From: an uncultured Gemmatimonadaceae bacterium
Lineage (GTDB): Bacteria; Gemmatimonadota; Gemmatimonadetes; Gemmatimonadales; Gemmatimonadaceae
NCBI GenBank assembly: GCA_963822945.1
Contig: CAWGJO010000027.1
Location: 227,728-291,727 of the forward strand
Reading direction: 5' to 3'
Length of the DNA: 64,000 nucleotides
Shown here: positions 1-64,000 of the stretch, piece after piece
Layout of the letters: every line of letters starts with the position of its first letter
Numbering within the stretch: the first letter of the stretch is position 1
Program-made: the position numbers and the translations under genes
The notes under the pieces: model-generated
The model's input: only the letters and a program-made list of their open reading frames with translations
Database searches by the model: none
What the model was told of the DNA's origin: nothing

Positions 1-76
1 CCGATGATTTCCTTGGCCTCGGGGTACCACAGTGCCAGAACCCGCATGTTCGGTCTCTCCCGATGTGAAGGAATGG

Positions 77-463
77 TCAACCCCGCGCCGCGGCCTGCAC
101 GTCGGGCGGAAAGTCTTCGATCTCAGCGATCTGCCGTACTTCAATGATGTCGCCATCGAGCATCGGCGCCCGTCTGGCCCACTCGATGGCCTCCTCGCGG
201 GACCGGACCTGGATGATCCAGTACCCGCCCACCAACTCCTTGGACTCCGTGAACGGGCCGTCGCTCACCCGCGGCTTGCCCCCGCCGAACGATACGCGGG
301 CCGCCCTTGCCGGCGGCGTGAGGCCGTCGAGTCCCAGCAGGACACCGGCCTTGCTCAGCGAATCGTTGTACTTCGTCATCTTGGCCACGAGATCGGCGGG
401 CGGCACGAAGTCGGCTGTCGCAGTCTCGTACGCCTTCGGAATTACCAGCATCATGAACCGCAT
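77..463 (-). CDS. YciI/DGPF-domain protein
   Basis: MRFMMLV...VSDGPFTESKELVGGYWIIQVRSREEAIEWA...IEVRQI signature; GAGAGG RBS 9 nt before ATG at 463. Confidence 0.9.
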   Translation of the reverse strand: MRFMMLVIPKAYETATADFVPPADLVAKMTKYNDSLSKAGVLLGLDGLTPPARAARVSFGGGKPRVSDGPFTESKELVGGYWIIQVRSREEAIEWARRAPMLDGDIIEVRQIAEIEDFPPDVQAAARG

Positions 464-517
464 CGTGTTCATCCTCTCGGGTTTGCGTGATTGGACCACA
501 CCGGCCTGCAATGATAC

Positions 518-544
518 GTCGAACGAGACGCGCCGGAATCGACA
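518..544 (-). promoter_or_regulatory. ECF42-type promoter (TGTCGA-N17-CGAC) upstream of DGPF gene
   Basis: Minus strand reads TGTCGAttccggcgcgtctcgttCGAC; same motif precedes the second DGPF gene at 41404-41429. Confidence 0.65.
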
Positions 545-781
545 CGACCCGTTCCTGGGGTGCTGACCTCGGCTCTTCCCCGGGGCTAGTGATCGGGTCC
601 GCAGCCGTCTGGAGCGGGCGCAGGAAAGCGGCGGGGCCCCGGCACTTGCCGACCCCTCCACTTGAGCGCACCTTGACCCGTCATACTGCGCTTCCCGCCT
701 TTCCCCCCAGGGGTTCGAAGCCTTCTGAATCGCTCGGCTTGATCAAGCCGCAAGAGGCTTACTGAGAGAGGGACCCCTGCC

Positions 782-3700
782 ATGTTCACAGCACCCCGCG
801 TTCTCCTGCTCGCCTGTCTGTCGCTGGCTGTGCCGGCGGTGTCCCGGGCCCCCACGCCCACCCCCGTCCCCGCCCCCGTGCCACCCGGGCAACTCACCAG
901 TGCCCTGCGCTGGCGCAGCGTGGGCCCGTACACCGGCGGACGCGTGACGGCGGTGGCCGGCATCGCGGCCGAGCCCAGCGTGTTCTATATGGGAACGGCC
1001 GGCGGCGGCGTCTGGAGAACCGACGATTACGGCCACAACTGGAAGAACATTTCGGACAAGCAGTTCAAGACGAGCAACATCGGCGCGGTCGCCATCGCGC
1101 CCTCCGATTCGAGCATCATCTACGTGGGCACGGGCGATTCGGGCCCCCGGAATACGGTTCTGACCGACGAGGGCGGAATGTACCGGTCCGCCGACGGCGG
1201 CAAGACGTGGTCGTTCGTCGGACTGGACGACACGCACATCATCACGTGGATCGTCGTCGATCCCGCCAACCCCGACGTCGTCTACGCCGCGGCGCTCGGC
1301 CATCTGTTCGCGCCCAACCCGGAACGCGGCGTGTTCAAGACCACCGATGGCGGCAAGACCTGGAAGAAGATCCTGTTCGTCAACGACAGCACCGGCGCCA
1401 ACGCGCTGGCCATGGACCCGGCGAATCCCGACGTGGTGTACGCGTCCATGTGGCAGATGTCGCGGAGCCACTGGACGTTCTCCAGCGGCGGGCCGGGCAG
1501 CGGCATCTACAAGACGACCGACGGGGGCGCGACCTGGACGAACATCTCGCACAACGCGGGTCTGCCCACCGGCATCTTCGGCAAGGTCGGCCTCGCCGTG
1601 GCGCCGAGCAGCCCCAACACCGTCTACGCGCTGATCCAGGCGGACTACAAGGGCCAGGCCGGCGGCCTGTTCCGCTCGGAGGACGGCGGCCAGAGCTGGA
1701 CGCTCATCAACAACAGCATGGATATCACGCAGCGCGCCTTCTATTACATGAACGTCTATGTCGACCCCAAGGATGCCAACACGATCTACCTGCCGAACGT
1801 CGGCGTGTACGTGTCGCACGATGCGGGGAAGACGCTCACCGCGCTGCATCCGCCGCACGGCGACAACCACGTGCTGTGGATCAACCCGAACAACCCGCAG
1901 ACCTTCATCGAAGGCAACGACGGCGGCGCGACCGTCACCCTGAACGGCGGGAAGGCCTTCAGCTCCGAGGACAACCAGCCCACGGGGCAGTTCTATCACG
2001 CCAACCTCGACGATCAGTTCCCGTTCCACATCTACGGCGCGCAGCAGGACCGGAGTTCGGTGGCCGGGCCGAGCGACGTGCCGCCACCGGTGTGGACCAA
2101 CATCCAGGGCGGAGAGATGAGCTGGGTGGTGCCCACCCCCGGGCGGCCCTGGATCACCTACGGCAGCGGCTACTACAGCAAGGAGTGGAGGGAGAATAGC
2201 CGGACCGGACTCGTCACCAACGTGAGCCCCTGGCCATCCTACCAGTTCGGCCTCGCGGGCTCGAAGATCAGGTACCGCTACGGCTGGAACCACCACCCCG
2301 TCGTGTTCGCGCCCCACAATCCCAGGGAGTTGTTGATGGGAGCGAACGTGTTGTTCGAGACGCTGGACGAGGGCACGCACTGGAAGGTGATCAGTCCGGA
2401 CCTCACGCGAAACGACAAGAGCAAGCAGGCGCGGCCGGGAGGTCCCATCAGCGCGGACGTCACCGGCGAGGAGATGTTCGGCACCATCTCGTCGATCGCC
2501 GTCTCGCCGCTCACGGACAACGTGATCTGGACGGGCTCCGACGACGGTCTGGTGCACGTGACCACGGATGCGGGCGCGCACTGGAGCCAGGTGCGCCCGC
2601 CGACGCTGCCCGAGTGGTCCACGATCACCTGCATCGAGCCGTCGCACACACACGCCGGCACCGCGTATCTGTCGGCAAGCCGGTACGACTGGGACGACTT
2701 CCACCCGTACGTGTACAAGACCACCGACTACGGCAAGCACTGGACGGCGCTCACCACCGGGCTGCCGGACGGCCAGTACGTGGAGAGCGTGCGGGAGGAC
2801 CCGAACCAGCCGACCCTGCTGTTCGCGGGCACCAGCCGAACCGCGTACTTCAGCATGGATGGCGGCAAACTGTGGCAGCCGTTGAGCCTCAACCTGCCGG
2901 CGGTTCGCGTGAACGATATCGAGGTCCAGCCCGAGCAGCACGCCGTGGTGCTCGCCACCTTCGGCCGCGGCTTCTGGGTGATGGACGACCTGCAGTTCCT
3001 CGAGCAGCTACACACGTCCCATGTGACGAGCCAGGCGTCGTATCTGTTCAAGCCGCAGCAGAGCTGGCTCGTGGCACGCCGTGGTGGCGGGTTCGGCCGG
3101 GGCGGGGCGGGAGGGTCGAACCTGGCGCCGGGCGTCGCGGTCTTCTTCAACGTGCCGGCAGACTACGATGGCAGCACGCCGGTGAAGCTCAGCTTCACCA
3201 GTGCGAGCGGCAAGCTGATCCGCAGCTTCACGCTGCACGCCAGGACGCACGCCAAGTCCGGCGCTTCGTCGCCCCGCCCGCGGCCGCGCGGGCGCAACAG
3301 GAAGCGCGATTGACCGCCATCGAGCCCGGCATGAACCGCTTCCAGTGGGATCTGCGGTACCCGAACGCGGTGGACGTGAAGGGCATCTTCAACTCCGGCT
3401 TCTCGGCCGGCGTGCCCGTCGGTCCCGAAGTGGTGCCGGGCACCTACGACGTGACGCTGACCTACGGCACCACCACGCAGAAGCAGTCGTTCGTGGTCAA
3501 GCTGGACCCGCGCCTGAACACCACGCAGGCGCAGCTGCAGCAGCGCTTCGCGCTGCTGATGCGGATCCACGGCGCGCTGGCGCGGCTCGATTCAACCTTG
3601 AACCAGGCCATCGACGCCCGCAGCGCGCTCGAGAAGGCCGTCGCCAAGGGCACCATGTCCGGCGGTCAGGTGCACGCGGCGCTGAACGACCTGAACAAAG

Positions 3701-3930
3701 ACGTCGACGATTTGGTGGACCTCAAGATCCAGTCGGGCGAAGGCGCGCTCGTCTATCCCGGTCGGCTGCGCTCCTGGCTGACGTCGATCGCGGCGCAGGT
3801 GGATCTGGCGTTCGTACCGCCCACGCCGGCCATGGTACAGGTGGCGAATGGATACATCCACGAGGCGGGCACGGGCGTCGCACGGCTACAAGCCGACCTC
3901 GCTGCTGCTCACAAGCTCGTGAATCCGTGA
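782..3930 (+). pseudogene. Secreted BNR/Asp-box (VPS10/sortilin-like) beta-propeller glycosyl hydrolase-like protein, split by a frameshift near 3250-3310
   Basis: Signal peptide, WRSVGPYTGGRV start and many S/TxDGGxTW boxes in ORF 782-3313; typical C-terminus (GMNRFQWDLRYP...PGTYDVTL...VKLDPR) continues in another frame to 3930; may be a sequence error. Confidence 0.75.
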
Positions 3931-4028
3931 GCACCGGCGACCCGGCGGTATCCCCGCCGGGTCGCCATTCGGCACGCCCGGCCACGGCCGCTATCGACCG
4001 TTGGCCGGCGCGTCCCGATTGGGCGTGA

Positions 4029-5477
<1,449 letters not shown>

Positions 5478-5545
5478 CGCCCCTCCCTCCTCGATTCGGG
5501 ACCGCGCAATTCGACCGCGCAGCCGCGTACGTGGAAGGAGGGCGA

Positions 5546-5583
5546 CGAACGGCCGGCCCGATGATCATCGAGCCGGCCGTTCG
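5546..5583. repeat. 38-bp near-perfect palindrome, copy 1
   Basis: CGAACGGCCGGCCCGATGATCATCGAGCCGGCCGTTCG, one mismatch; nearly identical to 7102-7139. Confidence 0.9.
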
Positions 5584-5600
5584 CTCTTCTCGCAACACCG

Positions 5601-7034
5601 TCAGGGCAGCACTTTGATATTTACCGAGTCGCCGCGCGCGCCGGTCGCCGCCGTGGACGAGCTGGCGCCGCCCGCGCCCGGCGCGCCGATGTGGAACACC
5701 ACGCCATTGCCGTTGAAGGCGCCGTTCCCCAGCACGAGGATGCCGATCGACGGTCCGCCGCCTCCACCACCGCCCTGACCCCCCGCGCCACCAGCGCCGC
5801 CGGTGCCACCCTTGCCACCCGCGCCGGCCCCGCCGGCCGCCGGACCGCCGGCCCCGCCAGCGCCGCCGGCCGCGCCCAGCTGCCCCGCGCCACCCGCGCC
5901 CCCGATTCCGCCCCCCGCAGTAACGACCGACGTGCTGTCCAGGTTCACTTGACTGGTGGTGCCGAGCACGACGGCGATCGATGCATATCCTCCGGATCCG
6001 GCCCGGCCTCCCGCCCCGCCCTCGCCGCCCTGGCCTCCCCCACCACCGCCGCCACCACAGGTGAAGACGAGCGCTCCCCCGCCGCCTCCGCCGCCTCCAC
6101 CGCCATCGCCGTCCTGCCCGTTCGATCCGGGGGTCCCGTCCGCGGGCCGGTATCCCGATCCCATGGAGAACGTCCCGGTCGACGTGCCCCCCATTCCGGG
6201 CGCGCCGGCGGCGGCCGCCACCGCCGGTGACTTGCCCGGGGCGCCAGCGGTGAACGTCGCGCCGCCCTTGCCGGCGGCGCCGCCGTGGGTGCCCGCGCCC
6301 GCTTTACCGTCGAATCCACCGGCGGCTCCCCCTGTGCCGCCCGCGCCGCCGCTCGCTCCCGCCGGAGAATTCTGCGAGCCCCCGGAGCCGCCGACGCGGT
6401 CGGGCGGACACACACCGGCCGACACGCCGGCCGACCCCGCCTGCCCGTAGACGGGCGCCGCATTCGTATAGCCCGCGCCGCCGGGACCGTCGTCTCCGGG
6501 GCCGGCCGAGATCGTCCCCCCACGAATCTCGATTGCGGTGCTCGAGTCGAACATGACGGTCGCGTACTGCGTGCCGTGCGGCGTCGCAAAGTTGACACCG
6601 TCTACGGTGTCACCGACCACGCCCACACCACCGAGCGCCACGCCATCGCTCTGCACGTCGGTAGGGTGCTGCGCGGTATCCCGGGCCCACGTGGACGGAT
6701 CGTAGCCGCCGACCAATCGAAGGTGCGAGCGCAGCATCACCTTCTCCTGGTACGTGCCGCCGGCGATGCGAATCACCCGCCCCGAGTCGGCGGCGGCGAT
6801 CGCGGCCGTGATGGTTGCCAGCGGCTGCTGTCGCGTGCCGGCGTTCGCATCGTTGCCGGTGGTGGCGCTCACGAACAGATCGTGGGCCATGCTGTCCACC
6901 GGTCCGCCGCCGTTCCCGTTTCCGTTTCCCGGGCCCGTCGAGTCCGCGGCGCCGCCGCAGGCGGCAATTGCACAAACGATGGCCGCTCCGAGCAACAGTC
7001 CGAACCCTCGATACCATCGTGGGCTTTCGTGCAT
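5601..7034 (-). CDS. Glycine-rich lipoprotein with DUF1565-like region (paralogue 2)
   Basis: IAACGG lipobox; shares GGPVDSMAHDLFVS, LRSH..GGYDPSTW and CGGGGGGGGQGG with 4029-5477. Confidence 0.85.
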   Translation of the reverse strand: MHESPRWYRGFGLLLGAAIVCAIAACGGAADSTGPGNGNGNGGGPVDSMAHDLFVSATTGNDANAGTRQQPLATITAAIAAADSGRVIRIAGGTYQEKVMLRSHLRLVGGYDPSTWARDTAQHPTDVQSDGVALGGVGVVGDTVDGVNFATPHGTQYATVMFDSSTAIEIRGGTISAGPGDDGPGGAGYTNAAPVYGQAGSAGVSAGVCPPDRVGGSGGSQNSPAGASGGAGGTGGAAGGFDGKAGAGTHGGAAGKGGATFTAGAPGKSPAVAAAAGAPGMGGTSTGTFSMGSGYRPADGTPGSNGQDGDGGGGGGGGGGALVFTCGGGGGGGGQGGEGGAGGRAGSGGYASIAVVLGTTSQVNLDSTSVVTAGGGIGGAGGAGQLGAAGGAGGAGGPAAGGAGAGGKGGTGGAGGAGGQGGGGGGGPSIGILVLGNGAFNGNGVVFHIGAPGAGGASSSTAATGARGDSVNIKVLP

Positions 7035-7101
7035 CGTTCCTCCCCGTCCGACGTGGTGCGACCCCGCCGCGGATGCGGCAGGCCGTCAGAGGGAGGGGCG
7101 A

Positions 7102-7139
7102 CAAACGGCCGGCCCGATGATCATCGAGCCGGCCGTTCG
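7102..7139. repeat. Near-perfect palindrome, copy 2
   Basis: AACGGCCGGCCCGATGATCATCGAGCCGGCCGTT between ompA-like stop and paralogue 2 start. Confidence 0.9.
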
Positions 7140-7203
7140 TGCCGCCCACACGCCGGTGAACCCCCGAGGAGGCGTTCGTCGGACGTGCCCGTGCGGATGG
7201 ACG

Positions 7204-7893
7204 CTACTGCTGGCCGCCCGCCGCCGCGATCGCCGCCGCGTTGGCGTAGATCGCGACTTCCACACGCCGGTTGAGCGCCATGCCGGCGTCCGTGGCGTTA
7301 CTGGCCACCGGTTCCGTCTCGCCGCGGCCCACGGTGTGCAGTCGTGACGCGCTCACGCCCTGCGACACGAGGTAGTCCGCCGCCGCCTGCGCCCGTCGCT
7401 CCGACAGCGCCTGATTGTAGTCGGCGGCGCCGGATGCGTCGGTGTGTCCGACGATCAGCACGTTGGTGTTCGGATACTGATTCAGGCTGACGGCCAGGTT
7501 GCGCAGATTCGTCGCCGCATTCGGCAGCACCTGCGAGGCGTCGAAGGCGAACAACAGCCCGGAGGCGAATGTCACCTGGATGCCCTCGCCGACCCGTTCC
7601 ACCGTCGCGCCCGTGACCGTCTGCTTGATGCCCTTGGCCTGCTGGTCCATCTGATTGCCGATGATGGTGCCGGCGAGCCCGCCGACCACGGCCCCGATGA
7701 TTGCGCCGCGAGCCGTGGATCCGGTCTGGTTGCCCACCACCGCGCCAACGCCGGCCCCGGCGCCGGCGCCGATGAGCGCCCCGCTGCTCTTCTTGTTCAG
7801 CGACGCGCAGGCCGACAACGTCGTGGCGAGTGCCAGGAGCACCGCGGCTCGCGGTATCCTGCGGCGCATGGTGAGTATTCGTGGTCTGTTCAT
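7204..7893 (-). CDS. OmpA-family lipoprotein with glycine zipper (YiaD-like)
   Basis: LSAC lipobox, GALIGAGAGAGVGAVVG zipper, GHTD...YNQALSERRA...NRRVEV. Confidence 0.92.
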   Translation of the reverse strand: MNRPRILTMRRRIPRAAVLLALATTLSACASLNKKSSGALIGAGAGAGVGAVVGNQTGSTARGAIIGAVVGGLAGTIIGNQMDQQAKGIKQTVTGATVERVGEGIQVTFASGLLFAFDASQVLPNAATNLRNLAVSLNQYPNTNVLIVGHTDASGAADYNQALSERRAQAAADYLVSQGVSASRLHTVGRGETEPVASNATDAGMALNRRVEVAIYANAAAIAAAGGQQ

Positions 7894-7916
7894 TGCGGCC
7901 TCGTGGAACGGGAGTC

Positions 7917-8066
7917 CTACAGTACCTTCCGGCCCTGGATCACGCGCACCAGGACCACGATGATGGCGATGACGAGCAGGATGTGAATCAGTCCGCCCAT
8001 CGTGTATGCGGTGATCATCCCCAGCAGCCACAGCACCACCAGGATGATCACGATCGTCATGAGCAT
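7917..8066 (-). CDS. lmo0937-family 49-aa membrane microprotein (copy 1)
   Basis: MLMTIVIILVVLWLLGMITAYTMGGLIHILLVIAIIVVLVRVIQGRKVL*; below ORF-track cutoff, translated by hand. Confidence 0.85.
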   Translation of the reverse strand: MLMTIVIILVVLWLLGMITAYTMGGLIHILLVIAIIVVLVRVIQGRKVL

Positions 8067-8075
8067 GGAGGCACC

Positions 8076-8726
8076 CTAGTTCGAGGTAATCGTCAATGAT
8101 CGCGTGAGGGTCAGCGTGATCCGGGTGCCCGACGCCACGACGACATCGCGGTCGGCGATGGTCGCTGCGCGCGCACCGCCCGCCACGGCACCGATGGCTC
8201 CACCGATGATCGTACTCTTCTGATCCTTGCCGATTGCCTGGCCGACCGCCGCGCCAACCGCGGTACCCACGGCCACGTTTCCGACGGCGCTCTTGGTGAT
8301 GCCGCGCCCTTCGAGCGTGTGCGGCACCGTACCCACGGTCGCGCCCAGCTCGTACGTCGTCCCGGCCACCGTCACCGACGTGCCACGCAGCGCGATGGCG
8401 CCGTCCTTCTGGCCCGAATTCAGGGCCGGTCCCAGCTCCGTGATCGTCAGTACCACAGGCGAACCGCTCGGAATGACCACCAGGCCGGCGTCATCCATCA
8501 CGTCGTCGCTCACGACTCCGTTCACGTGCTGTCCCACGGTGTTGGTGCGCGACGAGATCGCGTCCTGAATCGTGACTGCCACGGCAGAGCCGTTGGACAG
8601 CACGCGGGGCGACGCGCTCGCGGCGTCTGCGGCCGCTCCACTCGTGCCGGACGTATCCTTGCCCTGGGCACCGGCGCATGCGAGGAGACCGAACGCGAGC
8701 AGTCCGGCAATGAGAGATCGTGACAT
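8076..8726 (-). CDS. Hypothetical lipoprotein with glycine zipper
   Basis: LLAC lipobox; ISSRTNTVGQ...VVIPSGS; GTAVGAAVGQAIG...IIGGAIGAVAG. Confidence 0.75.
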   Translation of the reverse strand: MSRSLIAGLLAFGLLACAGAQGKDTSGTSGAAADAASASPRVLSNGSAVAVTIQDAISSRTNTVGQHVNGVVSDDVMDDAGLVVIPSGSPVVLTITELGPALNSGQKDGAIALRGTSVTVAGTTYELGATVGTVPHTLEGRGITKSAVGNVAVGTAVGAAVGQAIGKDQKSTIIGGAIGAVAGGARAATIADRDVVVASGTRITLTLTRSLTITSN

Positions 8727-8830
8727 GGGTCCTCGGCGCAGTGGCCGCGAAAGAGAGAAACACGGGCCACCGGCCATGCCGGAACGCCCATCTCATCCGC
8801 GACCTTTCACGTCATCGGGGAGATATCCTG

Positions 8831-8894
8831 AGGTTAGGGCGTCCGGCACCCGCCTCGTATCGCCTGATCAGGTGAAAGAGGGAGTAGTCCCTTT
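8831..8894 (-). promoter_or_regulatory. Shared upstream motif plus -10-like TAACCT, copy 1
   Basis: CGTATCGCCtgatcAGGTGA..GGAGTAGTCCCTTT at 8856-8894 resembles 16818-16854, with the same spacing to a -10-like hexamer. Confidence 0.5.
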
Positions 8895-8955
8895 GGGGGA
8901 CCAGGATATTCGCGGGCTCCAATGGGGGCCGGTGGACGCCGGCGTGGACCGACGG

Positions 8956-9597
8956 CTAGTCGTCGTCCTGGTCGTGCGCGTAGGCGGCGATCTGCAAACG
9001 CGTGTGCAGGGCCAGCTTGTCCATGATGTTGCGCACGTGGCTCTTCACCGTATGGGTGGCGATGTTCAGCCGCTGCGCGATCTCCTTGTTGCTCATCCCC
9101 GCCGCGATCAGCCCGATCACCTCGCGCTCGCGTTGCGTCATCCGCACCGCTTCCATCGCCGTCGCCCCACCCCGCTGCACCGCGGCCTTCGCGATCTGGG
9201 AGAACAACGTGCCCGTCATCGGCGGCGGCAGGACCCGCGCCCCGTCGGCCACCGACCGAATGGTGGCCACGAAATCGTCGAACGTCGCGTCTTTGAGAAT
9301 GAAGCCGGCCACGCCCGCGTTCACGAATTGGGCGATCTCCTCGTGCACGGGCAGCAGATCCATCACAATCACCCGCGATTCCGCCATCTCCTTCCGCACG
9401 GTCTCCGCCAGCCGGAGGCTGCTCCTGTCCTGGAGTCCCACGTCGAGCAGCACCACGCGGGGATTGGCATCCTTCAGCTTCTCGGTTTCCAGGCTCGTCG
9501 CGGCCAGCACCACGCTCACGTCGGCCAGCTCGTTGAGCATGGTCGTCATGCCCTCACGAACGAGGCGATTATCCTCGATGATGGCGACGGTGATCAC
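8956..9597 (-). CDS. NarL/LuxR-family response regulator
   Basis: IIEDN receiver start, LLDV, GFILKD; MTQREREV...GMSNKEIA..LNIATHTVKSHVRNI HTH. Confidence 0.93.
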   Translation of the reverse strand: MITVAIIEDNRLVREGMTTMLNELADVSVVLAATSLETEKLKDANPRVVLLDVGLQDRSSLRLAETVRKEMAESRVIVMDLLPVHEEIAQFVNAGVAGFILKDATFDDFVATIRSVADGARVLPPPMTGTLFSQIAKAAVQRGGATAMEAVRMTQREREVIGLIAAGMSNKEIAQRLNIATHTVKSHVRNIMDKLALHTRLQIAAYAHDQDDD

Positions 9598-9779
9598 GCA
9601 GCACCCGGCCCGGGGCTATCGATTCGCGCGCAGCGGGGCCGCCGCGATGTCATGAGCCACCTTGATGAAGCCATGATTCGGAATCTCTGCGACTTCCGCC
9701 CGGATTGCTAGCCCGCGCGGGCACGCAGCTCCTTCCACCATCGTCCCCGATGGAAGGAGCCCGGCCGGTCGCGATGGTG

Positions 9780-10166
9780 CTACTGCAAGTAGCGGAACAG
9801 ACCAACGAGACCGAGGATGCCGCTGCCCAACATCACGATCGTGCCGGAACGCCCGCCGATGACGGCACCCACGATGAGCCCGGCGCCGCCCACCAGCATG
9901 AGCGCGACATTCTGCGAGTTCTCACCGTCCGCCGGCATTGCGACCATCGCCAATCCGGTCGTCGGGGCCAACGTGCGGGACCCGACAGCGGACGGCTGGA
10001 GCATGGGGCCGACCGTCGACGCGGCCACGGGCTGAACGGCCGGAGCGCTGACGGCGACGGGCGCGACGGCGCGCGAGGTCGAGTCGAACGATGTCTGCTG
10101 AGCCGCCATCGGCGCCGCTACCATCAAGGCGGCGGCGAACAGGAAGAATCGGGTACGCGTAAACAT
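9780..10166 (-). CDS. Hypothetical exported/membrane protein
   Basis: Signal peptide MFTRTRFFLFAAALMVAAPMAA; two C-terminal hydrophobic helices. Confidence 0.7.
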   Translation of the reverse strand: MFTRTRFFLFAAALMVAAPMAAQQTSFDSTSRAVAPVAVSAPAVQPVAASTVGPMLQPSAVGSRTLAPTTGLAMVAMPADGENSQNVALMLVGGAGLIVGAVIGGRSGTIVMLGSGILGLVGLFRYLQ

Positions 10167-10490
10167 TGGGAGCACTCCGAACGTCGAGGGTGAACCGGTG
10201 GTCGCACGCGCCCTACATGGACTCGCATCGCCAACCGGGCACTCTCGACCGTTACGAGAGGCTCTTGATGTGTAGCGGCGGTTCCCTCCCCGATCCATCA
10301 CACCAAAGAACTACGTCCTCGCCGATGGGGACATCTGCGCCCGACACCTATCATACGCGCACCCGTCTGACTACGCTCCGTTCATAGGGAATTGTGCGGT
10401 CGTTCGATGCAGCGGCCGTCGCGTTGGCCGTGCATCGTCACAAGGGGAAGTGCCGTGGTCCGGAACACCGATGTGGTGGAGTCAGCGCCC

Positions 10491-11624
10491 ATGGGCGAAT
10501 CGGTCGCCGACGTATACGCGGCCCTCGGGCTGCTCGCCGACATCGTCGACACCGTGCGCGAACCCCTCCTCGTGCTCGACGCTGCCTTTCGCGTGACCCA
10601 CGCCAATCGCTCGTTCTTCAACACGTTCCAGGTCACGCCAGACGACACCATCGGCCAGGTGATCTTCACGCTCGGCAACGGCCAGTGGGACATCCCACCG
10701 CTGCACACGCTGCTGCGCGACACCCTGCCGCTGCACGCCCAGCTCGATGACTACGACGTCGACCACGTCTTCCCGGGCATCGGGCGCAAGGTGATGCTGC
10801 TCAATGCGCGCCTCGTGGCATCGGGCGCCACCAACCCGCGGATGATTCTCCTCGCCATCGAGGACGTCACCGAACGAAGGCGCGCCGAACACCAACTCGC
10901 GGTCCAACACCGGGAACTGCTGCGATCGAATGCGGCGCTCGAAGCATTTGCCGCCGTCGCCTCGCACGATCTGCAGGAGCCGCTGCGCAAGATCCTCGCC
11001 TTCGGCGAGCGCCTCGAAGCCAACGCGGGCCCGGCACTCGATGCAGACGCCCGCGGCTACCTCGATCGCATGCGCAACGCCGCCACCCGCATGCGGACCC
11101 TGATCGCCGACCTCCTGCTCTATGCGCACGTCACGACGCGTGCCCAACCGTTCGAACCGGTCGATCTCGGGCGCCTGGTCCGCGATGTCATGACGGATAT
11201 GGAAACGTCTATCGCCGAAGCAGGCGCAACGGTGAACGTCGGGGAGCTGCCGGTTGTCGAGGCCGATCCGCTGCAGATGCGCCAGTTGCTGCAGAATCTG
11301 CTCGGCAACGCGCTGAAGTACCGCAGCGGCGCTCGGCCCTCGGTCGTCCGCATCGACGCGACCGTCGCCGACGGAGACACGTACGTCCTCACCGTTGCCG
11401 ACAACGGCATCGGCTTCGGCTCGCAGTACGCGGAACGCATCTTCGGGATGTTCGAACGGCTCCACGGCCGGGCGGAATATGAAGGGTCCGGTATCGGGCT
11501 CGCCATCTGCCGCAGCATCGCCGAGCACCACGGCGGCACCATCAGCGCCGCCGGCACCCCGGACACGGGGGCGACGTTCACGATCGTGCTGCCCGTCCGG
11601 CAACTCACCTCGGTGGACCTCTGA
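10491..11624 (+). CDS. PAS-domain sensor histidine kinase
   Basis: DTVREPLLVLD PAS; ASHDLQEPLRKI H-box; NLLGNALKY; DNGIG; GSGIGLAIC. Confidence 0.93.
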   Translation: MGESVADVYAALGLLADIVDTVREPLLVLDAAFRVTHANRSFFNTFQVTPDDTIGQVIFTLGNGQWDIPPLHTLLRDTLPLHAQLDDYDVDHVFPGIGRKVMLLNARLVASGATNPRMILLAIEDVTERRRAEHQLAVQHRELLRSNAALEAFAAVASHDLQEPLRKILAFGERLEANAGPALDADARGYLDRMRNAATRMRTLIADLLLYAHVTTRAQPFEPVDLGRLVRDVMTDMETSIAEAGATVNVGELPVVEADPLQMRQLLQNLLGNALKYRSGARPSVVRIDATVADGDTYVLTVADNGIGFGSQYAERIFGMFERLHGRAEYEGSGIGLAICRSIAEHHGGTISAAGTPDTGATFTIVLPVRQLTSVDL

Positions 11625-11626
11625 CC

Positions 11627-12088
11627 ATGCTCCAGGGAAACGCAATTCCCGTGATGATTCTCATCGCCGACGACGATGAAGACGATCGACTGCTCACCCG
11701 GCAGGCGCTCGAGGAAGCCCATCTGTCCAACGACGTCCGGTTCGTCGAGGACGGTGAGGAGTTGATGGAGTACCTCCGCCGGCAGGGACGATACGCCGGA
11801 CAGGACGGCAGGGCGCCGCGGCCGGGGCTGATTCTGCTCGACCTCAACATGCCCAAGAAGGACGGGCGCGAGTGCCTGCGCGAGATCAAGGCGGACGACG
11901 ACCTGCGGGACATTCCGGTCGTCGTCCTGTCCACCTCCCGCGAGGAGGAGGATATCACGCGGAGCTACCAGCTCGGCGTCAATTCCTTCATCTCAAAGCC
12001 GGTCACCTTCACCGGCCTCGTGGACGCGTTGAAGGTCATGGGACGCTACTGGTTCGAGCTCGTCGAACTTCCGCCGGCACGCCGGTAG
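11627..12088 (+). CDS. Single-domain response regulator (Rcp1-like)
   Basis: ILIADDD, LILLDLNMPKKDG, SYQLGVNSFISKP. Confidence 0.93.
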   Translation: MLQGNAIPVMILIADDDEDDRLLTRQALEEAHLSNDVRFVEDGEELMEYLRRQGRYAGQDGRAPRPGLILLDLNMPKKDGRECLREIKADDDLRDIPVVVLSTSREEEDITRSYQLGVNSFISKPVTFTGLVDALKVMGRYWFELVELPPARR

Positions 12089-12182
12089 CGCCGTCGGGCG
12101 CGCGCCGGCGACGCCGCGCGCCGCATCCTGGCAGTGGTCTCAGGTCGCTCCGCGGGGAAGTTCGCGCGATGCGCGCGGCGTA

Positions 12183-13247
12183 CTACCGATCGAGCAGCTC
12201 CCCCACCCGCGCCATCGCCGGCACGTGGTCGCAGACTAGCTTGGCGCACACGGTGAGCGGCACCGCGAGCACGGCCCCCGGCAACCCCCACAGCCAGCCG
12301 AAGAAGATCAGCCCCAGGAAGATCGCCACCGTGTTCACGGGCAGATGGCGCCCCAACACCGTCGGCGTCACGAAGTTCGACTCCGCCAGATGCACGAGCA
12401 GAAACACGGCCGGCGCCATCAGCGCCCGCGCCGGGTTGTCGATGCTCGACAGCGCCGCGAACGCAATGATCGTCGCCGTCGCGATCGGTCCGAGATACGG
12501 CACGAAGTTCAGCACCGCCGCGATCCCACCCCAGAGCAGCGGGTTCGGCACGCCCACCGCCCACAGGGCCAGCGCGGTCAGCGTCCCAACGCCGATGTTG
12601 ATCACGGTGACGGTCAGCAGAAAATGCGACGTCGCCATCTCGATCTGCGCCAGCAGATGCTCGCGCGACTTCAACTGATCGCGCCCCGGCAGCAGCCCCG
12701 CCAGCTTGCGCCGAAACAGGGGCCCGTTGGCCAGCAGAAAATACGTGAGGAACACCACCGCCAGCGAGATCGGAATCAGCGCCAGGGTGTCGAGTGAGGC
12801 CTTCGCGAAGATGCCGGGCGACGCCAACTGCACGGTCTTCGGCGCCTCCGATGTCGACGGCCCGGTGGCCTGCTGCATCCGGTCGGCGGACTGCTGGAGC
12901 GCCGACAGCGGTCTGGCAATGCGCCGTATCCGGGTTTCGAGCTTTCGCATCGTGGCGGGCGCCGAGGCTACCCAGGTGATCGCCGGCGCAACCAGCAACG
13001 ATCCGGCCCCGATGCCCGCCCCCAGCGCGCCGAAGACCACCAGCGCCGCCGCGACCCGGCGGGGAATGTGGAGCCGCTGCAGCCAGCGCATGGGCGCGCT
13101 CAGCATCAGCGTCAGGAGCAACGCGATCACCACCGGCAGCACGAACGCACGCCCCAGACGGAGCGCCGCTACCAGCAGCAGCGTCATGATCGCCACGGTC
13201 GCCGCTGACGACGGCGGCCTGATGTCCGACTCGACGCTCTGGCTCAT
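12183..13247 (-). CDS. AI-2E family transporter
   Basis: Multiple TM helices; LWGGIAAVLNFVPYLGP; WLWGLPGAVLAVPL. Confidence 0.9.
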   Translation of the reverse strand: MSQSVESDIRPPSSAATVAIMTLLLVAALRLGRAFVLPVVIALLLTLMLSAPMRWLQRLHIPRRVAAALVVFGALGAGIGAGSLLVAPAITWVASAPATMRKLETRIRRIARPLSALQQSADRMQQATGPSTSEAPKTVQLASPGIFAKASLDTLALIPISLAVVFLTYFLLANGPLFRRKLAGLLPGRDQLKSREHLLAQIEMATSHFLLTVTVINIGVGTLTALALWAVGVPNPLLWGGIAAVLNFVPYLGPIATATIIAFAALSSIDNPARALMAPAVFLLVHLAESNFVTPTVLGRHLPVNTVAIFLGLIFFGWLWGLPGAVLAVPLTVCAKLVCDHVPAMARVGELLDR

Positions 13248-14653
13248 CGTTCCTTCACCGCCGCCGTCGCGTGCCCCATCGCCTCGGCCCGCAGCACCAA
13301 TCCCCGCCGCGTGACGTACACCCCACGCACCGCCACCGAATCGATGCCGGCGGCCAACGTCATCGCGTCGCCGATCTTCCGGTTCAGCCCCTCGAGCAGC
13401 AACTCCCGGCCGCGATCGAGCGCCTGCCCTTCGGGCAGAATCGCCCGGTCGCGCAACAGCAGCCGCAACGCCGGAGACGCCAGCCACGAATACGCGTTGA
13501 TCAGCGGGCTGGCAGTGTGCAGGTCGTAGTCGAGGTCCGGCATCGCGATGCCGTGCCGGGTCTCATCGTGCCGCGGCACGCCGACCAGCACGAGCGTTCC
13601 CTGCGCGTCCCCGTGAAATCCCACCGTCAATCCGAGCCGCCCGCCGGATTCCGCCGACACCAGCACCGAGTCGATGCTCACCGTATGCCCCTGCTCGGTG
13701 ACGACGGCGCCGCGCACCGCGTCGCTCAACACCTGCGACGCGGTGCCGTAGTCCACCACGCCCTCCAGGAGGATGTGGAAGCCGTGGGCCCCCGTGTCCG
13801 CGGCCAGCGGTGGCAGCGGCAGTGCTGCCACCACCGGTTCCGAATCGGCGGTCACGATCCGCGGCCGCGCGTCGAGTCCCACATGCACGATCAACGCATG
13901 ACCGTCGCCGCGGACGTCGCCCACGCGCAGTTGCGTCGGGCCCAACAGCAACCACACGCCGTCGGTCAGGCGGATCGGCCGGTTGAGCGATTCCCACCAT
14001 CCCATCGCCTGGTCCGTCAGGTCGACGTCGCCGATCGTGCTGTCGATCGCCGCCAACCGGTCCATCAGCGCTCCGCGCGCGGCGTCCACGATCCGCTCGG
14101 TAACGTCGTAATGCAGGAACCGCACCTCACACCGGTCGCGGGCTGCCCTCGACGCCGGGCTGGCGCGCACCAGTCGAACGTGCGACACGAGATGCCAATC
14201 GGGCGACAGCGACAGCGGCGTCGCGAGCTCCACCACCAGCCTCGGCGGCCGATCGGTGGACGTGCCGCAGCCGGCGCTCACGGTCGGCGTGAATCCGAAC
14301 TTGAAGAAACCCCGGGCTTCGTACTCGAGCGTGGCGCGCAGGTGGAACTCCGTCCCGCGCCCGAATGCCGTGAACGGGCCGCGCGTCGCGTGGAACGCGT
14401 AGTGTTTGCGGTCGTCGTCGCCCACCTGATGCACGCTGTCCAACGACCCGAACTCCGTGGGGACGGCGCGGTCCACCTTGCCCAGGACCTTCGTGATGTC
14501 GTAGGTGAGCGGCACGTCGAACCGCGAGAGCGGAAGTACCGGTGGCGGCGGTTCGCGCGCGTCGATGTCCGCATCCGACGGCGTGGCCCGGCCCCCGCAG
14601 CCGGCCAGCGTGAAGAACACGGCCAGCGCGGCCGCGCCGAACGCGCGCGTCAC
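13244..14653 (-). CDS. DUF4403-like lipoprotein
   Basis: GTG start overlapping upstream stop, LAGC lipobox, W..LNRPIRL..VWLLLGP motif. Confidence 0.65.
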   Translation of the reverse strand: MTRAFGAAALAVFFTLAGCGGRATPSDADIDAREPPPPVLPLSRFDVPLTYDITKVLGKVDRAVPTEFGSLDSVHQVGDDDRKHYAFHATRGPFTAFGRGTEFHLRATLEYEARGFFKFGFTPTVSAGCGTSTDRPPRLVVELATPLSLSPDWHLVSHVRLVRASPASRAARDRCEVRFLHYDVTERIVDAARGALMDRLAAIDSTIGDVDLTDQAMGWWESLNRPIRLTDGVWLLLGPTQLRVGDVRGDGHALIVHVGLDARPRIVTADSEPVVAALPLPPLAADTGAHGFHILLEGVVDYGTASQVLSDAVRGAVVTEQGHTVSIDSVLVSAESGGRLGLTVGFHGDAQGTLVLVGVPRHDETRHGIAMPDLDYDLHTASPLINAYSWLASPALRLLLRDRAILPEGQALDRGRELLLEGLNRKIGDAMTLAAGIDSVAVRGVYVTRRGLVLRAEAMGHATAAVKER

Positions 14654-16365
14654 CGTGCCGACCAACTCAACAGGTTCGACGGCGCCATGCCCGCCCGCAC
14701 CCGGGCGATATCGGCCGGTTCCCGCCAGAGCAACTGCGTGCGATCGGCCGAGCTGAAACGAAGTTCCCACCGCGCCCCGCCCCGGGCGGGATTGAACGGC
14801 ACCGCGATGTCGAGCCGGTAGGTGCGCTTGCCGCCCGACGGGAACGCGCTCAGCAGCGAGATTCCCGCGGCGGCCCGGACGTTGGTCGTGACGCCGTACG
14901 GGACATCGCCGGCCCACAACTTTCCCGCATCGACGAAACCCGCCACCGCCAGGTCGGCGCGCCGGCTCACCGACGGCAACAGGCGGCGCTCCTCGAGACG
15001 CATCACCGCCCGGCGGCCGCCGGCGAAGGTCGCGTCGGGAAAGCCGCGCACGCCGCCGTCGTGATCGCGGAAGGTGAGTTGGAACGGATACGCGAGACGC
15101 TGGATGCCCGAGAGTTCGACGCTCACGATCTGCGTGTACGGCGTGCCCGGCGTGGCGTACCAGGCCATGTGCGCGTCGCCCACCATGCCTTCCCACCGAT
15201 GGGACGCGCGGTCGATGCGCCCTTCGCCGGTGAACCGCACCAGCATGAACGAGGACGGCTGTCCCAGGCCGGCGTACACGTCCGTGGAGAGAAAGACGTC
15301 GCTCCTGAGCGTCGAAGCGAACACGCTCGGGCCGGCCAGCGCGCCGAATTGCACGCCGACGCCGACGTCCTGCGCTGCCGTGAGCGCGTCGAACCGTTTC
15401 ACGGTCACGAAGCGCAGCGCGCGCACGCCTCCGATCGCCGCCAGTCGGGTCACCCGAAACGCCGGGAAGCGCCCACCGAGCGCCGTGTCGGACGGAACGT
15501 GCACGAGCCCGGAGTCGGAGATGATCACCGGGCCGGGAGCGGTGCGCACGTCCTCGCCGAGGAGCGCCGCCCCCACCACCCCGATCACGCGTCCCCGGCC
15601 CACCCGCGTCACCGCGCCCGCGTCGTACGACGAGCGATGCACCGACAGCGCGAGATCCTCGCCCGCCGGCCGGATCACGGGATAGTAGACGCGCGATTCG
15701 TCGGCGCCGGTGTGAAACGCCGTGCGCTCCAGATCCGTGAGGAACGGATGGGCGAACTCCACCGACCACTCGCCACCCAGTGGATAGCGCTGCGCATTGG
15801 CGACGAGCGTATACGGACGTCCGAACGCCCCGTACTGGGCTACCCGCACACCGAAGCCGGACCGATACGCGAATCCGCGCTCGGCGCTCAGCGCCACGGT
15901 CACGGCGCTGCCCGACACGTTCTCGCTTCCGACCGTCAGGCGCACCGGCGCGATTCCCTTCATGCGCGCGCCGACGATGAGCGGCACCTCGTCCACCGTT
16001 TCCACGACGATGCGCACGCGCCCGGGACCGTCCGGCACGGCGCGGACCACCGCCGACGTCAGATACGGCTGGAGACGCAACAGGCGCTCCGACTCGCTGC
16101 GACTGCGCTCCGTGCACGGCCGCCCGACCGCGAGCTGCAGATACGCGGCGATCACGTGTGGCCGCGTCACGGTGAAGTGCAGCCCTGCTACATCGGCGAG
16201 TCCGCGCCACGACGCGGCCAGGCCGCGCACCGGCGGCGGCGACGACCGGATGTCGATCGCCGAAATCGTCTCGCCGTTGCATGCGCGCCCCGGTGGCGCA
16301 CGTTGCGCCGCGGCCGGGGCGATCGCCGCGAGCATCAGCGCCGCCAGCTCCGGCCCGGTGCGCAC
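14650..16365 (-). CDS. BamA/TamA-like outer-membrane protein with N-terminal POTRA-like region
   Basis: Signal peptide, ESERLLR..PYL, VRGFP..FAGGR, FVDAGKLW, RLDIAVP. Confidence 0.7.
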   Translation of the reverse strand: MRTGPELAALMLAAIAPAAAQRAPPGRACNGETISAIDIRSSPPPVRGLAASWRGLADVAGLHFTVTRPHVIAAYLQLAVGRPCTERSRSESERLLRLQPYLTSAVVRAVPDGPGRVRIVVETVDEVPLIVGARMKGIAPVRLTVGSENVSGSAVTVALSAERGFAYRSGFGVRVAQYGAFGRPYTLVANAQRYPLGGEWSVEFAHPFLTDLERTAFHTGADESRVYYPVIRPAGEDLALSVHRSSYDAGAVTRVGRGRVIGVVGAALLGEDVRTAPGPVIISDSGLVHVPSDTALGGRFPAFRVTRLAAIGGVRALRFVTVKRFDALTAAQDVGVGVQFGALAGPSVFASTLRSDVFLSTDVYAGLGQPSSFMLVRFTGEGRIDRASHRWEGMVGDAHMAWYATPGTPYTQIVSVELSGIQRLAYPFQLTFRDHDGGVRGFPDATFAGGRRAVMRLEERRLLPSVSRRADLAVAGFVDAGKLWAGDVPYGVTTNVRAAAGISLLSAFPSGGKRTYRLDIAVPFNPARGGARWELRFSSADRTQLLWREPADIARVRAGMAPSNLLSWSAR

Positions 16366-16586
16366 TACCCCTTCTTGGCGGGGATCAGCAGCAACACCCC
16401 ACCCACCAGAACCGCTCCGAGGCCGGCCCAGATCGGAATCGCGACCGTCTGCCGGTCCTTCACGGTCATCGAGAACGGCCCCATCTGCGTCTCGTGCGAA
16501 CTCTTGGTATACGTGAAGCCGCCGTACGCCAGGCCGAGGGCGCCGGCCACGATCAGCACGATGCCCGCCGTCTTGATTGGGTTCAT
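16365..16586 (-). CDS. DUF3185-like small membrane protein
   Basis: GIVLIVAGALGLAYGGFTYT...IPIWAGLGAVLVGGVLL. Confidence 0.75.
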   Translation of the reverse strand: MNPIKTAGIVLIVAGALGLAYGGFTYTKSSHETQMGPFSMTVKDRQTVAIPIWAGLGAVLVGGVLLLIPAKKG

Positions 16587-16608
16587 CCTTGCATCTCCGT
16601 CGATGGGA

Positions 16609-16758
16609 TTACAGCACCTTCCGACCCTGGAGCACCCGCACCACCACCACGATGATCGCGATCACCAGCAGAATGTGGATCAGTCCGCCCATCGTATACG
16701 ATGTTACCATCCCGAGTGCCCAGAGCACGATCAGGATGATCACCACAGTCGTCAGCAT
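16609..16758 (-). CDS. lmo0937-family 49-aa membrane microprotein (copy 2)
   Basis: MLTTVVIILIVLWALGMVTSYTMGGLIHILLVIAIIVVVVRVLQGRKVL*; GGAGGA RBS. Confidence 0.85.
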   Translation of the reverse strand: MLTTVVIILIVLWALGMVTSYTMGGLIHILLVIAIIVVVVRVLQGRKVL

Positions 16759-16792
16759 GTTCGGTTCCTCCGCGCCACAAGGCGTTTCATGG

Positions 16793-16854
16793 AGAGTAGT
16801 TCGCGCCACGAGAGGCGCGTATCGCCAAAACGGGTGACGAAGGAGTAGGCCTTT
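16793..16854 (-). promoter_or_regulatory. Shared upstream motif plus -10-like TACTCT, copy 2
   Basis: CGTATCGCCaaaacGGGTGA..GGAGTAGGCCTTT at 16818-16854. Confidence 0.5.
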
Positions 16855-17090
16855 CGAGCGATACGCTTGGCGGGCCGGCCGGCCGCGGTGTTCTGCCGTT
16901 GCGGTCGGCATGGACCTCGACCGCCCCCCGTGTCGGGGCGCGAGTTGCGATATGCGTCAACCATTTGCCGCTCAACCACCCGATCGCTCTACGTCCTTGG
17001 TGCGATTGATGCGCCGCGGCATCGGACGTAGCCTGATACGAGACCCGGGTATCGTCCCGGCGCCGCTCCTCAATCGTTCAGGGACTGCAC

Positions 17091-17942
17091 ATGCCGATCC
17101 ACTCCGCCTCCATCGGACGCGCCGCGCGCCGGTTGGTGCTTGTCGCCCTGGCCACGATCGCGGCCGCCGCCTGCGCCATCTCCACGCAGCAGGAAGTGCA
17201 GCTGGGCGCCACGTACGCCACGCAGATCGATACCCAGCTCCCGATGATCCGCGACGCCCAGGCCGAGAGCTACCTGACCGCGCTCGGCAATCAGCTCGCC
17301 GCCGTCACCGATACCCGCTCGCTCGACTGGCACTTCGCCATCGTCGACAGCAAGGAAGTCAACGCCTTTGCCGTGCCCGGCGGCTGGGTGTATGTCAACC
17401 GCGGACTCATCGCCCGCGCCGAAACGATGGATCAGCTCGCGGGCGTGTTGGCGCACGAGATCGGACACGTCACCCTCCGCCACACGGTGCAGCAGATGCA
17501 ACAGTCCGATCAGGTGAACGGCGGACTGGTGGCCCTCTGCACGCTCACCAACGTCTGCGACAGCGGCGCCGGCCAGACGGCGATCAGCGTCGGAGGTTCG
17601 GCGCTGTTCGCGAAGTTCAGCCGCCAGGACGAAGCGGAGGCCGACGCCGAGGCCGTGAAGACCACGATCAAGGCCGGCATCGATCCCCACGGCGTTCCCG
17701 CGATGTTCCAGATTCTGCTCGACGAGCGGAAGACCAATCCCACCGCCGTCGATGCGTTCTTCGCCACCCATCCGCTGGAGGAATCTCGGATCACGGCGAC
17801 CAACGCCGAGATCGCGACCTACTCGGCGAGCCAGCTCCGCAACCTGACCGTCGACACCGACGCGTTCCAGCAGTTCAAGCGCCGGCTGGCATCGCTCCCG
17901 CCGTCACCGACGCCCAAAGCCGCCGCCGGCTCGAACGACTGA
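17091..17942 (+). CDS. M48 family metallopeptidase lipoprotein
   Basis: VNAFAVPGG, LAHEIGH, FSRQDEAEAD, FFATHP. Confidence 0.92.
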   Translation: MPIHSASIGRAARRLVLVALATIAAAACAISTQQEVQLGATYATQIDTQLPMIRDAQAESYLTALGNQLAAVTDTRSLDWHFAIVDSKEVNAFAVPGGWVYVNRGLIARAETMDQLAGVLAHEIGHVTLRHTVQQMQQSDQVNGGLVALCTLTNVCDSGAGQTAISVGGSALFAKFSRQDEAEADAEAVKTTIKAGIDPHGVPAMFQILLDERKTNPTAVDAFFATHPLEESRITATNAEIATYSASQLRNLTVDTDAFQQFKRRLASLPPSPTPKAAAGSND

Positions 17943-17999
17943 ACCCACGCCGGGCGGCGGGAGAGGCCGGCGTTCGACTCCGCCAGCAGCCGCACCGCA

Positions 18000-19121
18000 C
18001 TACTTTCGCGCCGCCTTCCTGCCGACGTCGACCACGGGCTTGCCCAGCTTCTTCATCTGAGGACGAACGCCCAGACCGGGCTCCCTCGACGCCGCCAGCC
18101 GTCCCTTCTTCCGCTGCGGCGCGCCGTCCGCGAACGCCACGGTCACGTACGAATTGAAGTCCGTGGACGAGAAGAGGAACCGCTCGGGCGTGCTGTGCGC
18201 CAGATGCGCGATCGCCGCCGTGGTGATGTCGCCGCCCCACGTGTCTTCGATGGTCATCGCAATGCCGAGCGACACGCACAGGTCGCGAATCTGCCGCGCC
18301 CGCGTGAGCCCGCCCACCTTGGAGATCTTGAGATTGATCACGTCCATGGCGTGGTCGGCCACCCCGCGCACCACCATGTCGATGCCATCCACCACTTCGT
18401 CGAGAATGAACGGCCGGTCCGTGTGGCGCCGCACCGCCAAACACTGCTCGTAGGTCATGCAGGGCTGCTCGATATAGACGTCCACGTCGCGCACCGCATC
18501 GGCCACGCGAACGGCGGCGTGCTGCGTCCAGCCCGTGTTGGCGTCGGCCACCAGCACGTCGCCCCGCGAGAGTTCGGCGGCCGCGGCGCGGATGCGATCG
18601 ATGTCGGTGTCGGGATCGCCGCCCACCTTGAGCTGGAACTTGTGATACCCCTCCTTGCGATACCGCCCGATCTTCCTGGCCATCTGCGCCGGCGACTCCT
18701 GTGAAATCGCCCGGTACAGCGCGAAGTCGTCGCCCACGTGGCCACCCATCAGCGTCGCGACCGGCAACCCGCTCGCCTTGCCCAGCAGGTCCCAGCACGC
18801 CATGTCGATCGCCGACTTCACGTACGGGTGGCCGCGCATCGACCGGTCCATCAACTCGTTCAGTTCGCCCAGCGCCAGCGGATCGGCGCCGAGCAGTTGC
18901 GGCGCCAGTTCCGCGATCCCGGCGCGCGCCCCGCGCGCGTAGGCCGGCAGGTACGCGGGCCCCAGGGGACAGATCTCCCCCCACCCCACCAGCCCGTCGT
19001 CGGTCTCCACGGCAACGATCGTGGAGTCGAACACCGACACCGCGTTTCCACCCGACCAGTTGTAGCTCCCCTCGTGCAGGGGAAGATCGATCTGGTACGC
19101 ACGAATCGCCGAGATCTTCAT
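18000..19121 (-). CDS. Enolase-superfamily (mandelate racemase/MLE) enzyme, cis-3-hydroxy-L-proline dehydratase-like
   Basis: [61 protein letters not shown] before ATG 19121; in frame with upstream permease. Confidence 0.85.
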
Positions 19122-19925
19122 TCCGCGCTGACTCCTGTCCTTGAGAGACGACATCCAGAGCGTGACGGCCGTGTACAGCAACACCACGACCACCACCCAT
19201 TTCACCACCGTCAGCGGCAGCTCCTTGACCAGAAATGCCGCCACCAGCACGCCGGGAATGCCGCCGGCCGCGAGGCCGAATGCCGTGCGCCGGTGAAACC
19301 GGCCGGAGCGATAGAAGCGGATCGCCGCCGCGGGAAGGATCACCGCCGCCGATGCCGCCATGACCGGGAACACGGCCTTGGCGTTCATGCCGAGCATGTA
19401 GGTGACGGCCATCGTGGGCGCGTAGTTGCCGATGCCCAGGCTGGTGAGCGAACCGATCACCAGACTGGCGATCACCGCGATCACCAGCGCCGAACCCGAA
19501 AGACCGATGGTGCCGGCGTCCAGCGACAGGCTCGCCATCAGGCGCATGGCCATGAATCCCGCGGTGAGCAGGAGCGCGATGGCCATGGCGCGCTCGATGG
19601 TCCGGCGCGACAGGCGCACCACGATCCCCGCTCCCAACCACGCGCCGATTCCGCCCGCGATCACCATGCTGACGATGGTCTTCAGGTCGATCAGGCCACC
19701 GAGCAGGATGATGTAGATGATCGCCTCGGACACGGTGGGGATGGCCTGCCCCACGTTGAGCGTGCCGGGAATTTCATCGTCCCTGACCATGCGTCCGAGC
19801 ACCAGCACCGCCGTCGTGGTGGCGAAGGAGCCGATCCCCAATGTGTCGAAGAAGTCGGTGACGGTGCCCAGCCCCAGCAGGACGGGCATGGGGATGCGGC
19901 GCGGTTCGTTGGCGGGTGCGTCCAT
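19122..19925 (-). CDS. TauE/SafE (TSUP) family membrane protein, no stop before the enolase-superfamily ORF
   Basis: [41 protein letters not shown]; multiple TM helices. Confidence 0.75.
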
Positions 19926-20097
19926 CGACTCTCCGGACTTGGTGGGTACGGCACTGTTGCGTGAGGGATCACGCCGCCGCCAGCCGGCCGTCAATGCGTC
20001 GCGCAGCGCGGGCAGTGGAACTTGCCGCGCGTCGAGCCTCTGTCAAGCAGTGTGCGAGTACCGTCAGGCGGTCCGGGGGCCGGGCGGCGCGCCGGCC

Positions 20098-22452
20098 TCA
20101 GTCGGGAAAACCGACAGGCTTCAGCAGTTCCTGCAGCCGTGGCTCATCCGGCAACACCTTGTAGATCAGCCAGCACCGTGCACCGATCAATGACGGCCCC
20201 CCCGTACGCATCACGGACGTGGTGATGTCGACCGCCCGCGCCGTGTCCCCCAGCGCGGCATAAATGCTGGCCCGCCAGGGGGACGAGACGCCGCGCGCCT
20301 CCAGCCGTGCCATCACCGAGCGCGCTTCAGCCTCACGACCACCCATCGCCAGTGCGAACGCGAGCGCGCCACCAGAGGTGATGGTGTCGGTCAGCTTGAC
20401 CAACTGCTCTGCCGCGCGAACGGCCTCAGCGTGCCTGCCGGCGAGAGAATACTCCTGCGTCATGAAGAGCAGCAGCCAGTTGGTGTCACCCGGCACACCG
20501 GACTCGCCGGTGGCAGCAACGCGCTCATGGAGCCGCCTGGCCTCGGCGACCGCCTCGTCGTGCCGGTCGGCGCAGGAATACGCGTTTGCGATCTGGGACT
20601 TCAGCAAGTCGGAGAGCGGGTCTCGCGCCTCTGCCTTGCGAAATTCAGCGATCGATTCGTCGTACCGGCCGGCGGACTTGAGATAGTACGCATATATCCA
20701 GTGGTGCGAGTTCGGATCGAGCTCCATCGCCCTTCGGATGGACCGCTCCGCGCCCGTCCAGTCCCAGTCGTAGAGCATCTGCACGAAGCCCAGCGAAGCC
20801 CACGCCTGCGCTTCCGTACTGTCCAGGGCAAGCGCACGCAGCGCCGACGCCTTGGACTTGCTGAAATACTCCGACGCCCCCTCGTAGGAACTCGCCAGCC
20901 AGTGGTCGGCGAGCGCCAGCTTGGCGTACGCTCTGGCCCAGGTGGGATCCAGCGTGACCGCTTCCTCCAGCTTCGTGATCGCCAGTCGGAACTGCGCCAG
21001 CCGCTCCGCATCGGGGAGAATCTGGCTGTACGACGCGCGTTCCAGGTGATAGAGCCCTGCGACGTAGGCGTCCTGAGCAGCGGGATCGACGGTCGGGCCG
21101 CTCGTCAGACGGGACCGCACGGCAGGTGTCACGCGCGCGCGCATGGCGTCGGCGACGGCCCGCGCCACCTCGCCCTGCAACGCCAGCGCGCGATTCAGCG
21201 GACCGGTGAACGTCCTGGAGATGAGGTGCTGCTCCGGCTTCGCGCGCACGAGATGCACGCTGATGCGAACGCTGTCGCCGCTCTTGAACACCGCGCCTTC
21301 CACCACGGCCTGAACGCCCAGTTCCTCGGCAACCACGGGCAAAGGTTCATCGCTGTCCTTGTAGCGAAGCACCGACTGGCGGGAATAGACCGTCAGGGCC
21401 TCGATCTGGGCCAGCTCCGCGATCAGTGCGTCATGCATTCCCGCAACGAAGTATTCCTCTTGTGGATCGCCGGTAAGGTTGGCCAGTGGGAGCACGGCAA
21501 CGCTGGAAATCCTGGCCGGCGGATCTGAGCGTCTGTGCCCCCATATCCAGGCCACGGAACCGAGTACGAACAGCAGAGCGGCGACTCCCGTGGCGCGTTT
21601 CCATGACCACGACCGTGCCCGTAGGACCTCGGGTGCGGCTCCCGCGTGCTCCGGGGGGAGCACCGACGGCGTCGATCGGGAATCCTCTCTCGGTCCATCG
21701 CTCGCCGGCCGCTCGATGGCCGGGGCCGGCGCTTCGCCGGAACCACCGCCACGGATCCGTTCGAGCACCGCTCGGACTGCAGGATCCGGGTCGGCACCGA
21801 AATCCGTCTCCAGCAGGATTGCGTGGAGGCGCGCCTGGCGGATCGCGCCGGCGCGATCGCCCATCGAGTCCAGCGTCTCCATCAGCCCGACGGTCGCCCG
21901 GGCATCATGCGGGTCGTCCGCGAGCAGTCGCTGCCAGCATTCCCGGGCCCCGACGAGGTCCGCTGCGGCCCCCTTCTGCGCCGCCAACTCGGCGAGTGCC
22001 CCGCGCCACGCCCGGCGGAGCCGCTCCCGCTCCTGGTCGACCCAGCGCTCGAATTCGGGCGCATCGCTGAGGAAGAAACCATCCAGCAGCGGGCCCGTGT
22101 ACAGCGCGGTCGCGCGTTGCAGGTTTCCACCCGCGAGGGCCTCCTCGAAGGCGAGGACGTCGCAGTCCAGTCGCGACGATTCGAGGTACAGGTCATCGCC
22201 GGCGGAGCGGATCGCACCCTCACCGAGCGCTCTCCGCACTACGTGTACGGCCTGCTTCAGAAGATTGCGGGCGTGATCGGTGTCGCGCTCGGGCCAGAGA
22301 TAGCCGACCAGCTTGTCGCGGCTGAGCGGGCGAGGGTGGGAGACGCACAGGAGGGACACCAGTGCCAACCGGTGGCGCTGGGCCGCCGGGCCACTGAGTA
22401 TCGCGCCGTCGCGCTCGAGCGAGGCGCCGCCGAAGAGCTTGAGGGAAATCAT
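20098..22452 (-). CDS. SARP-like wHTH/BTAD regulator with TM helix, TolB-N-like domain and TPRs
   Basis: LSRDKLVGYLWPE, LYTGPLLDGF...FERW; SVAVLPLANL...EYFVAG; WDWTGAE..RRAMELDP. Confidence 0.85.
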   Translation of the reverse strand: MISLKLFGGASLERDGAILSGPAAQRHRLALVSLLCVSHPRPLSRDKLVGYLWPERDTDHARNLLKQAVHVVRRALGEGAIRSAGDDLYLESSRLDCDVLAFEEALAGGNLQRATALYTGPLLDGFFLSDAPEFERWVDQERERLRRAWRGALAELAAQKGAAADLVGARECWQRLLADDPHDARATVGLMETLDSMGDRAGAIRQARLHAILLETDFGADPDPAVRAVLERIRGGGSGEAPAPAIERPASDGPREDSRSTPSVLPPEHAGAAPEVLRARSWSWKRATGVAALLFVLGSVAWIWGHRRSDPPARISSVAVLPLANLTGDPQEEYFVAGMHDALIAELAQIEALTVYSRQSVLRYKDSDEPLPVVAEELGVQAVVEGAVFKSGDSVRISVHLVRAKPEQHLISRTFTGPLNRALALQGEVARAVADAMRARVTPAVRSRLTSGPTVDPAAQDAYVAGLYHLERASYSQILPDAERLAQFRLAITKLEEAVTLDPTWARAYAKLALADHWLASSYEGASEYFSKSKASALRALALDSTEAQAWASLGFVQMLYDWDWTGAERSIRRAMELDPNSHHWIYAYYLKSAGRYDESIAEFRKAEARDPLSDLLKSQIANAYSCADRHDEAVAEARRLHERVAATGESGVPGDTNWLLLFMTQEYSLAGRHAEAVRAAEQLVKLTDTITSGGALAFALAMGGREAEARSVMARLEARGVSSPWRASIYAALGDTARAVDITTSVMRTGGPSLIGARCWLIYKVLPDEPRLQELLKPVGFPD

Positions 22453-22519
22453 ACCAAGGGCGCCATCCGGGGACCGTTCCGCCGAACCCGCTCGGGCCCG
22501 AGCGACCAGCGACGGAAGA

Positions 22520-22548
22520 TCAACCGAAGAGTCAACCGCCGTTAACCG
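22520..22548 (+). promoter_or_regulatory. Three T(C/T)AACCG heptamer direct repeats, candidate SARP site
   Basis: TCAACCG 22520, TCAACCG 22532, TTAACCG 22542 in the divergent intergenic region. Confidence 0.45.
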
Positions 22549-22758
22549 GCCACTGACTCGTAGTTAACTCATTAGCGCCAATGTATTTCCGGAAATCGGG
22601 AGCAGCAAGCCAGCGGCGCTCCGCGCACCCTCGATACCGACCTCTCCGTCGCGGGAGCGGGATTGGATCGAACCCTCTCCCTCGGGTGTGCGCCGAACCT
22701 GGCAGTCCGACTCTCGGCTCCTGGCTGTCGTGATAAACCTTCCAGAATGGAGTGTCCC

Positions 22759-23304
22759 ATGCGAACGGTTCCCCTCCTCGTCGCCGCCGTCCTGTTGATG
22801 TCCTGCAGCGACGCGCCCACCACGATCGACTCTGTCGCGCAATCCGGCCCGAGCAGCCTGCAGGCCGTCTCCGCCAGTAGGACGAACGCTTCGGCCGCCT
22901 CGCAGGTCGCGCAGCTTCGTCGCCTGATTGCGCCGTACCACACCTTGGCGAAGGCGTCCGCGGCTGGCTGGGACACCGACATCACCGGATGCCTGGAGTT
23001 GCCCGGAGTCGGGGGAATGGGCCACCACTATGCCAACCTTGCCAACCTCACCGACGGCCAGATCACCTGGAATCAGCCCGAAATTCTGGTGTTCGCGCCA
23101 AGCCCGAATCATCGGGACGGACTGAAACTGGTAGCCGTGGAGTACCTCGTGTTCAAGTCGGAAATGCCGACGGCACCATCACTCTATGGCCAGACGTTCC
23201 ATTCCAATGATGGTGCCGGGGCCTGGATGCTCCACGTCTGGATCGGGGCGCACAACCCGGACGGCATGTTCGCGGACTGGAATCCCACCATCTCCTGCAC
23301 CTGA
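22759..23304 (+). CDS. Hypothetical secreted lipoprotein
   Basis: LMSC lipobox; GGMGHHYAN, PEILVF, VAVEY, WMLHVW, NPDGMFADWNP. Confidence 0.8.
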   Translation: MRTVPLLVAAVLLMSCSDAPTTIDSVAQSGPSSLQAVSASRTNASAASQVAQLRRLIAPYHTLAKASAAGWDTDITGCLELPGVGGMGHHYANLANLTDGQITWNQPEILVFAPSPNHRDGLKLVAVEYLVFKSEMPTAPSLYGQTFHSNDGAGAWMLHVWIGAHNPDGMFADWNPTISCT

Positions 23305-23343
23305 TCGCCGAGCGGAACGGACGCAGGCGAGACCCATGCGCTG

Positions 23344-23374
23344 AGCACCCCTGCCCATTGGGGAGGGGTGCTTT
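23344..23374. terminator. Hairpin, putative intrinsic terminator
   Basis: AGCACCCCT...AGGGGTGCT stem followed by TT, between convergent genes. Confidence 0.5.
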
Positions 23375-23440
23375 GCGATGGCGGCACGTGTCGGCCCCTT
23401 TCCGCTCGTTCAACGCCTTCATATAAGAACCGCAATTTCG
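23372..23440 (-). repeat. ettA-tail repeat copy A (very degenerate, no arm)
   Basis: Translates NCGSYMKALNERKGAD versus consensus NVGSYIEDxKKRKGPD. Confidence 0.55.
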
Positions 23441-23474
23441 GTCGGTGCAGGCGGCCCTCCCCCAAGCCTCGCCG

Positions 23475-25319
23475 TCACCCGCCGCGCCAGACCCCTTCGG
23501 CCCGCGCCGCCACGGCGCCGAGTAATCCCTGCAGCGCCGTGCGCGCTCTGCTCATGGAGCGGGCGTACAGCGCGCGGTATCCCTTCAGGCCGAGCCCACC
23601 GCCTGCCAGCAGACCAACTGCCGCGACGGCGGGGAGCAGCGGTGCGATCCCGATCGCCACGCCGAGCCCGACGCCCCCCGCCAGACCCGCGCCTCCGCTG
23701 AGTGCCGACAGCAACGTCCCCAGCGCAAAGCCGATGTTGTGCGACGTCACGGGGCTGTGCACCGTCAGCTCGCAGGACGCGGACTCTCCCTCCACGGAAC
23801 GCAGCGAGACGAACACCTGGCGGAGCCCCGCGTCTCTGGTCGCGAAACCGAACCCCTGATAGGTGAAGGCGTGGGTACCCGCGATGTTGAAGGCGAGAAC
23901 GCCTCCGTCGAGCGGATCACCCTGCTGGTCGGCAAAGCTCAGCCGGAAGGGCTCTTCGGGAAACACGGCCTCCATGGCTGCGAGCACGTCCCGGGGCGCG
24001 GCTCGGACCACGCGCGTCACGGTAATCGCGTTGGGCGGGTGCTTCAGGAATCGCCGGGCCAGAGCCGTGCTGTGCTGCACGGCGCCGAGTGAGTCCCCGG
24101 TCGCGAGCGGTGAGGTGGATACCGCCGGCGCGCCAGGCTGCGCCAGGCCGTGCTCCACCATCGCGTGCTCCACGTACTGCGCCGGGATGCCTGCTTCGAG
24201 CGCCGCGTCGCGCACCGCCGACAGGTCGTAGCCCGAGGTGCGGCTGGCGTCGCCCGCCGCGTCGCGGGGTGTGGGCACCGGCGTCGGCCGCGGCTCGAGG
24301 CCCGTCTGCGCCTGCAGCTCCGAGGCGCGCGACCAGATGGCCTGCGCTTCCGTCTCCGACACCACCGCCGGCGCCGCCGGATTCGCCGCCGCGCGCACCG
24401 CGTCGCGCGCCACCTCGCCCTCCACGCGTCGCAGCGCCTCGGCCAGTTCGCCGCCCGACTGGAACCGCGCCGCGGGATCCTTGGCCAGACAGCGGTCCAC
24501 AATCTCGGCCAGCGCCCGCGGCGTGTCGGGCACCACGGTGAGCAGGGGCGGGGGCGCCGTGTTCACCTGCGCGATGAGCACCGCCGACGCCAGTGTCGCG
24601 TCGAAGGGGAATTGGCCGGTGAGCGCGTAGAAGCCCACCACGCCCAGCGAATACAGATCGCTGCGGCCGTCCAGCGGCTCGCCGGTCACCTGTTCCGGGC
24701 TCATGTAGTGCACGGTGCCGAGCACCTGGCCGGTGGCCGTGAGCGGCGCCGCCTCGGCCATGCGCGCGATGCCGAAATCGGTGACCATCGCCGAGCCGGT
24801 GGCGCGGTCGATGAGAATGTTCTCGGCTTTCACATCGCGGTGCACCACGCCGCGTGCGCTGGCGTAGCCGAGCGCCGCCGCCACGTCGCGCATCTGGCGT
24901 AGCACGTCGCGCGGATCCAGCCGCCCCGCGTCGCGCACGGCCTCGGCCACCGACACGCCGTCCACGTAGCCCATGGCAAAGAACACCAGGCCGTCGATCT
25001 CGTCGGCGCGGTAGACCGGCACGATGTGCGAGTGCGACAGCATGGCGGCCGTGCGCGCCTCGCGCAGAAATCGTTCGCGGACGGCGGGATCGGCGGCCAG
25101 GTGGGGCGGCAGCGTCTTGAGCGCCACGGGCCGGTCGAGCTTGAGATCGCGGCCCAGGTACACGATGCCCATGCCGCCGCGGCCGATCTCGCGTTCGAGC
25201 GTGTACTGGCCGTCGAGGGCGCGCGAAAGGGCGGCGAATTCGGGCGACGTCGGGGTGGTCGGCTCCTGAATCCGGTCCGCCGACTTGCTGTTGAAATTCC
25301 GGGGATCCGCCTCGCTCAT
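23475..25319 (-). CDS. Ser/Thr protein kinase with C-terminal membrane region
   Basis: IGRGGMGIVY, VALK, HRDVKAEN, DFG, GTVHYMSPEQ, DLYSLG. Confidence 0.93.
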   Translation of the reverse strand: MSEADPRNFNSKSADRIQEPTTPTSPEFAALSRALDGQYTLEREIGRGGMGIVYLGRDLKLDRPVALKTLPPHLAADPAVRERFLREARTAAMLSHSHIVPVYRADEIDGLVFFAMGYVDGVSVAEAVRDAGRLDPRDVLRQMRDVAAALGYASARGVVHRDVKAENILIDRATGSAMVTDFGIARMAEAAPLTATGQVLGTVHYMSPEQVTGEPLDGRSDLYSLGVVGFYALTGQFPFDATLASAVLIAQVNTAPPPLLTVVPDTPRALAEIVDRCLAKDPAARFQSGGELAEALRRVEGEVARDAVRAAANPAAPAVVSETEAQAIWSRASELQAQTGLEPRPTPVPTPRDAAGDASRTSGYDLSAVRDAALEAGIPAQYVEHAMVEHGLAQPGAPAVSTSPLATGDSLGAVQHSTALARRFLKHPPNAITVTRVVRAAPRDVLAAMEAVFPEEPFRLSFADQQGDPLDGGVLAFNIAGTHAFTYQGFGFATRDAGLRQVFVSLRSVEGESASCELTVHSPVTSHNIGFALGTLLSALSGGAGLAGGVGLGVAIGIAPLLPAVAAVGLLAGGGLGLKGYRALYARSMSRARTALQGLLGAVAARAEGVWRGG

Positions 25320-25432
25320 GAACAATGGTCGCTGCCACCGAGCGAATTCACAAGCACGCGAGGTGGCGAACCGACGTTCCATAGCGCCCCGTTGCTGCCC
25401 GTACACATCCCGCCCCCCTCCGTGGCCCCGGT

Positions 25433-25520
25433 CGCATCGAGTCCCTTCCACTGCTTCCGATCTTCTATATAGAAACCGACATTCCCCTCGAACCACGCAC
25501 GCGGCAGTGTGGTTGTGACG
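25433..25520 (-). repeat. ettA-tail repeat copy B
   Basis: VTTTLPRA-WFEGNVGFYIEDRKQWKGLDA. Confidence 0.85.
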
Positions 25521-25587
25521 CGGCCGGCCCACGCTTCACAACGGACCTCTCTTGTATTCGTGCAGCGGCGGGGCTAACGTCGCCCGC

Positions 25588-27168
25588 ATGATTCCATCCT
25601 CTCGCTTGCTCATTGCGGCGCTGCTCTGGCCCGCGGCGCTCGCCGCGCAGACGCCGGATTCCGCGCCGCCCCACGCCGTGGCCGGCTCCGCCCTCGCGCC
25701 CTTTGCGACGAAATCGTCGGGCTCCGTACGCACGCCCGCCGGGACGATTGCCTACGACGCGGTGACGGGCGCCCTGGTCGTGCACCCGAAGGGGTGGGAC
25801 GACGCCGCGCCGCCCGACACGTCGAAGCCGGGCGCCGTCGCCACGATGTCGTACGTGGCGTACTTCAAGACCGGCGCCGGCGCGGCGCAACGGCCGCTCA
25901 CGTTCGTCTTCAACGGCGGACCCGGCTCGGCGACGCTCTGGCTGCACATGGGCGCGTTCGGTCCGCGGCGCGTGGTCACGAACGACCATACGCATACACC
26001 GGGCGCCCCCTACGAGATGGTGAACAACGACCAGACCCTGCTCGACGTCAGCGATCTCGTCTTCGTGGACATGCCGGGCACGGGGCTCGGCCGCGTCATG
26101 GGCAAGGACAAGGCGCAGGCGTTCTACGGCGTGGATCAGGACATCCACGCGTTCGCGGTTTTCATCCGCGACTTCCTGACCAAGTACGACCGCTGGAACT
26201 CGCCCAAGTACATTTTCGGCGAGAGCTATGGCACGATGCGCGGCGCCGGCCTGCCGCTGGCCCTCCAGAACGAGAACATCGACCTCAACGGCGTGATGCT
26301 GCTGTCGTGCATCCTCAACTGGGACACGATGCCCGACGATCCGCAACTGAACCCCGGGATCGACGAGCCGTACATCGTGAGCCTGCCCACGTACGCGGCC
26401 ACGGCCTGGTACCATCACAAGCTGCCGGCGGCGCCGGCGACGCTGCAGCCGTTCCTCGCCGAGGTCGAGCGGTTCGCGACCGGCGACTACGCGCTCGCGC
26501 TGCTCCAGGGCAACGCCCTCCCCGACGCGCAACGGCAGGCCATCGCGGCCAAGCTGCACGACTACACGGGCCTGTCGGTAGCGTACCTGCTCAAGACCAA
26601 CCTGCGCATCGAGTACGGCGCGTTCCAGAAGGAACTCTTCGGCGGCGAAGCGCTGACCACCGGCACGCTCGACACGCGGTTCATCGGCCCAACGCTCGAC
26701 CCACTGAGCAAAGTCAGCGAGTACGATCCGCAGAGTTCGGCGATCGGCGCGGCGTACGTGGCGGCGTTGAACACCTACCTGGCGCAGTCGCTCAAGTACG
26801 ACGGCCCGCTACGCTACAAGACCGGCGTCGGCGTGTACTCGAGCTGGGACTACAAGCATCAGGCGCCGGGCGCCGGCCGGCCGCTCATCGCGCAGCCGAA
26901 CGTGCTGCCGGACCTGGCGGCGGCGATGAAGATGAACCCCACCATGCGGGTGCTGGTGCTGGGCGGATACTACGACGTCTCAACGCCGTACTTCGAGGGC
27001 AAATTCGAGCTGGATCACCTGCCGATCCCGGCATCGCTCGAGCAGAACATCGAGTACCGGTACTATGAGTCGGGACACATGGTGTACGTGAACGTGCCGA
27101 CGCTGAAGCGCCTGCACGAAGACGTGTCGGCGTTCATCCGGGGCGGCGGCCCGCGGTCGTCTCATTGA
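25588..27168 (+). CDS. S10 family serine carboxypeptidase
   Basis: FNGGPGS, DMPGTG, GESYG, GYYD, YESGHMVY; signal peptide. Confidence 0.93.
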   Translation: MIPSSRLLIAALLWPAALAAQTPDSAPPHAVAGSALAPFATKSSGSVRTPAGTIAYDAVTGALVVHPKGWDDAAPPDTSKPGAVATMSYVAYFKTGAGAAQRPLTFVFNGGPGSATLWLHMGAFGPRRVVTNDHTHTPGAPYEMVNNDQTLLDVSDLVFVDMPGTGLGRVMGKDKAQAFYGVDQDIHAFAVFIRDFLTKYDRWNSPKYIFGESYGTMRGAGLPLALQNENIDLNGVMLLSCILNWDTMPDDPQLNPGIDEPYIVSLPTYAATAWYHHKLPAAPATLQPFLAEVERFATGDYALALLQGNALPDAQRQAIAAKLHDYTGLSVAYLLKTNLRIEYGAFQKELFGGEALTTGTLDTRFIGPTLDPLSKVSEYDPQSSAIGAAYVAALNTYLAQSLKYDGPLRYKTGVGVYSSWDYKHQAPGAGRPLIAQPNVLPDLAAAMKMNPTMRVLVLGGYYDVSTPYFEGKFELDHLPIPASLEQNIEYRYYESGHMVYVNVPTLKRLHEDVSAFIRGGGPRSSH

Positions 27169-27325
27169 GTGCGGCATGGGCTGCCGGCCCGGGGATCCGT
27201 CGCGGAGCCGCGCTTGGCGGCCGGCCCTCGGCGCTCGCCCGTCGGGCCATACGCAGATTCAGATTCCCATCCTTGAGAGTCGTTGTTCCTGTTCCCTCTG
27301 AGCACTGTACGGGAGGTTTCCAAAC

Positions 27326-27913
27326 GTGAATGCACGTCGTGGTACACGCTACGCTCGCCCCGCCGCACTCTGCGCGCTCGTGCTGCTCTGCGCTGCGACG
27401 CCGGCGTGCCCTGCAGGCGAAGCTACGGCACGAGCCGGCTCCAGCCTGGTCGGGTCGGGGGTGGGCACCGGCAAGATCGAAGCCTGCAAGCTCATCAGCG
27501 CCACCGCCGCCGGGAAGATCCTCGGCACCACCGTGACCGTGAAGCCCGTCGAGACGTCGGCCGCCGGATCGGATGCCGCTTCCATGTGCAGCTATCAGAC
27601 CGGACAGGTCAGAGGCGGCTTCATGCTGCTCGCCGGACGCGTGAAGTACAGCGACGCCGCAACCGAAGTCGCGGCCAGAAAGAAGGAGGCGGTGTCGGAC
27701 CTTCCGCCGGGTATTCCCACGCCGACGTTCACCGACGTGCATGGGCTCGGTGAGGCGGCCTACCTGGAGAAGACTCCAGAGAGCGTCGAATTGCACGTGC
27801 TCCAGCACGGCGTCGTGGTCGTCATCACGTTCGTCCGAAAGGCCGACCAGACGGTGGTCCGGCAGTGCGAGCAGTTGGCCCGCATCGCGCTGGGAAACGT
27901 TGCCGGGAGCTGA
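27326..27913 (+). CDS. Hypothetical exported protein
   Basis: Hydrophobic N-terminus, ACKLIS...ILG, CSY, GLGEAAY pattern. Confidence 0.65.
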   Translation: MNARRGTRYARPAALCALVLLCAATPACPAGEATARAGSSLVGSGVGTGKIEACKLISATAAGKILGTTVTVKPVETSAAGSDAASMCSYQTGQVRGGFMLLAGRVKYSDAATEVAARKKEAVSDLPPGIPTPTFTDVHGLGEAAYLEKTPESVELHVLQHGVVVVITFVRKADQTVVRQCEQLARIALGNVAGS

Positions 27914-28151
27914 ACCCGCATTCGGCGTGAGCTGAAGGGCCAGGCGACCATGCGGCCCATCTCACCGACCTCGAGGACTGGTGGGGATCAACGCCCATCG
28001 ACGCCAGGAGTTGACTGGGCCCTCGCGGGCCCCCCTCCCCGAAAGTTGGACCGGGCGGACTGGCGTAATGACAAGCTGAACGGTTGCGGTGAACTCCGGC
28101 ACCGCGAGGGCTCCGGCTCAGCCGCGCCCCTTGGCGGGCCATGGCGTGCCC

Positions 28152-28380
28152 CTACCCCCTCACCAACTTCCGATACGTCACCCGGTGCGGCTGATCCGCA
28201 TCCGGTCCCTTCTGCTTTGTCAGAATTTCTATATAAGCCCGAAAATTCGCCCCGAACCACGCATGCGAAATGGTGGTTATGACGGGATCAGCGTGATCCT
28301 CATAGGGGAAATGGCGCGAGGTCGTGTAGTTCGCCTTTGTCACGAGCGCACGTTCGTGACAATGCCTCTCGTCGCGGATC
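28152..28380 (-). repeat. ettA-tail + arm repeat copy C
   Basis: WFGANFRAYIEILTKQKGPDADQPHRVTYRKLVRG*; arm with TTGTCACGA-N8-TCGTGACAA at 28337-28362. Confidence 0.9.
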
Positions 28381-28527
28381 TGGCCTGCGGCCGATGGCCC
28401 ACTCGATTTCTCGCTTTCTTGACGGTCCGAGATCGGACTGGCCGGTTCAGACGGCCCAGTCCGCATGATCAGCGTTCCTCAGAACGGAGGGAAGGTCAAC
28501 GACGTGTGGCCCTGACTCCGTCCCAAC

Positions 28528-30819
28528 TCATTGCTCGAATCCCATCTTGGTCACGAGCGCGCGCCAGCGAGGGTCGCCGTGCAGGGGGCGCAGGCGAGGG
28601 ATGGTCTTCAGATAGGCGAGGCCAGTGTCGCGTGTCGCATAGGCACGCTCCAGCCATTCGAACGCCGCATCCGCTTCGCCGCTGGCCGCGTACACCTCCG
28701 CCACCTGCATGCCCCACGTCTCGGCGTGCCCCTCGATCAGCTGTCGGAGGGCGGCATCCGACTTCGCCCGCTGCCCCGAGGCACGATGGACGATGGCCAC
28801 CGCCCAGAGGCGATACCCTTCCTCCGGCTCCCGTTGCGCCTCGCGCAGCGCCTCCTCTACCCGGTTGCCGGCCAGCGTGTTGAGGGCGAGGTGGGCGTGC
28901 GTCGCGATACGCTGCGGGGCCAGCGCGAGCGCCTTGCCAAACGCTTCCTCGGCGCCCGCAAGATCATCGACCGCGTGCAGCGCGAGCCCGAGGCTGTGGT
29001 AAGCTGCCGCGCTCAGGGGATCCTGTTCCAGGGCGCGGCGGAAAATGCCGAGCGACTCGTGCAGCCTCCCGAGGGTGCTCGCGAGCACGCCCGACAGGCG
29101 GAGGGCGGATGCACTTCCGGGCGCGAGATCCAGTGCTCGGGCCAGCGATGCTTCCGCGCCGCGCCAGTCCCAGTCGCAGAAGATCCTGATCCAGGCAATC
29201 TGCGTGTGGGCCTCCGCCAGGTTCGGCTCCAGAGCAAGCGATCGCTCCACCGCCTCCCGGCCGCGCGCATATCCCTCCTCTACCGGCGTCAGCTGCCAGC
29301 CCACTTGCCGCACGTACGCGACACTCAACTTCGCCCAGGCGAGCGCGAAGCGAGGATCTCGCTCAACCGCCTGTTGCAGATATCCGACGGCGTTCCCCGT
29401 TGCCTCGCGGTTGTACTGGTCCATCAAGTGGCACGCCAGGAGATACATCCGATGGGCTTCCGGATCGGTGCTGCGCCCCTTTGCCGCCCGCTCGACCTCG
29501 GCCTTCGCACGGTCGCTGGCCGCGGAGTCAGCGGCCTCGCCCAGCAGGGTCGTCCGCAGCTCCTTCACCACGGACCGCGCGATGTCGTCCTGCACCGCGA
29601 AGATGTCGTCCAGGGTTCGGTCGTACGTCTCGGACCAGAGATGGTACCCTTCAGGCACCTTCACCAGTTGCACATTGATGCGCACGCGGTTCCCCGCCCG
29701 GCGTACGCTGCCGTCGACCAGCGTCGCGACGTTGAGCGACCTTCCCACCTCGGCAGGCGGTACACTCTTGCCTTTGAATTGGAACGACGACGCGCGGGCC
29801 GAGACACGCAGCCCTTTGATCTTGGCCAGCAGGCCGAGCAGCTCGTCCGCCAGGCCGTCGGAGAAGTACTCGTCCTCCGGGTTGGCACTCCGGTTGACGA
29901 ACGGCAATACCGCAATGGACGCGATACGCGGTGAGCGGCCGGGTGTTGCGGGCGCCGTGCCGCGCTCGAGCGTGCGCTTCATCTCGCGCAGTTCGTTCGC
30001 CAGCTCCAGGGCGGTCTGGAACCGGTCGCCCGGCTGCTTCTCCAGACACCGGCCGATGATGCGCTCGAGTTGGACCGGCACGTCAGTGCGAACACTGGTG
30101 AGCGCTGGCGCGTTCTCGCTGACGATGGCGGCAAGCAGCTGCCAGGAGGTCTTCCCGACGAACGGTGAGCGCCCGGTCAGGATCTCGAACCCCAGGATGC
30201 CGAACGAGAACAGATCCGTTCGGGCGTCCACGACTTCGTTGAGGGCCTGTTCGGGCGCCATATAGAGCGCGGTGCCCAGCACTTCTCCGGTCATGGTCAG
30301 CGAGTCCACGAGCTTGCTCCGCGGCTGATCCTCCACGTCCTGCATCAGCTTGGCGATGCCGAAGTCCAGCACTTTGACGCGGCCCTCGCTCGTTACCATC
30401 ACGTTGGCGGGTTTCAGATCGCGGTGCACGACGCCCTTCTGGTGCGCCGCCGCCAGCGCATCGGCGAGCGGGATCAGCAAGTCGAGCACCTGATCGAGCG
30501 GCAGGCCACCCGGCGTGATCAGGTCGCCCAGATTTCGACCTTCCACCAATTCCATGGTGAGGAACCGCGTACCGCCTGCCTCCTCGATGGAGTAGAGGGT
30601 AATGATGTTCGGGTGATTGAGGCTCGCCACGATCTTCGCTTCACGCTCGAAGCGAGCCAGACGCTCCGCACTGGAGGCGAGCGCATCGGGCAGCACCTTG
30701 ACTGCGACGTCTCGTCCGAGTCGTGCGTCGTGCGCGCGGTGTACCTCCCCCATTCCGCCCGTACCGAGCGGTGCGACGATCTCGTAGCTTCCTAGGCGGG
30801 TGCCAGCGACCAGGGGCAT
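28528..30819 (-). CDS. Ser/Thr kinase with TolB-N-like and TPR domains
   Basis: MPLVAGTRLGSYEI, HRDLKPAN, DFG, YMAPEQ; SIAVLPFVN..DEYFSDG; TPRs. Confidence 0.93.
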   Translation of the reverse strand: MPLVAGTRLGSYEIVAPLGTGGMGEVHRAHDARLGRDVAVKVLPDALASSAERLARFEREAKIVASLNHPNIITLYSIEEAGGTRFLTMELVEGRNLGDLITPGGLPLDQVLDLLIPLADALAAAHQKGVVHRDLKPANVMVTSEGRVKVLDFGIAKLMQDVEDQPRSKLVDSLTMTGEVLGTALYMAPEQALNEVVDARTDLFSFGILGFEILTGRSPFVGKTSWQLLAAIVSENAPALTSVRTDVPVQLERIIGRCLEKQPGDRFQTALELANELREMKRTLERGTAPATPGRSPRIASIAVLPFVNRSANPEDEYFSDGLADELLGLLAKIKGLRVSARASSFQFKGKSVPPAEVGRSLNVATLVDGSVRRAGNRVRINVQLVKVPEGYHLWSETYDRTLDDIFAVQDDIARSVVKELRTTLLGEAADSAASDRAKAEVERAAKGRSTDPEAHRMYLLACHLMDQYNREATGNAVGYLQQAVERDPRFALAWAKLSVAYVRQVGWQLTPVEEGYARGREAVERSLALEPNLAEAHTQIAWIRIFCDWDWRGAEASLARALDLAPGSASALRLSGVLASTLGRLHESLGIFRRALEQDPLSAAAYHSLGLALHAVDDLAGAEEAFGKALALAPQRIATHAHLALNTLAGNRVEEALREAQREPEEGYRLWAVAIVHRASGQRAKSDAALRQLIEGHAETWGMQVAEVYAASGEADAAFEWLERAYATRDTGLAYLKTIPRLRPLHGDPRWRALVTKMGFEQ

Positions 30820-30891
30820 GCCCACGAATGTAGCCCGCGGTGGGGATTGTGCGAATGCCGGTTCGGTGGCTCTCGCTTCCAGTCCCACACG

Positions 30892-31101
30892 CTCACCCGG
30901 CACCAGCCGCCGAGACGTCACCCGCTTCGGGTGATCGCCATCCGGCCCCTTCCGCTTCTTCGAGTCTTCGATACACGCCCGGCAGTTCCCCCGGAATTGC
31001 GCTGGCCAGAGTGTGGTTGTGACGTAATTGGCGTGCCCCTCATTGCGGAAATCGTGGCAGGCCGTGTAGTTCGCCCTTGTCACGAGCCATGGTCGTGACG
31101 A
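30892..31101 (-). repeat. ettA-tail + arm repeat copy D
   Basis: FRGNCRACIEDSKKRKGPDGDHPKRVTSRRLVPG; TTGTCACGA-N7-TCGTGACGA at 31077-31101. Confidence 0.88.
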
Positions 31102-31159
31102 CGCCGCTCGCCGATCCGTTCGCACGAACCCCTTCACGGAAGGCGAGCCCGGGCGCCAT

Positions 31160-31198
31160 TACTTAGGCCTTGACCTTAGTATTAATCGGGTATATACT
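31160..31198 (+). promoter_or_regulatory. Sigma70 promoter TTGACC-N17-TATACT overlapped by an imperfect inverted repeat (ArsR operator candidate)
   Basis: TTGACC 31170-75, TATACT 31193-98; TACTTAGG...CCTTAGTA. Confidence 0.6.
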
Positions 31199-31242
31199 CT
31201 CTCCGCCGGAACGGAAGACCCAACCAATCCACGGGTGGTGCC

Positions 31243-31584
31243 ATGGTGCAATCTGCAGTCGCCGACGACGTCTTCTATGCGCTGTCGAATTCGACGCGGC
31301 GGAAGGTGCTGGAGCAGCTGTCGGTCGGGCCGTCCACCGTCAGTGACCTCGCGGCGCCGTTCGACATGAAGCTCCCGTCGTTCGTGCAGCACCTTGCGGT
31401 GCTGGAACGGAGCCGGCTGGTCAGGTCGAAGAAGCGCGGACGCGTGCGGACCTACGAGCTCGCCCCCGAACGGTTCAAGGTCGCGGAAGACTGGCTGACC
31501 GCGCGCCGCCAGGTATGGGAAGCGCGTCTGGACCGGTTCGACCAGTACGTCAAACACCTCAAGGACAAGGAATCCGAATCATGA
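31243..31584 (+). CDS. ArsR/SmtB family repressor
   Basis: FYALSNSTRR, VSDLAAPFDMKLPSFVQHLAVLE, KRGRVR. Confidence 0.9.
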   Translation: MVQSAVADDVFYALSNSTRRKVLEQLSVGPSTVSDLAAPFDMKLPSFVQHLAVLERSRLVRSKKRGRVRTYELAPERFKVAEDWLTARRQVWEARLDRFDQYVKHLKDKESES

Positions 31585-32072
31585 GAAAGCAATTCGCGGT
31601 CGATCCGAAGCTCGATCTCGTCTTCGAACGGTTCATCGACGCACCCACGCGGCTCGTCTGGGAAGCGCTGACGAAGCCGGAGCACGTCAAGGAGTGGTAC
31701 ATGCCCCGGGAGTGGGGGCGGGTGGCGCGCGCCGAGATGGACCTGCGACCGGGCGGCATGTTCAGCATCGACATCACGGTGGGAGACGGCCGGGAGGTTC
31801 CCAACCTCGGCTGCTTCCTGGACGTCGTGCCGATGGAGCGGCTCGTCTGGACCTCGATGTTGTTCCCCGGCTATCGTCCGGCGGTCTTCGACGACATTCC
31901 GATCACCGCCATCATGACCCTGGAGCGTGTGGGATCGGGCACCCGCTACGTGTTCACGGCGCTGCACCGGGACGAGAGCGACCTCGAGAAGAACAAGGAG
32001 TCGGGCTGGCAGCAGGGGACGGAGATCGCCCTCGATCAACTCGTGGCCCATGTGACGTCGATGAAGTCGTGA
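31581..32072 (+). CDS. SRPBCC/AHSA1 domain protein
   Basis: DLVFERFIDAP..VWEALT.PE..KEW, DLRPGG, GWQQG. Confidence 0.9.
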   Translation: MRKQFAVDPKLDLVFERFIDAPTRLVWEALTKPEHVKEWYMPREWGRVARAEMDLRPGGMFSIDITVGDGREVPNLGCFLDVVPMERLVWTSMLFPGYRPAVFDDIPITAIMTLERVGSGTRYVFTALHRDESDLEKNKESGWQQGTEIALDQLVAHVTSMKS

Positions 32073-32099
32073 GGGCGGTCGGAGCGCCGGCGCGGGATG

Positions 32100-32367
32100 C
32101 GCTCGGGGCTCGTCGTGTTGCAGCTCGCATTGTCCGTGGTGTTGCTCACCGGACGTACGGCCGGTCGACGCCGTGCTACGTCTCAGGGTCCGAGCCGTCG
32201 TCCGACCGTCCGGCGCGGGGCGTCGCGTTGAGTATTGTGGCGCCCGACTTCTTCGATGCGATGGAGATTCATTTGCTCCAGGGACGTTGGTTCACGGCGA
32301 CGGATACCGCGGGCGCACCCGCGAGATCGGCGTGCGGCTCGACCCGGTTGCCGCGCTGCGCGAATAG
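32100..32367 (+). pseudogene. Collapsed remnant of an ADOP/MacB-type ABC permease gene
   Basis: Disjoint motifs LVVLQLALSVVLL, VAPDFFDAMEIHLLQGRWFTATD, RLDPVAALRE* within ~270 bp. Confidence 0.65.
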
Positions 32368-32413
32368 ATCGGCGGGGGCGACCGCCCGTCAGACCTCACG
32401 GGACTTGAAGGTC

Positions 32414-32806
32414 CTATCCCTGGAAGCTGCGGGGGCTCACCGGCGAGCTTGATGGCGGCCGCTGTCCGTAGCGCTGCGTGAGGTAGCCGACGATCAACCC
32501 GACGAGTGCACCCGGGATGAGGATCTCCCAGAAGTAGACCTTCCCGGTCGTCGGGTCGGTCCCCATGGCGAACGGGAGCGCGAACAGCGCGCCGATGGTC
32601 AGCCCGAAGGCGACGCCCAGGGCAAGGTTGTTCACCTTGCGCGCAAACCAGCCGATCAGGATCCCGGCCACCAACCCTTTCCCCATCGAGCCGAGGACGA
32701 TGGTGGTGATCTCCGGGCTGACCTCGGGAGCAGAGACGAGCGCGGTGAGGCCGTCGAGGACACCGAGCACGCCACCGGCGGTGAGGCCGAGGAGGGGTTT
32801 GTTCAT
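32414..32806 (-). CDS. Hypothetical multi-TM membrane protein
   Basis: Four hydrophobic Gly-rich segments. Confidence 0.75.
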   Translation of the reverse strand: MNKPLLGLTAGGVLGVLDGLTALVSAPEVSPEITTIVLGSMGKGLVAGILIGWFARKVNNLALGVAFGLTIGALFALPFAMGTDPTTGKVYFWEILIPGALVGLIVGYLTQRYGQRPPSSSPVSPRSFQG

Positions 32807-32891
32807 GGTTGGGGGGGGTAGGGGAAGAGGGAAAGACGAGGGGACGTGGGAGCATTAGGCGCCGGGTGCAGCGTCCATTATCCGCGGGGGA

Positions 32892-33902
32892 CTACACGCC
32901 GGGCCACAGCAGGATGAGCACACGGACGATGGCGTAGGCGAGCAATAGCAGGATGAGGGGACGGTTTCGAGCGAAGAAGCGGCCGATGCGTTCGAGGCCG
33001 TTCTCGCGATAGGCGTCGACGGGCGTGCCGTCCAGCCAGTTGCGCACGTCGAGCGCCAGCGCGGCAGCGCTCGGGTAGCGATCGGCGGGGAGCGTGGCGG
33101 TTGCGCGGCGGATGATGGCGGCGAGCGGGCGCGGAATGGGGCGGCCATCGGTGCCGATCAGATCGCGCAGCGTGGCCCCCAGTCCGAAGACGTCGGCCCG
33201 CTGGTCGGCGTCGCGGGCGGCGCCCCCCGCCTGCTCAGGGGGCATGTAACCCGGCGTACCGATCACGACGCCGTCGCTCGTGCGCGAGGCGTCGGGCGCG
33301 GAAGCGAGGGGAGCCTCGTCGGGGGCTGCCGGCGTCGGCGCCGGAGAGTACGGCGAGCGCGGCCCACGAGCGCCGGTGGCCGTACCCGGCTCGAGCAGCC
33401 GCGCCACGCCCCAGTCCAGCACCAGCACCTCGCCGAACTCTCCGATCATGACATTGCGCGGCGTGATGTCGCGATGAATCACGCCGCGTGCGTGCGCGAA
33501 CGCCACGGCGTCGCAGACCTGCAGGAAGAGGCGGAGCCGTTCGCCGCGTCCGCGCGAGGCGGCGTCGTGCGCGAGGGTCTCGCCGCGCACGCGTCGCATC
33601 ACATAGAACGGGCGCCCATCGGCGAGCACGCCGACGTCGTAGATGGCGACGATTCCCGGATGCTCGAGCCGTGCGAGAACGCGCGCCTCACGCGTCAGCC
33701 GATCGGCCAGCGCCGAGGCATCTGCCTCGCCGGTCACGACCTTGAGCGCCACCTCGCGGTCGAGCGCGTGGTCGATGGCCAGGTACACCACGCCCATCCC
33801 GCCGCGACCGATCGCCTCCCGCACCTCGTACCGGTCTCCGGCATCGGGTGTATCGAGCGCGTGTTGCAGGTGCCGCACGGCAGCGTCGCTGAGCACGGTC
33901 AC
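32892..33902 (-). CDS. Short Ser/Thr kinase with C-terminal TM anchor
   Basis: IGRGGMGVVY, HRDITPRN, LDWG, GTPGYMPPEQ. Confidence 0.9.
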   Translation of the reverse strand: MTVLSDAAVRHLQHALDTPDAGDRYEVREAIGRGGMGVVYLAIDHALDREVALKVVTGEADASALADRLTREARVLARLEHPGIVAIYDVGVLADGRPFYVMRRVRGETLAHDAASRGRGERLRLFLQVCDAVAFAHARGVIHRDITPRNVMIGEFGEVLVLDWGVARLLEPGTATGARGPRSPYSPAPTPAAPDEAPLASAPDASRTSDGVVIGTPGYMPPEQAGGAARDADQRADVFGLGATLRDLIGTDGRPIPRPLAAIIRRATATLPADRYPSAAALALDVRNWLDGTPVDAYRENGLERIGRFFARNRPLILLLLAYAIVRVLILLWPGV

Positions 33903-34618
33903 GGCGGATCGATACCGAGCAGCGTGCGCACCTCCTCCCGATACTCGGCGTCGTCGGTCGTGAGCGCGCGCAACGTCTCGAGCACGTGGGCGCGGAGCCG
34001 GCGGCGGGCCCAGTTGAGATAGTTGGTCACCTGGGTCGGCGGCAGGTCGAAGTCGCGGGCCACCTCCGCGTAGCTTGGGCGCTGGTCCAGTTCCGCCCCG
34101 TCGATGTCGTAGGCCACGAACACTCGGTACGTGACCTCGCGTCCCGCTCCCTCACATTCGCGGCGCAGCGCCTCCAACGCCTGTGCAAAGACGCTGCGCA
34201 CCCACTCCCGTTCGAACAGCTGCTCGACCTCGCTGTCGCCCACTGGACTGTGCAGGGCGGGATCGAACGACAGGTGCGGCAGCCCCCCACCGCGCTTGAG
34301 GCGCGTCTGTCCCTCGTGCACGGTGCTGGCAAAGGCCATCAGGCAGCTCCGAAGGAACGTCCGGAACCGTCCCTTCGCGCGGTCGTAGCGCTGCAACCAG
34401 TCCCGATCCAGGGCGTGGACGAGGAAGTCATGCGCGAGATCCTCCGCGTCCGCCCGCTCGAGGTGCCAGCGCTGCCGCAGCACCGAGATGATCGGCTCGC
34501 GATACACCCCCGCGACCGTCTCGATGGCGCGGACCCGCTCGTCGGCCGCGTGGCTGCCGAGCGCTTCGATGATGGAATACTGCGTATCGGGAAATTCGGA
34601 CACGAATAGAAGAAGCAC
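33899..34618 (-). CDS. ECF sigma factor coupled to kinase (start may be ~34600)
   Basis: FPDTQYSII, DAEDLAHDF, YDRAKGRFRTFL, FEREW, ARRRLR; 4-bp overlap with kinase. Confidence 0.8.
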   Translation of the reverse strand: MLLLFVSEFPDTQYSIIEALGSHAADERVRAIETVAGVYREPIISVLRQRWHLERADAEDLAHDFLVHALDRDWLQRYDRAKGRFRTFLRSCLMAFASTVHEGQTRLKRGGGLPHLSFDPALHSPVGDSEVEQLFEREWVRSVFAQALEALRRECEGAGREVTYRVFVAYDIDGAELDQRPSYAEVARDFDLPPTQVTNYLNWARRRLRAHVLETLRALTTDDAEYREEVRTLLGIDPP

Positions 34619-34679
34619 CCCGCGGGGCGCCGTCGCCAGTTGCCGAACGCGCCCGGTGCGGACGACGCACGCCGACGGA

Positions 34680-35252
34680 TCACCCGGCGGCGGCGTACGC
34701 CGCGCGCAGCCAGCCGATCACTTCGGCATTGACGTCGCTGGCGCTCTCGAGCCGCACTCGGTGCGACACCATCGCGTTCCAGCTCCCCGCCTTCTCGAGC
34801 CGCCCCGCCGGTTCGACCCCCTTGAGCTTGAGCCCGAGGTCGAAGCGGGTCTTCGTCGAGGGATGCAGCGTGGCGAACTGCGTCTTGCGCCTGAGTGACA
34901 TGTAGCCCTTCTTGGGCGCCTGCTCGATGTCCGGGCCGAACGCGAGGATCTTCTTCATCAGGGCGTCGTAGATCGGGCGCAGTGCCGCCTTGTCGCCCGC
35001 AAACATCGCCGCGACCAGGTCGTCGCCGGTCGCCGCCCTGGATCCGGCGCCGGATTTGAGCGCCGTGTGGGCCACGAGATTCGCATAGCCATGAGTCATC
35101 CCGTGCTCCTCTTTGAGCCAGGCGACGATCTCGCCATGCTTGGTCTTGCCGCTCTTCTTCGCGAGGACCGACCACTGCTCGAGCGACGTGCCGGTCTTCG
35201 CCTTCAGCGACGCGATCATCGTCGCCAACTGCTCTTCGGGTGACGTGGCCAT
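34680..35252 (-). CDS. DUF4287/DUF5655 domain protein
   Basis: LKAKTG.SLEQW, KHGEIVAWLKEEHGMTHGYAN; PKKGYMSLRRKTQFA; WLRAAY. Confidence 0.8.
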   Translation of the reverse strand: MATSPEEQLATMIASLKAKTGTSLEQWSVLAKKSGKTKHGEIVAWLKEEHGMTHGYANLVAHTALKSGAGSRAATGDDLVAAMFAGDKAALRPIYDALMKKILAFGPDIEQAPKKGYMSLRRKTQFATLHPSTKTRFDLGLKLKGVEPAGRLEKAGSWNAMVSHRVRLESASDVNAEVIGWLRAAYAAAG

Positions 35253-35449
35253 CGGATGGTCCTCGGCGTGAATGGGATGCCCCCCATTAGGTGGCGGTGA
35301 TCCCGGCCATTATGGAGACGTGATTCGCGGGCTGCCAACCCGGTGGTTGCAGTATACCCCGATCCGGGAGACCGGGTGGTCAGGGGCCCCATTGCCACCG
35401 GCCGGTGGTGGATCAGCCACCGCCCACTCCGACTTGGCTACCCCTTGCA

Positions 35450-35482
35450 CTTCGACAAAACGGCTGTAATCTCTTGTCGAAG
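35450..35482. promoter_or_regulatory. Inverted repeat CTTCGACAA-N15-TTGTCGAAG, PadR operator candidate
   Basis: Perfect 9-bp arms directly upstream of the PadR gene. Confidence 0.6.
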
Positions 35483-35496
35483 CGATAGGGGGCGCC

Positions 35497-35829
35497 ATGA
35501 CCGACACACGACTCGATCTTCCGCAGGGCACGCTGGACCTCCTCATTCTCAAGGCCGTGTCGCTCGAGCCGCAGCACGGCTGGGCGATCTCCGAACGCAT
35601 CCGGCAGATCTCACGGCAGGCCCTGAGCGTGCGGCAGGGGTCGCTCTACCCCGCCCTCCACCGGCTGGAGCGCCGCGGGTGGATCCGGGCCAGGTGGGGC
35701 GCGTCGGAGAACAACCGTCGGGCCAAGTTCTACGAGCTGACCAGGCGTGGCCGGGCGCAGTTGGCCGCGGAGTCGGACGCGTGGGAGCGGTTGGCGACGG
35801 CGGTGGGATTGGTGCTGCGGACCACCTGA
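35497..35829 (+). CDS. PadR family regulator (acidobacterial type)
   Basis: QGTLDLLILK, HGWAI, GSLYPALHRLE, SENNRRAKFY. Confidence 0.93.
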   Translation: MTDTRLDLPQGTLDLLILKAVSLEPQHGWAISERIRQISRQALSVRQGSLYPALHRLERRGWIRARWGASENNRRAKFYELTRRGRAQLAAESDAWERLATAVGLVLRTT

Positions 35830-35844
35830 GGCGAGCGCCGCGCC

Positions 35845-38481
35845 ATGCTTGCCGAGTTGTTCAGCGATCTGAAATACCGCTTCCGCGCGCTCTTCCGTCG
35901 CGCCGAGGTGGAGCGCGAGTTAGCCGACGAGCTTCGCGACCATCTGGAGCGCGAGGCCGCCGCGAACCGCGCCGCCGGCATGGCGCCGGAGGAGGCAATG
36001 CGGCGGGCGCGAATAGCGTTCGGCGGTGTGGAGTACACCCGGGAGCGGAGCCGAGACGTGCGAGGCGTGCGGTGGATAGAGATCGTCGTCCGCGACGCGC
36101 GCCTCGCGCTGCGCACACTGCGAGGCCAGCCGGCGTTCAGCATGATTGCGATCGCGTCGCTGGCCATCGGGATCACGATGTCCGCCGGCATCGTGACCGT
36201 CCTGCGATCTATATATGGAGGAGGTCTGGCGTTCGCGAAAACCGACCGGGTCGTCGCACTGTACCAACCGGTGCCGGGCGGGCGGAACTACCGCTTTCGG
36301 GGCGCTACCCTGCGATCGGTCGTCAGTCGGGCCACGCAACTGAGTCAGGTCGCACTCTATGCCGACCAGTTGGCGACCATTCGAACGGACACGCTGGACG
36401 CGCACGTCCAGGCCACGGCTGCCACACCCTCCCTGATGACGCTACTCGGCATGCGCCCCGAGCTTGGGCGGGCGCTCACGCCGGCAGACGGCGAGGCCGG
36501 ATCACCGTCCGTCACCGTGATCAGCCACGACTACTGGGTCTCGCAATTCGGCGGCGCATCCACTGTGCTGGGCCGCGCGCTGACGGTCGACGGCCGCAGC
36601 GTCACGATTGTCGGCGTCCTTCCGCGAGACATGACGTTCCCGAATGGGACGAAGCTGTGGTTGCCCAGATCCGCGCGCGCGATGCTCGAGGATTCCGCAA
36701 CCTTCGTCCGCGCACTGGCGCGTGTGTCACCCGGCACGGTCCTCGCGCGAATTGACGCCGAACTCACGACCATCGCCCGCAGTGACTCACTCGCCACACA
36801 CATCCACGGTCCGCTTCCCGCCGTGCGTGCGGCCACGTTCCAGACGTTCGTGGCCGACCAATTCATCGACCTGCTGTATTTCCTCACAGCCGTTGGTGTC
36901 GCCCTCGCGCTGATCGCTTCGGTGAACTTTGCCGCCCTCGTGCTCGCCCGCGGGATGCGCCGGCGTGAAGAGCTCGGCATTCGCGCGGCCCTCGGTGCGT
37001 CCACCGGACGCCTGGTGGCGCACATGTTGGCCGAGTGCGTGCTGCTGGGGGTGGCGGGCGGCGCTCTTGGCGCTCTTGGGGCCCCGTTCGCAATCCACGG
37101 CTTCGACGTGTTGCTGCCTGGCGTCATCCCACCGTGGCTGCACCTGCAATGGGGGTTGGGAGCGGCGGGCGTCGCCATTGCTCTCGCGGTGGGCCTGGGA
37201 CTCGTGTTCGGAATTGCCCCAGCGATCGAACTCGCGCGCCCGGCCGCGGCGGGATTTCTGCGCACCGGCACCGGTGGCGCCATCGGACTCAAACGGCAAC
37301 GCGCCGGCCGGCGCGCGCTCGTCGTCTTCCAGGTATTTCTGGCCATCGCGCCGGTGGTGTTCCTGTCGATTCTGGTCGGCCCGGACCTGACCATGCAGCG
37401 CGCGGCCTCGGGCGTCGACCTGACCGGTCTGTACTCAGGCCAAGTCGGCGACTATGGCAGGCAGGACAGCGTGGTGTATGCGCCCGGAGTGAGAGCGCAC
37501 ACGCTCGACATCATCCGCGCGGTCCCGGCAGTGCGGGCCGCCGCGATCTCGACTCAGATGTACGTGGCAAACGCGAGCATTGAAGTCGACACGGCTGGTA
37601 ACGGCGAGTTCGTTCGAAACGATGGGCGAGGAGGCCTGTGGCATGGGGTCACCGATCAGTTCTTCGAGGCATTCCGCCCCAGGCTCCTTGCCGGACGATT
37701 TCCATCCGACCAGGAACTGGAAGACGGCTCGGCGGTCGCCGTCGTGAGCCTCCATACAGCAACGTCGCTTGCCGGCCGGCTGCGGACCGGCTGGCGTATA
37801 CGCATCGGCGCTTCCGGCTCAGGCTGGGTTGCGGCAACCGTGGTAGGCATCGTGGCGGATGTCGTACCTTATGGATTTGGCCAGGTGCCTGCGGTTGAAG
37901 TGTATTCGCCGCTGTCCGCCATCCATACCCAGCAGCGATGGCCGGGCACCCTCTGGCTTCGCCGCGCCGATCATGCAGCGGCGATCGTGCCCGCCGTTTA
38001 CGCTACGCTCCACGCGCAGGCACCGAGCGTATCGATTACCGACCTGCAAGCCCGATCGGTCGCCACAGCGCGCGTCGAGCATACGATACGTTCGATTCTG
38101 CTCATCGTTCTTCTCTCCTTCGGCATTGCCGTGGCACTCGCCGCCGTCGGCATCTACGGCACCATCGCCTACTCGGCCGCCACGAGAAGGAAGGAGTTCG
38201 CGCTTCGTGTAGCGCTCGGTGCGGCCAGGACGCATATCGCCGTGCTCGTTACCCGCGAGGCGCTGGGGCACACGCTCGCGGGTGTTGGGCTCGGAATCGT
38301 GGGCGGTGTAGCAACCGTCCTGTATTTCGCGCGCAGACCGGATTTGCTGACGGCGCCGCCGGCGGGCATGATCGTCGTGAGTTGCGCCACGATGCTGGCC
38401 GTGCTCGTGTTGGCCTCGATCGGTCCCGTCCGCCGCGTCTGGCGCACCGATGCCGCAACGGTGTTGCGCGAGGACGGCTGA
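35845..38481 (+). CDS. ADOP/MacB-like duplicated ABC permease
   Basis: ELADELRDHLE prefix domain, ARIAFGG, EELGIRAALGA, EFALRVALGA, VLRED. Confidence 0.9.
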   Translation: MLAELFSDLKYRFRALFRRAEVERELADELRDHLEREAAANRAAGMAPEEAMRRARIAFGGVEYTRERSRDVRGVRWIEIVVRDARLALRTLRGQPAFSMIAIASLAIGITMSAGIVTVLRSIYGGGLAFAKTDRVVALYQPVPGGRNYRFRGATLRSVVSRATQLSQVALYADQLATIRTDTLDAHVQATAATPSLMTLLGMRPELGRALTPADGEAGSPSVTVISHDYWVSQFGGASTVLGRALTVDGRSVTIVGVLPRDMTFPNGTKLWLPRSARAMLEDSATFVRALARVSPGTVLARIDAELTTIARSDSLATHIHGPLPAVRAATFQTFVADQFIDLLYFLTAVGVALALIASVNFAALVLARGMRRREELGIRAALGASTGRLVAHMLAECVLLGVAGGALGALGAPFAIHGFDVLLPGVIPPWLHLQWGLGAAGVAIALAVGLGLVFGIAPAIELARPAAAGFLRTGTGGAIGLKRQRAGRRALVVFQVFLAIAPVVFLSILVGPDLTMQRAASGVDLTGLYSGQVGDYGRQDSVVYAPGVRAHTLDIIRAVPAVRAAAISTQMYVANASIEVDTAGNGEFVRNDGRGGLWHGVTDQFFEAFRPRLLAGRFPSDQELEDGSAVAVVSLHTATSLAGRLRTGWRIRIGASGSGWVAATVVGIVADVVPYGFGQVPAVEVYSPLSAIHTQQRWPGTLWLRRADHAAAIVPAVYATLHAQAPSVSITDLQARSVATARVEHTIRSILLIVLLSFGIAVALAAVGIYGTIAYSAATRRKEFALRVALGAARTHIAVLVTREALGHTLAGVGLGIVGGVATVLYFARRPDLLTAPPAGMIVVSCATMLAVLVLASIGPVRRVWRTDAATVLREDG

Positions 38482-38885
38482 CTCCGGAGGGTGCCCCGCA
38501 ACATGGTGAGCGGCGGGTAAGGGCCGGAGCGATTCGGCCCGTCATGCCGTCGTATATCTAGCCGTGCGTCACCCGTAGGTAACGTTCCGTGGAATCGGTG
38601 CTCACTAAGGTGTCGCCGTCCGTCGACAGCGTTCCATCGAAAGACTGGGGTTGTCGCTGCCCACCGTTCACCTCCGTCCACTGAAGCGACACGTGCGGAT
38701 ACTGGATCGTGCCCGTCACCCGGTACGATGGGCCGCACCCGCCCACCAGGCCGCAGAAGGTGAACGTGCCATTCACCGCCGTGGCGGCGAGCAGGGGAGA
38801 CCACCGCGTCATCATCGGTCTCACGATGGTACGCCAATTGCGCAGCCGCAACCGAGCCCGGCGCGACTCGGCTGCTCACCGCAGG

Positions 38886-38926
38886 CGCATCAACTTCCGA
38901 TACGTCACCCGCTGCGGCTGACCGGC
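38886..38926 (-). repeat. ettA-tail repeat copy E (short, no arm)
   Basis: CAACTTCCGATACGTCACCCGCTGCGGCTGA, minus strand QPQRVTYRKLMR. Confidence 0.8.
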
Positions 38927-39080
38927 GTTTGTATCGAGCTCACGCGGCGAGAGATCGCGGCCACGACTTCCGCGGTGCGCCATGCCGCCGTCGACCGCCC
39001 TATCCAGCGAGCGAAGGCATCCGTCATTCCCCCCGTCGCAATGCTCCAACTTTCAGGGGGGCACGCCACGCGCCACTTGA

Positions 39081-39812
39081 CTACCGGCCGGCCCAGCGCG
39101 GCTGCTCGTATCCCTTGAGCCAGACGAGGACGAGGTGGGTGCACTCCGGCCAACCGCCGAATGCGACAAGCACCGCCCGTTGGGCGTCTACTATCGGTTC
39201 GTGCACACCGTCCAGCGAGTTGAACGCCTCGACGGCCGCGACCTCTTTTGGGTTGATCTGGTTGAGTTGGAGTGCGCCGGAGTGCTTGCCGTCGATCACG
39301 ACCTTTATCGGGCAGCCAGGAGAGGCATGCAGCCGACGGGACAGCGTGAAGTCGAAGGCGATCATCTTCCAGAGCTGGGTGCCCTTGGGGAACTTGGCGA
39401 TCAGGTCGCGTCCGAGTTCCATGCTGCCGAGGCCGTGCGCCCTGCGGTCGAACATGCGGGGCAGCGCGAACTCCAGCGCCTGCGACCGCACGGTGTCGAG
39501 CAGTGCGGCATTCGCCTGCAGGGTGATGACGATCGACAGCGAGCCCGTGCGCATGCGAATCGTCGTATCCGACGGCGAAAAGCCGATACGCCGCGCGCGA
39601 ACGAGGTGGCTGCCTGTGTCGACGGGCCACAGCACAAAGCGCCCGCCGGAGTCGGTGGTTGCTCGCGGGCCCGACGGAAGCACCTGGACTTCGACGCCGA
39701 CGATGCCGAACCCTTCGGGGGTGACCACGCGGCCGGTGACTTGTTGGGCGGACAGCAGCATGGGGACGGCGAGTGCCGCTCCGGCAATAGCGAGACGCCC
39801 GGCTGCACGCAT
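39081..39812 (-). CDS. Exported protein with carboxypeptidase-regulatory-like domain
   Basis: Signal peptide, VTGRVV, TTDSGGRF, ARRIGFSP, EVAAVE. Confidence 0.75.
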   Translation of the reverse strand: MRAAGRLAIAGAALAVPMLLSAQQVTGRVVTPEGFGIVGVEVQVLPSGPRATTDSGGRFVLWPVDTGSHLVRARRIGFSPSDTTIRMRTGSLSIVITLQANAALLDTVRSQALEFALPRMFDRRAHGLGSMELGRDLIAKFPKGTQLWKMIAFDFTLSRRLHASPGCPIKVVIDGKHSGALQLNQINPKEVAAVEAFNSLDGVHEPIVDAQRAVLVAFGGWPECTHLVLVWLKGYEQPRWAGR

Positions 39813-40270
39813 CACGTGACGGCCCCGTATAGGAAAGCTGCGAGTGCCCCTTGGTCCAGAGCAGCACGATGGCGCTGCAGGGCTCGATGTCATCGAGCGG
39901 GATCGGCGGTTCGTGCCCCCATAGCATCTAATCCAACTTCTCATAATATGTGAGTCGGATCGCTCCTTCGCTACAATCCTCGTTCCGAGCGGGTGGTCGT
40001 CGCCGCGCCGACCGGCGCCGTGCGCCTGACCGCGGCTGTCTTGCAGGCGCGTGGCAGCTCCGGCCGCCGAATGCGCGGCACGGGTACACCCAAGCGATCG
40101 ACGTCACATACGGAGTACCGCTAGCACTTGAACGCGAACGTATCCCCGACCACGGGAACAATCCGGAGCATGGGATTGCCCGCCAAGTACGCCTTGAACG
40201 GTGAGACGCTCTTCCCGTCGTTCCGCCACTCGCCCTGGCATGACGTTCCGGGAGGCAGGTCATTGCCGTC

Positions 40271-41002
40271 CTACATCGCCGCCGCCGCGGTGCCATCCGA
40301 CCACACCGGCACCATGACCAGCGAGACGAGGATCGATTGCAGTCCCTGCATCTGTGACGGATCCGTCGGCGAGAAGAACCAGTACGGCGCCGACACGATC
40401 GGCGAACCCGCCGCACCCGAACCCCAGTCCTTCGCCTCCAAGCCGGCGGTATAGAACATCACATGAGATGCGTTGTGGCCGCCCTGGTCGGTCAGATAGG
40501 ACGCTTTCGACATCATGTAGCACATCGCGCCGCTCTGGAGCGCCGGCAGCCCGCCCTTCGCATACGCCGCTTTGATCGCGGACACGACCTCTGCCTTCGA
40601 ACGGCCGGCCATCACCATCCGGCTCCGCAGGAATTCGATCGGCAACAGCCAACGCGCTGCCTCGGCATTCAGGCACGCGGCAGCTCTCACCTTCGGGTTC
40701 CAGAACTCCGGCCAGTCGAACGCCGCCATGAATCCGCGGTCCACCACGCACACGAACCCATTCGTTCCGTGCACGGCGGTTTCGTAGCCCTGCCGTCCCA
40801 GCACCAGGACGGTCGCGTCGCGGGAGATCGATGCGGGAGCGGCGCTTCGCGCCAATGGAACCTCGGCGCTTCTGTCCATCAGGTATCGGCCAATCGGTGC
40901 CATCGTCGGGTACGCGCCCGACTGCGCCGCGGCGTTCGACACGCCGCATCCCATCGCGATGACGAGAGCAACGCCGGTCGTGAGCTCGAACGCGCGGCTC
41001 AT
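40271..41002 (-). CDS. Hypothetical exported protein
   Basis: Signal peptide; LARSAAPASIS, GTNGFVC, MCYMMSK, HVMFY; overlaps DGPF stop by 4 bp. Confidence 0.75.
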   Translation of the reverse strand: MSRAFELTTGVALVIAMGCGVSNAAAQSGAYPTMAPIGRYLMDRSAEVPLARSAAPASISRDATVLVLGRQGYETAVHGTNGFVCVVDRGFMAAFDWPEFWNPKVRAAACLNAEAARWLLPIEFLRSRMVMAGRSKAEVVSAIKAAYAKGGLPALQSGAMCYMMSKASYLTDQGGHNASHVMFYTAGLEAKDWGSGAAGSPIVSAPYWFFSPTDPSQMQGLQSILVSLVMVPVWSDGTAAAAM

Positions 41003-41376
41003 AGCTCGGTCGAGCTGATCTGTCCGGCCTCGTCGGGCTGGTAGTACAACTCCCGCACTTCGACGGGCCCCAGAATCCCGGCCGCGCCCTTCCGCAGCCA
41101 GCCAAGCACTTCGTCCATGTTTTCGGCGTCCACCAGCATGAAACCGGCGATGTGCTCCTTGGTCTCCGTGTACGGCCCGTCGGTGACGAGCACCTTGCCG
41201 CCCTGATTCCGCAACGTCTTCGCGCTGCCGGCCGGCGAAACCCCGCAGGCGAACTTCAGCGCGCCCGCGGCCTCCATCTCGGCGTTGAGCGCGTGGATCG
41301 CGGCGCCGGTCTCTTCGGTGATGCTGGACGGGTCGAAGTCATCGGGGAGGTAGCTGGCAACCAGATACCGGGGCAT
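40999..41376 (-). CDS. YciI/DGPF-domain protein
   Basis: VTDGPYTETKEHIAGF...VEVR. Confidence 0.9.
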   Translation of the reverse strand: MPRYLVASYLPDDFDPSSITEETGAAIHALNAEMEAAGALKFACGVSPAGSAKTLRNQGGKVLVTDGPYTETKEHIAGFMLVDAENMDEVLGWLRKGAAGILGPVEVRELYYQPDEAGQISSTEL

Positions 41377-41403
41377 GACTGCTCCTTGTTGGGTTCACCA
41401 ATA

Positions 41404-41429
41404 GTCGTTGGAAAGGCGGAAATTCGACA
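41404..41429 (-). promoter_or_regulatory. ECF42-type promoter (TGTCGA-N16-CGAC)
   Basis: Minus strand TGTCGAatttccgcctttccaaCGAC between the sigma gene and the DGPF gene. Confidence 0.7.
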
Positions 41430-41442
41430 ACCAACCCGGCTC

Positions 41443-42711
41443 TCACGTCAACTGGCGAATTCGCTCCTGAAGGAACCGCCGTTCCGGCTCCTGTTGGGTG
41501 AGCGCTAACGCACGCTCATAGCAGGACTTAGCCTCGGTAGCCATACCCAGTCTGCGGTACATGTCGGCGCGGGCCGCATGCGCCAGGTAGTAGTTAGTCA
41601 GCTCCCCCCGGTCCAACAACGCGTCGATCTCCGCCAGCCCGGCCTCCGGACCATCGCACATGGCAACGGCCACGGCGCGATTGAGCTGGACGACCGGCGA
41701 GGGCTGAATTCGCAGCAATTGATCGTAGAGCGAGACGATCCGCCGCCAGTCGGTGTCGGCCGCCGATCGTGCCTTCGCATGTACGGCCGCAATCGCGGCC
41801 TGCAGCGTGTATGGACCGACGTGGCGGGAGCCCAGCGCCTTCGCCAGCCATGCGCCGCCCTCGGCAATCTGGTCGCGATTCCAGCGCGAGCGGTCCTGCT
41901 GCTCCAGCAGGATCAGTTCCCCGCTCGGCGAGGTCCTCGCGGCGCGCCGGGATTCCTGAAGCAGCATCAGGGCCAGAAGGCCCAGGGGCTCCGAACCAGT
42001 GATGTCCGGTTCCGGCTGGAGTTCGATCAGCAACCGGCCGAGCCGAATCGCCTCGCCGGTGAGCTCGGCCCGCGTCACCTCGGCCCCGGCGCCGGCCGAG
42101 TACCCCTCGTTGAACACGAGATAGATGACCCGAAGCACGGCGCCCAGCCGCTCCGGCAATTCCTCGGGCGCCGGCACTTCGAATGGGATCGGCGACTCCC
42201 GAATCTTCGCCTTGGCGCGCACGATACGCTGCGCCAGCGCCGCCGGCGCAACCAGAAAGGCTCGCGCGATCTCCTCGGTGGTCAGGCCGCACACTTCTCG
42301 CAGGGTCAGCGCCACCTGCGCTTCCGCCGGCAGCTCGGGATGGCAGCACGTGAAGATCAGACGGAGGCGATCATCTTCGATCTCATCGTCGCCCTCGCCG
42401 GAGAACTCCTCGTCGATCTGCGTTTCCATATGGAGCGCCAGGTCGCGCTGGGCGCCGTCGATGCGGGCGCGCCGGCGTATCGCATCAATGGCCTTGAAGC
42501 GTGCCGTCGATATCAGCCACGGGCGGGGCTTGTCCGGAATGCCGGTGCGCGGCCACGACTCCAGTGCGACCGCAAACGCCTCGTGCATCGACTCTTCAGC
42601 CAGGTCCAGGTCGCCGAGCACGCGCACGAGCATCGCCAGCACCCGGCCCGATTCCGATCGGTACAGCGTCTCGATGGTCCTGCGGAAGTGTTCGGGTGCG
42701 CGCAGCGACAC
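41443..42711 (-). CDS. ECF42-type sigma factor with C-terminal TPR extension
   Basis: DDRLRLIFTCCHP, ALTLREVCGLTTEEIARAF, IYLVFNEGY, QAAIAAVH; adjacent DGPF gene. Confidence 0.92.
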   Translation of the reverse strand: MSLRAPEHFRRTIETLYRSESGRVLAMLVRVLGDLDLAEESMHEAFAVALESWPRTGIPDKPRPWLISTARFKAIDAIRRRARIDGAQRDLALHMETQIDEEFSGEGDDEIEDDRLRLIFTCCHPELPAEAQVALTLREVCGLTTEEIARAFLVAPAALAQRIVRAKAKIRESPIPFEVPAPEELPERLGAVLRVIYLVFNEGYSAGAGAEVTRAELTGEAIRLGRLLIELQPEPDITGSEPLGLLALMLLQESRRAARTSPSGELILLEQQDRSRWNRDQIAEGGAWLAKALGSRHVGPYTLQAAIAAVHAKARSAADTDWRRIVSLYDQLLRIQPSPVVQLNRAVAVAMCDGPEAGLAEIDALLDRGELTNYYLAHAARADMYRRLGMATEAKSCYERALALTQQEPERRFLQERIRQLT

Positions 42712-42834
42712 GTGACGTGACCTCGGCTCTTCGGCCGTCCAATGACCGCCCTCGAGGCCAGGACATCTGACCGGCTGTGGAGACGCTCAAGTTACGGGAG
42801 GGCCGGGTGGCGAGGCCACCCCACTGCCGGGACA

Positions 42835-43686
42835 TCAATAGAACGGCTCCACCTCCTCCTGCGCCGCCGCCCATAACGCCAGAATCACGCTGATCCCCAC
42901 GATCGCCCGCTTCTCGTCGAGCGTGTGGATCACCAGACCGTAGGTGTCGGCCACGAAGTGCATGTTCCGGAGCACCCGCGCTGCGGCATCACGCTTCACC
43001 TCGCCGTGCCAGAACTCCACCTGGTCGAGTATCATCGCCTGGTACCGACGGAAGAACTCGCCCATCGACACCACGCGCGCGCTCAGCGCCGTGCGCGGCC
43101 GGCAGATCGCGAGGAGATCGGCGAGATAGTCGTCCCAGTGCTCCGCCAGGCGACGGTGCTCGCGCTTTCGCAGGTAGCGCGCCCGGGCCAGCGAGAACCG
43201 CGCCCGCGTGTGGACGCGGACGCGCGGAACTACGGGGTACAGATCGTAGATGGTGGCGACGTACCGCTTGTCGTGCTCGTCCTGCTCGTGGTACGCCCAG
43301 ATGCCGCGCAGTTGACGCCAACTGTAGATCGTCAACACCGCCGAGTCTTCGCTGTCGAGAACGATGAACTTGCCCGCCTCCGCCTTGACGACGGTGACCC
43401 AGTGCGCCCACTCCCGGACGCAGAGCAGACACGGGTGGCCGCTCCGCAGGTGGCGCAGCAGCTCGCGGCGCGCCAGTTCGGACTGGTGACGCCGGATCGG
43501 CGTCAGGTCACAGTGAAACCGACGCGCCGCCCTGCGCAGCTGGCGCTCGTCCGTCCCCTCTCCCGGGTCCGTCCCCGCGATCTCGGTGATGACCCCCTCC
43601 GGTGCGAAGATGCCGAGGGTCACCAGGGCGTGCTTGAGCGCGAAGGGTCCGCATTGCCAGCGGTTGGGTTGTGGGTAGAGACCCAT
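42835..43686 (-). CDS. C39-like papain-fold cysteine peptidase
   Basis: QPNRWQCGP, HWVTV, IVLDS catalytic pattern. Confidence 0.7.
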   Translation of the reverse strand: MGLYPQPNRWQCGPFALKHALVTLGIFAPEGVITEIAGTDPGEGTDERQLRRAARRFHCDLTPIRRHQSELARRELLRHLRSGHPCLLCVREWAHWVTVVKAEAGKFIVLDSEDSAVLTIYSWRQLRGIWAYHEQDEHDKRYVATIYDLYPVVPRVRVHTRARFSLARARYLRKREHRRLAEHWDDYLADLLAICRPRTALSARVVSMGEFFRRYQAMILDQVEFWHGEVKRDAAARVLRNMHFVADTYGLVIHTLDEKRAIVGISVILALWAAAQEEVEPFY

Positions 43687-43738
43687 TCGGTTGTGGACGT
43701 GAGGAAGCGGACCGCCGGGGGAATGAACATATTACCCC

Positions 43739-44863
43739 ATGGCTGATACACCCGCGACCCCGACGGCTGTGCCCGCCCCGACCGTGGCGATCATATTCAA
43801 CCACGTCGGCGTCGACGAGTACGTTGCGCTCAAACAGGTGGACCCGGCCAGCCTCGACTTCACGCCCGAATACCCGATCGACGTCGCCACCGTGCTCGAG
43901 GAATACGAGGCGATCCGCGACGCGCTGAACGAGGTCGGCTGCCGGGCCGAGCTGTTCAACATGGAGGACGACGTCGACAAGCTGATCGCGTACCTGCGAC
44001 AGCGCCGGCCCGATGTCGTCTTCAACCTCGTCGAGTACGTGCGCGACGAGTCGGGGCTGGAAGTGGCCGTGGCCGGCCTCTACGAGCTGCTCCAGATTCC
44101 GTATACCGGCGCCGGTCCGCTCGCCCTCGGCCTCTGCCAACGGAAGGGCACCACCAAGCAGCTGCTGCTGGCCAACGGTGTGCGGACGCCGCGCTACCGC
44201 CTGCTCAACGGGCCGACGCTGCGGCGGCGGCATGGGCTGCACTTTCCGATGATCGTCAAGCCGTCGCGCGAGGACGCGAGCACCGGAGTGGAGACCGACT
44301 CGGTGGTCTACGAGTCGGAGAAGCTCCACGAGCGGATCGCGTACTGCTACGAGGAGTACGGCGCGCCCGTGCTCGTCGAGGAGTTCATCGAAGGGCGCGA
44401 GCTGCACATCTCCATATTGGGCAACGACCCGCCCGTCGCGCTGCCCCTCCTCGAGTACGAGCTGTCGGGGCTGCCGGCGCACCTGCCGCGGATCATCAGC
44501 TACGCCAGCAAGTGGGATCCGCTGCAGGAGGAGTACCACCACGTGCACAGCATCTGTCCCGCGAAGGTGACCCGGGCCGTGGCGCGCCGCGCGAAGGACG
44601 CCGCGCTGGCCGCCTATCAACTCACCAGCTGCCGGGACTACGCGCGCATCGACGCGCGGCTGTCGAAGGACGGGAAGGTCTACATCCTCGAGGTCAACCC
44701 GAACCCGGACCTCACCGAGGATGTGTCGTTCATGGAATCCGCGGCGGCGGCGGGGATGACGTTCGGCCAGACGCTCAGGTCGATCGTGGACATGGCGCTG
44801 GCCCGGCGGCCGGAGCCGTCCACCGATGAGGGGTCGGCGGAGGCGCCCGGGCCCCCTCCCTGA
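43739..44863 (+). CDS. D-Ala-D-Ala ligase-like ATP-grasp protein
   Basis: DVVFNLVE, IPYTG, IVKPSREDAS, VEEFIEGRE, DYARIDAR, LEVNPNP. Confidence 0.88.
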   Translation: MADTPATPTAVPAPTVAIIFNHVGVDEYVALKQVDPASLDFTPEYPIDVATVLEEYEAIRDALNEVGCRAELFNMEDDVDKLIAYLRQRRPDVVFNLVEYVRDESGLEVAVAGLYELLQIPYTGAGPLALGLCQRKGTTKQLLLANGVRTPRYRLLNGPTLRRRHGLHFPMIVKPSREDASTGVETDSVVYESEKLHERIAYCYEEYGAPVLVEEFIEGRELHISILGNDPPVALPLLEYELSGLPAHLPRIISYASKWDPLQEEYHHVHSICPAKVTRAVARRAKDAALAAYQLTSCRDYARIDARLSKDGKVYILEVNPNPDLTEDVSFMESAAAAGMTFGQTLRSIVDMALARRPEPSTDEGSAEAPGPPP

Positions 44864-45112
44864 ACGTTGGACCAGCCCGATCGACAGATTGATGGAGAAA
44901 TTGTCCGGCCCTTCTCTTCCGAGCGTCTGGCCTCGCCTCGAGTCCCTGTCAGTACGTGCCGCCCGCTGGACCAGTGTTCAGGGACCCGGGCCGGAGATTC
45001 AAGTTTCAATCCCTGACTGGCACCATTTCCGGGGGCGCGTTACGATTGGAGCGCCCCCTCATCGAATCGGGCGATGCCGGCCCCCGCCTTGCATTCCCGT
45101 GATCGTGCAACC

Positions 45113-48007
45113 ATGCGATCCTTCCTCCCCGTTGCTGCCGCGCTCGTCACCGCAGTCACCCTCACGTCGTGTGGCGGCGACAGCACCTCTCCGCCGACGC
45201 CCCGCCCGACGTCGATCACGTTCGAGATCCCGCCACCGACCTCCTTGGACGCGCTGGGAGACACGGTGCAGCTCATGCCCACCGTGCGCGATCAGAACGG
45301 AAACGTCATCGACCGGCACCTCACCTGGACGTCGGATGCGGAATCGGTGGTGACGGTGTCGCTCCACGGCGAGGTGGCCTCGGTGGCAAATGGCGTCGCG
45401 CACGTGACGGGCACGGTCGGCGCCATCTCGACGGAGCTGACGTTCACGGTCGCGCAGGTGCCCATCTACATGGTCGCCATGAGCGGCGACTCCCAGACGA
45501 CCGCCCTGAATACGCCGCTCAGCCAACCACTCGTCGTTCACGTCACAGACCGGCTCTACCACCCCGTCCCATCGACGGTCGTATCGTTTTCGATTTTTGC
45601 GGGCGGCGGAACGCTCGCCGCAGCCGCCGATACCACCGATTCCTCCGGCACCGCCATGGACCGCTGGACCTCGGGCACGAAGGCAGGCGAGGCGATCATC
45701 CAGGTATCCCAGCGCCCCGGCGCCGCCCTTCGGTTCACCGAAACCGTGACGCCGGGCCCGGCGAACGCGGTGGTCGCGGGCGCGGGCGACCGGCAGACCG
45801 CGTTTCCCTCGGCGCCGCTCGCGGATTCCGTGGCGGCACAAGTCGTGGATGCCTACGGTAATCCGGTATCGGGCATCGGCGTCGACTTCAAGGTCGCCAC
45901 GGGAGGCGGCTCGGTCAGCCCGGCGTCGGCGACGTCAGGCCCCGACGGAAACGCATGGACGCACTGGACCCTGGGCTCGACGACCGGCGCGCAAACGCTG
46001 CAGGCGAGCGCCCCGGGGCTGACCACCGCGCCGGCGACGATCTCGGCGACGGCGTCGAATCTCCGGATCCTGGCCGTCGCGCCCGATACGCTCGTCGAGG
46101 GGAACACGGCCACGATATCGGGGCAGGACTTCGATCCCGTGGCGGCGAACGACGTCGTGGTCATCGACGGCGATACGGCGATCATCACCGCGGCAACGAC
46201 GACCCAGCTCACGGTGACGGTGCCCACGTTCGACTGCAAGCCGTCTCGTGTGGTGAACGTCGGCGTCACGGCCGGCGCGGCCACCGCGGTTCCGGCCGCG
46301 GCTCCCCTGCGCCCGGCGTCGTACCTGTCGGTGGGCGTCGGCCAGCAGGTCATCGTTCGTCCGCCGTCGAATCTCTGCCTGCAGTTCGCCGCCAGCGCGA
46401 CGAGCGGCGAGAGCTTCCTGATCGGCGTGGGCGCCGCTGCCGAGTCACCGGGAGCGCTCAACACGGTGGTGCTCTCCGGGGCCACGGGGCTGAGCGCATC
46501 GGCTTCGCGCTTCGCCGCTACGTCGCTGAGCGGAGCCCCGGTGTCCGCCGGCGCTCCGATCTCGCCGACTCCCCTGCAGCAGGAGGTCGCCGCGCGGTGG
46601 GAGCGTCAGTATCAGTCCGAGGCGCGGCTGCGCGCCCTCGAAGCGCCGATGCTGCGGCGCCTGCAATCTCAACGCCGGCCGTCGATGACTACGATTCCCG
46701 GCATCAGCGCGGCGCCGGTCGTTCCCGATTCGGGCGCCCATGTGACCTACCGCGTGCCCCAGGGCCCCGATAATCTCTGCACGCAGTACGCGCAGATCGG
46801 TGGCGTGGTCAAGTACGTCGGCAAGTCGGGCATCTGGGTCTCCGACACGGCGAACCCGAACAACGCCAGTTCGCTCACCGACGCCGAGATCAAGGGCTAC
46901 AGCGACACGCTGGACGCGAAGATCTTCGCCGTCGACACCTCGTATTTCGGCGCGCCGAGCGACATCGACAACAATGGCCGCATCGTGATCATCCTCAGCG
47001 TGCAGGTGAACAAGGTGCTGGGCGGCGGCGTGGCGGGGTTCGTGTTCAGCGGGGACCTGTTCCCGCGCTCCCTGTGCGCGTCCAGCGACGCGGGCGAGAT
47101 CTTCTACGGCCAGGTCCCGGACCCCGACAACATTTCGGGCACCGGCGCGCGCAGCAAAGCGGCCGTCACGTTCCAGATGCCGTCGCTCATCGCCCACGAA
47201 TTCACGCACGACATCCAGTTCTCCCGCCGGTTCATCGTCAGCCCCACCGCCGCCACCAACGTGAGCATGAATTCGTGGGAAGCCGAGGGACAGGCGATGT
47301 TCGCCCAGAATGCGGTGGGCGACGCCGTGCTCGGCTACACGTCCGGCGCCAACAACGGCTGGGTCGTGGCCCACACCGGGCAGGACGATCGCTGGTACGG
47401 ACAGGGCTTCGACCTCCTCGCGTCGTACTTCGGGTTCGCCTACACATCGGTGGCCAAGAACGACAACGCGCCGGAGCAGTGTACCCTGTTCGGCGGAGTC
47501 ACGTCGGCCTGTTACGCCGGTGCGTTCTACGGCGCGGCCTATTCCTTCGAGAAGTACGTCACCGACCGATACGCGGCGACGTATCCCGGAGGAGAGAAGG
47601 GGCTCCACCGCGACATCATCGACAAGAATCCGGGGCTCGCAGGCGCTGCCAATTGGACAACGACGGTAGGATTCGATTTCGACAGCGTGTTCGCCCAGTG
47701 GGGGGCGATGCTCTACATGGACGACCGCGTGCCGGGTCTCGCGCCGGAACTGCAGTTCCCGAGCTGGAACCTGGCCAACATCTTCAGTGCCAGTGGCTAC
47801 AACAACAGCATTGCGTATCTGACGCCCTATCAGCAGGGCTGGTCCGATTTCTCGATGACGAAGAGCCTCCGCGATGGCAGCACGCTCTACACCGTGTTGT
47901 CCGCCGGCGGCCCCCACGGACCGCTTGCGGTGAAGGTACGCGGCCCACTGGGCGCCGTCCTCTCGAGCGGCGATCATCCGCTGTTCTGGGTGGTGCGCAT
48001 CCAATGA
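45113..48007 (+). CDS. Surface lipoprotein with Ig-like/IPT domains and C-terminal zinc metallopeptidase-like domain
   Basis: LTSC lipobox; GDSQT/VVDAYGNPV Ig repeats; SDIDNNGRI, IAHEFTH, WEAEG. Confidence 0.8.
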   Translation: MRSFLPVAAALVTAVTLTSCGGDSTSPPTPRPTSITFEIPPPTSLDALGDTVQLMPTVRDQNGNVIDRHLTWTSDAESVVTVSLHGEVASVANGVAHVTGTVGAISTELTFTVAQVPIYMVAMSGDSQTTALNTPLSQPLVVHVTDRLYHPVPSTVVSFSIFAGGGTLAAAADTTDSSGTAMDRWTSGTKAGEAIIQVSQRPGAALRFTETVTPGPANAVVAGAGDRQTAFPSAPLADSVAAQVVDAYGNPVSGIGVDFKVATGGGSVSPASATSGPDGNAWTHWTLGSTTGAQTLQASAPGLTTAPATISATASNLRILAVAPDTLVEGNTATISGQDFDPVAANDVVVIDGDTAIITAATTTQLTVTVPTFDCKPSRVVNVGVTAGAATAVPAAAPLRPASYLSVGVGQQVIVRPPSNLCLQFAASATSGESFLIGVGAAAESPGALNTVVLSGATGLSASASRFAATSLSGAPVSAGAPISPTPLQQEVAARWERQYQSEARLRALEAPMLRRLQSQRRPSMTTIPGISAAPVVPDSGAHVTYRVPQGPDNLCTQYAQIGGVVKYVGKSGIWVSDTANPNNASSLTDAEIKGYSDTLDAKIFAVDTSYFGAPSDIDNNGRIVIILSVQVNKVLGGGVAGFVFSGDLFPRSLCASSDAGEIFYGQVPDPDNISGTGARSKAAVTFQMPSLIAHEFTHDIQFSRRFIVSPTAATNVSMNSWEAEGQAMFAQNAVGDAVLGYTSGANNGWVVAHTGQDDRWYGQGFDLLASYFGFAYTSVAKNDNAPEQCTLFGGVTSACYAGAFYGAAYSFEKYVTDRYAATYPGGEKGLHRDIIDKNPGLAGAANWTTTVGFDFDSVFAQWGAMLYMDDRVPGLAPELQFPSWNLANIFSASGYNNSIAYLTPYQQGWSDFSMTKSLRDGSTLYTVLSAGGPHGPLAVKVRGPLGAVLSSGDHPLFWVVRIQ

Positions 48008-48540
48008 GACGTGCGATGCTGGCGGCGGGCGTGGCGGCGGTGCTGGCCTGCGCCCACGTGGGCTCGGCCGGTACGCGGGGGGCGGTTTCGCCGCAGACGC
48101 CCGACACCACCGTGCAGGGAATCGTGTACGTGGTGGGCGCCGATCCGTTCACGCACGTGGTGGTGCGCGGCCCGGGCGGCGACGTGGCCGTCACCGGTTC
48201 CCTCGCCGGTGAGCTGCGGGCGCTGAGCGGCGCCGAGGTGCGCGTCGCCGGCCCGCCCTCGGCGCCGTCGATGCCTCCGCCGCAGCGCGCCGTGGACGTG
48301 ACGCATTACACGGTACTGAGCATCAACGGCGCAACGCCCGCGGTGGGCGTGCTGATCGAGCGGAACGGTGCGCTCTGGCTGGCGGGTCGCGATACGGTAC
48401 CGCTCGCCAACGTTCCGCCCGGCTTTGCGGGGAGGCCGGGCGACAAGGTGTTCGTCGTTGGGCCGATGGTGGACGGAAGGCTTTCGGTGTCGACGTACGG
48501 CGTCATCCGGCGAGGCGAGGGCGGCGCTTCGATGCGCTGA
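48004..48540 (+). CDS. Hypothetical lipoprotein
   Basis: ATGA overlap with upstream gene; VLAC lipobox. Confidence 0.7.
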   Translation: MRRAMLAAGVAAVLACAHVGSAGTRGAVSPQTPDTTVQGIVYVVGADPFTHVVVRGPGGDVAVTGSLAGELRALSGAEVRVAGPPSAPSMPPPQRAVDVTHYTVLSINGATPAVGVLIERNGALWLAGRDTVPLANVPPGFAGRPGDKVFVVGPMVDGRLSVSTYGVIRRGEGGASMR

Positions 48541-48610
48541 GGTATCACCGATCGCCATACGGAGTTCGCCGCGTGGCAGCCTGCGTCCGAGGGTTCGATG
48601 CTCCCGTCGC

Positions 48611-48665
48611 CTACCCCATCACCAATCTCCGATACGTCTCCGGGTGCGGCTGATCCGCATTCGGT
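48611..48665 (-). repeat. ettA-tail repeat copy F (short, no arm)
   Basis: PNADQPHPETYRRLVMG*. Confidence 0.8.
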
Positions 48666-48849
48666 TGGGCTCGGAACCGAGCCGGACGCGGCGGACGGAT
48701 ATGGGATGCCCTGGTCGGACTGACTTTCCAGCGCCCAAGCCCCGCTCCGGTGTCGCGTCTCAGCCCGCGTTGATTGCAGTCCCTTCCGGGGTAAGGCAGC
48801 TCCGATCGACCTTTCCACTGATGAGCGCGGTCCACCATTGCTGCGCGAG

Positions 48850-49406
48850 CTCGGTGTGGTCGCGAGCTTGACATCCGCCGGCGCGATCACGCGGCCGCCG
48901 AAGAAGGCGTCGTCCCACTTGGCCAGGTCCTCGGCCGTCGAGACGATCTACCCGGCGCCGAGCGCCCAGGTGGCCATCGGCCGCGAGGACGCGCGGGCGC
49001 CATGGACCCTGGTGTACCCGGTGGCGAAGTCGCTCAGGCCACGCTCGTCCACGAACTTCCCGAGGGAATCGTCCAGCGAGAGCTTGTGCTGCTCGACCAG
49101 CTGCAGGATGGCCGCGGCGGTGAACTGTTTCGTGATCGAGCCGATCTCGACTCGGGTGTCGACGTCGACCGGCTGCATCCCGGTGAGCGACTGGACGCCG
49201 AAGCCCCGGTCGAGCACGATGTGCCCGTTGTGGGACACCAGCACCTGCGCGCCCGGCAGGTGGCCGCTGGTCACCGCGGCTTCGACGGCGGCAATGAGCG
49301 AGTCGGGCGCCGGATCCGGCGCCTGGGCACGCGCAGCTCCGGCGGTAACGACGACGACGGCGGCGAGCGCTCGAGCACTGCCTCGGATCGTGAGCACGAG
49401 GGCCAT
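48850..49406 (-). pseudogene. Serine hydrolase/beta-lactamase-family pseudogene (internal deletion plus nonsense codon)
   Basis: IGSITKQFTA (SxxK), LSLDDSLGKF jumps to ATGY...WALGAG*IVSTAEDLAKWD. Confidence 0.8.
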
Positions 49407-49488
49407 GGTCCTGTGGAGGTATTTTGCAGTTCTACTACCACTCGGCCCGCATCGCAGTCGTCGGATCGGTGCGGTCGGTCCGGGCGCC

Positions 49489-49782
49489 GTACCTCCGCAC
49501 CAACTTCCGATACGTCACCCGGTGCGGCTGATCGGCATCGGGGCCCTTCCGCTTCTTCGGATCTTCTATATAGGAACCGACATTCCCCTCGAACTACGCA
49601 CGCGGAAGCGTGGTTATGGCGGGACCGGCGCAATCTCCATCGGGGAAATCGAGGCCGGCTCTGTAGTTCACCGTTGTCACCACCCCGGCCTCAGGGTAAG
49701 GCCGCTTGTCACGGATTGGACCACACGGCGGCCGGCTACGATCCGGGCTTCGGTGAATCAGCTCATCTGCGTCCCCGCTTTC
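49489..49782 (-). repeat. ettA-tail + long arm repeat copy G
   Basis: *FEGNVGSYIEDPKKRKGPDADQPHRVTYRKLVR; arm alignable to copy H for ~190 bp. Confidence 0.9.
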
Positions 49783-49913
49783 TTCGCTCGCCCGAGTGTC
49801 CGCCCTCGCCTCAGCTCCCTGTCGAAACGCGACTCAGGCTGTGTCGCTCTTCAGGGACCCTGGATTCGGGACCGCGCTGCGCGGCGAGATTCAAATTGGA
49901 GGTATGTGGATAC

Positions 49914-49950
49914 TTGACAGAGTTAGACATCTGGCTAATTATCTAATTAT
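49914..49950 (+). promoter_or_regulatory. Sigma70-like promoter/operator of the sdpR-like operon
   Basis: TTGACA at 49914 followed by AT-rich TTAGAC...TAATTATCTAATT. Confidence 0.5.
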
Positions 49951-49976
49951 CGAAGCTACTTGAACCACAGGAGCGA

Positions 49977-50261
49977 ATGAAGCAGCAGCAAGTCTTCAAG
50001 GCCATGGCCGACCCGACTCGGCGTGCGATCCTCAGGCGTCTGCGCGCCGGTGCGCTAACGGCGGGCGAGATCGGTGAGGCGTTCGACATCACTTCCGCCT
50101 CGCTGTCGCATCACTTCGCCGTGCTCAAGCAGGCCGATTTGGTGCGAACGGAGCGTCGTGGTCAGTTCATCGTCTACTCGCTCAATAGCACCGTGTTGGA
50201 GGACTTGGCACGGATACTTCTGGACATGTTCCCGGGCAAGCCCGGCGCAGGGGGCAAGTGA
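49977..50261 (+). CDS. sdpR: SdpR-like ArsR family autorepressor
   Basis: FKAMADPTRRAIL, LTAGEI, SLSHHFAVLKQADLV, GQFIVYSLNSTV; precedes SdpI-like gene. Confidence 0.85.
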   Translation: MKQQQVFKAMADPTRRAILRRLRAGALTAGEIGEAFDITSASLSHHFAVLKQADLVRTERRGQFIVYSLNSTVLEDLARILLDMFPGKPGAGGK

Positions 50262-50905
50262 TGACGGTCAAGCGCAGTGTGCTGGTGTCGTTGGTCTTCT
50301 TTGTGATTGCCGCGGTCGTGGCGGTGTGGTTGTACCCGCGGCTGCCGGCCCAGGTGGCCGTGCACTGGGATCGCAATGGCCGAGTCAACAATCACATGCC
50401 GCGGCTCTTGGGCGCGGCGTTCCCGGCGCTGCTGATCCTGGCGATCGCGGTGCTGACATGGGTACTGCCGGCGATTTCGCCGCGACACTTTGAGATCAGC
50501 CCGTTCGCCCGGGTTTTCCTGCTGCTCATGCTGGCGACGCAGGCGCTGGTGTTGGTACTGGGTCTGGATACGCTGCTGGCGGCCGCCGGATATGTCGTCC
50601 ACATGCGCGAGATCGGCATGCTTGGCGCGGGCGCCTTGTTCATGATTCTGGGCAATTACATGGGCAAGCTGCGCAAGAACTTCTTCGTCGGCATCCGCTC
50701 ACCGTGGACACTGGCCAGCGACGCGGTGTGGGAGCGTACCCATCGCATGGCCGGTTGGTTGTTCATGGTCGCCGGGCTGTTGGCGGTCGTGCTGATCCTT
50801 GCCGGCAGTCCGCAGTGGCTGACGCTCACGCTGTTCATCGCGGCCGGACTGACGCCGTACGGCTACTCGCTGGTCATTTACAAGCGGATCGAGCGCGACC
50901 ACTGA
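50258..50905 (+). CDS. sdpI: SdpI family membrane protein (DUF1648)
   Basis: LPAQVAVHW..NG, GNYMGK..KNFFVGIRSPWTL...WERTHR. Confidence 0.88.
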   Translation: MMTVKRSVLVSLVFFVIAAVVAVWLYPRLPAQVAVHWDRNGRVNNHMPRLLGAAFPALLILAIAVLTWVLPAISPRHFEISPFARVFLLLMLATQALVLVLGLDTLLAAAGYVVHMREIGMLGAGALFMILGNYMGKLRKNFFVGIRSPWTLASDAVWERTHRMAGWLFMVAGLLAVVLILAGSPQWLTLTLFIAAGLTPYGYSLVIYKRIERDH

Positions 50906-50954
50906 ACAGACATGGCTGGTCGCCCTGTCCGATTTCAGCAATAAGGAAACCGAT

Positions 50955-52286
50955 ATGATTCGCCGAATATGTGGTGTCGCGTTGTTCGCCCTGGCTCTCG
51001 CTCCGTACACGGTTCATGCCGCCGAGGCGCCGCCGGTCTGCCAGACGCAGGCCACGGCCCTTCTGGATGCGTTGGCGCGCCAGGACTACGCACACGCCGA
51101 CACCGGTTTCGACGCCGCGGTCGCGCACGCACTTGGCCCCGCGGCGTTGCAGGCGATGTGGACCAAGTTGCAGCGGCAGTTCGGCCGATACCGCGCCCAC
51201 GGCGCACCGCAAGCGAGGACCATCGCCGGGCAACCGACGGTGGCGACCCGGGTCACATTCGCGAAACGGGACCTTGAGGCGCTGGTGGCCTGCGATGGCG
51301 ACGGCCAAATCAAAGGCTTCCGGCTGGTCCCGGCACCGCCGGCCCGCAGCACGCCTCGCAGCGGACACATCGAGCCCAACGGCGTGCGCGAGGAGCCGGT
51401 AACGGTCAAGTCGCCACTGGGTCCGTTAGCGGGGGAGTTGGTGCTGCCAGCCGGCAACGGTCCGTTCCCCGCCGCGGTGTTGGTGGCCGGTTCGGGTGCG
51501 CACGACATGGACGTGAGCATCGGCCCCAACAAGACGTTTCGGGAAATCGCCATGGACCTGGCGGCGCAGGGAGTCGCCTCGCTGCGCTACGACAAGCGCA
51601 CCTACGACTACGGCCTGGCTGTGGCCGGGGACGCGCACTTCACGATCGACCAGGAAGTCACGGATGACGCGCTGACTGCACTGACCGTGCTTGCGCACCA
51701 GCCACACATCGACGGCAAGCGCCTGTTCGTGATCGGTCGCAGCCTGGGCGCGATGATGGCGCCGCGGATCGGTGAACGCGACCCGGCGTTGGCCGGCCTG
51801 GTCATGCTGGCGGCGCCGGCCCGCCCAACGCTGGCGGTAATCGCACAGCAGGTTCGCGAGCAGGGCAAGTTGGCCGGCGCTACCGACCAGCAGATCGCCC
51901 GTCGCGAGCAGGCCGTCGCCACCGAGCGCGAGTTGCTGGCGCACGCCGATCCGAAGCATCCGCCTGCCGGCAAGTACGCGCATGTACCGCAGAGCTACTG
52001 GTTGAGTCTCCAGCGGTACGACCAGGTCAAGACTGCCGAACGCCTGACGATGCCGATGCTGTTCTTGCAGGGTGGCAGTGACTTCCAGGTCTCGCCGGTC
52101 GCCGATTTCGATCGCTGGCGCACTCTGCTGCGTGGCCACTCGAACGTCGCGTTTCACCTGTATCCGGGTCTGAGCCACCTGTTCACGCCGGCTGGCAAAA
52201 CGGGCACCATCGCCGATTATCAGGCGCCACAACACATCGATGCAAAGGTGATCCGCGATATCGCCACCTGGATCAAGGCGCACTAG
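50955..52286 (+). CDS. Exported alpha/beta hydrolase with DUF3887-like N-terminus
   Basis: GSGAHDMD, LRYDKR, GRSLG nucleophile elbow, QGGSDFQV, GLSHLF. Confidence 0.87.
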   Translation: MIRRICGVALFALALAPYTVHAAEAPPVCQTQATALLDALARQDYAHADTGFDAAVAHALGPAALQAMWTKLQRQFGRYRAHGAPQARTIAGQPTVATRVTFAKRDLEALVACDGDGQIKGFRLVPAPPARSTPRSGHIEPNGVREEPVTVKSPLGPLAGELVLPAGNGPFPAAVLVAGSGAHDMDVSIGPNKTFREIAMDLAAQGVASLRYDKRTYDYGLAVAGDAHFTIDQEVTDDALTALTVLAHQPHIDGKRLFVIGRSLGAMMAPRIGERDPALAGLVMLAAPARPTLAVIAQQVREQGKLAGATDQQIARREQAVATERELLAHADPKHPPAGKYAHVPQSYWLSLQRYDQVKTAERLTMPMLFLQGGSDFQVSPVADFDRWRTLLRGHSNVAFHLYPGLSHLFTPAGKTGTIADYQAPQHIDAKVIRDIATWIKAH

Positions 52287-52528
52287 GAAGACACGGAAGA
52301 GAATCAGCGTCGCGCTGCCGGTGGACTTGCCGCCTCTACATTCACGACGTGGCGCGGCGTCACTGAACGGCGAGCATCATTTCCCGGCACCGGCGTGATC
52401 CTCTCCCCCGACGACGGGCGGGCGCGATCCGAGCCTCGAAAGTGGCCGTGCCCGGCCCGACTTTGCCGCTGCACGACGAGTCGGACCGCCTCGAGGTGAA
52501 CTCGATTTCTGGGGCGCCTGCATGGCAG

Positions 52529-53191
52529 TCACCTCCGCGATCTCGATGGGCTCGCATCCTTCGAACGTCGACTCCCAACCATGGCGTTCTGATCGCGTCC
52601 ATTGGGCTTGGGTTCGAGGTAACGCGAAAGCATCCACACGAGCTCGTCGCGAAAATCCGGGTCCCGCAGCCACTCGGGATGAGTACACACCGCTTCGTCA
52701 ATTGCGCCCAACAACGCACGGCGAGCTGTAAAAACCATCATTTCGGGTCGCCGCGCATCTCGCGCCTTCGTCAACAGCATGGCCGCCACCATCTCGTTCC
52801 GGCCTTGTGCCTCGGGGTCGCGCATACCACGCGGCAGCCTCATCAGCAGCGTCCGGTGGAGCACGGCATTGTCGGCATGTTCAGCAAGCGCCGCATCGAC
52901 GAGTTCGACCAGGAGCTCGGCCAATGGTAGTTCGAGCAATCGTTTCCAGGTCGCGGCGTCGATTTGCGCGGGCTTGCCGACATGTCGCGCCTGCAGCGCG
53001 TCGAGGATTGCTGCCTTATTGGGAAAGTACTGGTAGAGCGATGCGATATTGACACCCGCCCGCTCGGCAATGTGGTTGGTGGTGAAACCCTCGAGACCAC
53101 GCTCGGCCAGAATGTAAGCCGCAGCGTCGAGGATGTATTGGACCGTTTGCTGGGAGCGAGACTGCTTCGGAATCTTACGCACTTGGATCAC
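52529..53191 (-). CDS. TetR/AcrR family regulator
   Basis: PKQSRSQQTV, TTNHIAERAGVNIASLYQYFPNK. Confidence 0.9.
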   Translation of the reverse strand: MIQVRKIPKQSRSQQTVQYILDAAAYILAERGLEGFTTNHIAERAGVNIASLYQYFPNKAAILDALQARHVGKPAQIDAATWKRLLELPLAELLVELVDAALAEHADNAVLHRTLLMRLPRGMRDPEAQGRNEMVAAMLLTKARDARRPEMMVFTARRALLGAIDEAVCTHPEWLRDPDFRDELVWMLSRYLEPKPNGRDQNAMVGSRRSKDASPSRSRR

Positions 53192-53274
53192 TCGATTTGG
53201 CCTGGTGCCCAGGATGTGGCAGGCCTATGCAGAATGCAAGTAGCAAAGCAAGGAAAAGCTTATATTTTTCGTGC

Positions 53275-54003
53275 ATGCCCGATGCCTATCCCTCGCGTGA
53301 CGTCGAGGTATTCAGCCGCCTGAACGGGCGCCGCCGAGCCGTGCGCAAGTTCGACGGCACCACGGTGCCGGAACACGTGCTGCGCGCGATTGTCGCGGAG
53401 GCGCAGCTGGCGCCGAGCAGCCGCAACTCGCAGCCGTACAGGTTCGTCTGCGTACGATCCCCGGAGCAACTGGCGGCAATTGCACCGCTCTGCAACGACC
53501 AGATGGCAGCGTGTAGCGCGGCCGCCCTCATCGTGCTCGTGGCGGGCAAACGGTTCGCGTACGAGACCCTGGACGCGTGGGACCGGCACCTCACGACGGA
53601 TTGCGGACTGGGCGATCGAAGCATCGCGCATCATCGCGCCGAACTCACGGCCTCGCGCCTGTTCCTATCGATCGGCAGTTGGCCGGTCTGGTCGCTGCTG
53701 TTGGCGGTGATCGGATTGTTTCAACCGGCGACGAGCCTGCTCCCGGTTGGCGGCATCGGCATGCGTCACTGGACGGCACGAAATGCGATTTTCGCGGCGC
53801 AAACCCTGCTGCTCGCGGCCAGTGCGTATGGGATTGACACCTGTCCGATGGAGGGCTTCAACGCCGTCAAGCTGCGCAAGGCGCTGTGCCTGCCGCGAGA
53901 CCTGCTCATTCCTCTCGTGGTCGCCGTGGGGCGGGCTGCTGTCGATGCACGCATCGAACCGCGCTGGCGAAAGCCACTTGAGGAAACACTCGTCGTCGTG
54001 TGA
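53275..54003 (+). CDS. Nitroreductase family protein
   Basis: RRAVRKF, LAPSSRNSQPY, GIDTCPMEGF. Confidence 0.9.
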   Translation: MPDAYPSRDVEVFSRLNGRRRAVRKFDGTTVPEHVLRAIVAEAQLAPSSRNSQPYRFVCVRSPEQLAAIAPLCNDQMAACSAAALIVLVAGKRFAYETLDAWDRHLTTDCGLGDRSIAHHRAELTASRLFLSIGSWPVWSLLLAVIGLFQPATSLLPVGGIGMRHWTARNAIFAAQTLLLAASAYGIDTCPMEGFNAVKLRKALCLPRDLLIPLVVAVGRAAVDARIEPRWRKPLEETLVVV

Positions 54004-54132
54004 GAGTGGGTCCCAGGCTGGTGGAGCTCGCGTCGCGCACCGATGCTCGACCACACTTCGCGGTCGGAGCCGCCGGTAGAGTGACGGCGAGTCGCAACCT
54101 ACGCGCATCTTGCCCCGGTTAGGAAGTCCTAA

Positions 54133-54426
54133 CTACCCCCGCACCAACTTCCGATACGTCACCCGCTGCGGCTGATCGGCATCCGGTCCCTTCCGCTTCC
54201 TCGGATCTTCTATATAGGAACCCACGTTCCCCTCGAACTACGCACGTGACGACGGGGCTATGACGCGAGCCGGGTGCTCTTCAGAGGGGCCATGGCGCGA
54301 GGCCGTGTGGTTCACGCTCGTCACGAACACATCGTCGTGACAGTCCCTCTTGTCACCGATCGGAAAGCACGACGGGCGGCCACGATTGGGGCTTCGATCG
54401 GGCAACTCTCCCGGGACCCGGAATTC
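54133..54426 (-). repeat. ettA-tail + long arm repeat copy H
   Basis: *FEGNVGSYIEDPRKRKGPDADQPQRVTYRKLVRG*; GTCACGA-N8-TCGTGAC at 54320-54341. Confidence 0.9.
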
Positions 54427-54471
54427 TCCGCCGGTCGCGCCCTGTACCCGGCCACCGCCAACTCACCCCTC

Positions 54472-54936
54472 CTAACTGTCGCCGTCTCGACCCATCAATC
54501 GCTCGAGCTGGATGCGGTGCCGCATCGGATGCACGATCGCGTGCTCCAGCATCTGCTCGATGTTGTAGTCCTCGCCCCAGCGGGACTTGTAAGTGACCGG
54601 AGCGAGTTCGCGATCTTCGAGCACCCCGAGATGACGGCGCCAGCCGGCGAGAACCGCTTCCATGAATGCAGCGCTTCGGCCGGCGATAACCAGGGGGTCC
54701 GTTTCCGAATCGAGGTCGGTGACCGGTCGCTTCACGCACGCGCCAATCCAGGTCAGGTAGTTGCGACACGACCGCAACACGTGTCCGCCCAGGTGCTCGC
54801 TCGACTGGTAGGACGGATCGTCAGTCTCCGGCAGAGGCTTGCCGGAAGCACGAAAGGCGAGCCACGTGTCATGGAACCGCCGCATCTCGATCTCATGCAG
54901 TTCGACGCAGCTTCGCACGGCGTTGCTCTTGAACAT
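54472..54936 (-). CDS. DinB-like four-helix protein
   Basis: HV...Y N-terminal His; YNIEQMLEHAIVHPMRHRIQ. Confidence 0.75.
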   Translation of the reverse strand: MFKSNAVRSCVELHEIEMRRFHDTWLAFRASGKPLPETDDPSYQSSEHLGGHVLRSCRNYLTWIGACVKRPVTDLDSETDPLVIAGRSAAFMEAVLAGWRRHLGVLEDRELAPVTYKSRWGEDYNIEQMLEHAIVHPMRHRIQLERLMGRDGDS

Positions 54937-55041
54937 GTCGCTCCTCCATTTGGATGCGCATCACTCCAGAAGCGAATGGACGTTACTCGGCGCGGACGGA
55001 GGGTGGGCGCCAAACCCGGCCGTCCTGCCGCTTGAGCCCCA

Positions 55042-55542
55042 TTACGGCTCGAGCCCGGCGAGCAACCGCCGCAGGAGCCCGTCCAGCGCGCGCTGCTCGG
55101 CGCGTGTCAGTCCCGCCAGCAACCGCGCTTCGTTCTCCGCGTGCACACCTATCGCTCGGTCGATCATCGCGCGCCCGTGCGGCGTCAGCCGCACCCGCGT
55201 TCCGCGGCGATCCGCCGAATCCGGACGGCGTTCCACGAGCCCCGCCTCGACCAGCCGGTCCAGCCGCTTCGTCGTGCCACCGGAAGAGAGCAGCGTCGCG
55301 CGCATCAACTCCCCGGCGTTCAGCTCGTAGGGCGCACCGCTCCGGCGGAGCGCCGCCAGGATGTCGAACCAGCCGGGCTGCAGGTCGTACGCCGCAAGCC
55401 CCTCCGCCAGCGCGCTGTCCGCCAGACGCATGCAGCGAAACAGCCGGCCGAACAATGCCAACGGCGCCGTATCCAACTCGGGACGCTCCCGCCGCCACTG
55501 TTCGCGGATCACGTCGATACGGTCCTTCGATCGGGGGCTCAT
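55042..55542 (-). CDS. MarR family regulator (UrtR/TamR-like)
   Basis: QWRRERPELD, FDILAALRRSG, SSGGTTKRLDRL, DRRG. Confidence 0.9.
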   Translation of the reverse strand: MSPRSKDRIDVIREQWRRERPELDTAPLALFGRLFRCMRLADSALAEGLAAYDLQPGWFDILAALRRSGAPYELNAGELMRATLLSSGGTTKRLDRLVEAGLVERRPDSADRRGTRVRLTPHGRAMIDRAIGVHAENEARLLAGLTRAEQRALDGLLRRLLAGLEP

Positions 55543-55581
55543 TTGACACTAGAATAGCAGGACACTATCATCCTGGCAAGC

Positions 55582-55597
55582 ATCTTCCTAGGAAGAT
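55582..55597. promoter_or_regulatory. Perfect palindrome ATCTTCCTAGGAAGAT, MarR operator candidate
   Basis: In the divergent MarR/oxidoreductase intergenic region. Confidence 0.65.
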
Positions 55598-55624
55598 ATT
55601 ATTGTTGACACGCCAGGAGGCGGC

Positions 55625-56560
55625 ATGACCGCAGCGCGAGAGACCAGAGCGGTGACCACGAGACGTACCATTCGACTGACGGCGCCCGGCGGGCCCGGCG
55701 GACTGGTGCTCGAAGAGCTCCCGCTCCCGCAACCGCGCGCCGGCGACGTCCTGGTGCGCGTACACGCCGCCGGCATTACCCGCGACGAGCTGACCTGGCC
55801 GGTCGACCGGTTGCCGGCGATTCCATCGTATGAACTCTCGGGCGTCGTCGTGGCCGTTGGACCCGGCGTCGACGCGCCGGCGGTCGGTGACGCCGTCTGG
55901 GGCCTCACCCCCTTCGACCGCGACGGCGTGGCCGCCGAATTCGCGTCGGTGCCCGCCGCCGTGCTCGCGCCCAAGCCCCGCCGGCTTGGCCACACGCGCT
56001 GCGCCGCGATTCCGCTCGCGGCGCTCAGCGCCTGGCAGGGACTGTTCGACCACGGACGGCTCCGGGAAGGGCAGCGCGTCATGATCCACGGCGCGGGTGG
56101 CGGCGTCGGACACTTCGCCGTGCAGCTCGCGCGGTGGCGCGGCGCCCACGTCATCGGCACGGCGTCACCGGCGGGAATGGCGGCGGCCCGCGCCTCCGGC
56201 GCGCACGAGGTGCTCGACCGCTCGAAGCCGAACGCCTCCGCCGGACTCGAGCCCGTCGATCTCGTCTTCGACACCGTCGGCGGCGCTGCCCTGTCCGCGT
56301 TTGGGGAGTTCGTACGCCGCGGCGGCCGGATCGTGAGCGTGGCGGAGCAGCCGCCCGCCGGCCTGGACGGCGTATACTTCGTCGTGGAGCCGCGGCGCGA
56401 GCAACTCGAGGAGATCGGCCGCCTCGTCGATGCCGGCACCCTGGAGCCGGTGCTGGACGCGGTGTTCCCGCTCGCCGATGCGCGGGCCGCCTTCGAGCGG
56501 GTCGCGCAGCCCGGCAAACGCGGCAAGGTCGTGCTCGAGGTGACCAATGACGAGAGTTGA
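55625..56560 (+). CDS. NADP-dependent quinone oxidoreductase (MDR family)
   Basis: VLVRVHAAG, AWQGL, IHGAGGGVGHFAVQLA, GKVVL. Confidence 0.9.
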   Translation: MTAARETRAVTTRRTIRLTAPGGPGGLVLEELPLPQPRAGDVLVRVHAAGITRDELTWPVDRLPAIPSYELSGVVVAVGPGVDAPAVGDAVWGLTPFDRDGVAAEFASVPAAVLAPKPRRLGHTRCAAIPLAALSAWQGLFDHGRLREGQRVMIHGAGGGVGHFAVQLARWRGAHVIGTASPAGMAAARASGAHEVLDRSKPNASAGLEPVDLVFDTVGGAALSAFGEFVRRGGRIVSVAEQPPAGLDGVYFVVEPRREQLEEIGRLVDAGTLEPVLDAVFPLADARAAFERVAQPGKRGKVVLEVTNDES

Positions 56561-57344
56561 ACGTAAGGCGGAGGCGTTCCGCACGCTGCATGCGGGCGCT
56601 CCATTCGTGATTCCCAATCCGTGGGACGCGGGCTCGGCGCGTGTATTCGAGGCGCTGGGATTCCACGCCCTCGCCACTACCAGCTCGGGGTTCGCGTTCA
56701 CCCTCGGCCGGCTCGACGGCGGCACCACGCTCGACGACGTGGCCGCGCACGTCGAGGCGCTTGACCGCGCGACCGCCCTGCCGATATCCGCCGACCTCGA
56801 GAACGGCTACGGGGACGAGCCGGAGAGTGCGGCGCGTGCCGTCACGCGGATTGCGTCGGCCGGTGCGGTCGGCGGCTCCATCGAAGACTGGGACGGCGCG
56901 CAGCACCGACTCTATAGTCGGTCGCACGCCGTGGAACGGATCGCCGCTGCCGTGGAAGCGGCGCGTGCGCTCTCCTTTCCGTTCACTCTCACGGCACGCG
57001 CCGAGAACCACATTCGCGGCAATCCCGATCTGGACGACACGATCGCCCGGTTGAGCGCCTTCGAACAGGCCGGAGCCGATGTGCTCTACGCACCGGGGCT
57101 GGTCACGCTGGAGCAGATCCGGGCCGTCTGTTCGGCGGTGACGAAGCCGGTGAACGTGCTGGCCAGGCCGGATCTCTCGTTCCACCAACTCGTGGAGGCC
57201 GGCGCGCAACGCGTGAGCGTCGGCGGTGCGCTGGCGTGGGTGGCGGCGCGGGCGATGGCCGATGCGGCGATCGCCATTCGCGACCGGGGCGATTTCTCGG
57301 CGCTGTCGGCGCGCGTGCCGTTGGCCGAGTGGTTCACGTCCTGA
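56547..57344 (+). CDS. Isocitrate lyase/PEP mutase family protein
   Basis: PNPWDAGSA, ATTSSG, ADLENGYG, SIED, AGADVLYAP. Confidence 0.9.
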   Translation: MTRVERKAEAFRTLHAGAPFVIPNPWDAGSARVFEALGFHALATTSSGFAFTLGRLDGGTTLDDVAAHVEALDRATALPISADLENGYGDEPESAARAVTRIASAGAVGGSIEDWDGAQHRLYSRSHAVERIAAAVEAARALSFPFTLTARAENHIRGNPDLDDTIARLSAFEQAGADVLYAPGLVTLEQIRAVCSAVTKPVNVLARPDLSFHQLVEAGAQRVSVGGALAWVAARAMADAAIAIRDRGDFSALSARVPLAEWFTS

Positions 57345-57384
57345 AATGGGAGGACGGACATGACGCACGAAGACCTGCGAGCGC

Positions 57385-57589
57385 GGCCATCCGCGAGGTG
57401 TATGCGCAGATGATCGGGAAGGGGATTCGGTTTCAGGCGGAGGAGCCGTTGCCGACACTCCAGCTCGGCGACATCGCCCTGACCGCCACGCCGGCTCGGG
57501 ACGACGCCGGCGCGCGAGCGCAGGTGGTTCGGCGAGAGGCCGACGGCGGCTGGGTGCGTGTGCTGGACCGGCCGGACTTCCGAGCGTAG
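57385..57589 (+). pseudogene. 5'-truncated SnoaL/YybH-like gene fragment
   Basis: AIREVY...GDIAL...AQVVRREADGGWVRVLDRP with no credible start. Confidence 0.5.
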
Positions 57590-57628
57590 CTGCTGTCGAG
57601 ACCTGCGTGAGCGGCCGGCCGACTTGCC

Positions 57629-57809
57629 TTACCCCGCACCAACTTTCGATGCGGCTGATCGGCATCCGGCCCCTTCCGCTTCTTTAACTCTTCTATATAC
57701 GAACCACCATTTCCCTCGAACTACGCATGCCAAAGCGTGGTTATGACGTGATCGGCGTCATCTTCATAGGGGAAATCGCGGGAGGCCGCGTAGTTCACCC
57801 TTGTCACGG
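57629..57809 (-). repeat. ettA-tail + arm repeat copy I (12-bp deletion, arm truncated)
   Basis: VTRVNYAASRDFPYEDDADHVITTLWHA*FEGNGGSYIEELKKRKGPDADQPHRKLVRG. Confidence 0.88.
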
Positions 57810-57818
57810 GATCCGACC

Positions 57819-57920
57819 AAGCGATACCGGCCCCGACGCCCACGGGCTTCCCCCCTCTATCGGCTCGTCCAGGACCACGTTCGCACGCTGGAAATGGTCT
57901 ACGACGAGCGCTTCGCGCCG
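57819..57920 (+). mobile_element. N-terminal remnant of an IS91-family transposase
   Basis: YRPRRPRASPLYRLVQDHVRTLEMVYDERF resembles the segment preceding the IS91 zinc-binding domain; rest absent. Confidence 0.6.
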
Positions 57921-58138
57921 GCAGGTGGTGCTGAGGATGATCGGACTGGCGTCGTTTTCGTGTACTGCTGTGTAGGGGCGTCCGATCGTCGAGGCCCGAT
58001 GCACTCATCCCACAACAGAAGCGCCAACATGAAACAAGCATCCTCGAACGCCGTGAGGCCCGCGTCAGGGGCGCCACACAGGGTTGCGAGAACCGGGAGG
58101 AAGGGCGAAGATGGGTCCGTATCCTTCCTGCCCGGCCC

Positions 58139-58723
58139 ATGGAGCCAGACGCTCAGGCGCAGATTGGCGAAATCACCGCCGTGTTGCGCGCGATCGACCA
58201 GGGACAGCACGCGATCGTGGACCGGGTGGTGCCACTGGTTTACGATGAGCTGCGCCTGATGGCGCGCCGCCAACTCGCCGCCCAGCGCGTCGGCCACACC
58301 CTCAATACCACGGCCCTGGTACACGAGGCGTACCTCAAACTCGCCTCGGCATCGCCACGCCCCTGGCAGGACCGCGCGCACTTCCTCTCGGTCGCCGCGG
58401 TGGTCATGCGCCACATTCTCGTCAACTACGCGCGGGCGCAGCACGCCCAGAAGCGCGGCGACGGCCCGGCGCTGGTCACCCTCGACGACAACCTCGTGGG
58501 CGGCGAACTGCGCTCCGACGAGCTGCTGCTCCTGGACGACGCGCTCGAGCGGCTGAATGTCGCGCACCCGCGCCAACGGGCCATCGTGGAGTATCGCTTC
58601 TTCGGCGGCCTGACCCACGAGGAGATCGCGTCGGTGCTCGGCGTGTCCGTACCCACGGTGCAACGCGACTGGCGCATGGCGCGCGCCTGGCTCGTGAACG
58701 AGTTGAAGGTGCGGAGAGAATGA
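58139..58723 (+). CDS. ECF sigma factor, kinase-associated (ECF43-like)
   Basis: VYDELR, HTLNTTALVHEAYLKL, MRHILVNYAR..AQKRG, RFFGGLT, RDWRMARAWL. Confidence 0.9.
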   Translation: MEPDAQAQIGEITAVLRAIDQGQHAIVDRVVPLVYDELRLMARRQLAAQRVGHTLNTTALVHEAYLKLASASPRPWQDRAHFLSVAAVVMRHILVNYARAQHAQKRGDGPALVTLDDNLVGGELRSDELLLLDDALERLNVAHPRQRAIVEYRFFGGLTHEEIASVLGVSVPTVQRDWRMARAWLVNELKVRRE

Positions 58724-61272
58724 GCGCCGACCGCTGGACGGTGATGCAACGGGTCTTCGAGGGGGCGCTGCTGCTGCAGGGAGACGACCGGCAGCGCTAC
58801 CTCGACGCCGCGTGCCGGGGAGACGAAGCGCTGCGACGCGAGATCGACGCTCTCCTCGCTGCCGACGAGGAGGGCAACTCGCTCCTCGATGGCATCGCCG
58901 GCGACGGGCTCGCCTCGCGCGATGAGGACCTGCTGCCCGGCACCATGGTGGGCGCCTGGCGTATCGCCCACCGTCTGGCCGAAGGCGGCATGGGCCTGGT
59001 CTACCTCGCCCAACGGGCCGACGGCGCGTTCGAGCAGGACGTCGCGCTGAAAGTCATCAAGCGGGGGATGGACTCCCGCGAGATCGTCGCCCGCTTCCGG
59101 GCCGAACGACAGATCCTGGCGCGGCTGCAGCACCCCAACATCGCCCGCCTCGTGGACGGCGGCGTGACGGACGACAGCCGCCCCTGGTTCGCCATGGAGT
59201 ACGTGGACGGCCAACCGATCGACGTCTACTGCGACCAGCAGCGGCTGACGGTGGCGCAGCGCCTCGACCTCTTCATCGAGGTGTGCGCCGCCGTCCAGTT
59301 CGCGCACGCGAAGCTCGTGGTGCACCGCGACCTGAAGCCGGACAACATCCTGGTCACGCACCGCGGCGAGGTGAAGCTGCTCGACTTCGGCATCGGCAAG
59401 GTGCTGGAAGCGGATGACAGTAGGCCGCAACTCACGAAGACCGGAATGCGTCTCAACACCCCGGCCTACGCCTCGCCAGAACAGCTCCGCGGACAGCCCG
59501 TCTCCACCGCCACCGACGTCTACTCGCTCGGCGTGGTGCTGTTCGAGATGCTCGTCGGGCAGCGCCCCATGCGCGGGTGGCGCGACGCCGAGCCGCCACC
59601 GCCGGACGCCGTCCCGGAAAGTCCGCTGGCCGCGCTGCGTCGGAGCCGTCAGGGAAGTGGCCCGGTCACCCTCCACGACGTGTGCACCACCCGCGACACC
59701 CGGCCCGACCGGCTCGAACGCCAGTTGCGCGGGGATCTCGAAGTCATCTGCGCCCATGCCCTGCAGGTGGAAACGGAACGTCGCTACGCGTCCGTGGAAG
59801 CCCTCGCCAACGACCTCATACGGCATCGGAGCGGGCAGCCGGTGCTCGCCCGGCCGGACAGCGTCGCGTATCGCGCCCGCAAGTTCGTGTCGCGCAACCG
59901 GACCGGGGTCATCTCGGCGTCCGTCGTGCTGCTGCTGATCTCATCTACCGTGGCCTTCTATACCGTTCGCCTGCGAACCGAGCGAACCCTGGCCAGCCGC
60001 GCGGCCACGCGTGCGAACGACGTTTCGACCTTCCTCGTCAATATCTTCAAGCGCGCGTCGCCGCAGAGCCCCCATCAACTGACAACGGCTCGTCAACTCC
60101 TCGACGATGCCGTGTCGGGTATCGATACGCTCGCCAGGGATCAGCCGGTGCTCTATTCAAACGTGCTCCTGACCACGGGAATGGTGTATCGCGAGATCGG
60201 CGACATGAAGGCCGCCGAGCCGCAACTCCGGAAGCTCGTGCAGGTGAACCGGACCATCTTCCACCAGCCCGCGGTACCCTCCATCCAGGCCAAGAGCCAG
60301 CTCGCCACGACGCTGGAGGAAGAGGGCAAGTTCGCGCAGGCTGAACCGTTCTTCGAGAACGCGCTGGCCGAGGCCCGCGCGCTGCCCAACGATCCATACG
60401 CCGTCGCATACTGCCTCAACAATCTCGCCCGGCTTCGCCTTGACATGGCGCGGTACGCCGAGGCCGAACCATCGCTGCGCGAAGTGGTCGCGATTTACGG
60501 TCGACCCATCGCGATCCCCGCCGAGGGCGCTGCTCCGGCAGTCTCCCCCTTTGCGGCCTCCGCACCCTGGTTCCATACCGAGTGGCGTGCAACCGCGCTC
60601 CGCAATCTGGGCCGCGCCGTACGCCTGGAAGGGCGTTTGTCCGAAGCCGACTCCATCTTCCGGCTGAGCGTGATCGATTCGCGCGCGGCGGGTCCAACCG
60701 GAACGCCGCAGGTTGCCGAGACACTCTTTGAAGACGCCGCGCTCCAGATCGACCTCGGTCGCCTCGACTCGGCCCGGACGCTCGCCCTCGCGTCGCTCAC
60801 CATGCGACACGCCAAGTTCCTGAAGGGGCACCCCACCATCGGGCAGAGTCTCGTGCAGTTGGCGTCCATTGCCCGCCGTCAGGGACGGCTGCGCGCGGCC
60901 GACAGCCTCCTCACACGAGGCGACTCGATTCTGCGCGCCATGCTGCCCGCGACGCATGCCTGGATCGCCACGGCGGAACTCGAACGCGCCGAGCTGCGGC
61001 GCGCGCAGAAACGTCCCGCCGCCGCCGCGTACGATTCCGCGCTCGCCGGCCTCCGCGCGGCGCTCGGCAAGGACCATCCGGACTATGCGGAAGCACTCCT
61101 GCGGTACGGGAGCTACGTCGCCGAGCAGCATGGATGCGCGCGGGCGGCGCCGCTGCTTGCAAAAGGGCTCGGGATTCTGGCGGCCCGGCTCGGCGCGGAG
61201 AATCCCCGCGTCGCCACCGACCGGACGCTGGCCGGCCGGTGCGTCGGTCAATCCGCGCGAGGCCCCATGTAG
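58720..61272 (+). CDS. Membrane Ser/Thr kinase with TPR ectodomain
   Basis: GGMGLVY, RFRAERQILARLQHPNIA, HRDLKPDN, DFG; TM helix; TPRs; ATGA overlap with sigma gene. Confidence 0.92.
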   Translation: MSADRWTVMQRVFEGALLLQGDDRQRYLDAACRGDEALRREIDALLAADEEGNSLLDGIAGDGLASRDEDLLPGTMVGAWRIAHRLAEGGMGLVYLAQRADGAFEQDVALKVIKRGMDSREIVARFRAERQILARLQHPNIARLVDGGVTDDSRPWFAMEYVDGQPIDVYCDQQRLTVAQRLDLFIEVCAAVQFAHAKLVVHRDLKPDNILVTHRGEVKLLDFGIGKVLEADDSRPQLTKTGMRLNTPAYASPEQLRGQPVSTATDVYSLGVVLFEMLVGQRPMRGWRDAEPPPPDAVPESPLAALRRSRQGSGPVTLHDVCTTRDTRPDRLERQLRGDLEVICAHALQVETERRYASVEALANDLIRHRSGQPVLARPDSVAYRARKFVSRNRTGVISASVVLLLISSTVAFYTVRLRTERTLASRAATRANDVSTFLVNIFKRASPQSPHQLTTARQLLDDAVSGIDTLARDQPVLYSNVLLTTGMVYREIGDMKAAEPQLRKLVQVNRTIFHQPAVPSIQAKSQLATTLEEEGKFAQAEPFFENALAEARALPNDPYAVAYCLNNLARLRLDMARYAEAEPSLREVVAIYGRPIAIPAEGAAPAVSPFAASAPWFHTEWRATALRNLGRAVRLEGRLSEADSIFRLSVIDSRAAGPTGTPQVAETLFEDAALQIDLGRLDSARTLALASLTMRHAKFLKGHPTIGQSLVQLASIARRQGRLRAADSLLTRGDSILRAMLPATHAWIATAELERAELRRAQKRPAAAAYDSALAGLRAALGKDHPDYAEALLRYGSYVAEQHGCARAAPLLAKGLGILAARLGAENPRVATDRTLAGRCVGQSARGPM

Positions 61273-61479
61273 ACGCGGATGATCGGTTTTCGGGTGGTTC
61301 CGTGTTTGGAGGGACAGGGGGATGCAGCCGTGGTCCCCGCTCCTGACCCTCCGACCCGGAGTTACTCCGATGCCCGCCCGTGCCACCGGCCATCGCCTGG
61401 CCACCCCGCACCAGCGGCGACGCCCAGTGCACGCCGCCGCGGTTGCCGTCCTCGCCCTGCTCTCCGTTGCCGGATGCGG
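61266..61479 (+). repeat. 214-bp direct repeat copy 1 (leader plus signal-peptide region)
   Basis: Colinear with 63711-63924; 42-bp identical core at 61272-61313. Confidence 0.9.
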
Positions 61480-62143
61480 TGGGGGTGCCGGTGCCGGTGG
61501 CGACGGCCCCACCGCGCCCGGCAACCACCCTCCCACGCTCGCCAGCCTGAGTGTGACGAGCTCGAGCACGACCTATCTGCGTGCCGACCTGGCGGCCAGC
61601 GCCAGCGATCCCGACCGCAATCTCTCCCACGTCGTCATCGCCTGGGGTGACAGCACCACCACCGATTTCACTTCCGGGTTGGACGCGCTCGCCGCGACGC
61701 ACGACTACGCCACTGGCGGCAGCTACGCCGTGACCGCGACCGCGTACGACGACGCCGGCAACCAGGTAACCAGGGATACCTCGTTTCAGTTCGCCGCCCC
61801 ACCCAGCGCCTGCGATACCGTGGTCGCGGCGCTCTACGTACTCGCCATCTGCGAGAAGGTGCAGTCCAACTTCGACGGCACCGACATCACCGCGAGCCAG
61901 GGTCATACGGCCGACACGGTCAGCGTGATGACGAGCCACGGGTCGTACGACTTCTTGATTGCGTTGACCCATCTCGATCCCGTCATACCGTGGCAGGGCC
62001 CGCCCTGGACGTTGCTGCTCACCGCGAGCGGCACGTTCTCGAGAACCAAGGGCAAGAGCTCGGTCATCGTGACCGTCTTCGACTGCGACCAATTCGTCAT
62101 CTGCAACACGGGGCCAGGCGAAGTGAAGGCCTTCTCGTGGTGA
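61370..62143 (+). CDS. Lipoprotein with PKD-like domain
   Basis: VAGC lipobox, NHPP, ASDPD, AWGDS, HDYATGGSYAVT.TAYD. Confidence 0.75.
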   Translation: MPARATGHRLATPHQRRRPVHAAAVAVLALLSVAGCGGGAGAGGDGPTAPGNHPPTLASLSVTSSSTTYLRADLAASASDPDRNLSHVVIAWGDSTTTDFTSGLDALAATHDYATGGSYAVTATAYDDAGNQVTRDTSFQFAAPPSACDTVVAALYVLAICEKVQSNFDGTDITASQGHTADTVSVMTSHGSYDFLIALTHLDPVIPWQGPPWTLLLTASGTFSRTKGKSSVIVTVFDCDQFVICNTGPGEVKAFSW

Positions 62144-62254
62144 AGTCCGCGCGGCGCCCTGCGCCGGTTCCCGGCTCCCGGCGTCCAACCGTCCGACCAT
62201 ACGAGGATTTCAAAATCCTGTTTCTGAGCGGACATCTCATCGAAAGGGGGAACG

Positions 62255-63685
62255 ATGTCGCGGTATTCACGATGGACGCGCGGGCGAGCGCTGGCGCTGG
62301 CGGTCGCCGCCGGCTACGCGGTGGCGGCGTGCGGGGGGGCGGCCGATTCCACGGGGCCGGGGGGCGGCAACGGCAACACGCCGGCGGCCAACGATCTGTT
62401 CGTGAGCGCCACGACCGGCAACGATGCCGGTGGTGGCACCCAGCAGCAGCCGTTCAGGACGATCGCGGCCGCGCTCGCGGCGTCCGATTCGGGGCAAACG
62501 ATCCGGGTGGCCGGCGGCATGTACGCCGAACGGGTCGTGCTCAAGTCGCACGTGCGCATCGTCGGCGGATACGACCCGGCCAGCTGGCAACGGGACACCG
62601 TGCACGATTCGACCACCATCGGCGACTCGGTGATGACGGTGGTGGGGCTGCACGTCAGCGACGTCGTGCTCGACGGTCTCCATCTGCGCAATCTCGCGGG
62701 CAGCGTCTATGGGGTGGTCACCTTCGACTCCAGTGCCGGCATCGAGATCGTCGGTAGTACCATCTCGGCGCCCAGGGGATTTCCAGGGCGTGACGGCTCT
62801 TGTGGGGTAACACGCGGCCGGCCCAGGCCGCTGACGGAAGCCCAGGGGCGGATGGAGGGGGCTGGCGTCTGAGCAAAGCCGGGGGCGCGGGAGGAACCGC
62901 GACGTGGGGTGGGAATTACGGCGGGAATGGCGGCGAGGGTTCACTCGGCGTTGGCACGGACGGGACGCCCGGCCACCGTCACCCATCGCCGACGGAGGTG
63001 TGGGCGGAACGGGTGGGATGGGCTCTAGGACGGTTCGGCTGGGGGGTCTCCCTCCGTGATTCCGCCACCGGGCTCTGCCGGTGTTGGAGGCAGTTTGGGA
63101 CTCGGGGCGTACTCCATCACCGACGGATACTCCGTGTTGGATGGTCGCTCCGGCGAACATAGCCGGGACGGCACCGGCGGGGGCGGGGGCGGGGGAGGGG
63201 GAGGGGACCCGTTTCTCCTTCAGTGTGGTGGTGGGGGGGGTGGTGGCGGCCAGGGCGGGCGGGCGGGGAACTCTGGTGCCCCGGGGAATGGCGGCGGACC
63301 CGCCATCGGGCTGGTCGTAGGGCGCGCCAGCGATGTGCGGCTGGTCAACTCGATGGTGATCACGGGTGGAGGCGGCACCGGCGGCGCGGGGGAGCTTGGC
63401 CAGCTCGGTGGTCTGCCCGGGGCAGGTGGCAAGGGCGGAGCGGCAAAGGGGACAGCCGGAGCAGGTGGCGACGGTGGCGCTGGCATCGAGGGCGGGCGGG
63501 GTGGCCCGGGTGGTGGCGGCGCCGGTGGGGCGTCCGTCGGCGTCCTCGTGTTCCCGAGTGGGGTGTACACCCCGACTGCCGTGGTGTACGAGGTCGGGCC
63601 TGGCGGCGCCGGCGGCGGGAGTCCCGTGGACACCTCGGTGGGCGCACCCGGCGACTCCGCGTCGGTCGAGAAGCTGCCGGGATAG
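62255..63685 (+). pseudogene. Glycine-rich DUF1565-like lipoprotein paralogue 3, several frameshifts at about 62790-63060
   Basis: N-terminus (VAACGGAADSTGP, DLFVSATTGNDA) and C-terminus (CGGGGGGGGQGG...GDSASVEKLPG*) match paralogues 1/2 but lie in different frames. Confidence 0.8.
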
Positions 63686-63710
63686 CGGGGCGGCCCCGTC
63701 GGCCACTTCT

Positions 63711-63924
63711 CATGTGGACGCGGATGATCGGTTTTCGGGTGGTTCCGTGTTTGGAGGGTCAGGGAGATGCAGCCGGGTCTCCGTTCCTGATCCTCCGACC
63801 CGGAGCTACTCAAAATGCCCGCCCGTCCTACCGGCCATCGTCCGGCCACTCCGCACCAGCGGTGACGCCCCGTGCGCTCCGCCGCGGTCACCGTCTTCTC
63901 CCCGTGTTCCGTTGCCGGATGCGG
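63711..63924 (+). repeat. 214-bp direct repeat copy 2 (degenerate, premature TGA)
   Basis: MPARPTGHRPATPHQR* versus MPARATGHRLATPHQRR in copy 1. Confidence 0.88.
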
Positions 63925-64000
63925 CGGCCGGCGTGCCGGTAGCTGTCGCCGGGGTTCCGATTCACTGAGGCGGTATGACGGAAACGCTGCGGGCCGGCTC

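Follow-up and report, generated by a model that had tools for sequence, protein, structure and literature searches.

ettA tail copies in the window and the intact gene

The window, by which we mean the whole stretch of 64,000 nucleotides analysed here, contains nine degenerate copies of a sequence, referred to below as scars, each made up of a non-coding arm and the final 34 codons of ettA, which meet at a single fixed core. The repeat is about 230 bp in size and occurs with two types of arm. A DNA profile was built from 41 arm-plus-tail copies taken from other genomes only, and the whole 3.97-Mb assembly was searched with it. The reversed genome, used as a control, gave no matches at E<=5. 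Eight of the nine copies were significant with this profile, copy A being borderline alone.

Copy A, 23391..23438, minus strand: very decayed tail remnant; E 0.61, not significant alone
Copy B, 25433..25545, minus strand: proximal arm, core and first half of the tail; E 2e-20
Copy C, 28152..28380, minus strand: full type-1 arm, core and complete tail; E 2e-66
Copy D, 30896..31111, minus strand: diverged arm, core and tail; E 6e-45
Copy E, 38886..38929, minus strand: decayed, tail-only remnant; E 2e-7
Copy F, 48611..48665, minus strand: decayed, tail only (last 55 nt); E 2e-9
Copy G, 49490..49716, minus strand: full type-1 arm, core and tail; E 5e-58
Copy H, 54133..54361, minus strand: full type-1 arm, core and complete ettA tail; E 9e-58
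Copy I, 57631..57813, minus strand: type-1 arm with its distal part replaced, core, and ettA tail with a 12-nt deletion; E 4e-50

An off-array match on contig C17 (E 0.56) scores as well as copy A, and a clearer orthologue of copy A, 89% identical over 38 nt, is found after the same kinase gene in the relative G006. An earlier note on this DNA had placed nine intergenic copies on the minus strand, and all nine lie there as described. Long chance ORFs overlap B, C and D, but the gene calls place these copies between genes. The copies in the window are real; the array as a whole holds 12 scars. The same note had recognised the tail peptide as the C-terminal end of EttA and had predicted an intact minus-strand ettA to the right. 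Both proved correct: the intact gene, at C20:943353-945029, is co-oriented with the scars and scores 957 bits against TIGR03719 (cut-off 807). It lies about 20 kb past the right edge of the window; three further scars lie in between, and the path to it crosses two inferred contig joins. The end of the window's contig overlaps C32 (97.8% over about 400 nt), and the ends of C32 and C20 meet within a repeat, a join deduced from contig tiling rather than assembled.

The differences among 52 distinct scar tails number 97, 69 and 279 by codon position; the corresponding counts are 8, 4 and 28 for recurrent variants and 17, 21 and 15 for singletons. What is more, 37 of the 40 variants of eight intact ettA tails recur in scars. 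The synonymous differences among scar tails are of the kind found in working ettA alleles, and the tails were formerly in coding use. Stray remnants at dnaE2 and within a second array behind queG, together with one inverted pair flanking an IS3 in G012, could be taken as signs of a dispersed MITE- or REP-like repeat that contains ettA sequence by chance. The copies, however, show no genome-wide scatter: 11 of the 13 significant non-ettA matches in this genome lie in one array, in the same orientation as ettA. This clustering and orientation largely refute such a reading, against which the substitution pattern of working genes in the tails also speaks, and we regard it as scarcely credible.

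Decay follows rank from ettA (rho -0.70 in this genome). The coefficient is negative in six of seven genomes and -0.57 over 57 pooled copies, with the limitation that the pooled values are not independent: genomes have units in common, in two cases the first entry is ettA itself, and the order of contigs is an assumption. This gradient fits addition of units at ettA.

Arm, core and crossover

The anatomy of the scars supports the proposal of the earlier note that each is an attR-like junction between an element arm and a displaced gene tail. Gap-free alignment to the reference over 120 nt was obtained for 29 arms. Within the arm a direct-inverted-direct triple repeat is kept across five genera, with spacings that differ by about one helical turn, and corresponds to predicted arm-type repeats away from the core, as at tyrosine-integrase att sites. 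An arm model recovered new arms in G173, G126 and G052, all outside its training set; it gave no match in 118 genomes of other families, a result to be read with the model scoring few candidates per genome and having missed known copies. On the far side, past the tail, the arm motif occurs as a pair spaced by 12 bp in G006, G301 and G050 and as single sites at roughly the same offset in G066, G251 and G244; the pair is kept in only one of 79 genus tails. Two other views of the arm were rejected, a coding vestige (no periodicity in arms, p 0.13) and folding as an attC-like or RNA structure (the consensus folds at -0.1 and -4.3 kcal/mol).

Hybrid pairs and the copies from other genera bound the crossover to tail nucleotides 3-11. 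In the G006/G009 pair the arms are identical (123/123) and the tails match at 87/102 positions, the first difference falling at tail nucleotide 12. The G001/G000 pair has identical tails (102/102) and arms that differ up to nucleotide -3; the tails of L138 and L143 match at 101/102. Pairs with common upstream or downstream cargo switch at the core. Displaced tails in G251, G301, G066, G124 and G062, which represent four other genera, start at or just before this core, and one core serves both arm types and the other-genus arms. Within these bounds, flanking inverted hexamers point to a putative 7-bp overlap:

Copy H, 54229..54235, minus strand: inferred 7-bp overlap (crossover), tail nucleotides 3-9

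The hexamers are imperfect, 5-6 of 6 positions being matched in 14 of 51 type-1 sites and no match being seen in type-2 sites.

One alternative is that these sites are worked by a host-resident recombinase, either IntI (the integron integrase) or XerC/D. An IntI-family gene follows the displaced tail in G050 and the intact ettA in G283 and G235, and the one-sided accessory arm is reminiscent of cer/psi sites. But IntI sits behind many different genes and was not found in the array-bearing genomes G000, G012, G014 and G015, and the sites have no conserved attC-like hairpin. Type-2 and other-genus arms differ at tail nucleotides 1-2, which places the crossover elsewhere than in integrons, and by eye there is no resemblance to dif. 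We judge action of a host recombinase to be very improbable.

Remnants of insertion sequences lie next to some arms and inside one unit.

57822..57919, plus strand: 5' piece of a Y2 transposase gene (IS91 family), joined to copy I's arm; 86% to the intact G010 element
49787..49841, minus strand: IS3-family left-end remnant upstream of the G arm; 84% to an IS3-family element end, C19:26-80
27211..27277, minus strand: IS91-family ori-side end remnant in unit C-B

Such remnants could mean that an IS91-family rolling-circle (Y2 HUH) transposase uses the arm-tail junction as its site of termination and nicking, copying units out and in. Of 52 distinct type-1 arms, 14 have an IS91 remnant before them, and every remnant that was mapped is on the other strand from ettA. 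This genome holds IS91 fragments only, and intact Y2 transposases are present in G010 and G012. Segments that span the stretch between the IS91 ori end and the core, but have no tail, are found at the dnaE2 stop and at one unrelated gene, and an IS91-arm fusion occurs in another genus. On the other hand, 13 of the 52 arms carry IS3-type ends, and for 25 no IS of either type lies upstream; in other genera an unrelated sequence resembling attC comes after the IS91 5' region, and other-genus arms with the same anatomy have no Y2 transposase match nearby. IS91 pieces at queG are arranged differently, and the dnaE2 junction equally fits a secondary att site. The fixed target tetranucleotide of IS91-type elements was not seen. 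We consider rolling-circle copying by IS91 an improbable explanation.

Units and their exchange among relatives

Several copies are present in 12 of 16 same-genus genomes, and cargo and order differ. Gene content between repeats varies unit by unit, with breakpoints at the repeat. Arrays have up to 12 units; the median length is 3.4 kb, 18 of 74 units are shorter than 1.5 kb, and many are single operons. Cargo lies in both orientations. Three units of the window serve as examples.

Unit I-H cargo, 54427..57628, no strand assigned: MarR, zinc dehydrogenase, PEP-mutase-like and unknown genes
Unit H-G cargo, 49842..54132, no strand assigned: ArsR-SdpI-hydrolase block and nitroreductase
Unit D-C cargo, 28528..30696, minus strand: one Ser/Thr kinase-TPR gene

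Toxin-antitoxin cassettes of the Phd/ParE and AbrB-like/Doc kinds lie directly 3' of ettA in L141, L142, G011 and G015, and identical cassettes lie between repeats in L145, G001 and G006. Arms track upstream cargo (14 vs 963 pairs, p 0.002). Tails are overall uncoupled from downstream cargo (median 0.84, against a background of 0.85; p 0.51), with 97% identity reached by 4 of 40 tail pairs with common downstream cargo vs 7 of 1868 unrelated pairs. The model in the earlier note, in which an element integrates carrying a replacement tail, is supported, except that tails do not always travel with their cassette. The C-terminus of EttA has been exchanged between alleles through such events.

The uncoupling of tails from cargo, and arrays devoid of an integrase (see below), would be expected if one or a few ancient site-specific integrations had founded the repeats and only RecA-type recombination and horizontal exchange had acted since, with no active site-specific enzyme. 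Identity in the L142/L147 pair begins at arm position -27 and not at the core, and gene blocks swap neighbours also at places with no visible repeat, which agrees with such a history. However, the switches at the core in several pairs, and the use of that core by two arm types and by arms of other genera, argue against it. Arm spacing and motif blocks are fixed across species and genera, which neutral homology does not need, and the decay gradient fits addition at ettA. We consider homologous recombination as the sole agent since the founding unlikely.

Integrase genes, proposed mechanism and known systems

The earlier note had seen no integrase, which holds for this genome's array and for all same-genus ettA arrays. 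This genome has one Xer-like PF00589 match over the cut-off and no PF00239 match; PF04986 also gave none, as did its control queries. All PF00589 and PF07508 matches in 17 genus genomes are outside ettA arrays. No integrase was found by gene inspection at 14 metagenome loci or by profile in 55 stretches, in the two units that retain both arms (G006, G301), or, as a serine-recombinase integration module, in the units. The search also took in ten genomes of other genera. The only cognate candidate is a 588-aa tyrosine integrase in the 41-kb ettA island of G066, 6 kb from the scar; searched against 300 family genomes, it found only itself. In a viral collection two pattern scans gave no hits, and a search with the EttA C-terminus turned up 24 loci, in most of which ettA sits at a contig edge; L197, the nearest of them, is an unrelated gene neighbourhood.

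The second array, behind queG, is a sister of the same kind. There a PF00589 integrase gene ends beside the displaced tail in G012 (where the protein has 480 aa) and G002, and relatives of this integrase occur in 4 of 301 genomes, once at a tRNA.

The scars are probably attR-type sites of a tyrosine-integrase element family whose present members are cassettes without an integrase, mobilised in trans and shuffled further by homologous recombination. The elements would target the fixed core 34 codons before the ettA stop, making the repeats hybrid attachment sites. Each unit would be ordered as replacement ettA tail, cargo and arm, and its circular form would hold an arm-tail junction. No circle or excision joint was observed; four of 17 sequencing runs, all represented by short contigs, showed no joint at a repeat, which says little either way. 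Crossover at the core of the resident ettA would restore the gene with the incoming tail and leave the arm and the old tail at the far end; repeated integration would stack the units, the newest adjoining ettA. The enzyme may be a tyrosine integrase with the arm-type repeats as its binding sites, and a helper that is seldom retained would provide it in trans. Most units may be deletion derivatives that have lost the integrase and been cut back by insertions of IS3- and IS91-family elements, with further exchange by homologous recombination between the 230-bp repeats.

We put forward, as a tentative and somewhat doubtful proposition, that this is not just a set of decayed islands but a standing integron-like cassette system with no integrase of its own. 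Its anchors would be the ends of two housekeeping genes, ettA and queG, giving each genome two arrays. Small cassettes would circulate genus-wide, be integrated by a common recombinase acting in trans or by one of the host, and keep replacing the last 34 residues of an active translation factor. Integron arrays consist of small cassettes rich in toxin-antitoxin pairs, with one site per cassette, the newest at one end and a variable order. The ettA array resembles them in working, having small toxin-antitoxin-rich cassettes with one site each, the newest at one end and a variable order. Unlike integrons, it has no adjacent intI, no attC fold and a different crossover; its sites include a gene tail, and its cargo is bidirectional with its own promoters.

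The ettA array is best read as belonging to the tandem accretion or CIME type, in a previously undescribed form. In the ICESt1/ICESt3-related case, as outlined in a review, elements stack behind a restored target gene at its 3' end, and decayed units lose integration genes and keep att sites (PMC5704250). The ettA units likewise have att sites as their boundaries, follow the 3' end of a restored target gene and lack integrase genes. They differ in that no integrase-bearing ICE or IME was seen in same-genus ettA arrays, in numbering up to 12, and in that the same cassette recurs at different positions across species. The Dehalococcoides ssrA islands comprise more than 12 direct repeats behind one target, with a conserved non-target motif upstream of each and strain-specific cargo; there tmRNA is the target, the repeat measures 20 bp, and a serine-integrase module is present in 16 islands (PMC3146451). 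The ettA array shares the direct repeats behind one target, the upstream non-target motif and the variable cargo, but has a protein-gene target, a repeat of about 230 bp and no module found. In tRNA/tmRNA islands identified by Islander, the target is split and restored, a displaced 3' fragment marks the island end, and the integrases are tyrosine integrases (PMC4383910); the ettA array, by contrast, has a protein-coding target and many small integrase-less units. No description of ettA- or queG-tail arrays was found in the literature, although island-database tables could list such targets. One preprint names an island 'DUF756|ettA', intergenic by name (10.64898/2026.09.08.750204).

With these arrays, gene-exchange platforms that span a genus have been mapped precisely in a soil and sediment lineage that has received little study. 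The core, near arm and far-side pair are defined well enough for a mini-cassette assay, so that tests become possible of how islands without an integrase continue to move and of whether the arrays functionally parallel integrons. One genome carries two parallel arrays, each tens of kb long, with a cargo of kinases, ECF sigma factors, transport operons, toxin-antitoxin pairs and defence genes.

Scars of the ettA tail and the intact gene

The ettA array is genuine. It is a cassette-accretion array found across the genus, its protein-coding target is new, and its sites are well mapped. All nine stretches noticed earlier were found again at their places on the minus strand. A profile built on 41 copies, all taken from other genomes, gave eight of the nine E values from 2e-7 to 2e-66, and the leftmost, copy A, an E value of 0.61; a search of a reversed-genome control with the arm-plus-tail profile gave no match. 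Copy A is nevertheless backed, because a clearer remnant in genome G006 sits 3' of the same kinase. The tail is the end of EttA (its last 34 codons), in line with the resemblance seen in the earlier note, and the intact gene scores above the TIGR03719 cut-off. The residues that the earlier note had set apart as not EttA-like derive from an allele found in the intact ettA of two other genomes (G011, G008).

The intact, co-oriented ettA predicted to the right of the window was placed about 20 kb beyond it by contig tiling, with the join inferred. The window end is the contig end and overlaps contig C32 at 97.8%, while the other end of C32 and the end of contig C20 lie three positions apart inside one repeat. 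Three further scars lie between the window and ettA, so that the count of nine holds for the window and not for the whole array.

Features of the ettA array and its surroundings
C20:943353-945029, intact ettA, co-oriented with the scars
C20:953651-953785, and two on C32: three further scars between window and ettA (by contig tiling)
Window 48948-49406: truncated beta-lactamase-family (PF00144) gene, which forms the short unit between copies G and F
G006, L038:4611-12685: defence-like unit directly 3' of ettA, both arms kept (ThiF, HTH + IrrE, TIR, SIR2-like)

A longer, 431-aa version of the PF00144 gene occurs in the array of genome G012. Paralogous secreted proteins, each about 470 aa long, are encoded in tandem at window positions 4029-7034 and 62321-64000, on C32 and on contig C10. 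Contig C10 appears to be a variant assembly of the unit that separates copy I from the next scar.

Site anatomy and distribution

A full scar joins the tail to an arm that is non-coding and about 125 bp long. The genus has two arm types, type 1 being that of the window, and 29 arm copies can be aligned without gaps; neither a conserved fold (by fold analysis) nor codon periodicity was found in the arm. When 16 arms that represent five genera are aligned, both the core and a direct-inverted-direct triple repeat are seen to be kept, with a 9-10 nt difference in spacing between this genus and the others. The same motif recurs beyond the tail. G006 and G301 carry it as a 12-bp-spaced pair, about 92 and 104 nt after the stop; G050 has the pair at 120 and 132 nt, and G066, G251 and G244 each have a single site at about 90-104 nt. 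The pair is kept in only one of 79 genus tails. The crossover is bounded to tail nt 3-11, where a 7-bp stretch is flanked in some alleles by inverted hexamers of only partial symmetry. From established knowledge and inference, we take this layout to match the att sites of tyrosine integrases.

The repeat was matched in 13 of 16 same-genus genomes, 12 of them with two to 14 matches, and both cargo and its order differ between their arrays downstream of ettA. This picture was extended by 14 metagenome loci. The same Phd/ParE and AbrB-like/Doc cassettes lie either directly 3' of ettA or between repeats, depending on the genome. Units have a median length of 3.4 kb (n=74; 18 are shorter than 1.5 kb). 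Outside the genus, a match was obtained in 251 family genomes, of which 19 have two or three by table count; among the 18 inspected, at least partly, several hold real displaced tails with related arms and others resemble assembly duplicates. New arms appeared in three genomes outside the arm model's training set. Large array expansion was seen in this genus only. The unpublished genomes G022 and G065 enter the tallies only.

Remote from ettA itself, genome G062 has an ettA tail some 170 bp beyond a tRNA-like 3' end (L186:11200-11580).

Tail history and the search for an enzyme

In the clearest scar pairs with only upstream or only downstream cargo in common, identity switches at the core. Arms go with upstream cargo (p 0.002). 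Tails overall do not go with downstream cargo (p 0.51), near-identical tails being present in 4 of 40 pairs with common downstream cargo versus 7 of 1868 controls, and this lack of linkage counts against a strict model. Tails have therefore often been replaced, and the results point to homologous exchange or re-integration as the cause. The variation in scar tails is of the synonymous kind that working genes show. Recurrent variants fall at third positions, singletons are spread evenly across codon positions, and intact ettA tails share 37 of their 40 variants with scars. Decay rises with rank from ettA in six of seven genomes, which are not independent and for which contig order was assumed, two first entries being ettA itself.

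No tyrosine or large serine recombinase was found in any ettA array of the 17 genus genomes, and divergent-integrase profiles run on 55 stretches returned only the positive control and one IntI. Nor was an integrase found in the units with both arms, namely the defence-like unit of G006, which by eye also holds an E2-like gene, and a nucleotidyltransferase pair in G301. The sole candidate is a 588-aa PF00589 protein without relatives in 300 family genomes, 6 kb from the scar in the 41-kb ettA island of G066. IntI lies 3' of ettA or of a tail in three genomes; it also lies behind many other genes, and a search of four genomes that have arrays did not find it. Of 301 family genomes, 169 have IntI-family genes, often directly behind a housekeeping gene's stop (L134, L135, L235, L261-L292), with attC-like sites downstream of the intI 3' end in L134, L135 and L235.

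Upstream of 52 type-1 arms we found IS91-family pieces in 14 and IS3-type ends in 13. IS91 can evidently carry the arm elsewhere. Since arms of other genera lack IS91, we take the two IS types to be residents that shorten units. In five genus genomes the dnaE2 stop codon is fused to an ettA-type core accompanied by arm or IS91 pieces (G000 C20:456328-456350; L045, L046, L048, L063), probably as a secondary site or an IS91-carried insertion. Mostly co-oriented IS91-type ori ends, often with a cargo gene directly behind in the transposase's place, form arrays in G102 (C4:3190001-3250000; L095-L097) and G140 (C1:25001-45000; L099), possibly rolling-circle cassette arrays in other genera. An intact IS110-family transposase occupies one first unit behind ettA (L009:10429-11487).

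A sister array at queG and comparison with known systems

The source genome holds a second array downstream of intact queG, whose scars are co-oriented queG tails joined to another arm.

Features of the queG arrays
G000 C31:16991-55999, C19, C37:53000-81532, C7, C8 (L011-L013): queG array
L301:13270-14712 and L302:15002-16444: 480-aa tyrosine-integrase-family protein adjoining a queG tail

This array comprises around 20 copies, its core is palindromic and its arm is its own, and it carries many PadR/duplicated ABC permease pairs; the family assignment of queG was made on the G011 orthologue. Arrays of this kind are found across the genus; a query from it had matches in 16 of 17 genus genomes, some of them to an IS91 piece within the query, and scars lie 3' of intact queG in G010 and G011. 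In G012 and G002 a gap of 60-80 bp separates the end of the gene for the 480-aa protein from a displaced queG tail, at which the arm differs. All four aligned homologues have Asp at the place where the first catalytic Arg is expected. By analogy, this integrase supports a reading in which rare integrase-bearing elements would feed integrase-less arrays.

The ettA array works like the Dehalococcoides ssrA arrays (PMC3146451) and like tandem accretion with CIMEs (PMC5704250). It shares two CIME features, units bounded by att sites at the 3' end of a restored gene and units that lack integrase genes; for two others, retention of both functional att sides and mobilisation in cis by a neighbouring ICE/IME, the observations are mixed. 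It resembles an integron array in output but fails the integron tests, and it fails those for a MITE. A literature search, supplements excluded, brought up no description of arrays at ettA or queG. Many viral contigs (L203-L219) end in ettA with a tyrosine integrase just upstream, which suggests that, in other phyla, prophages have a site near the 5' end of ettA.
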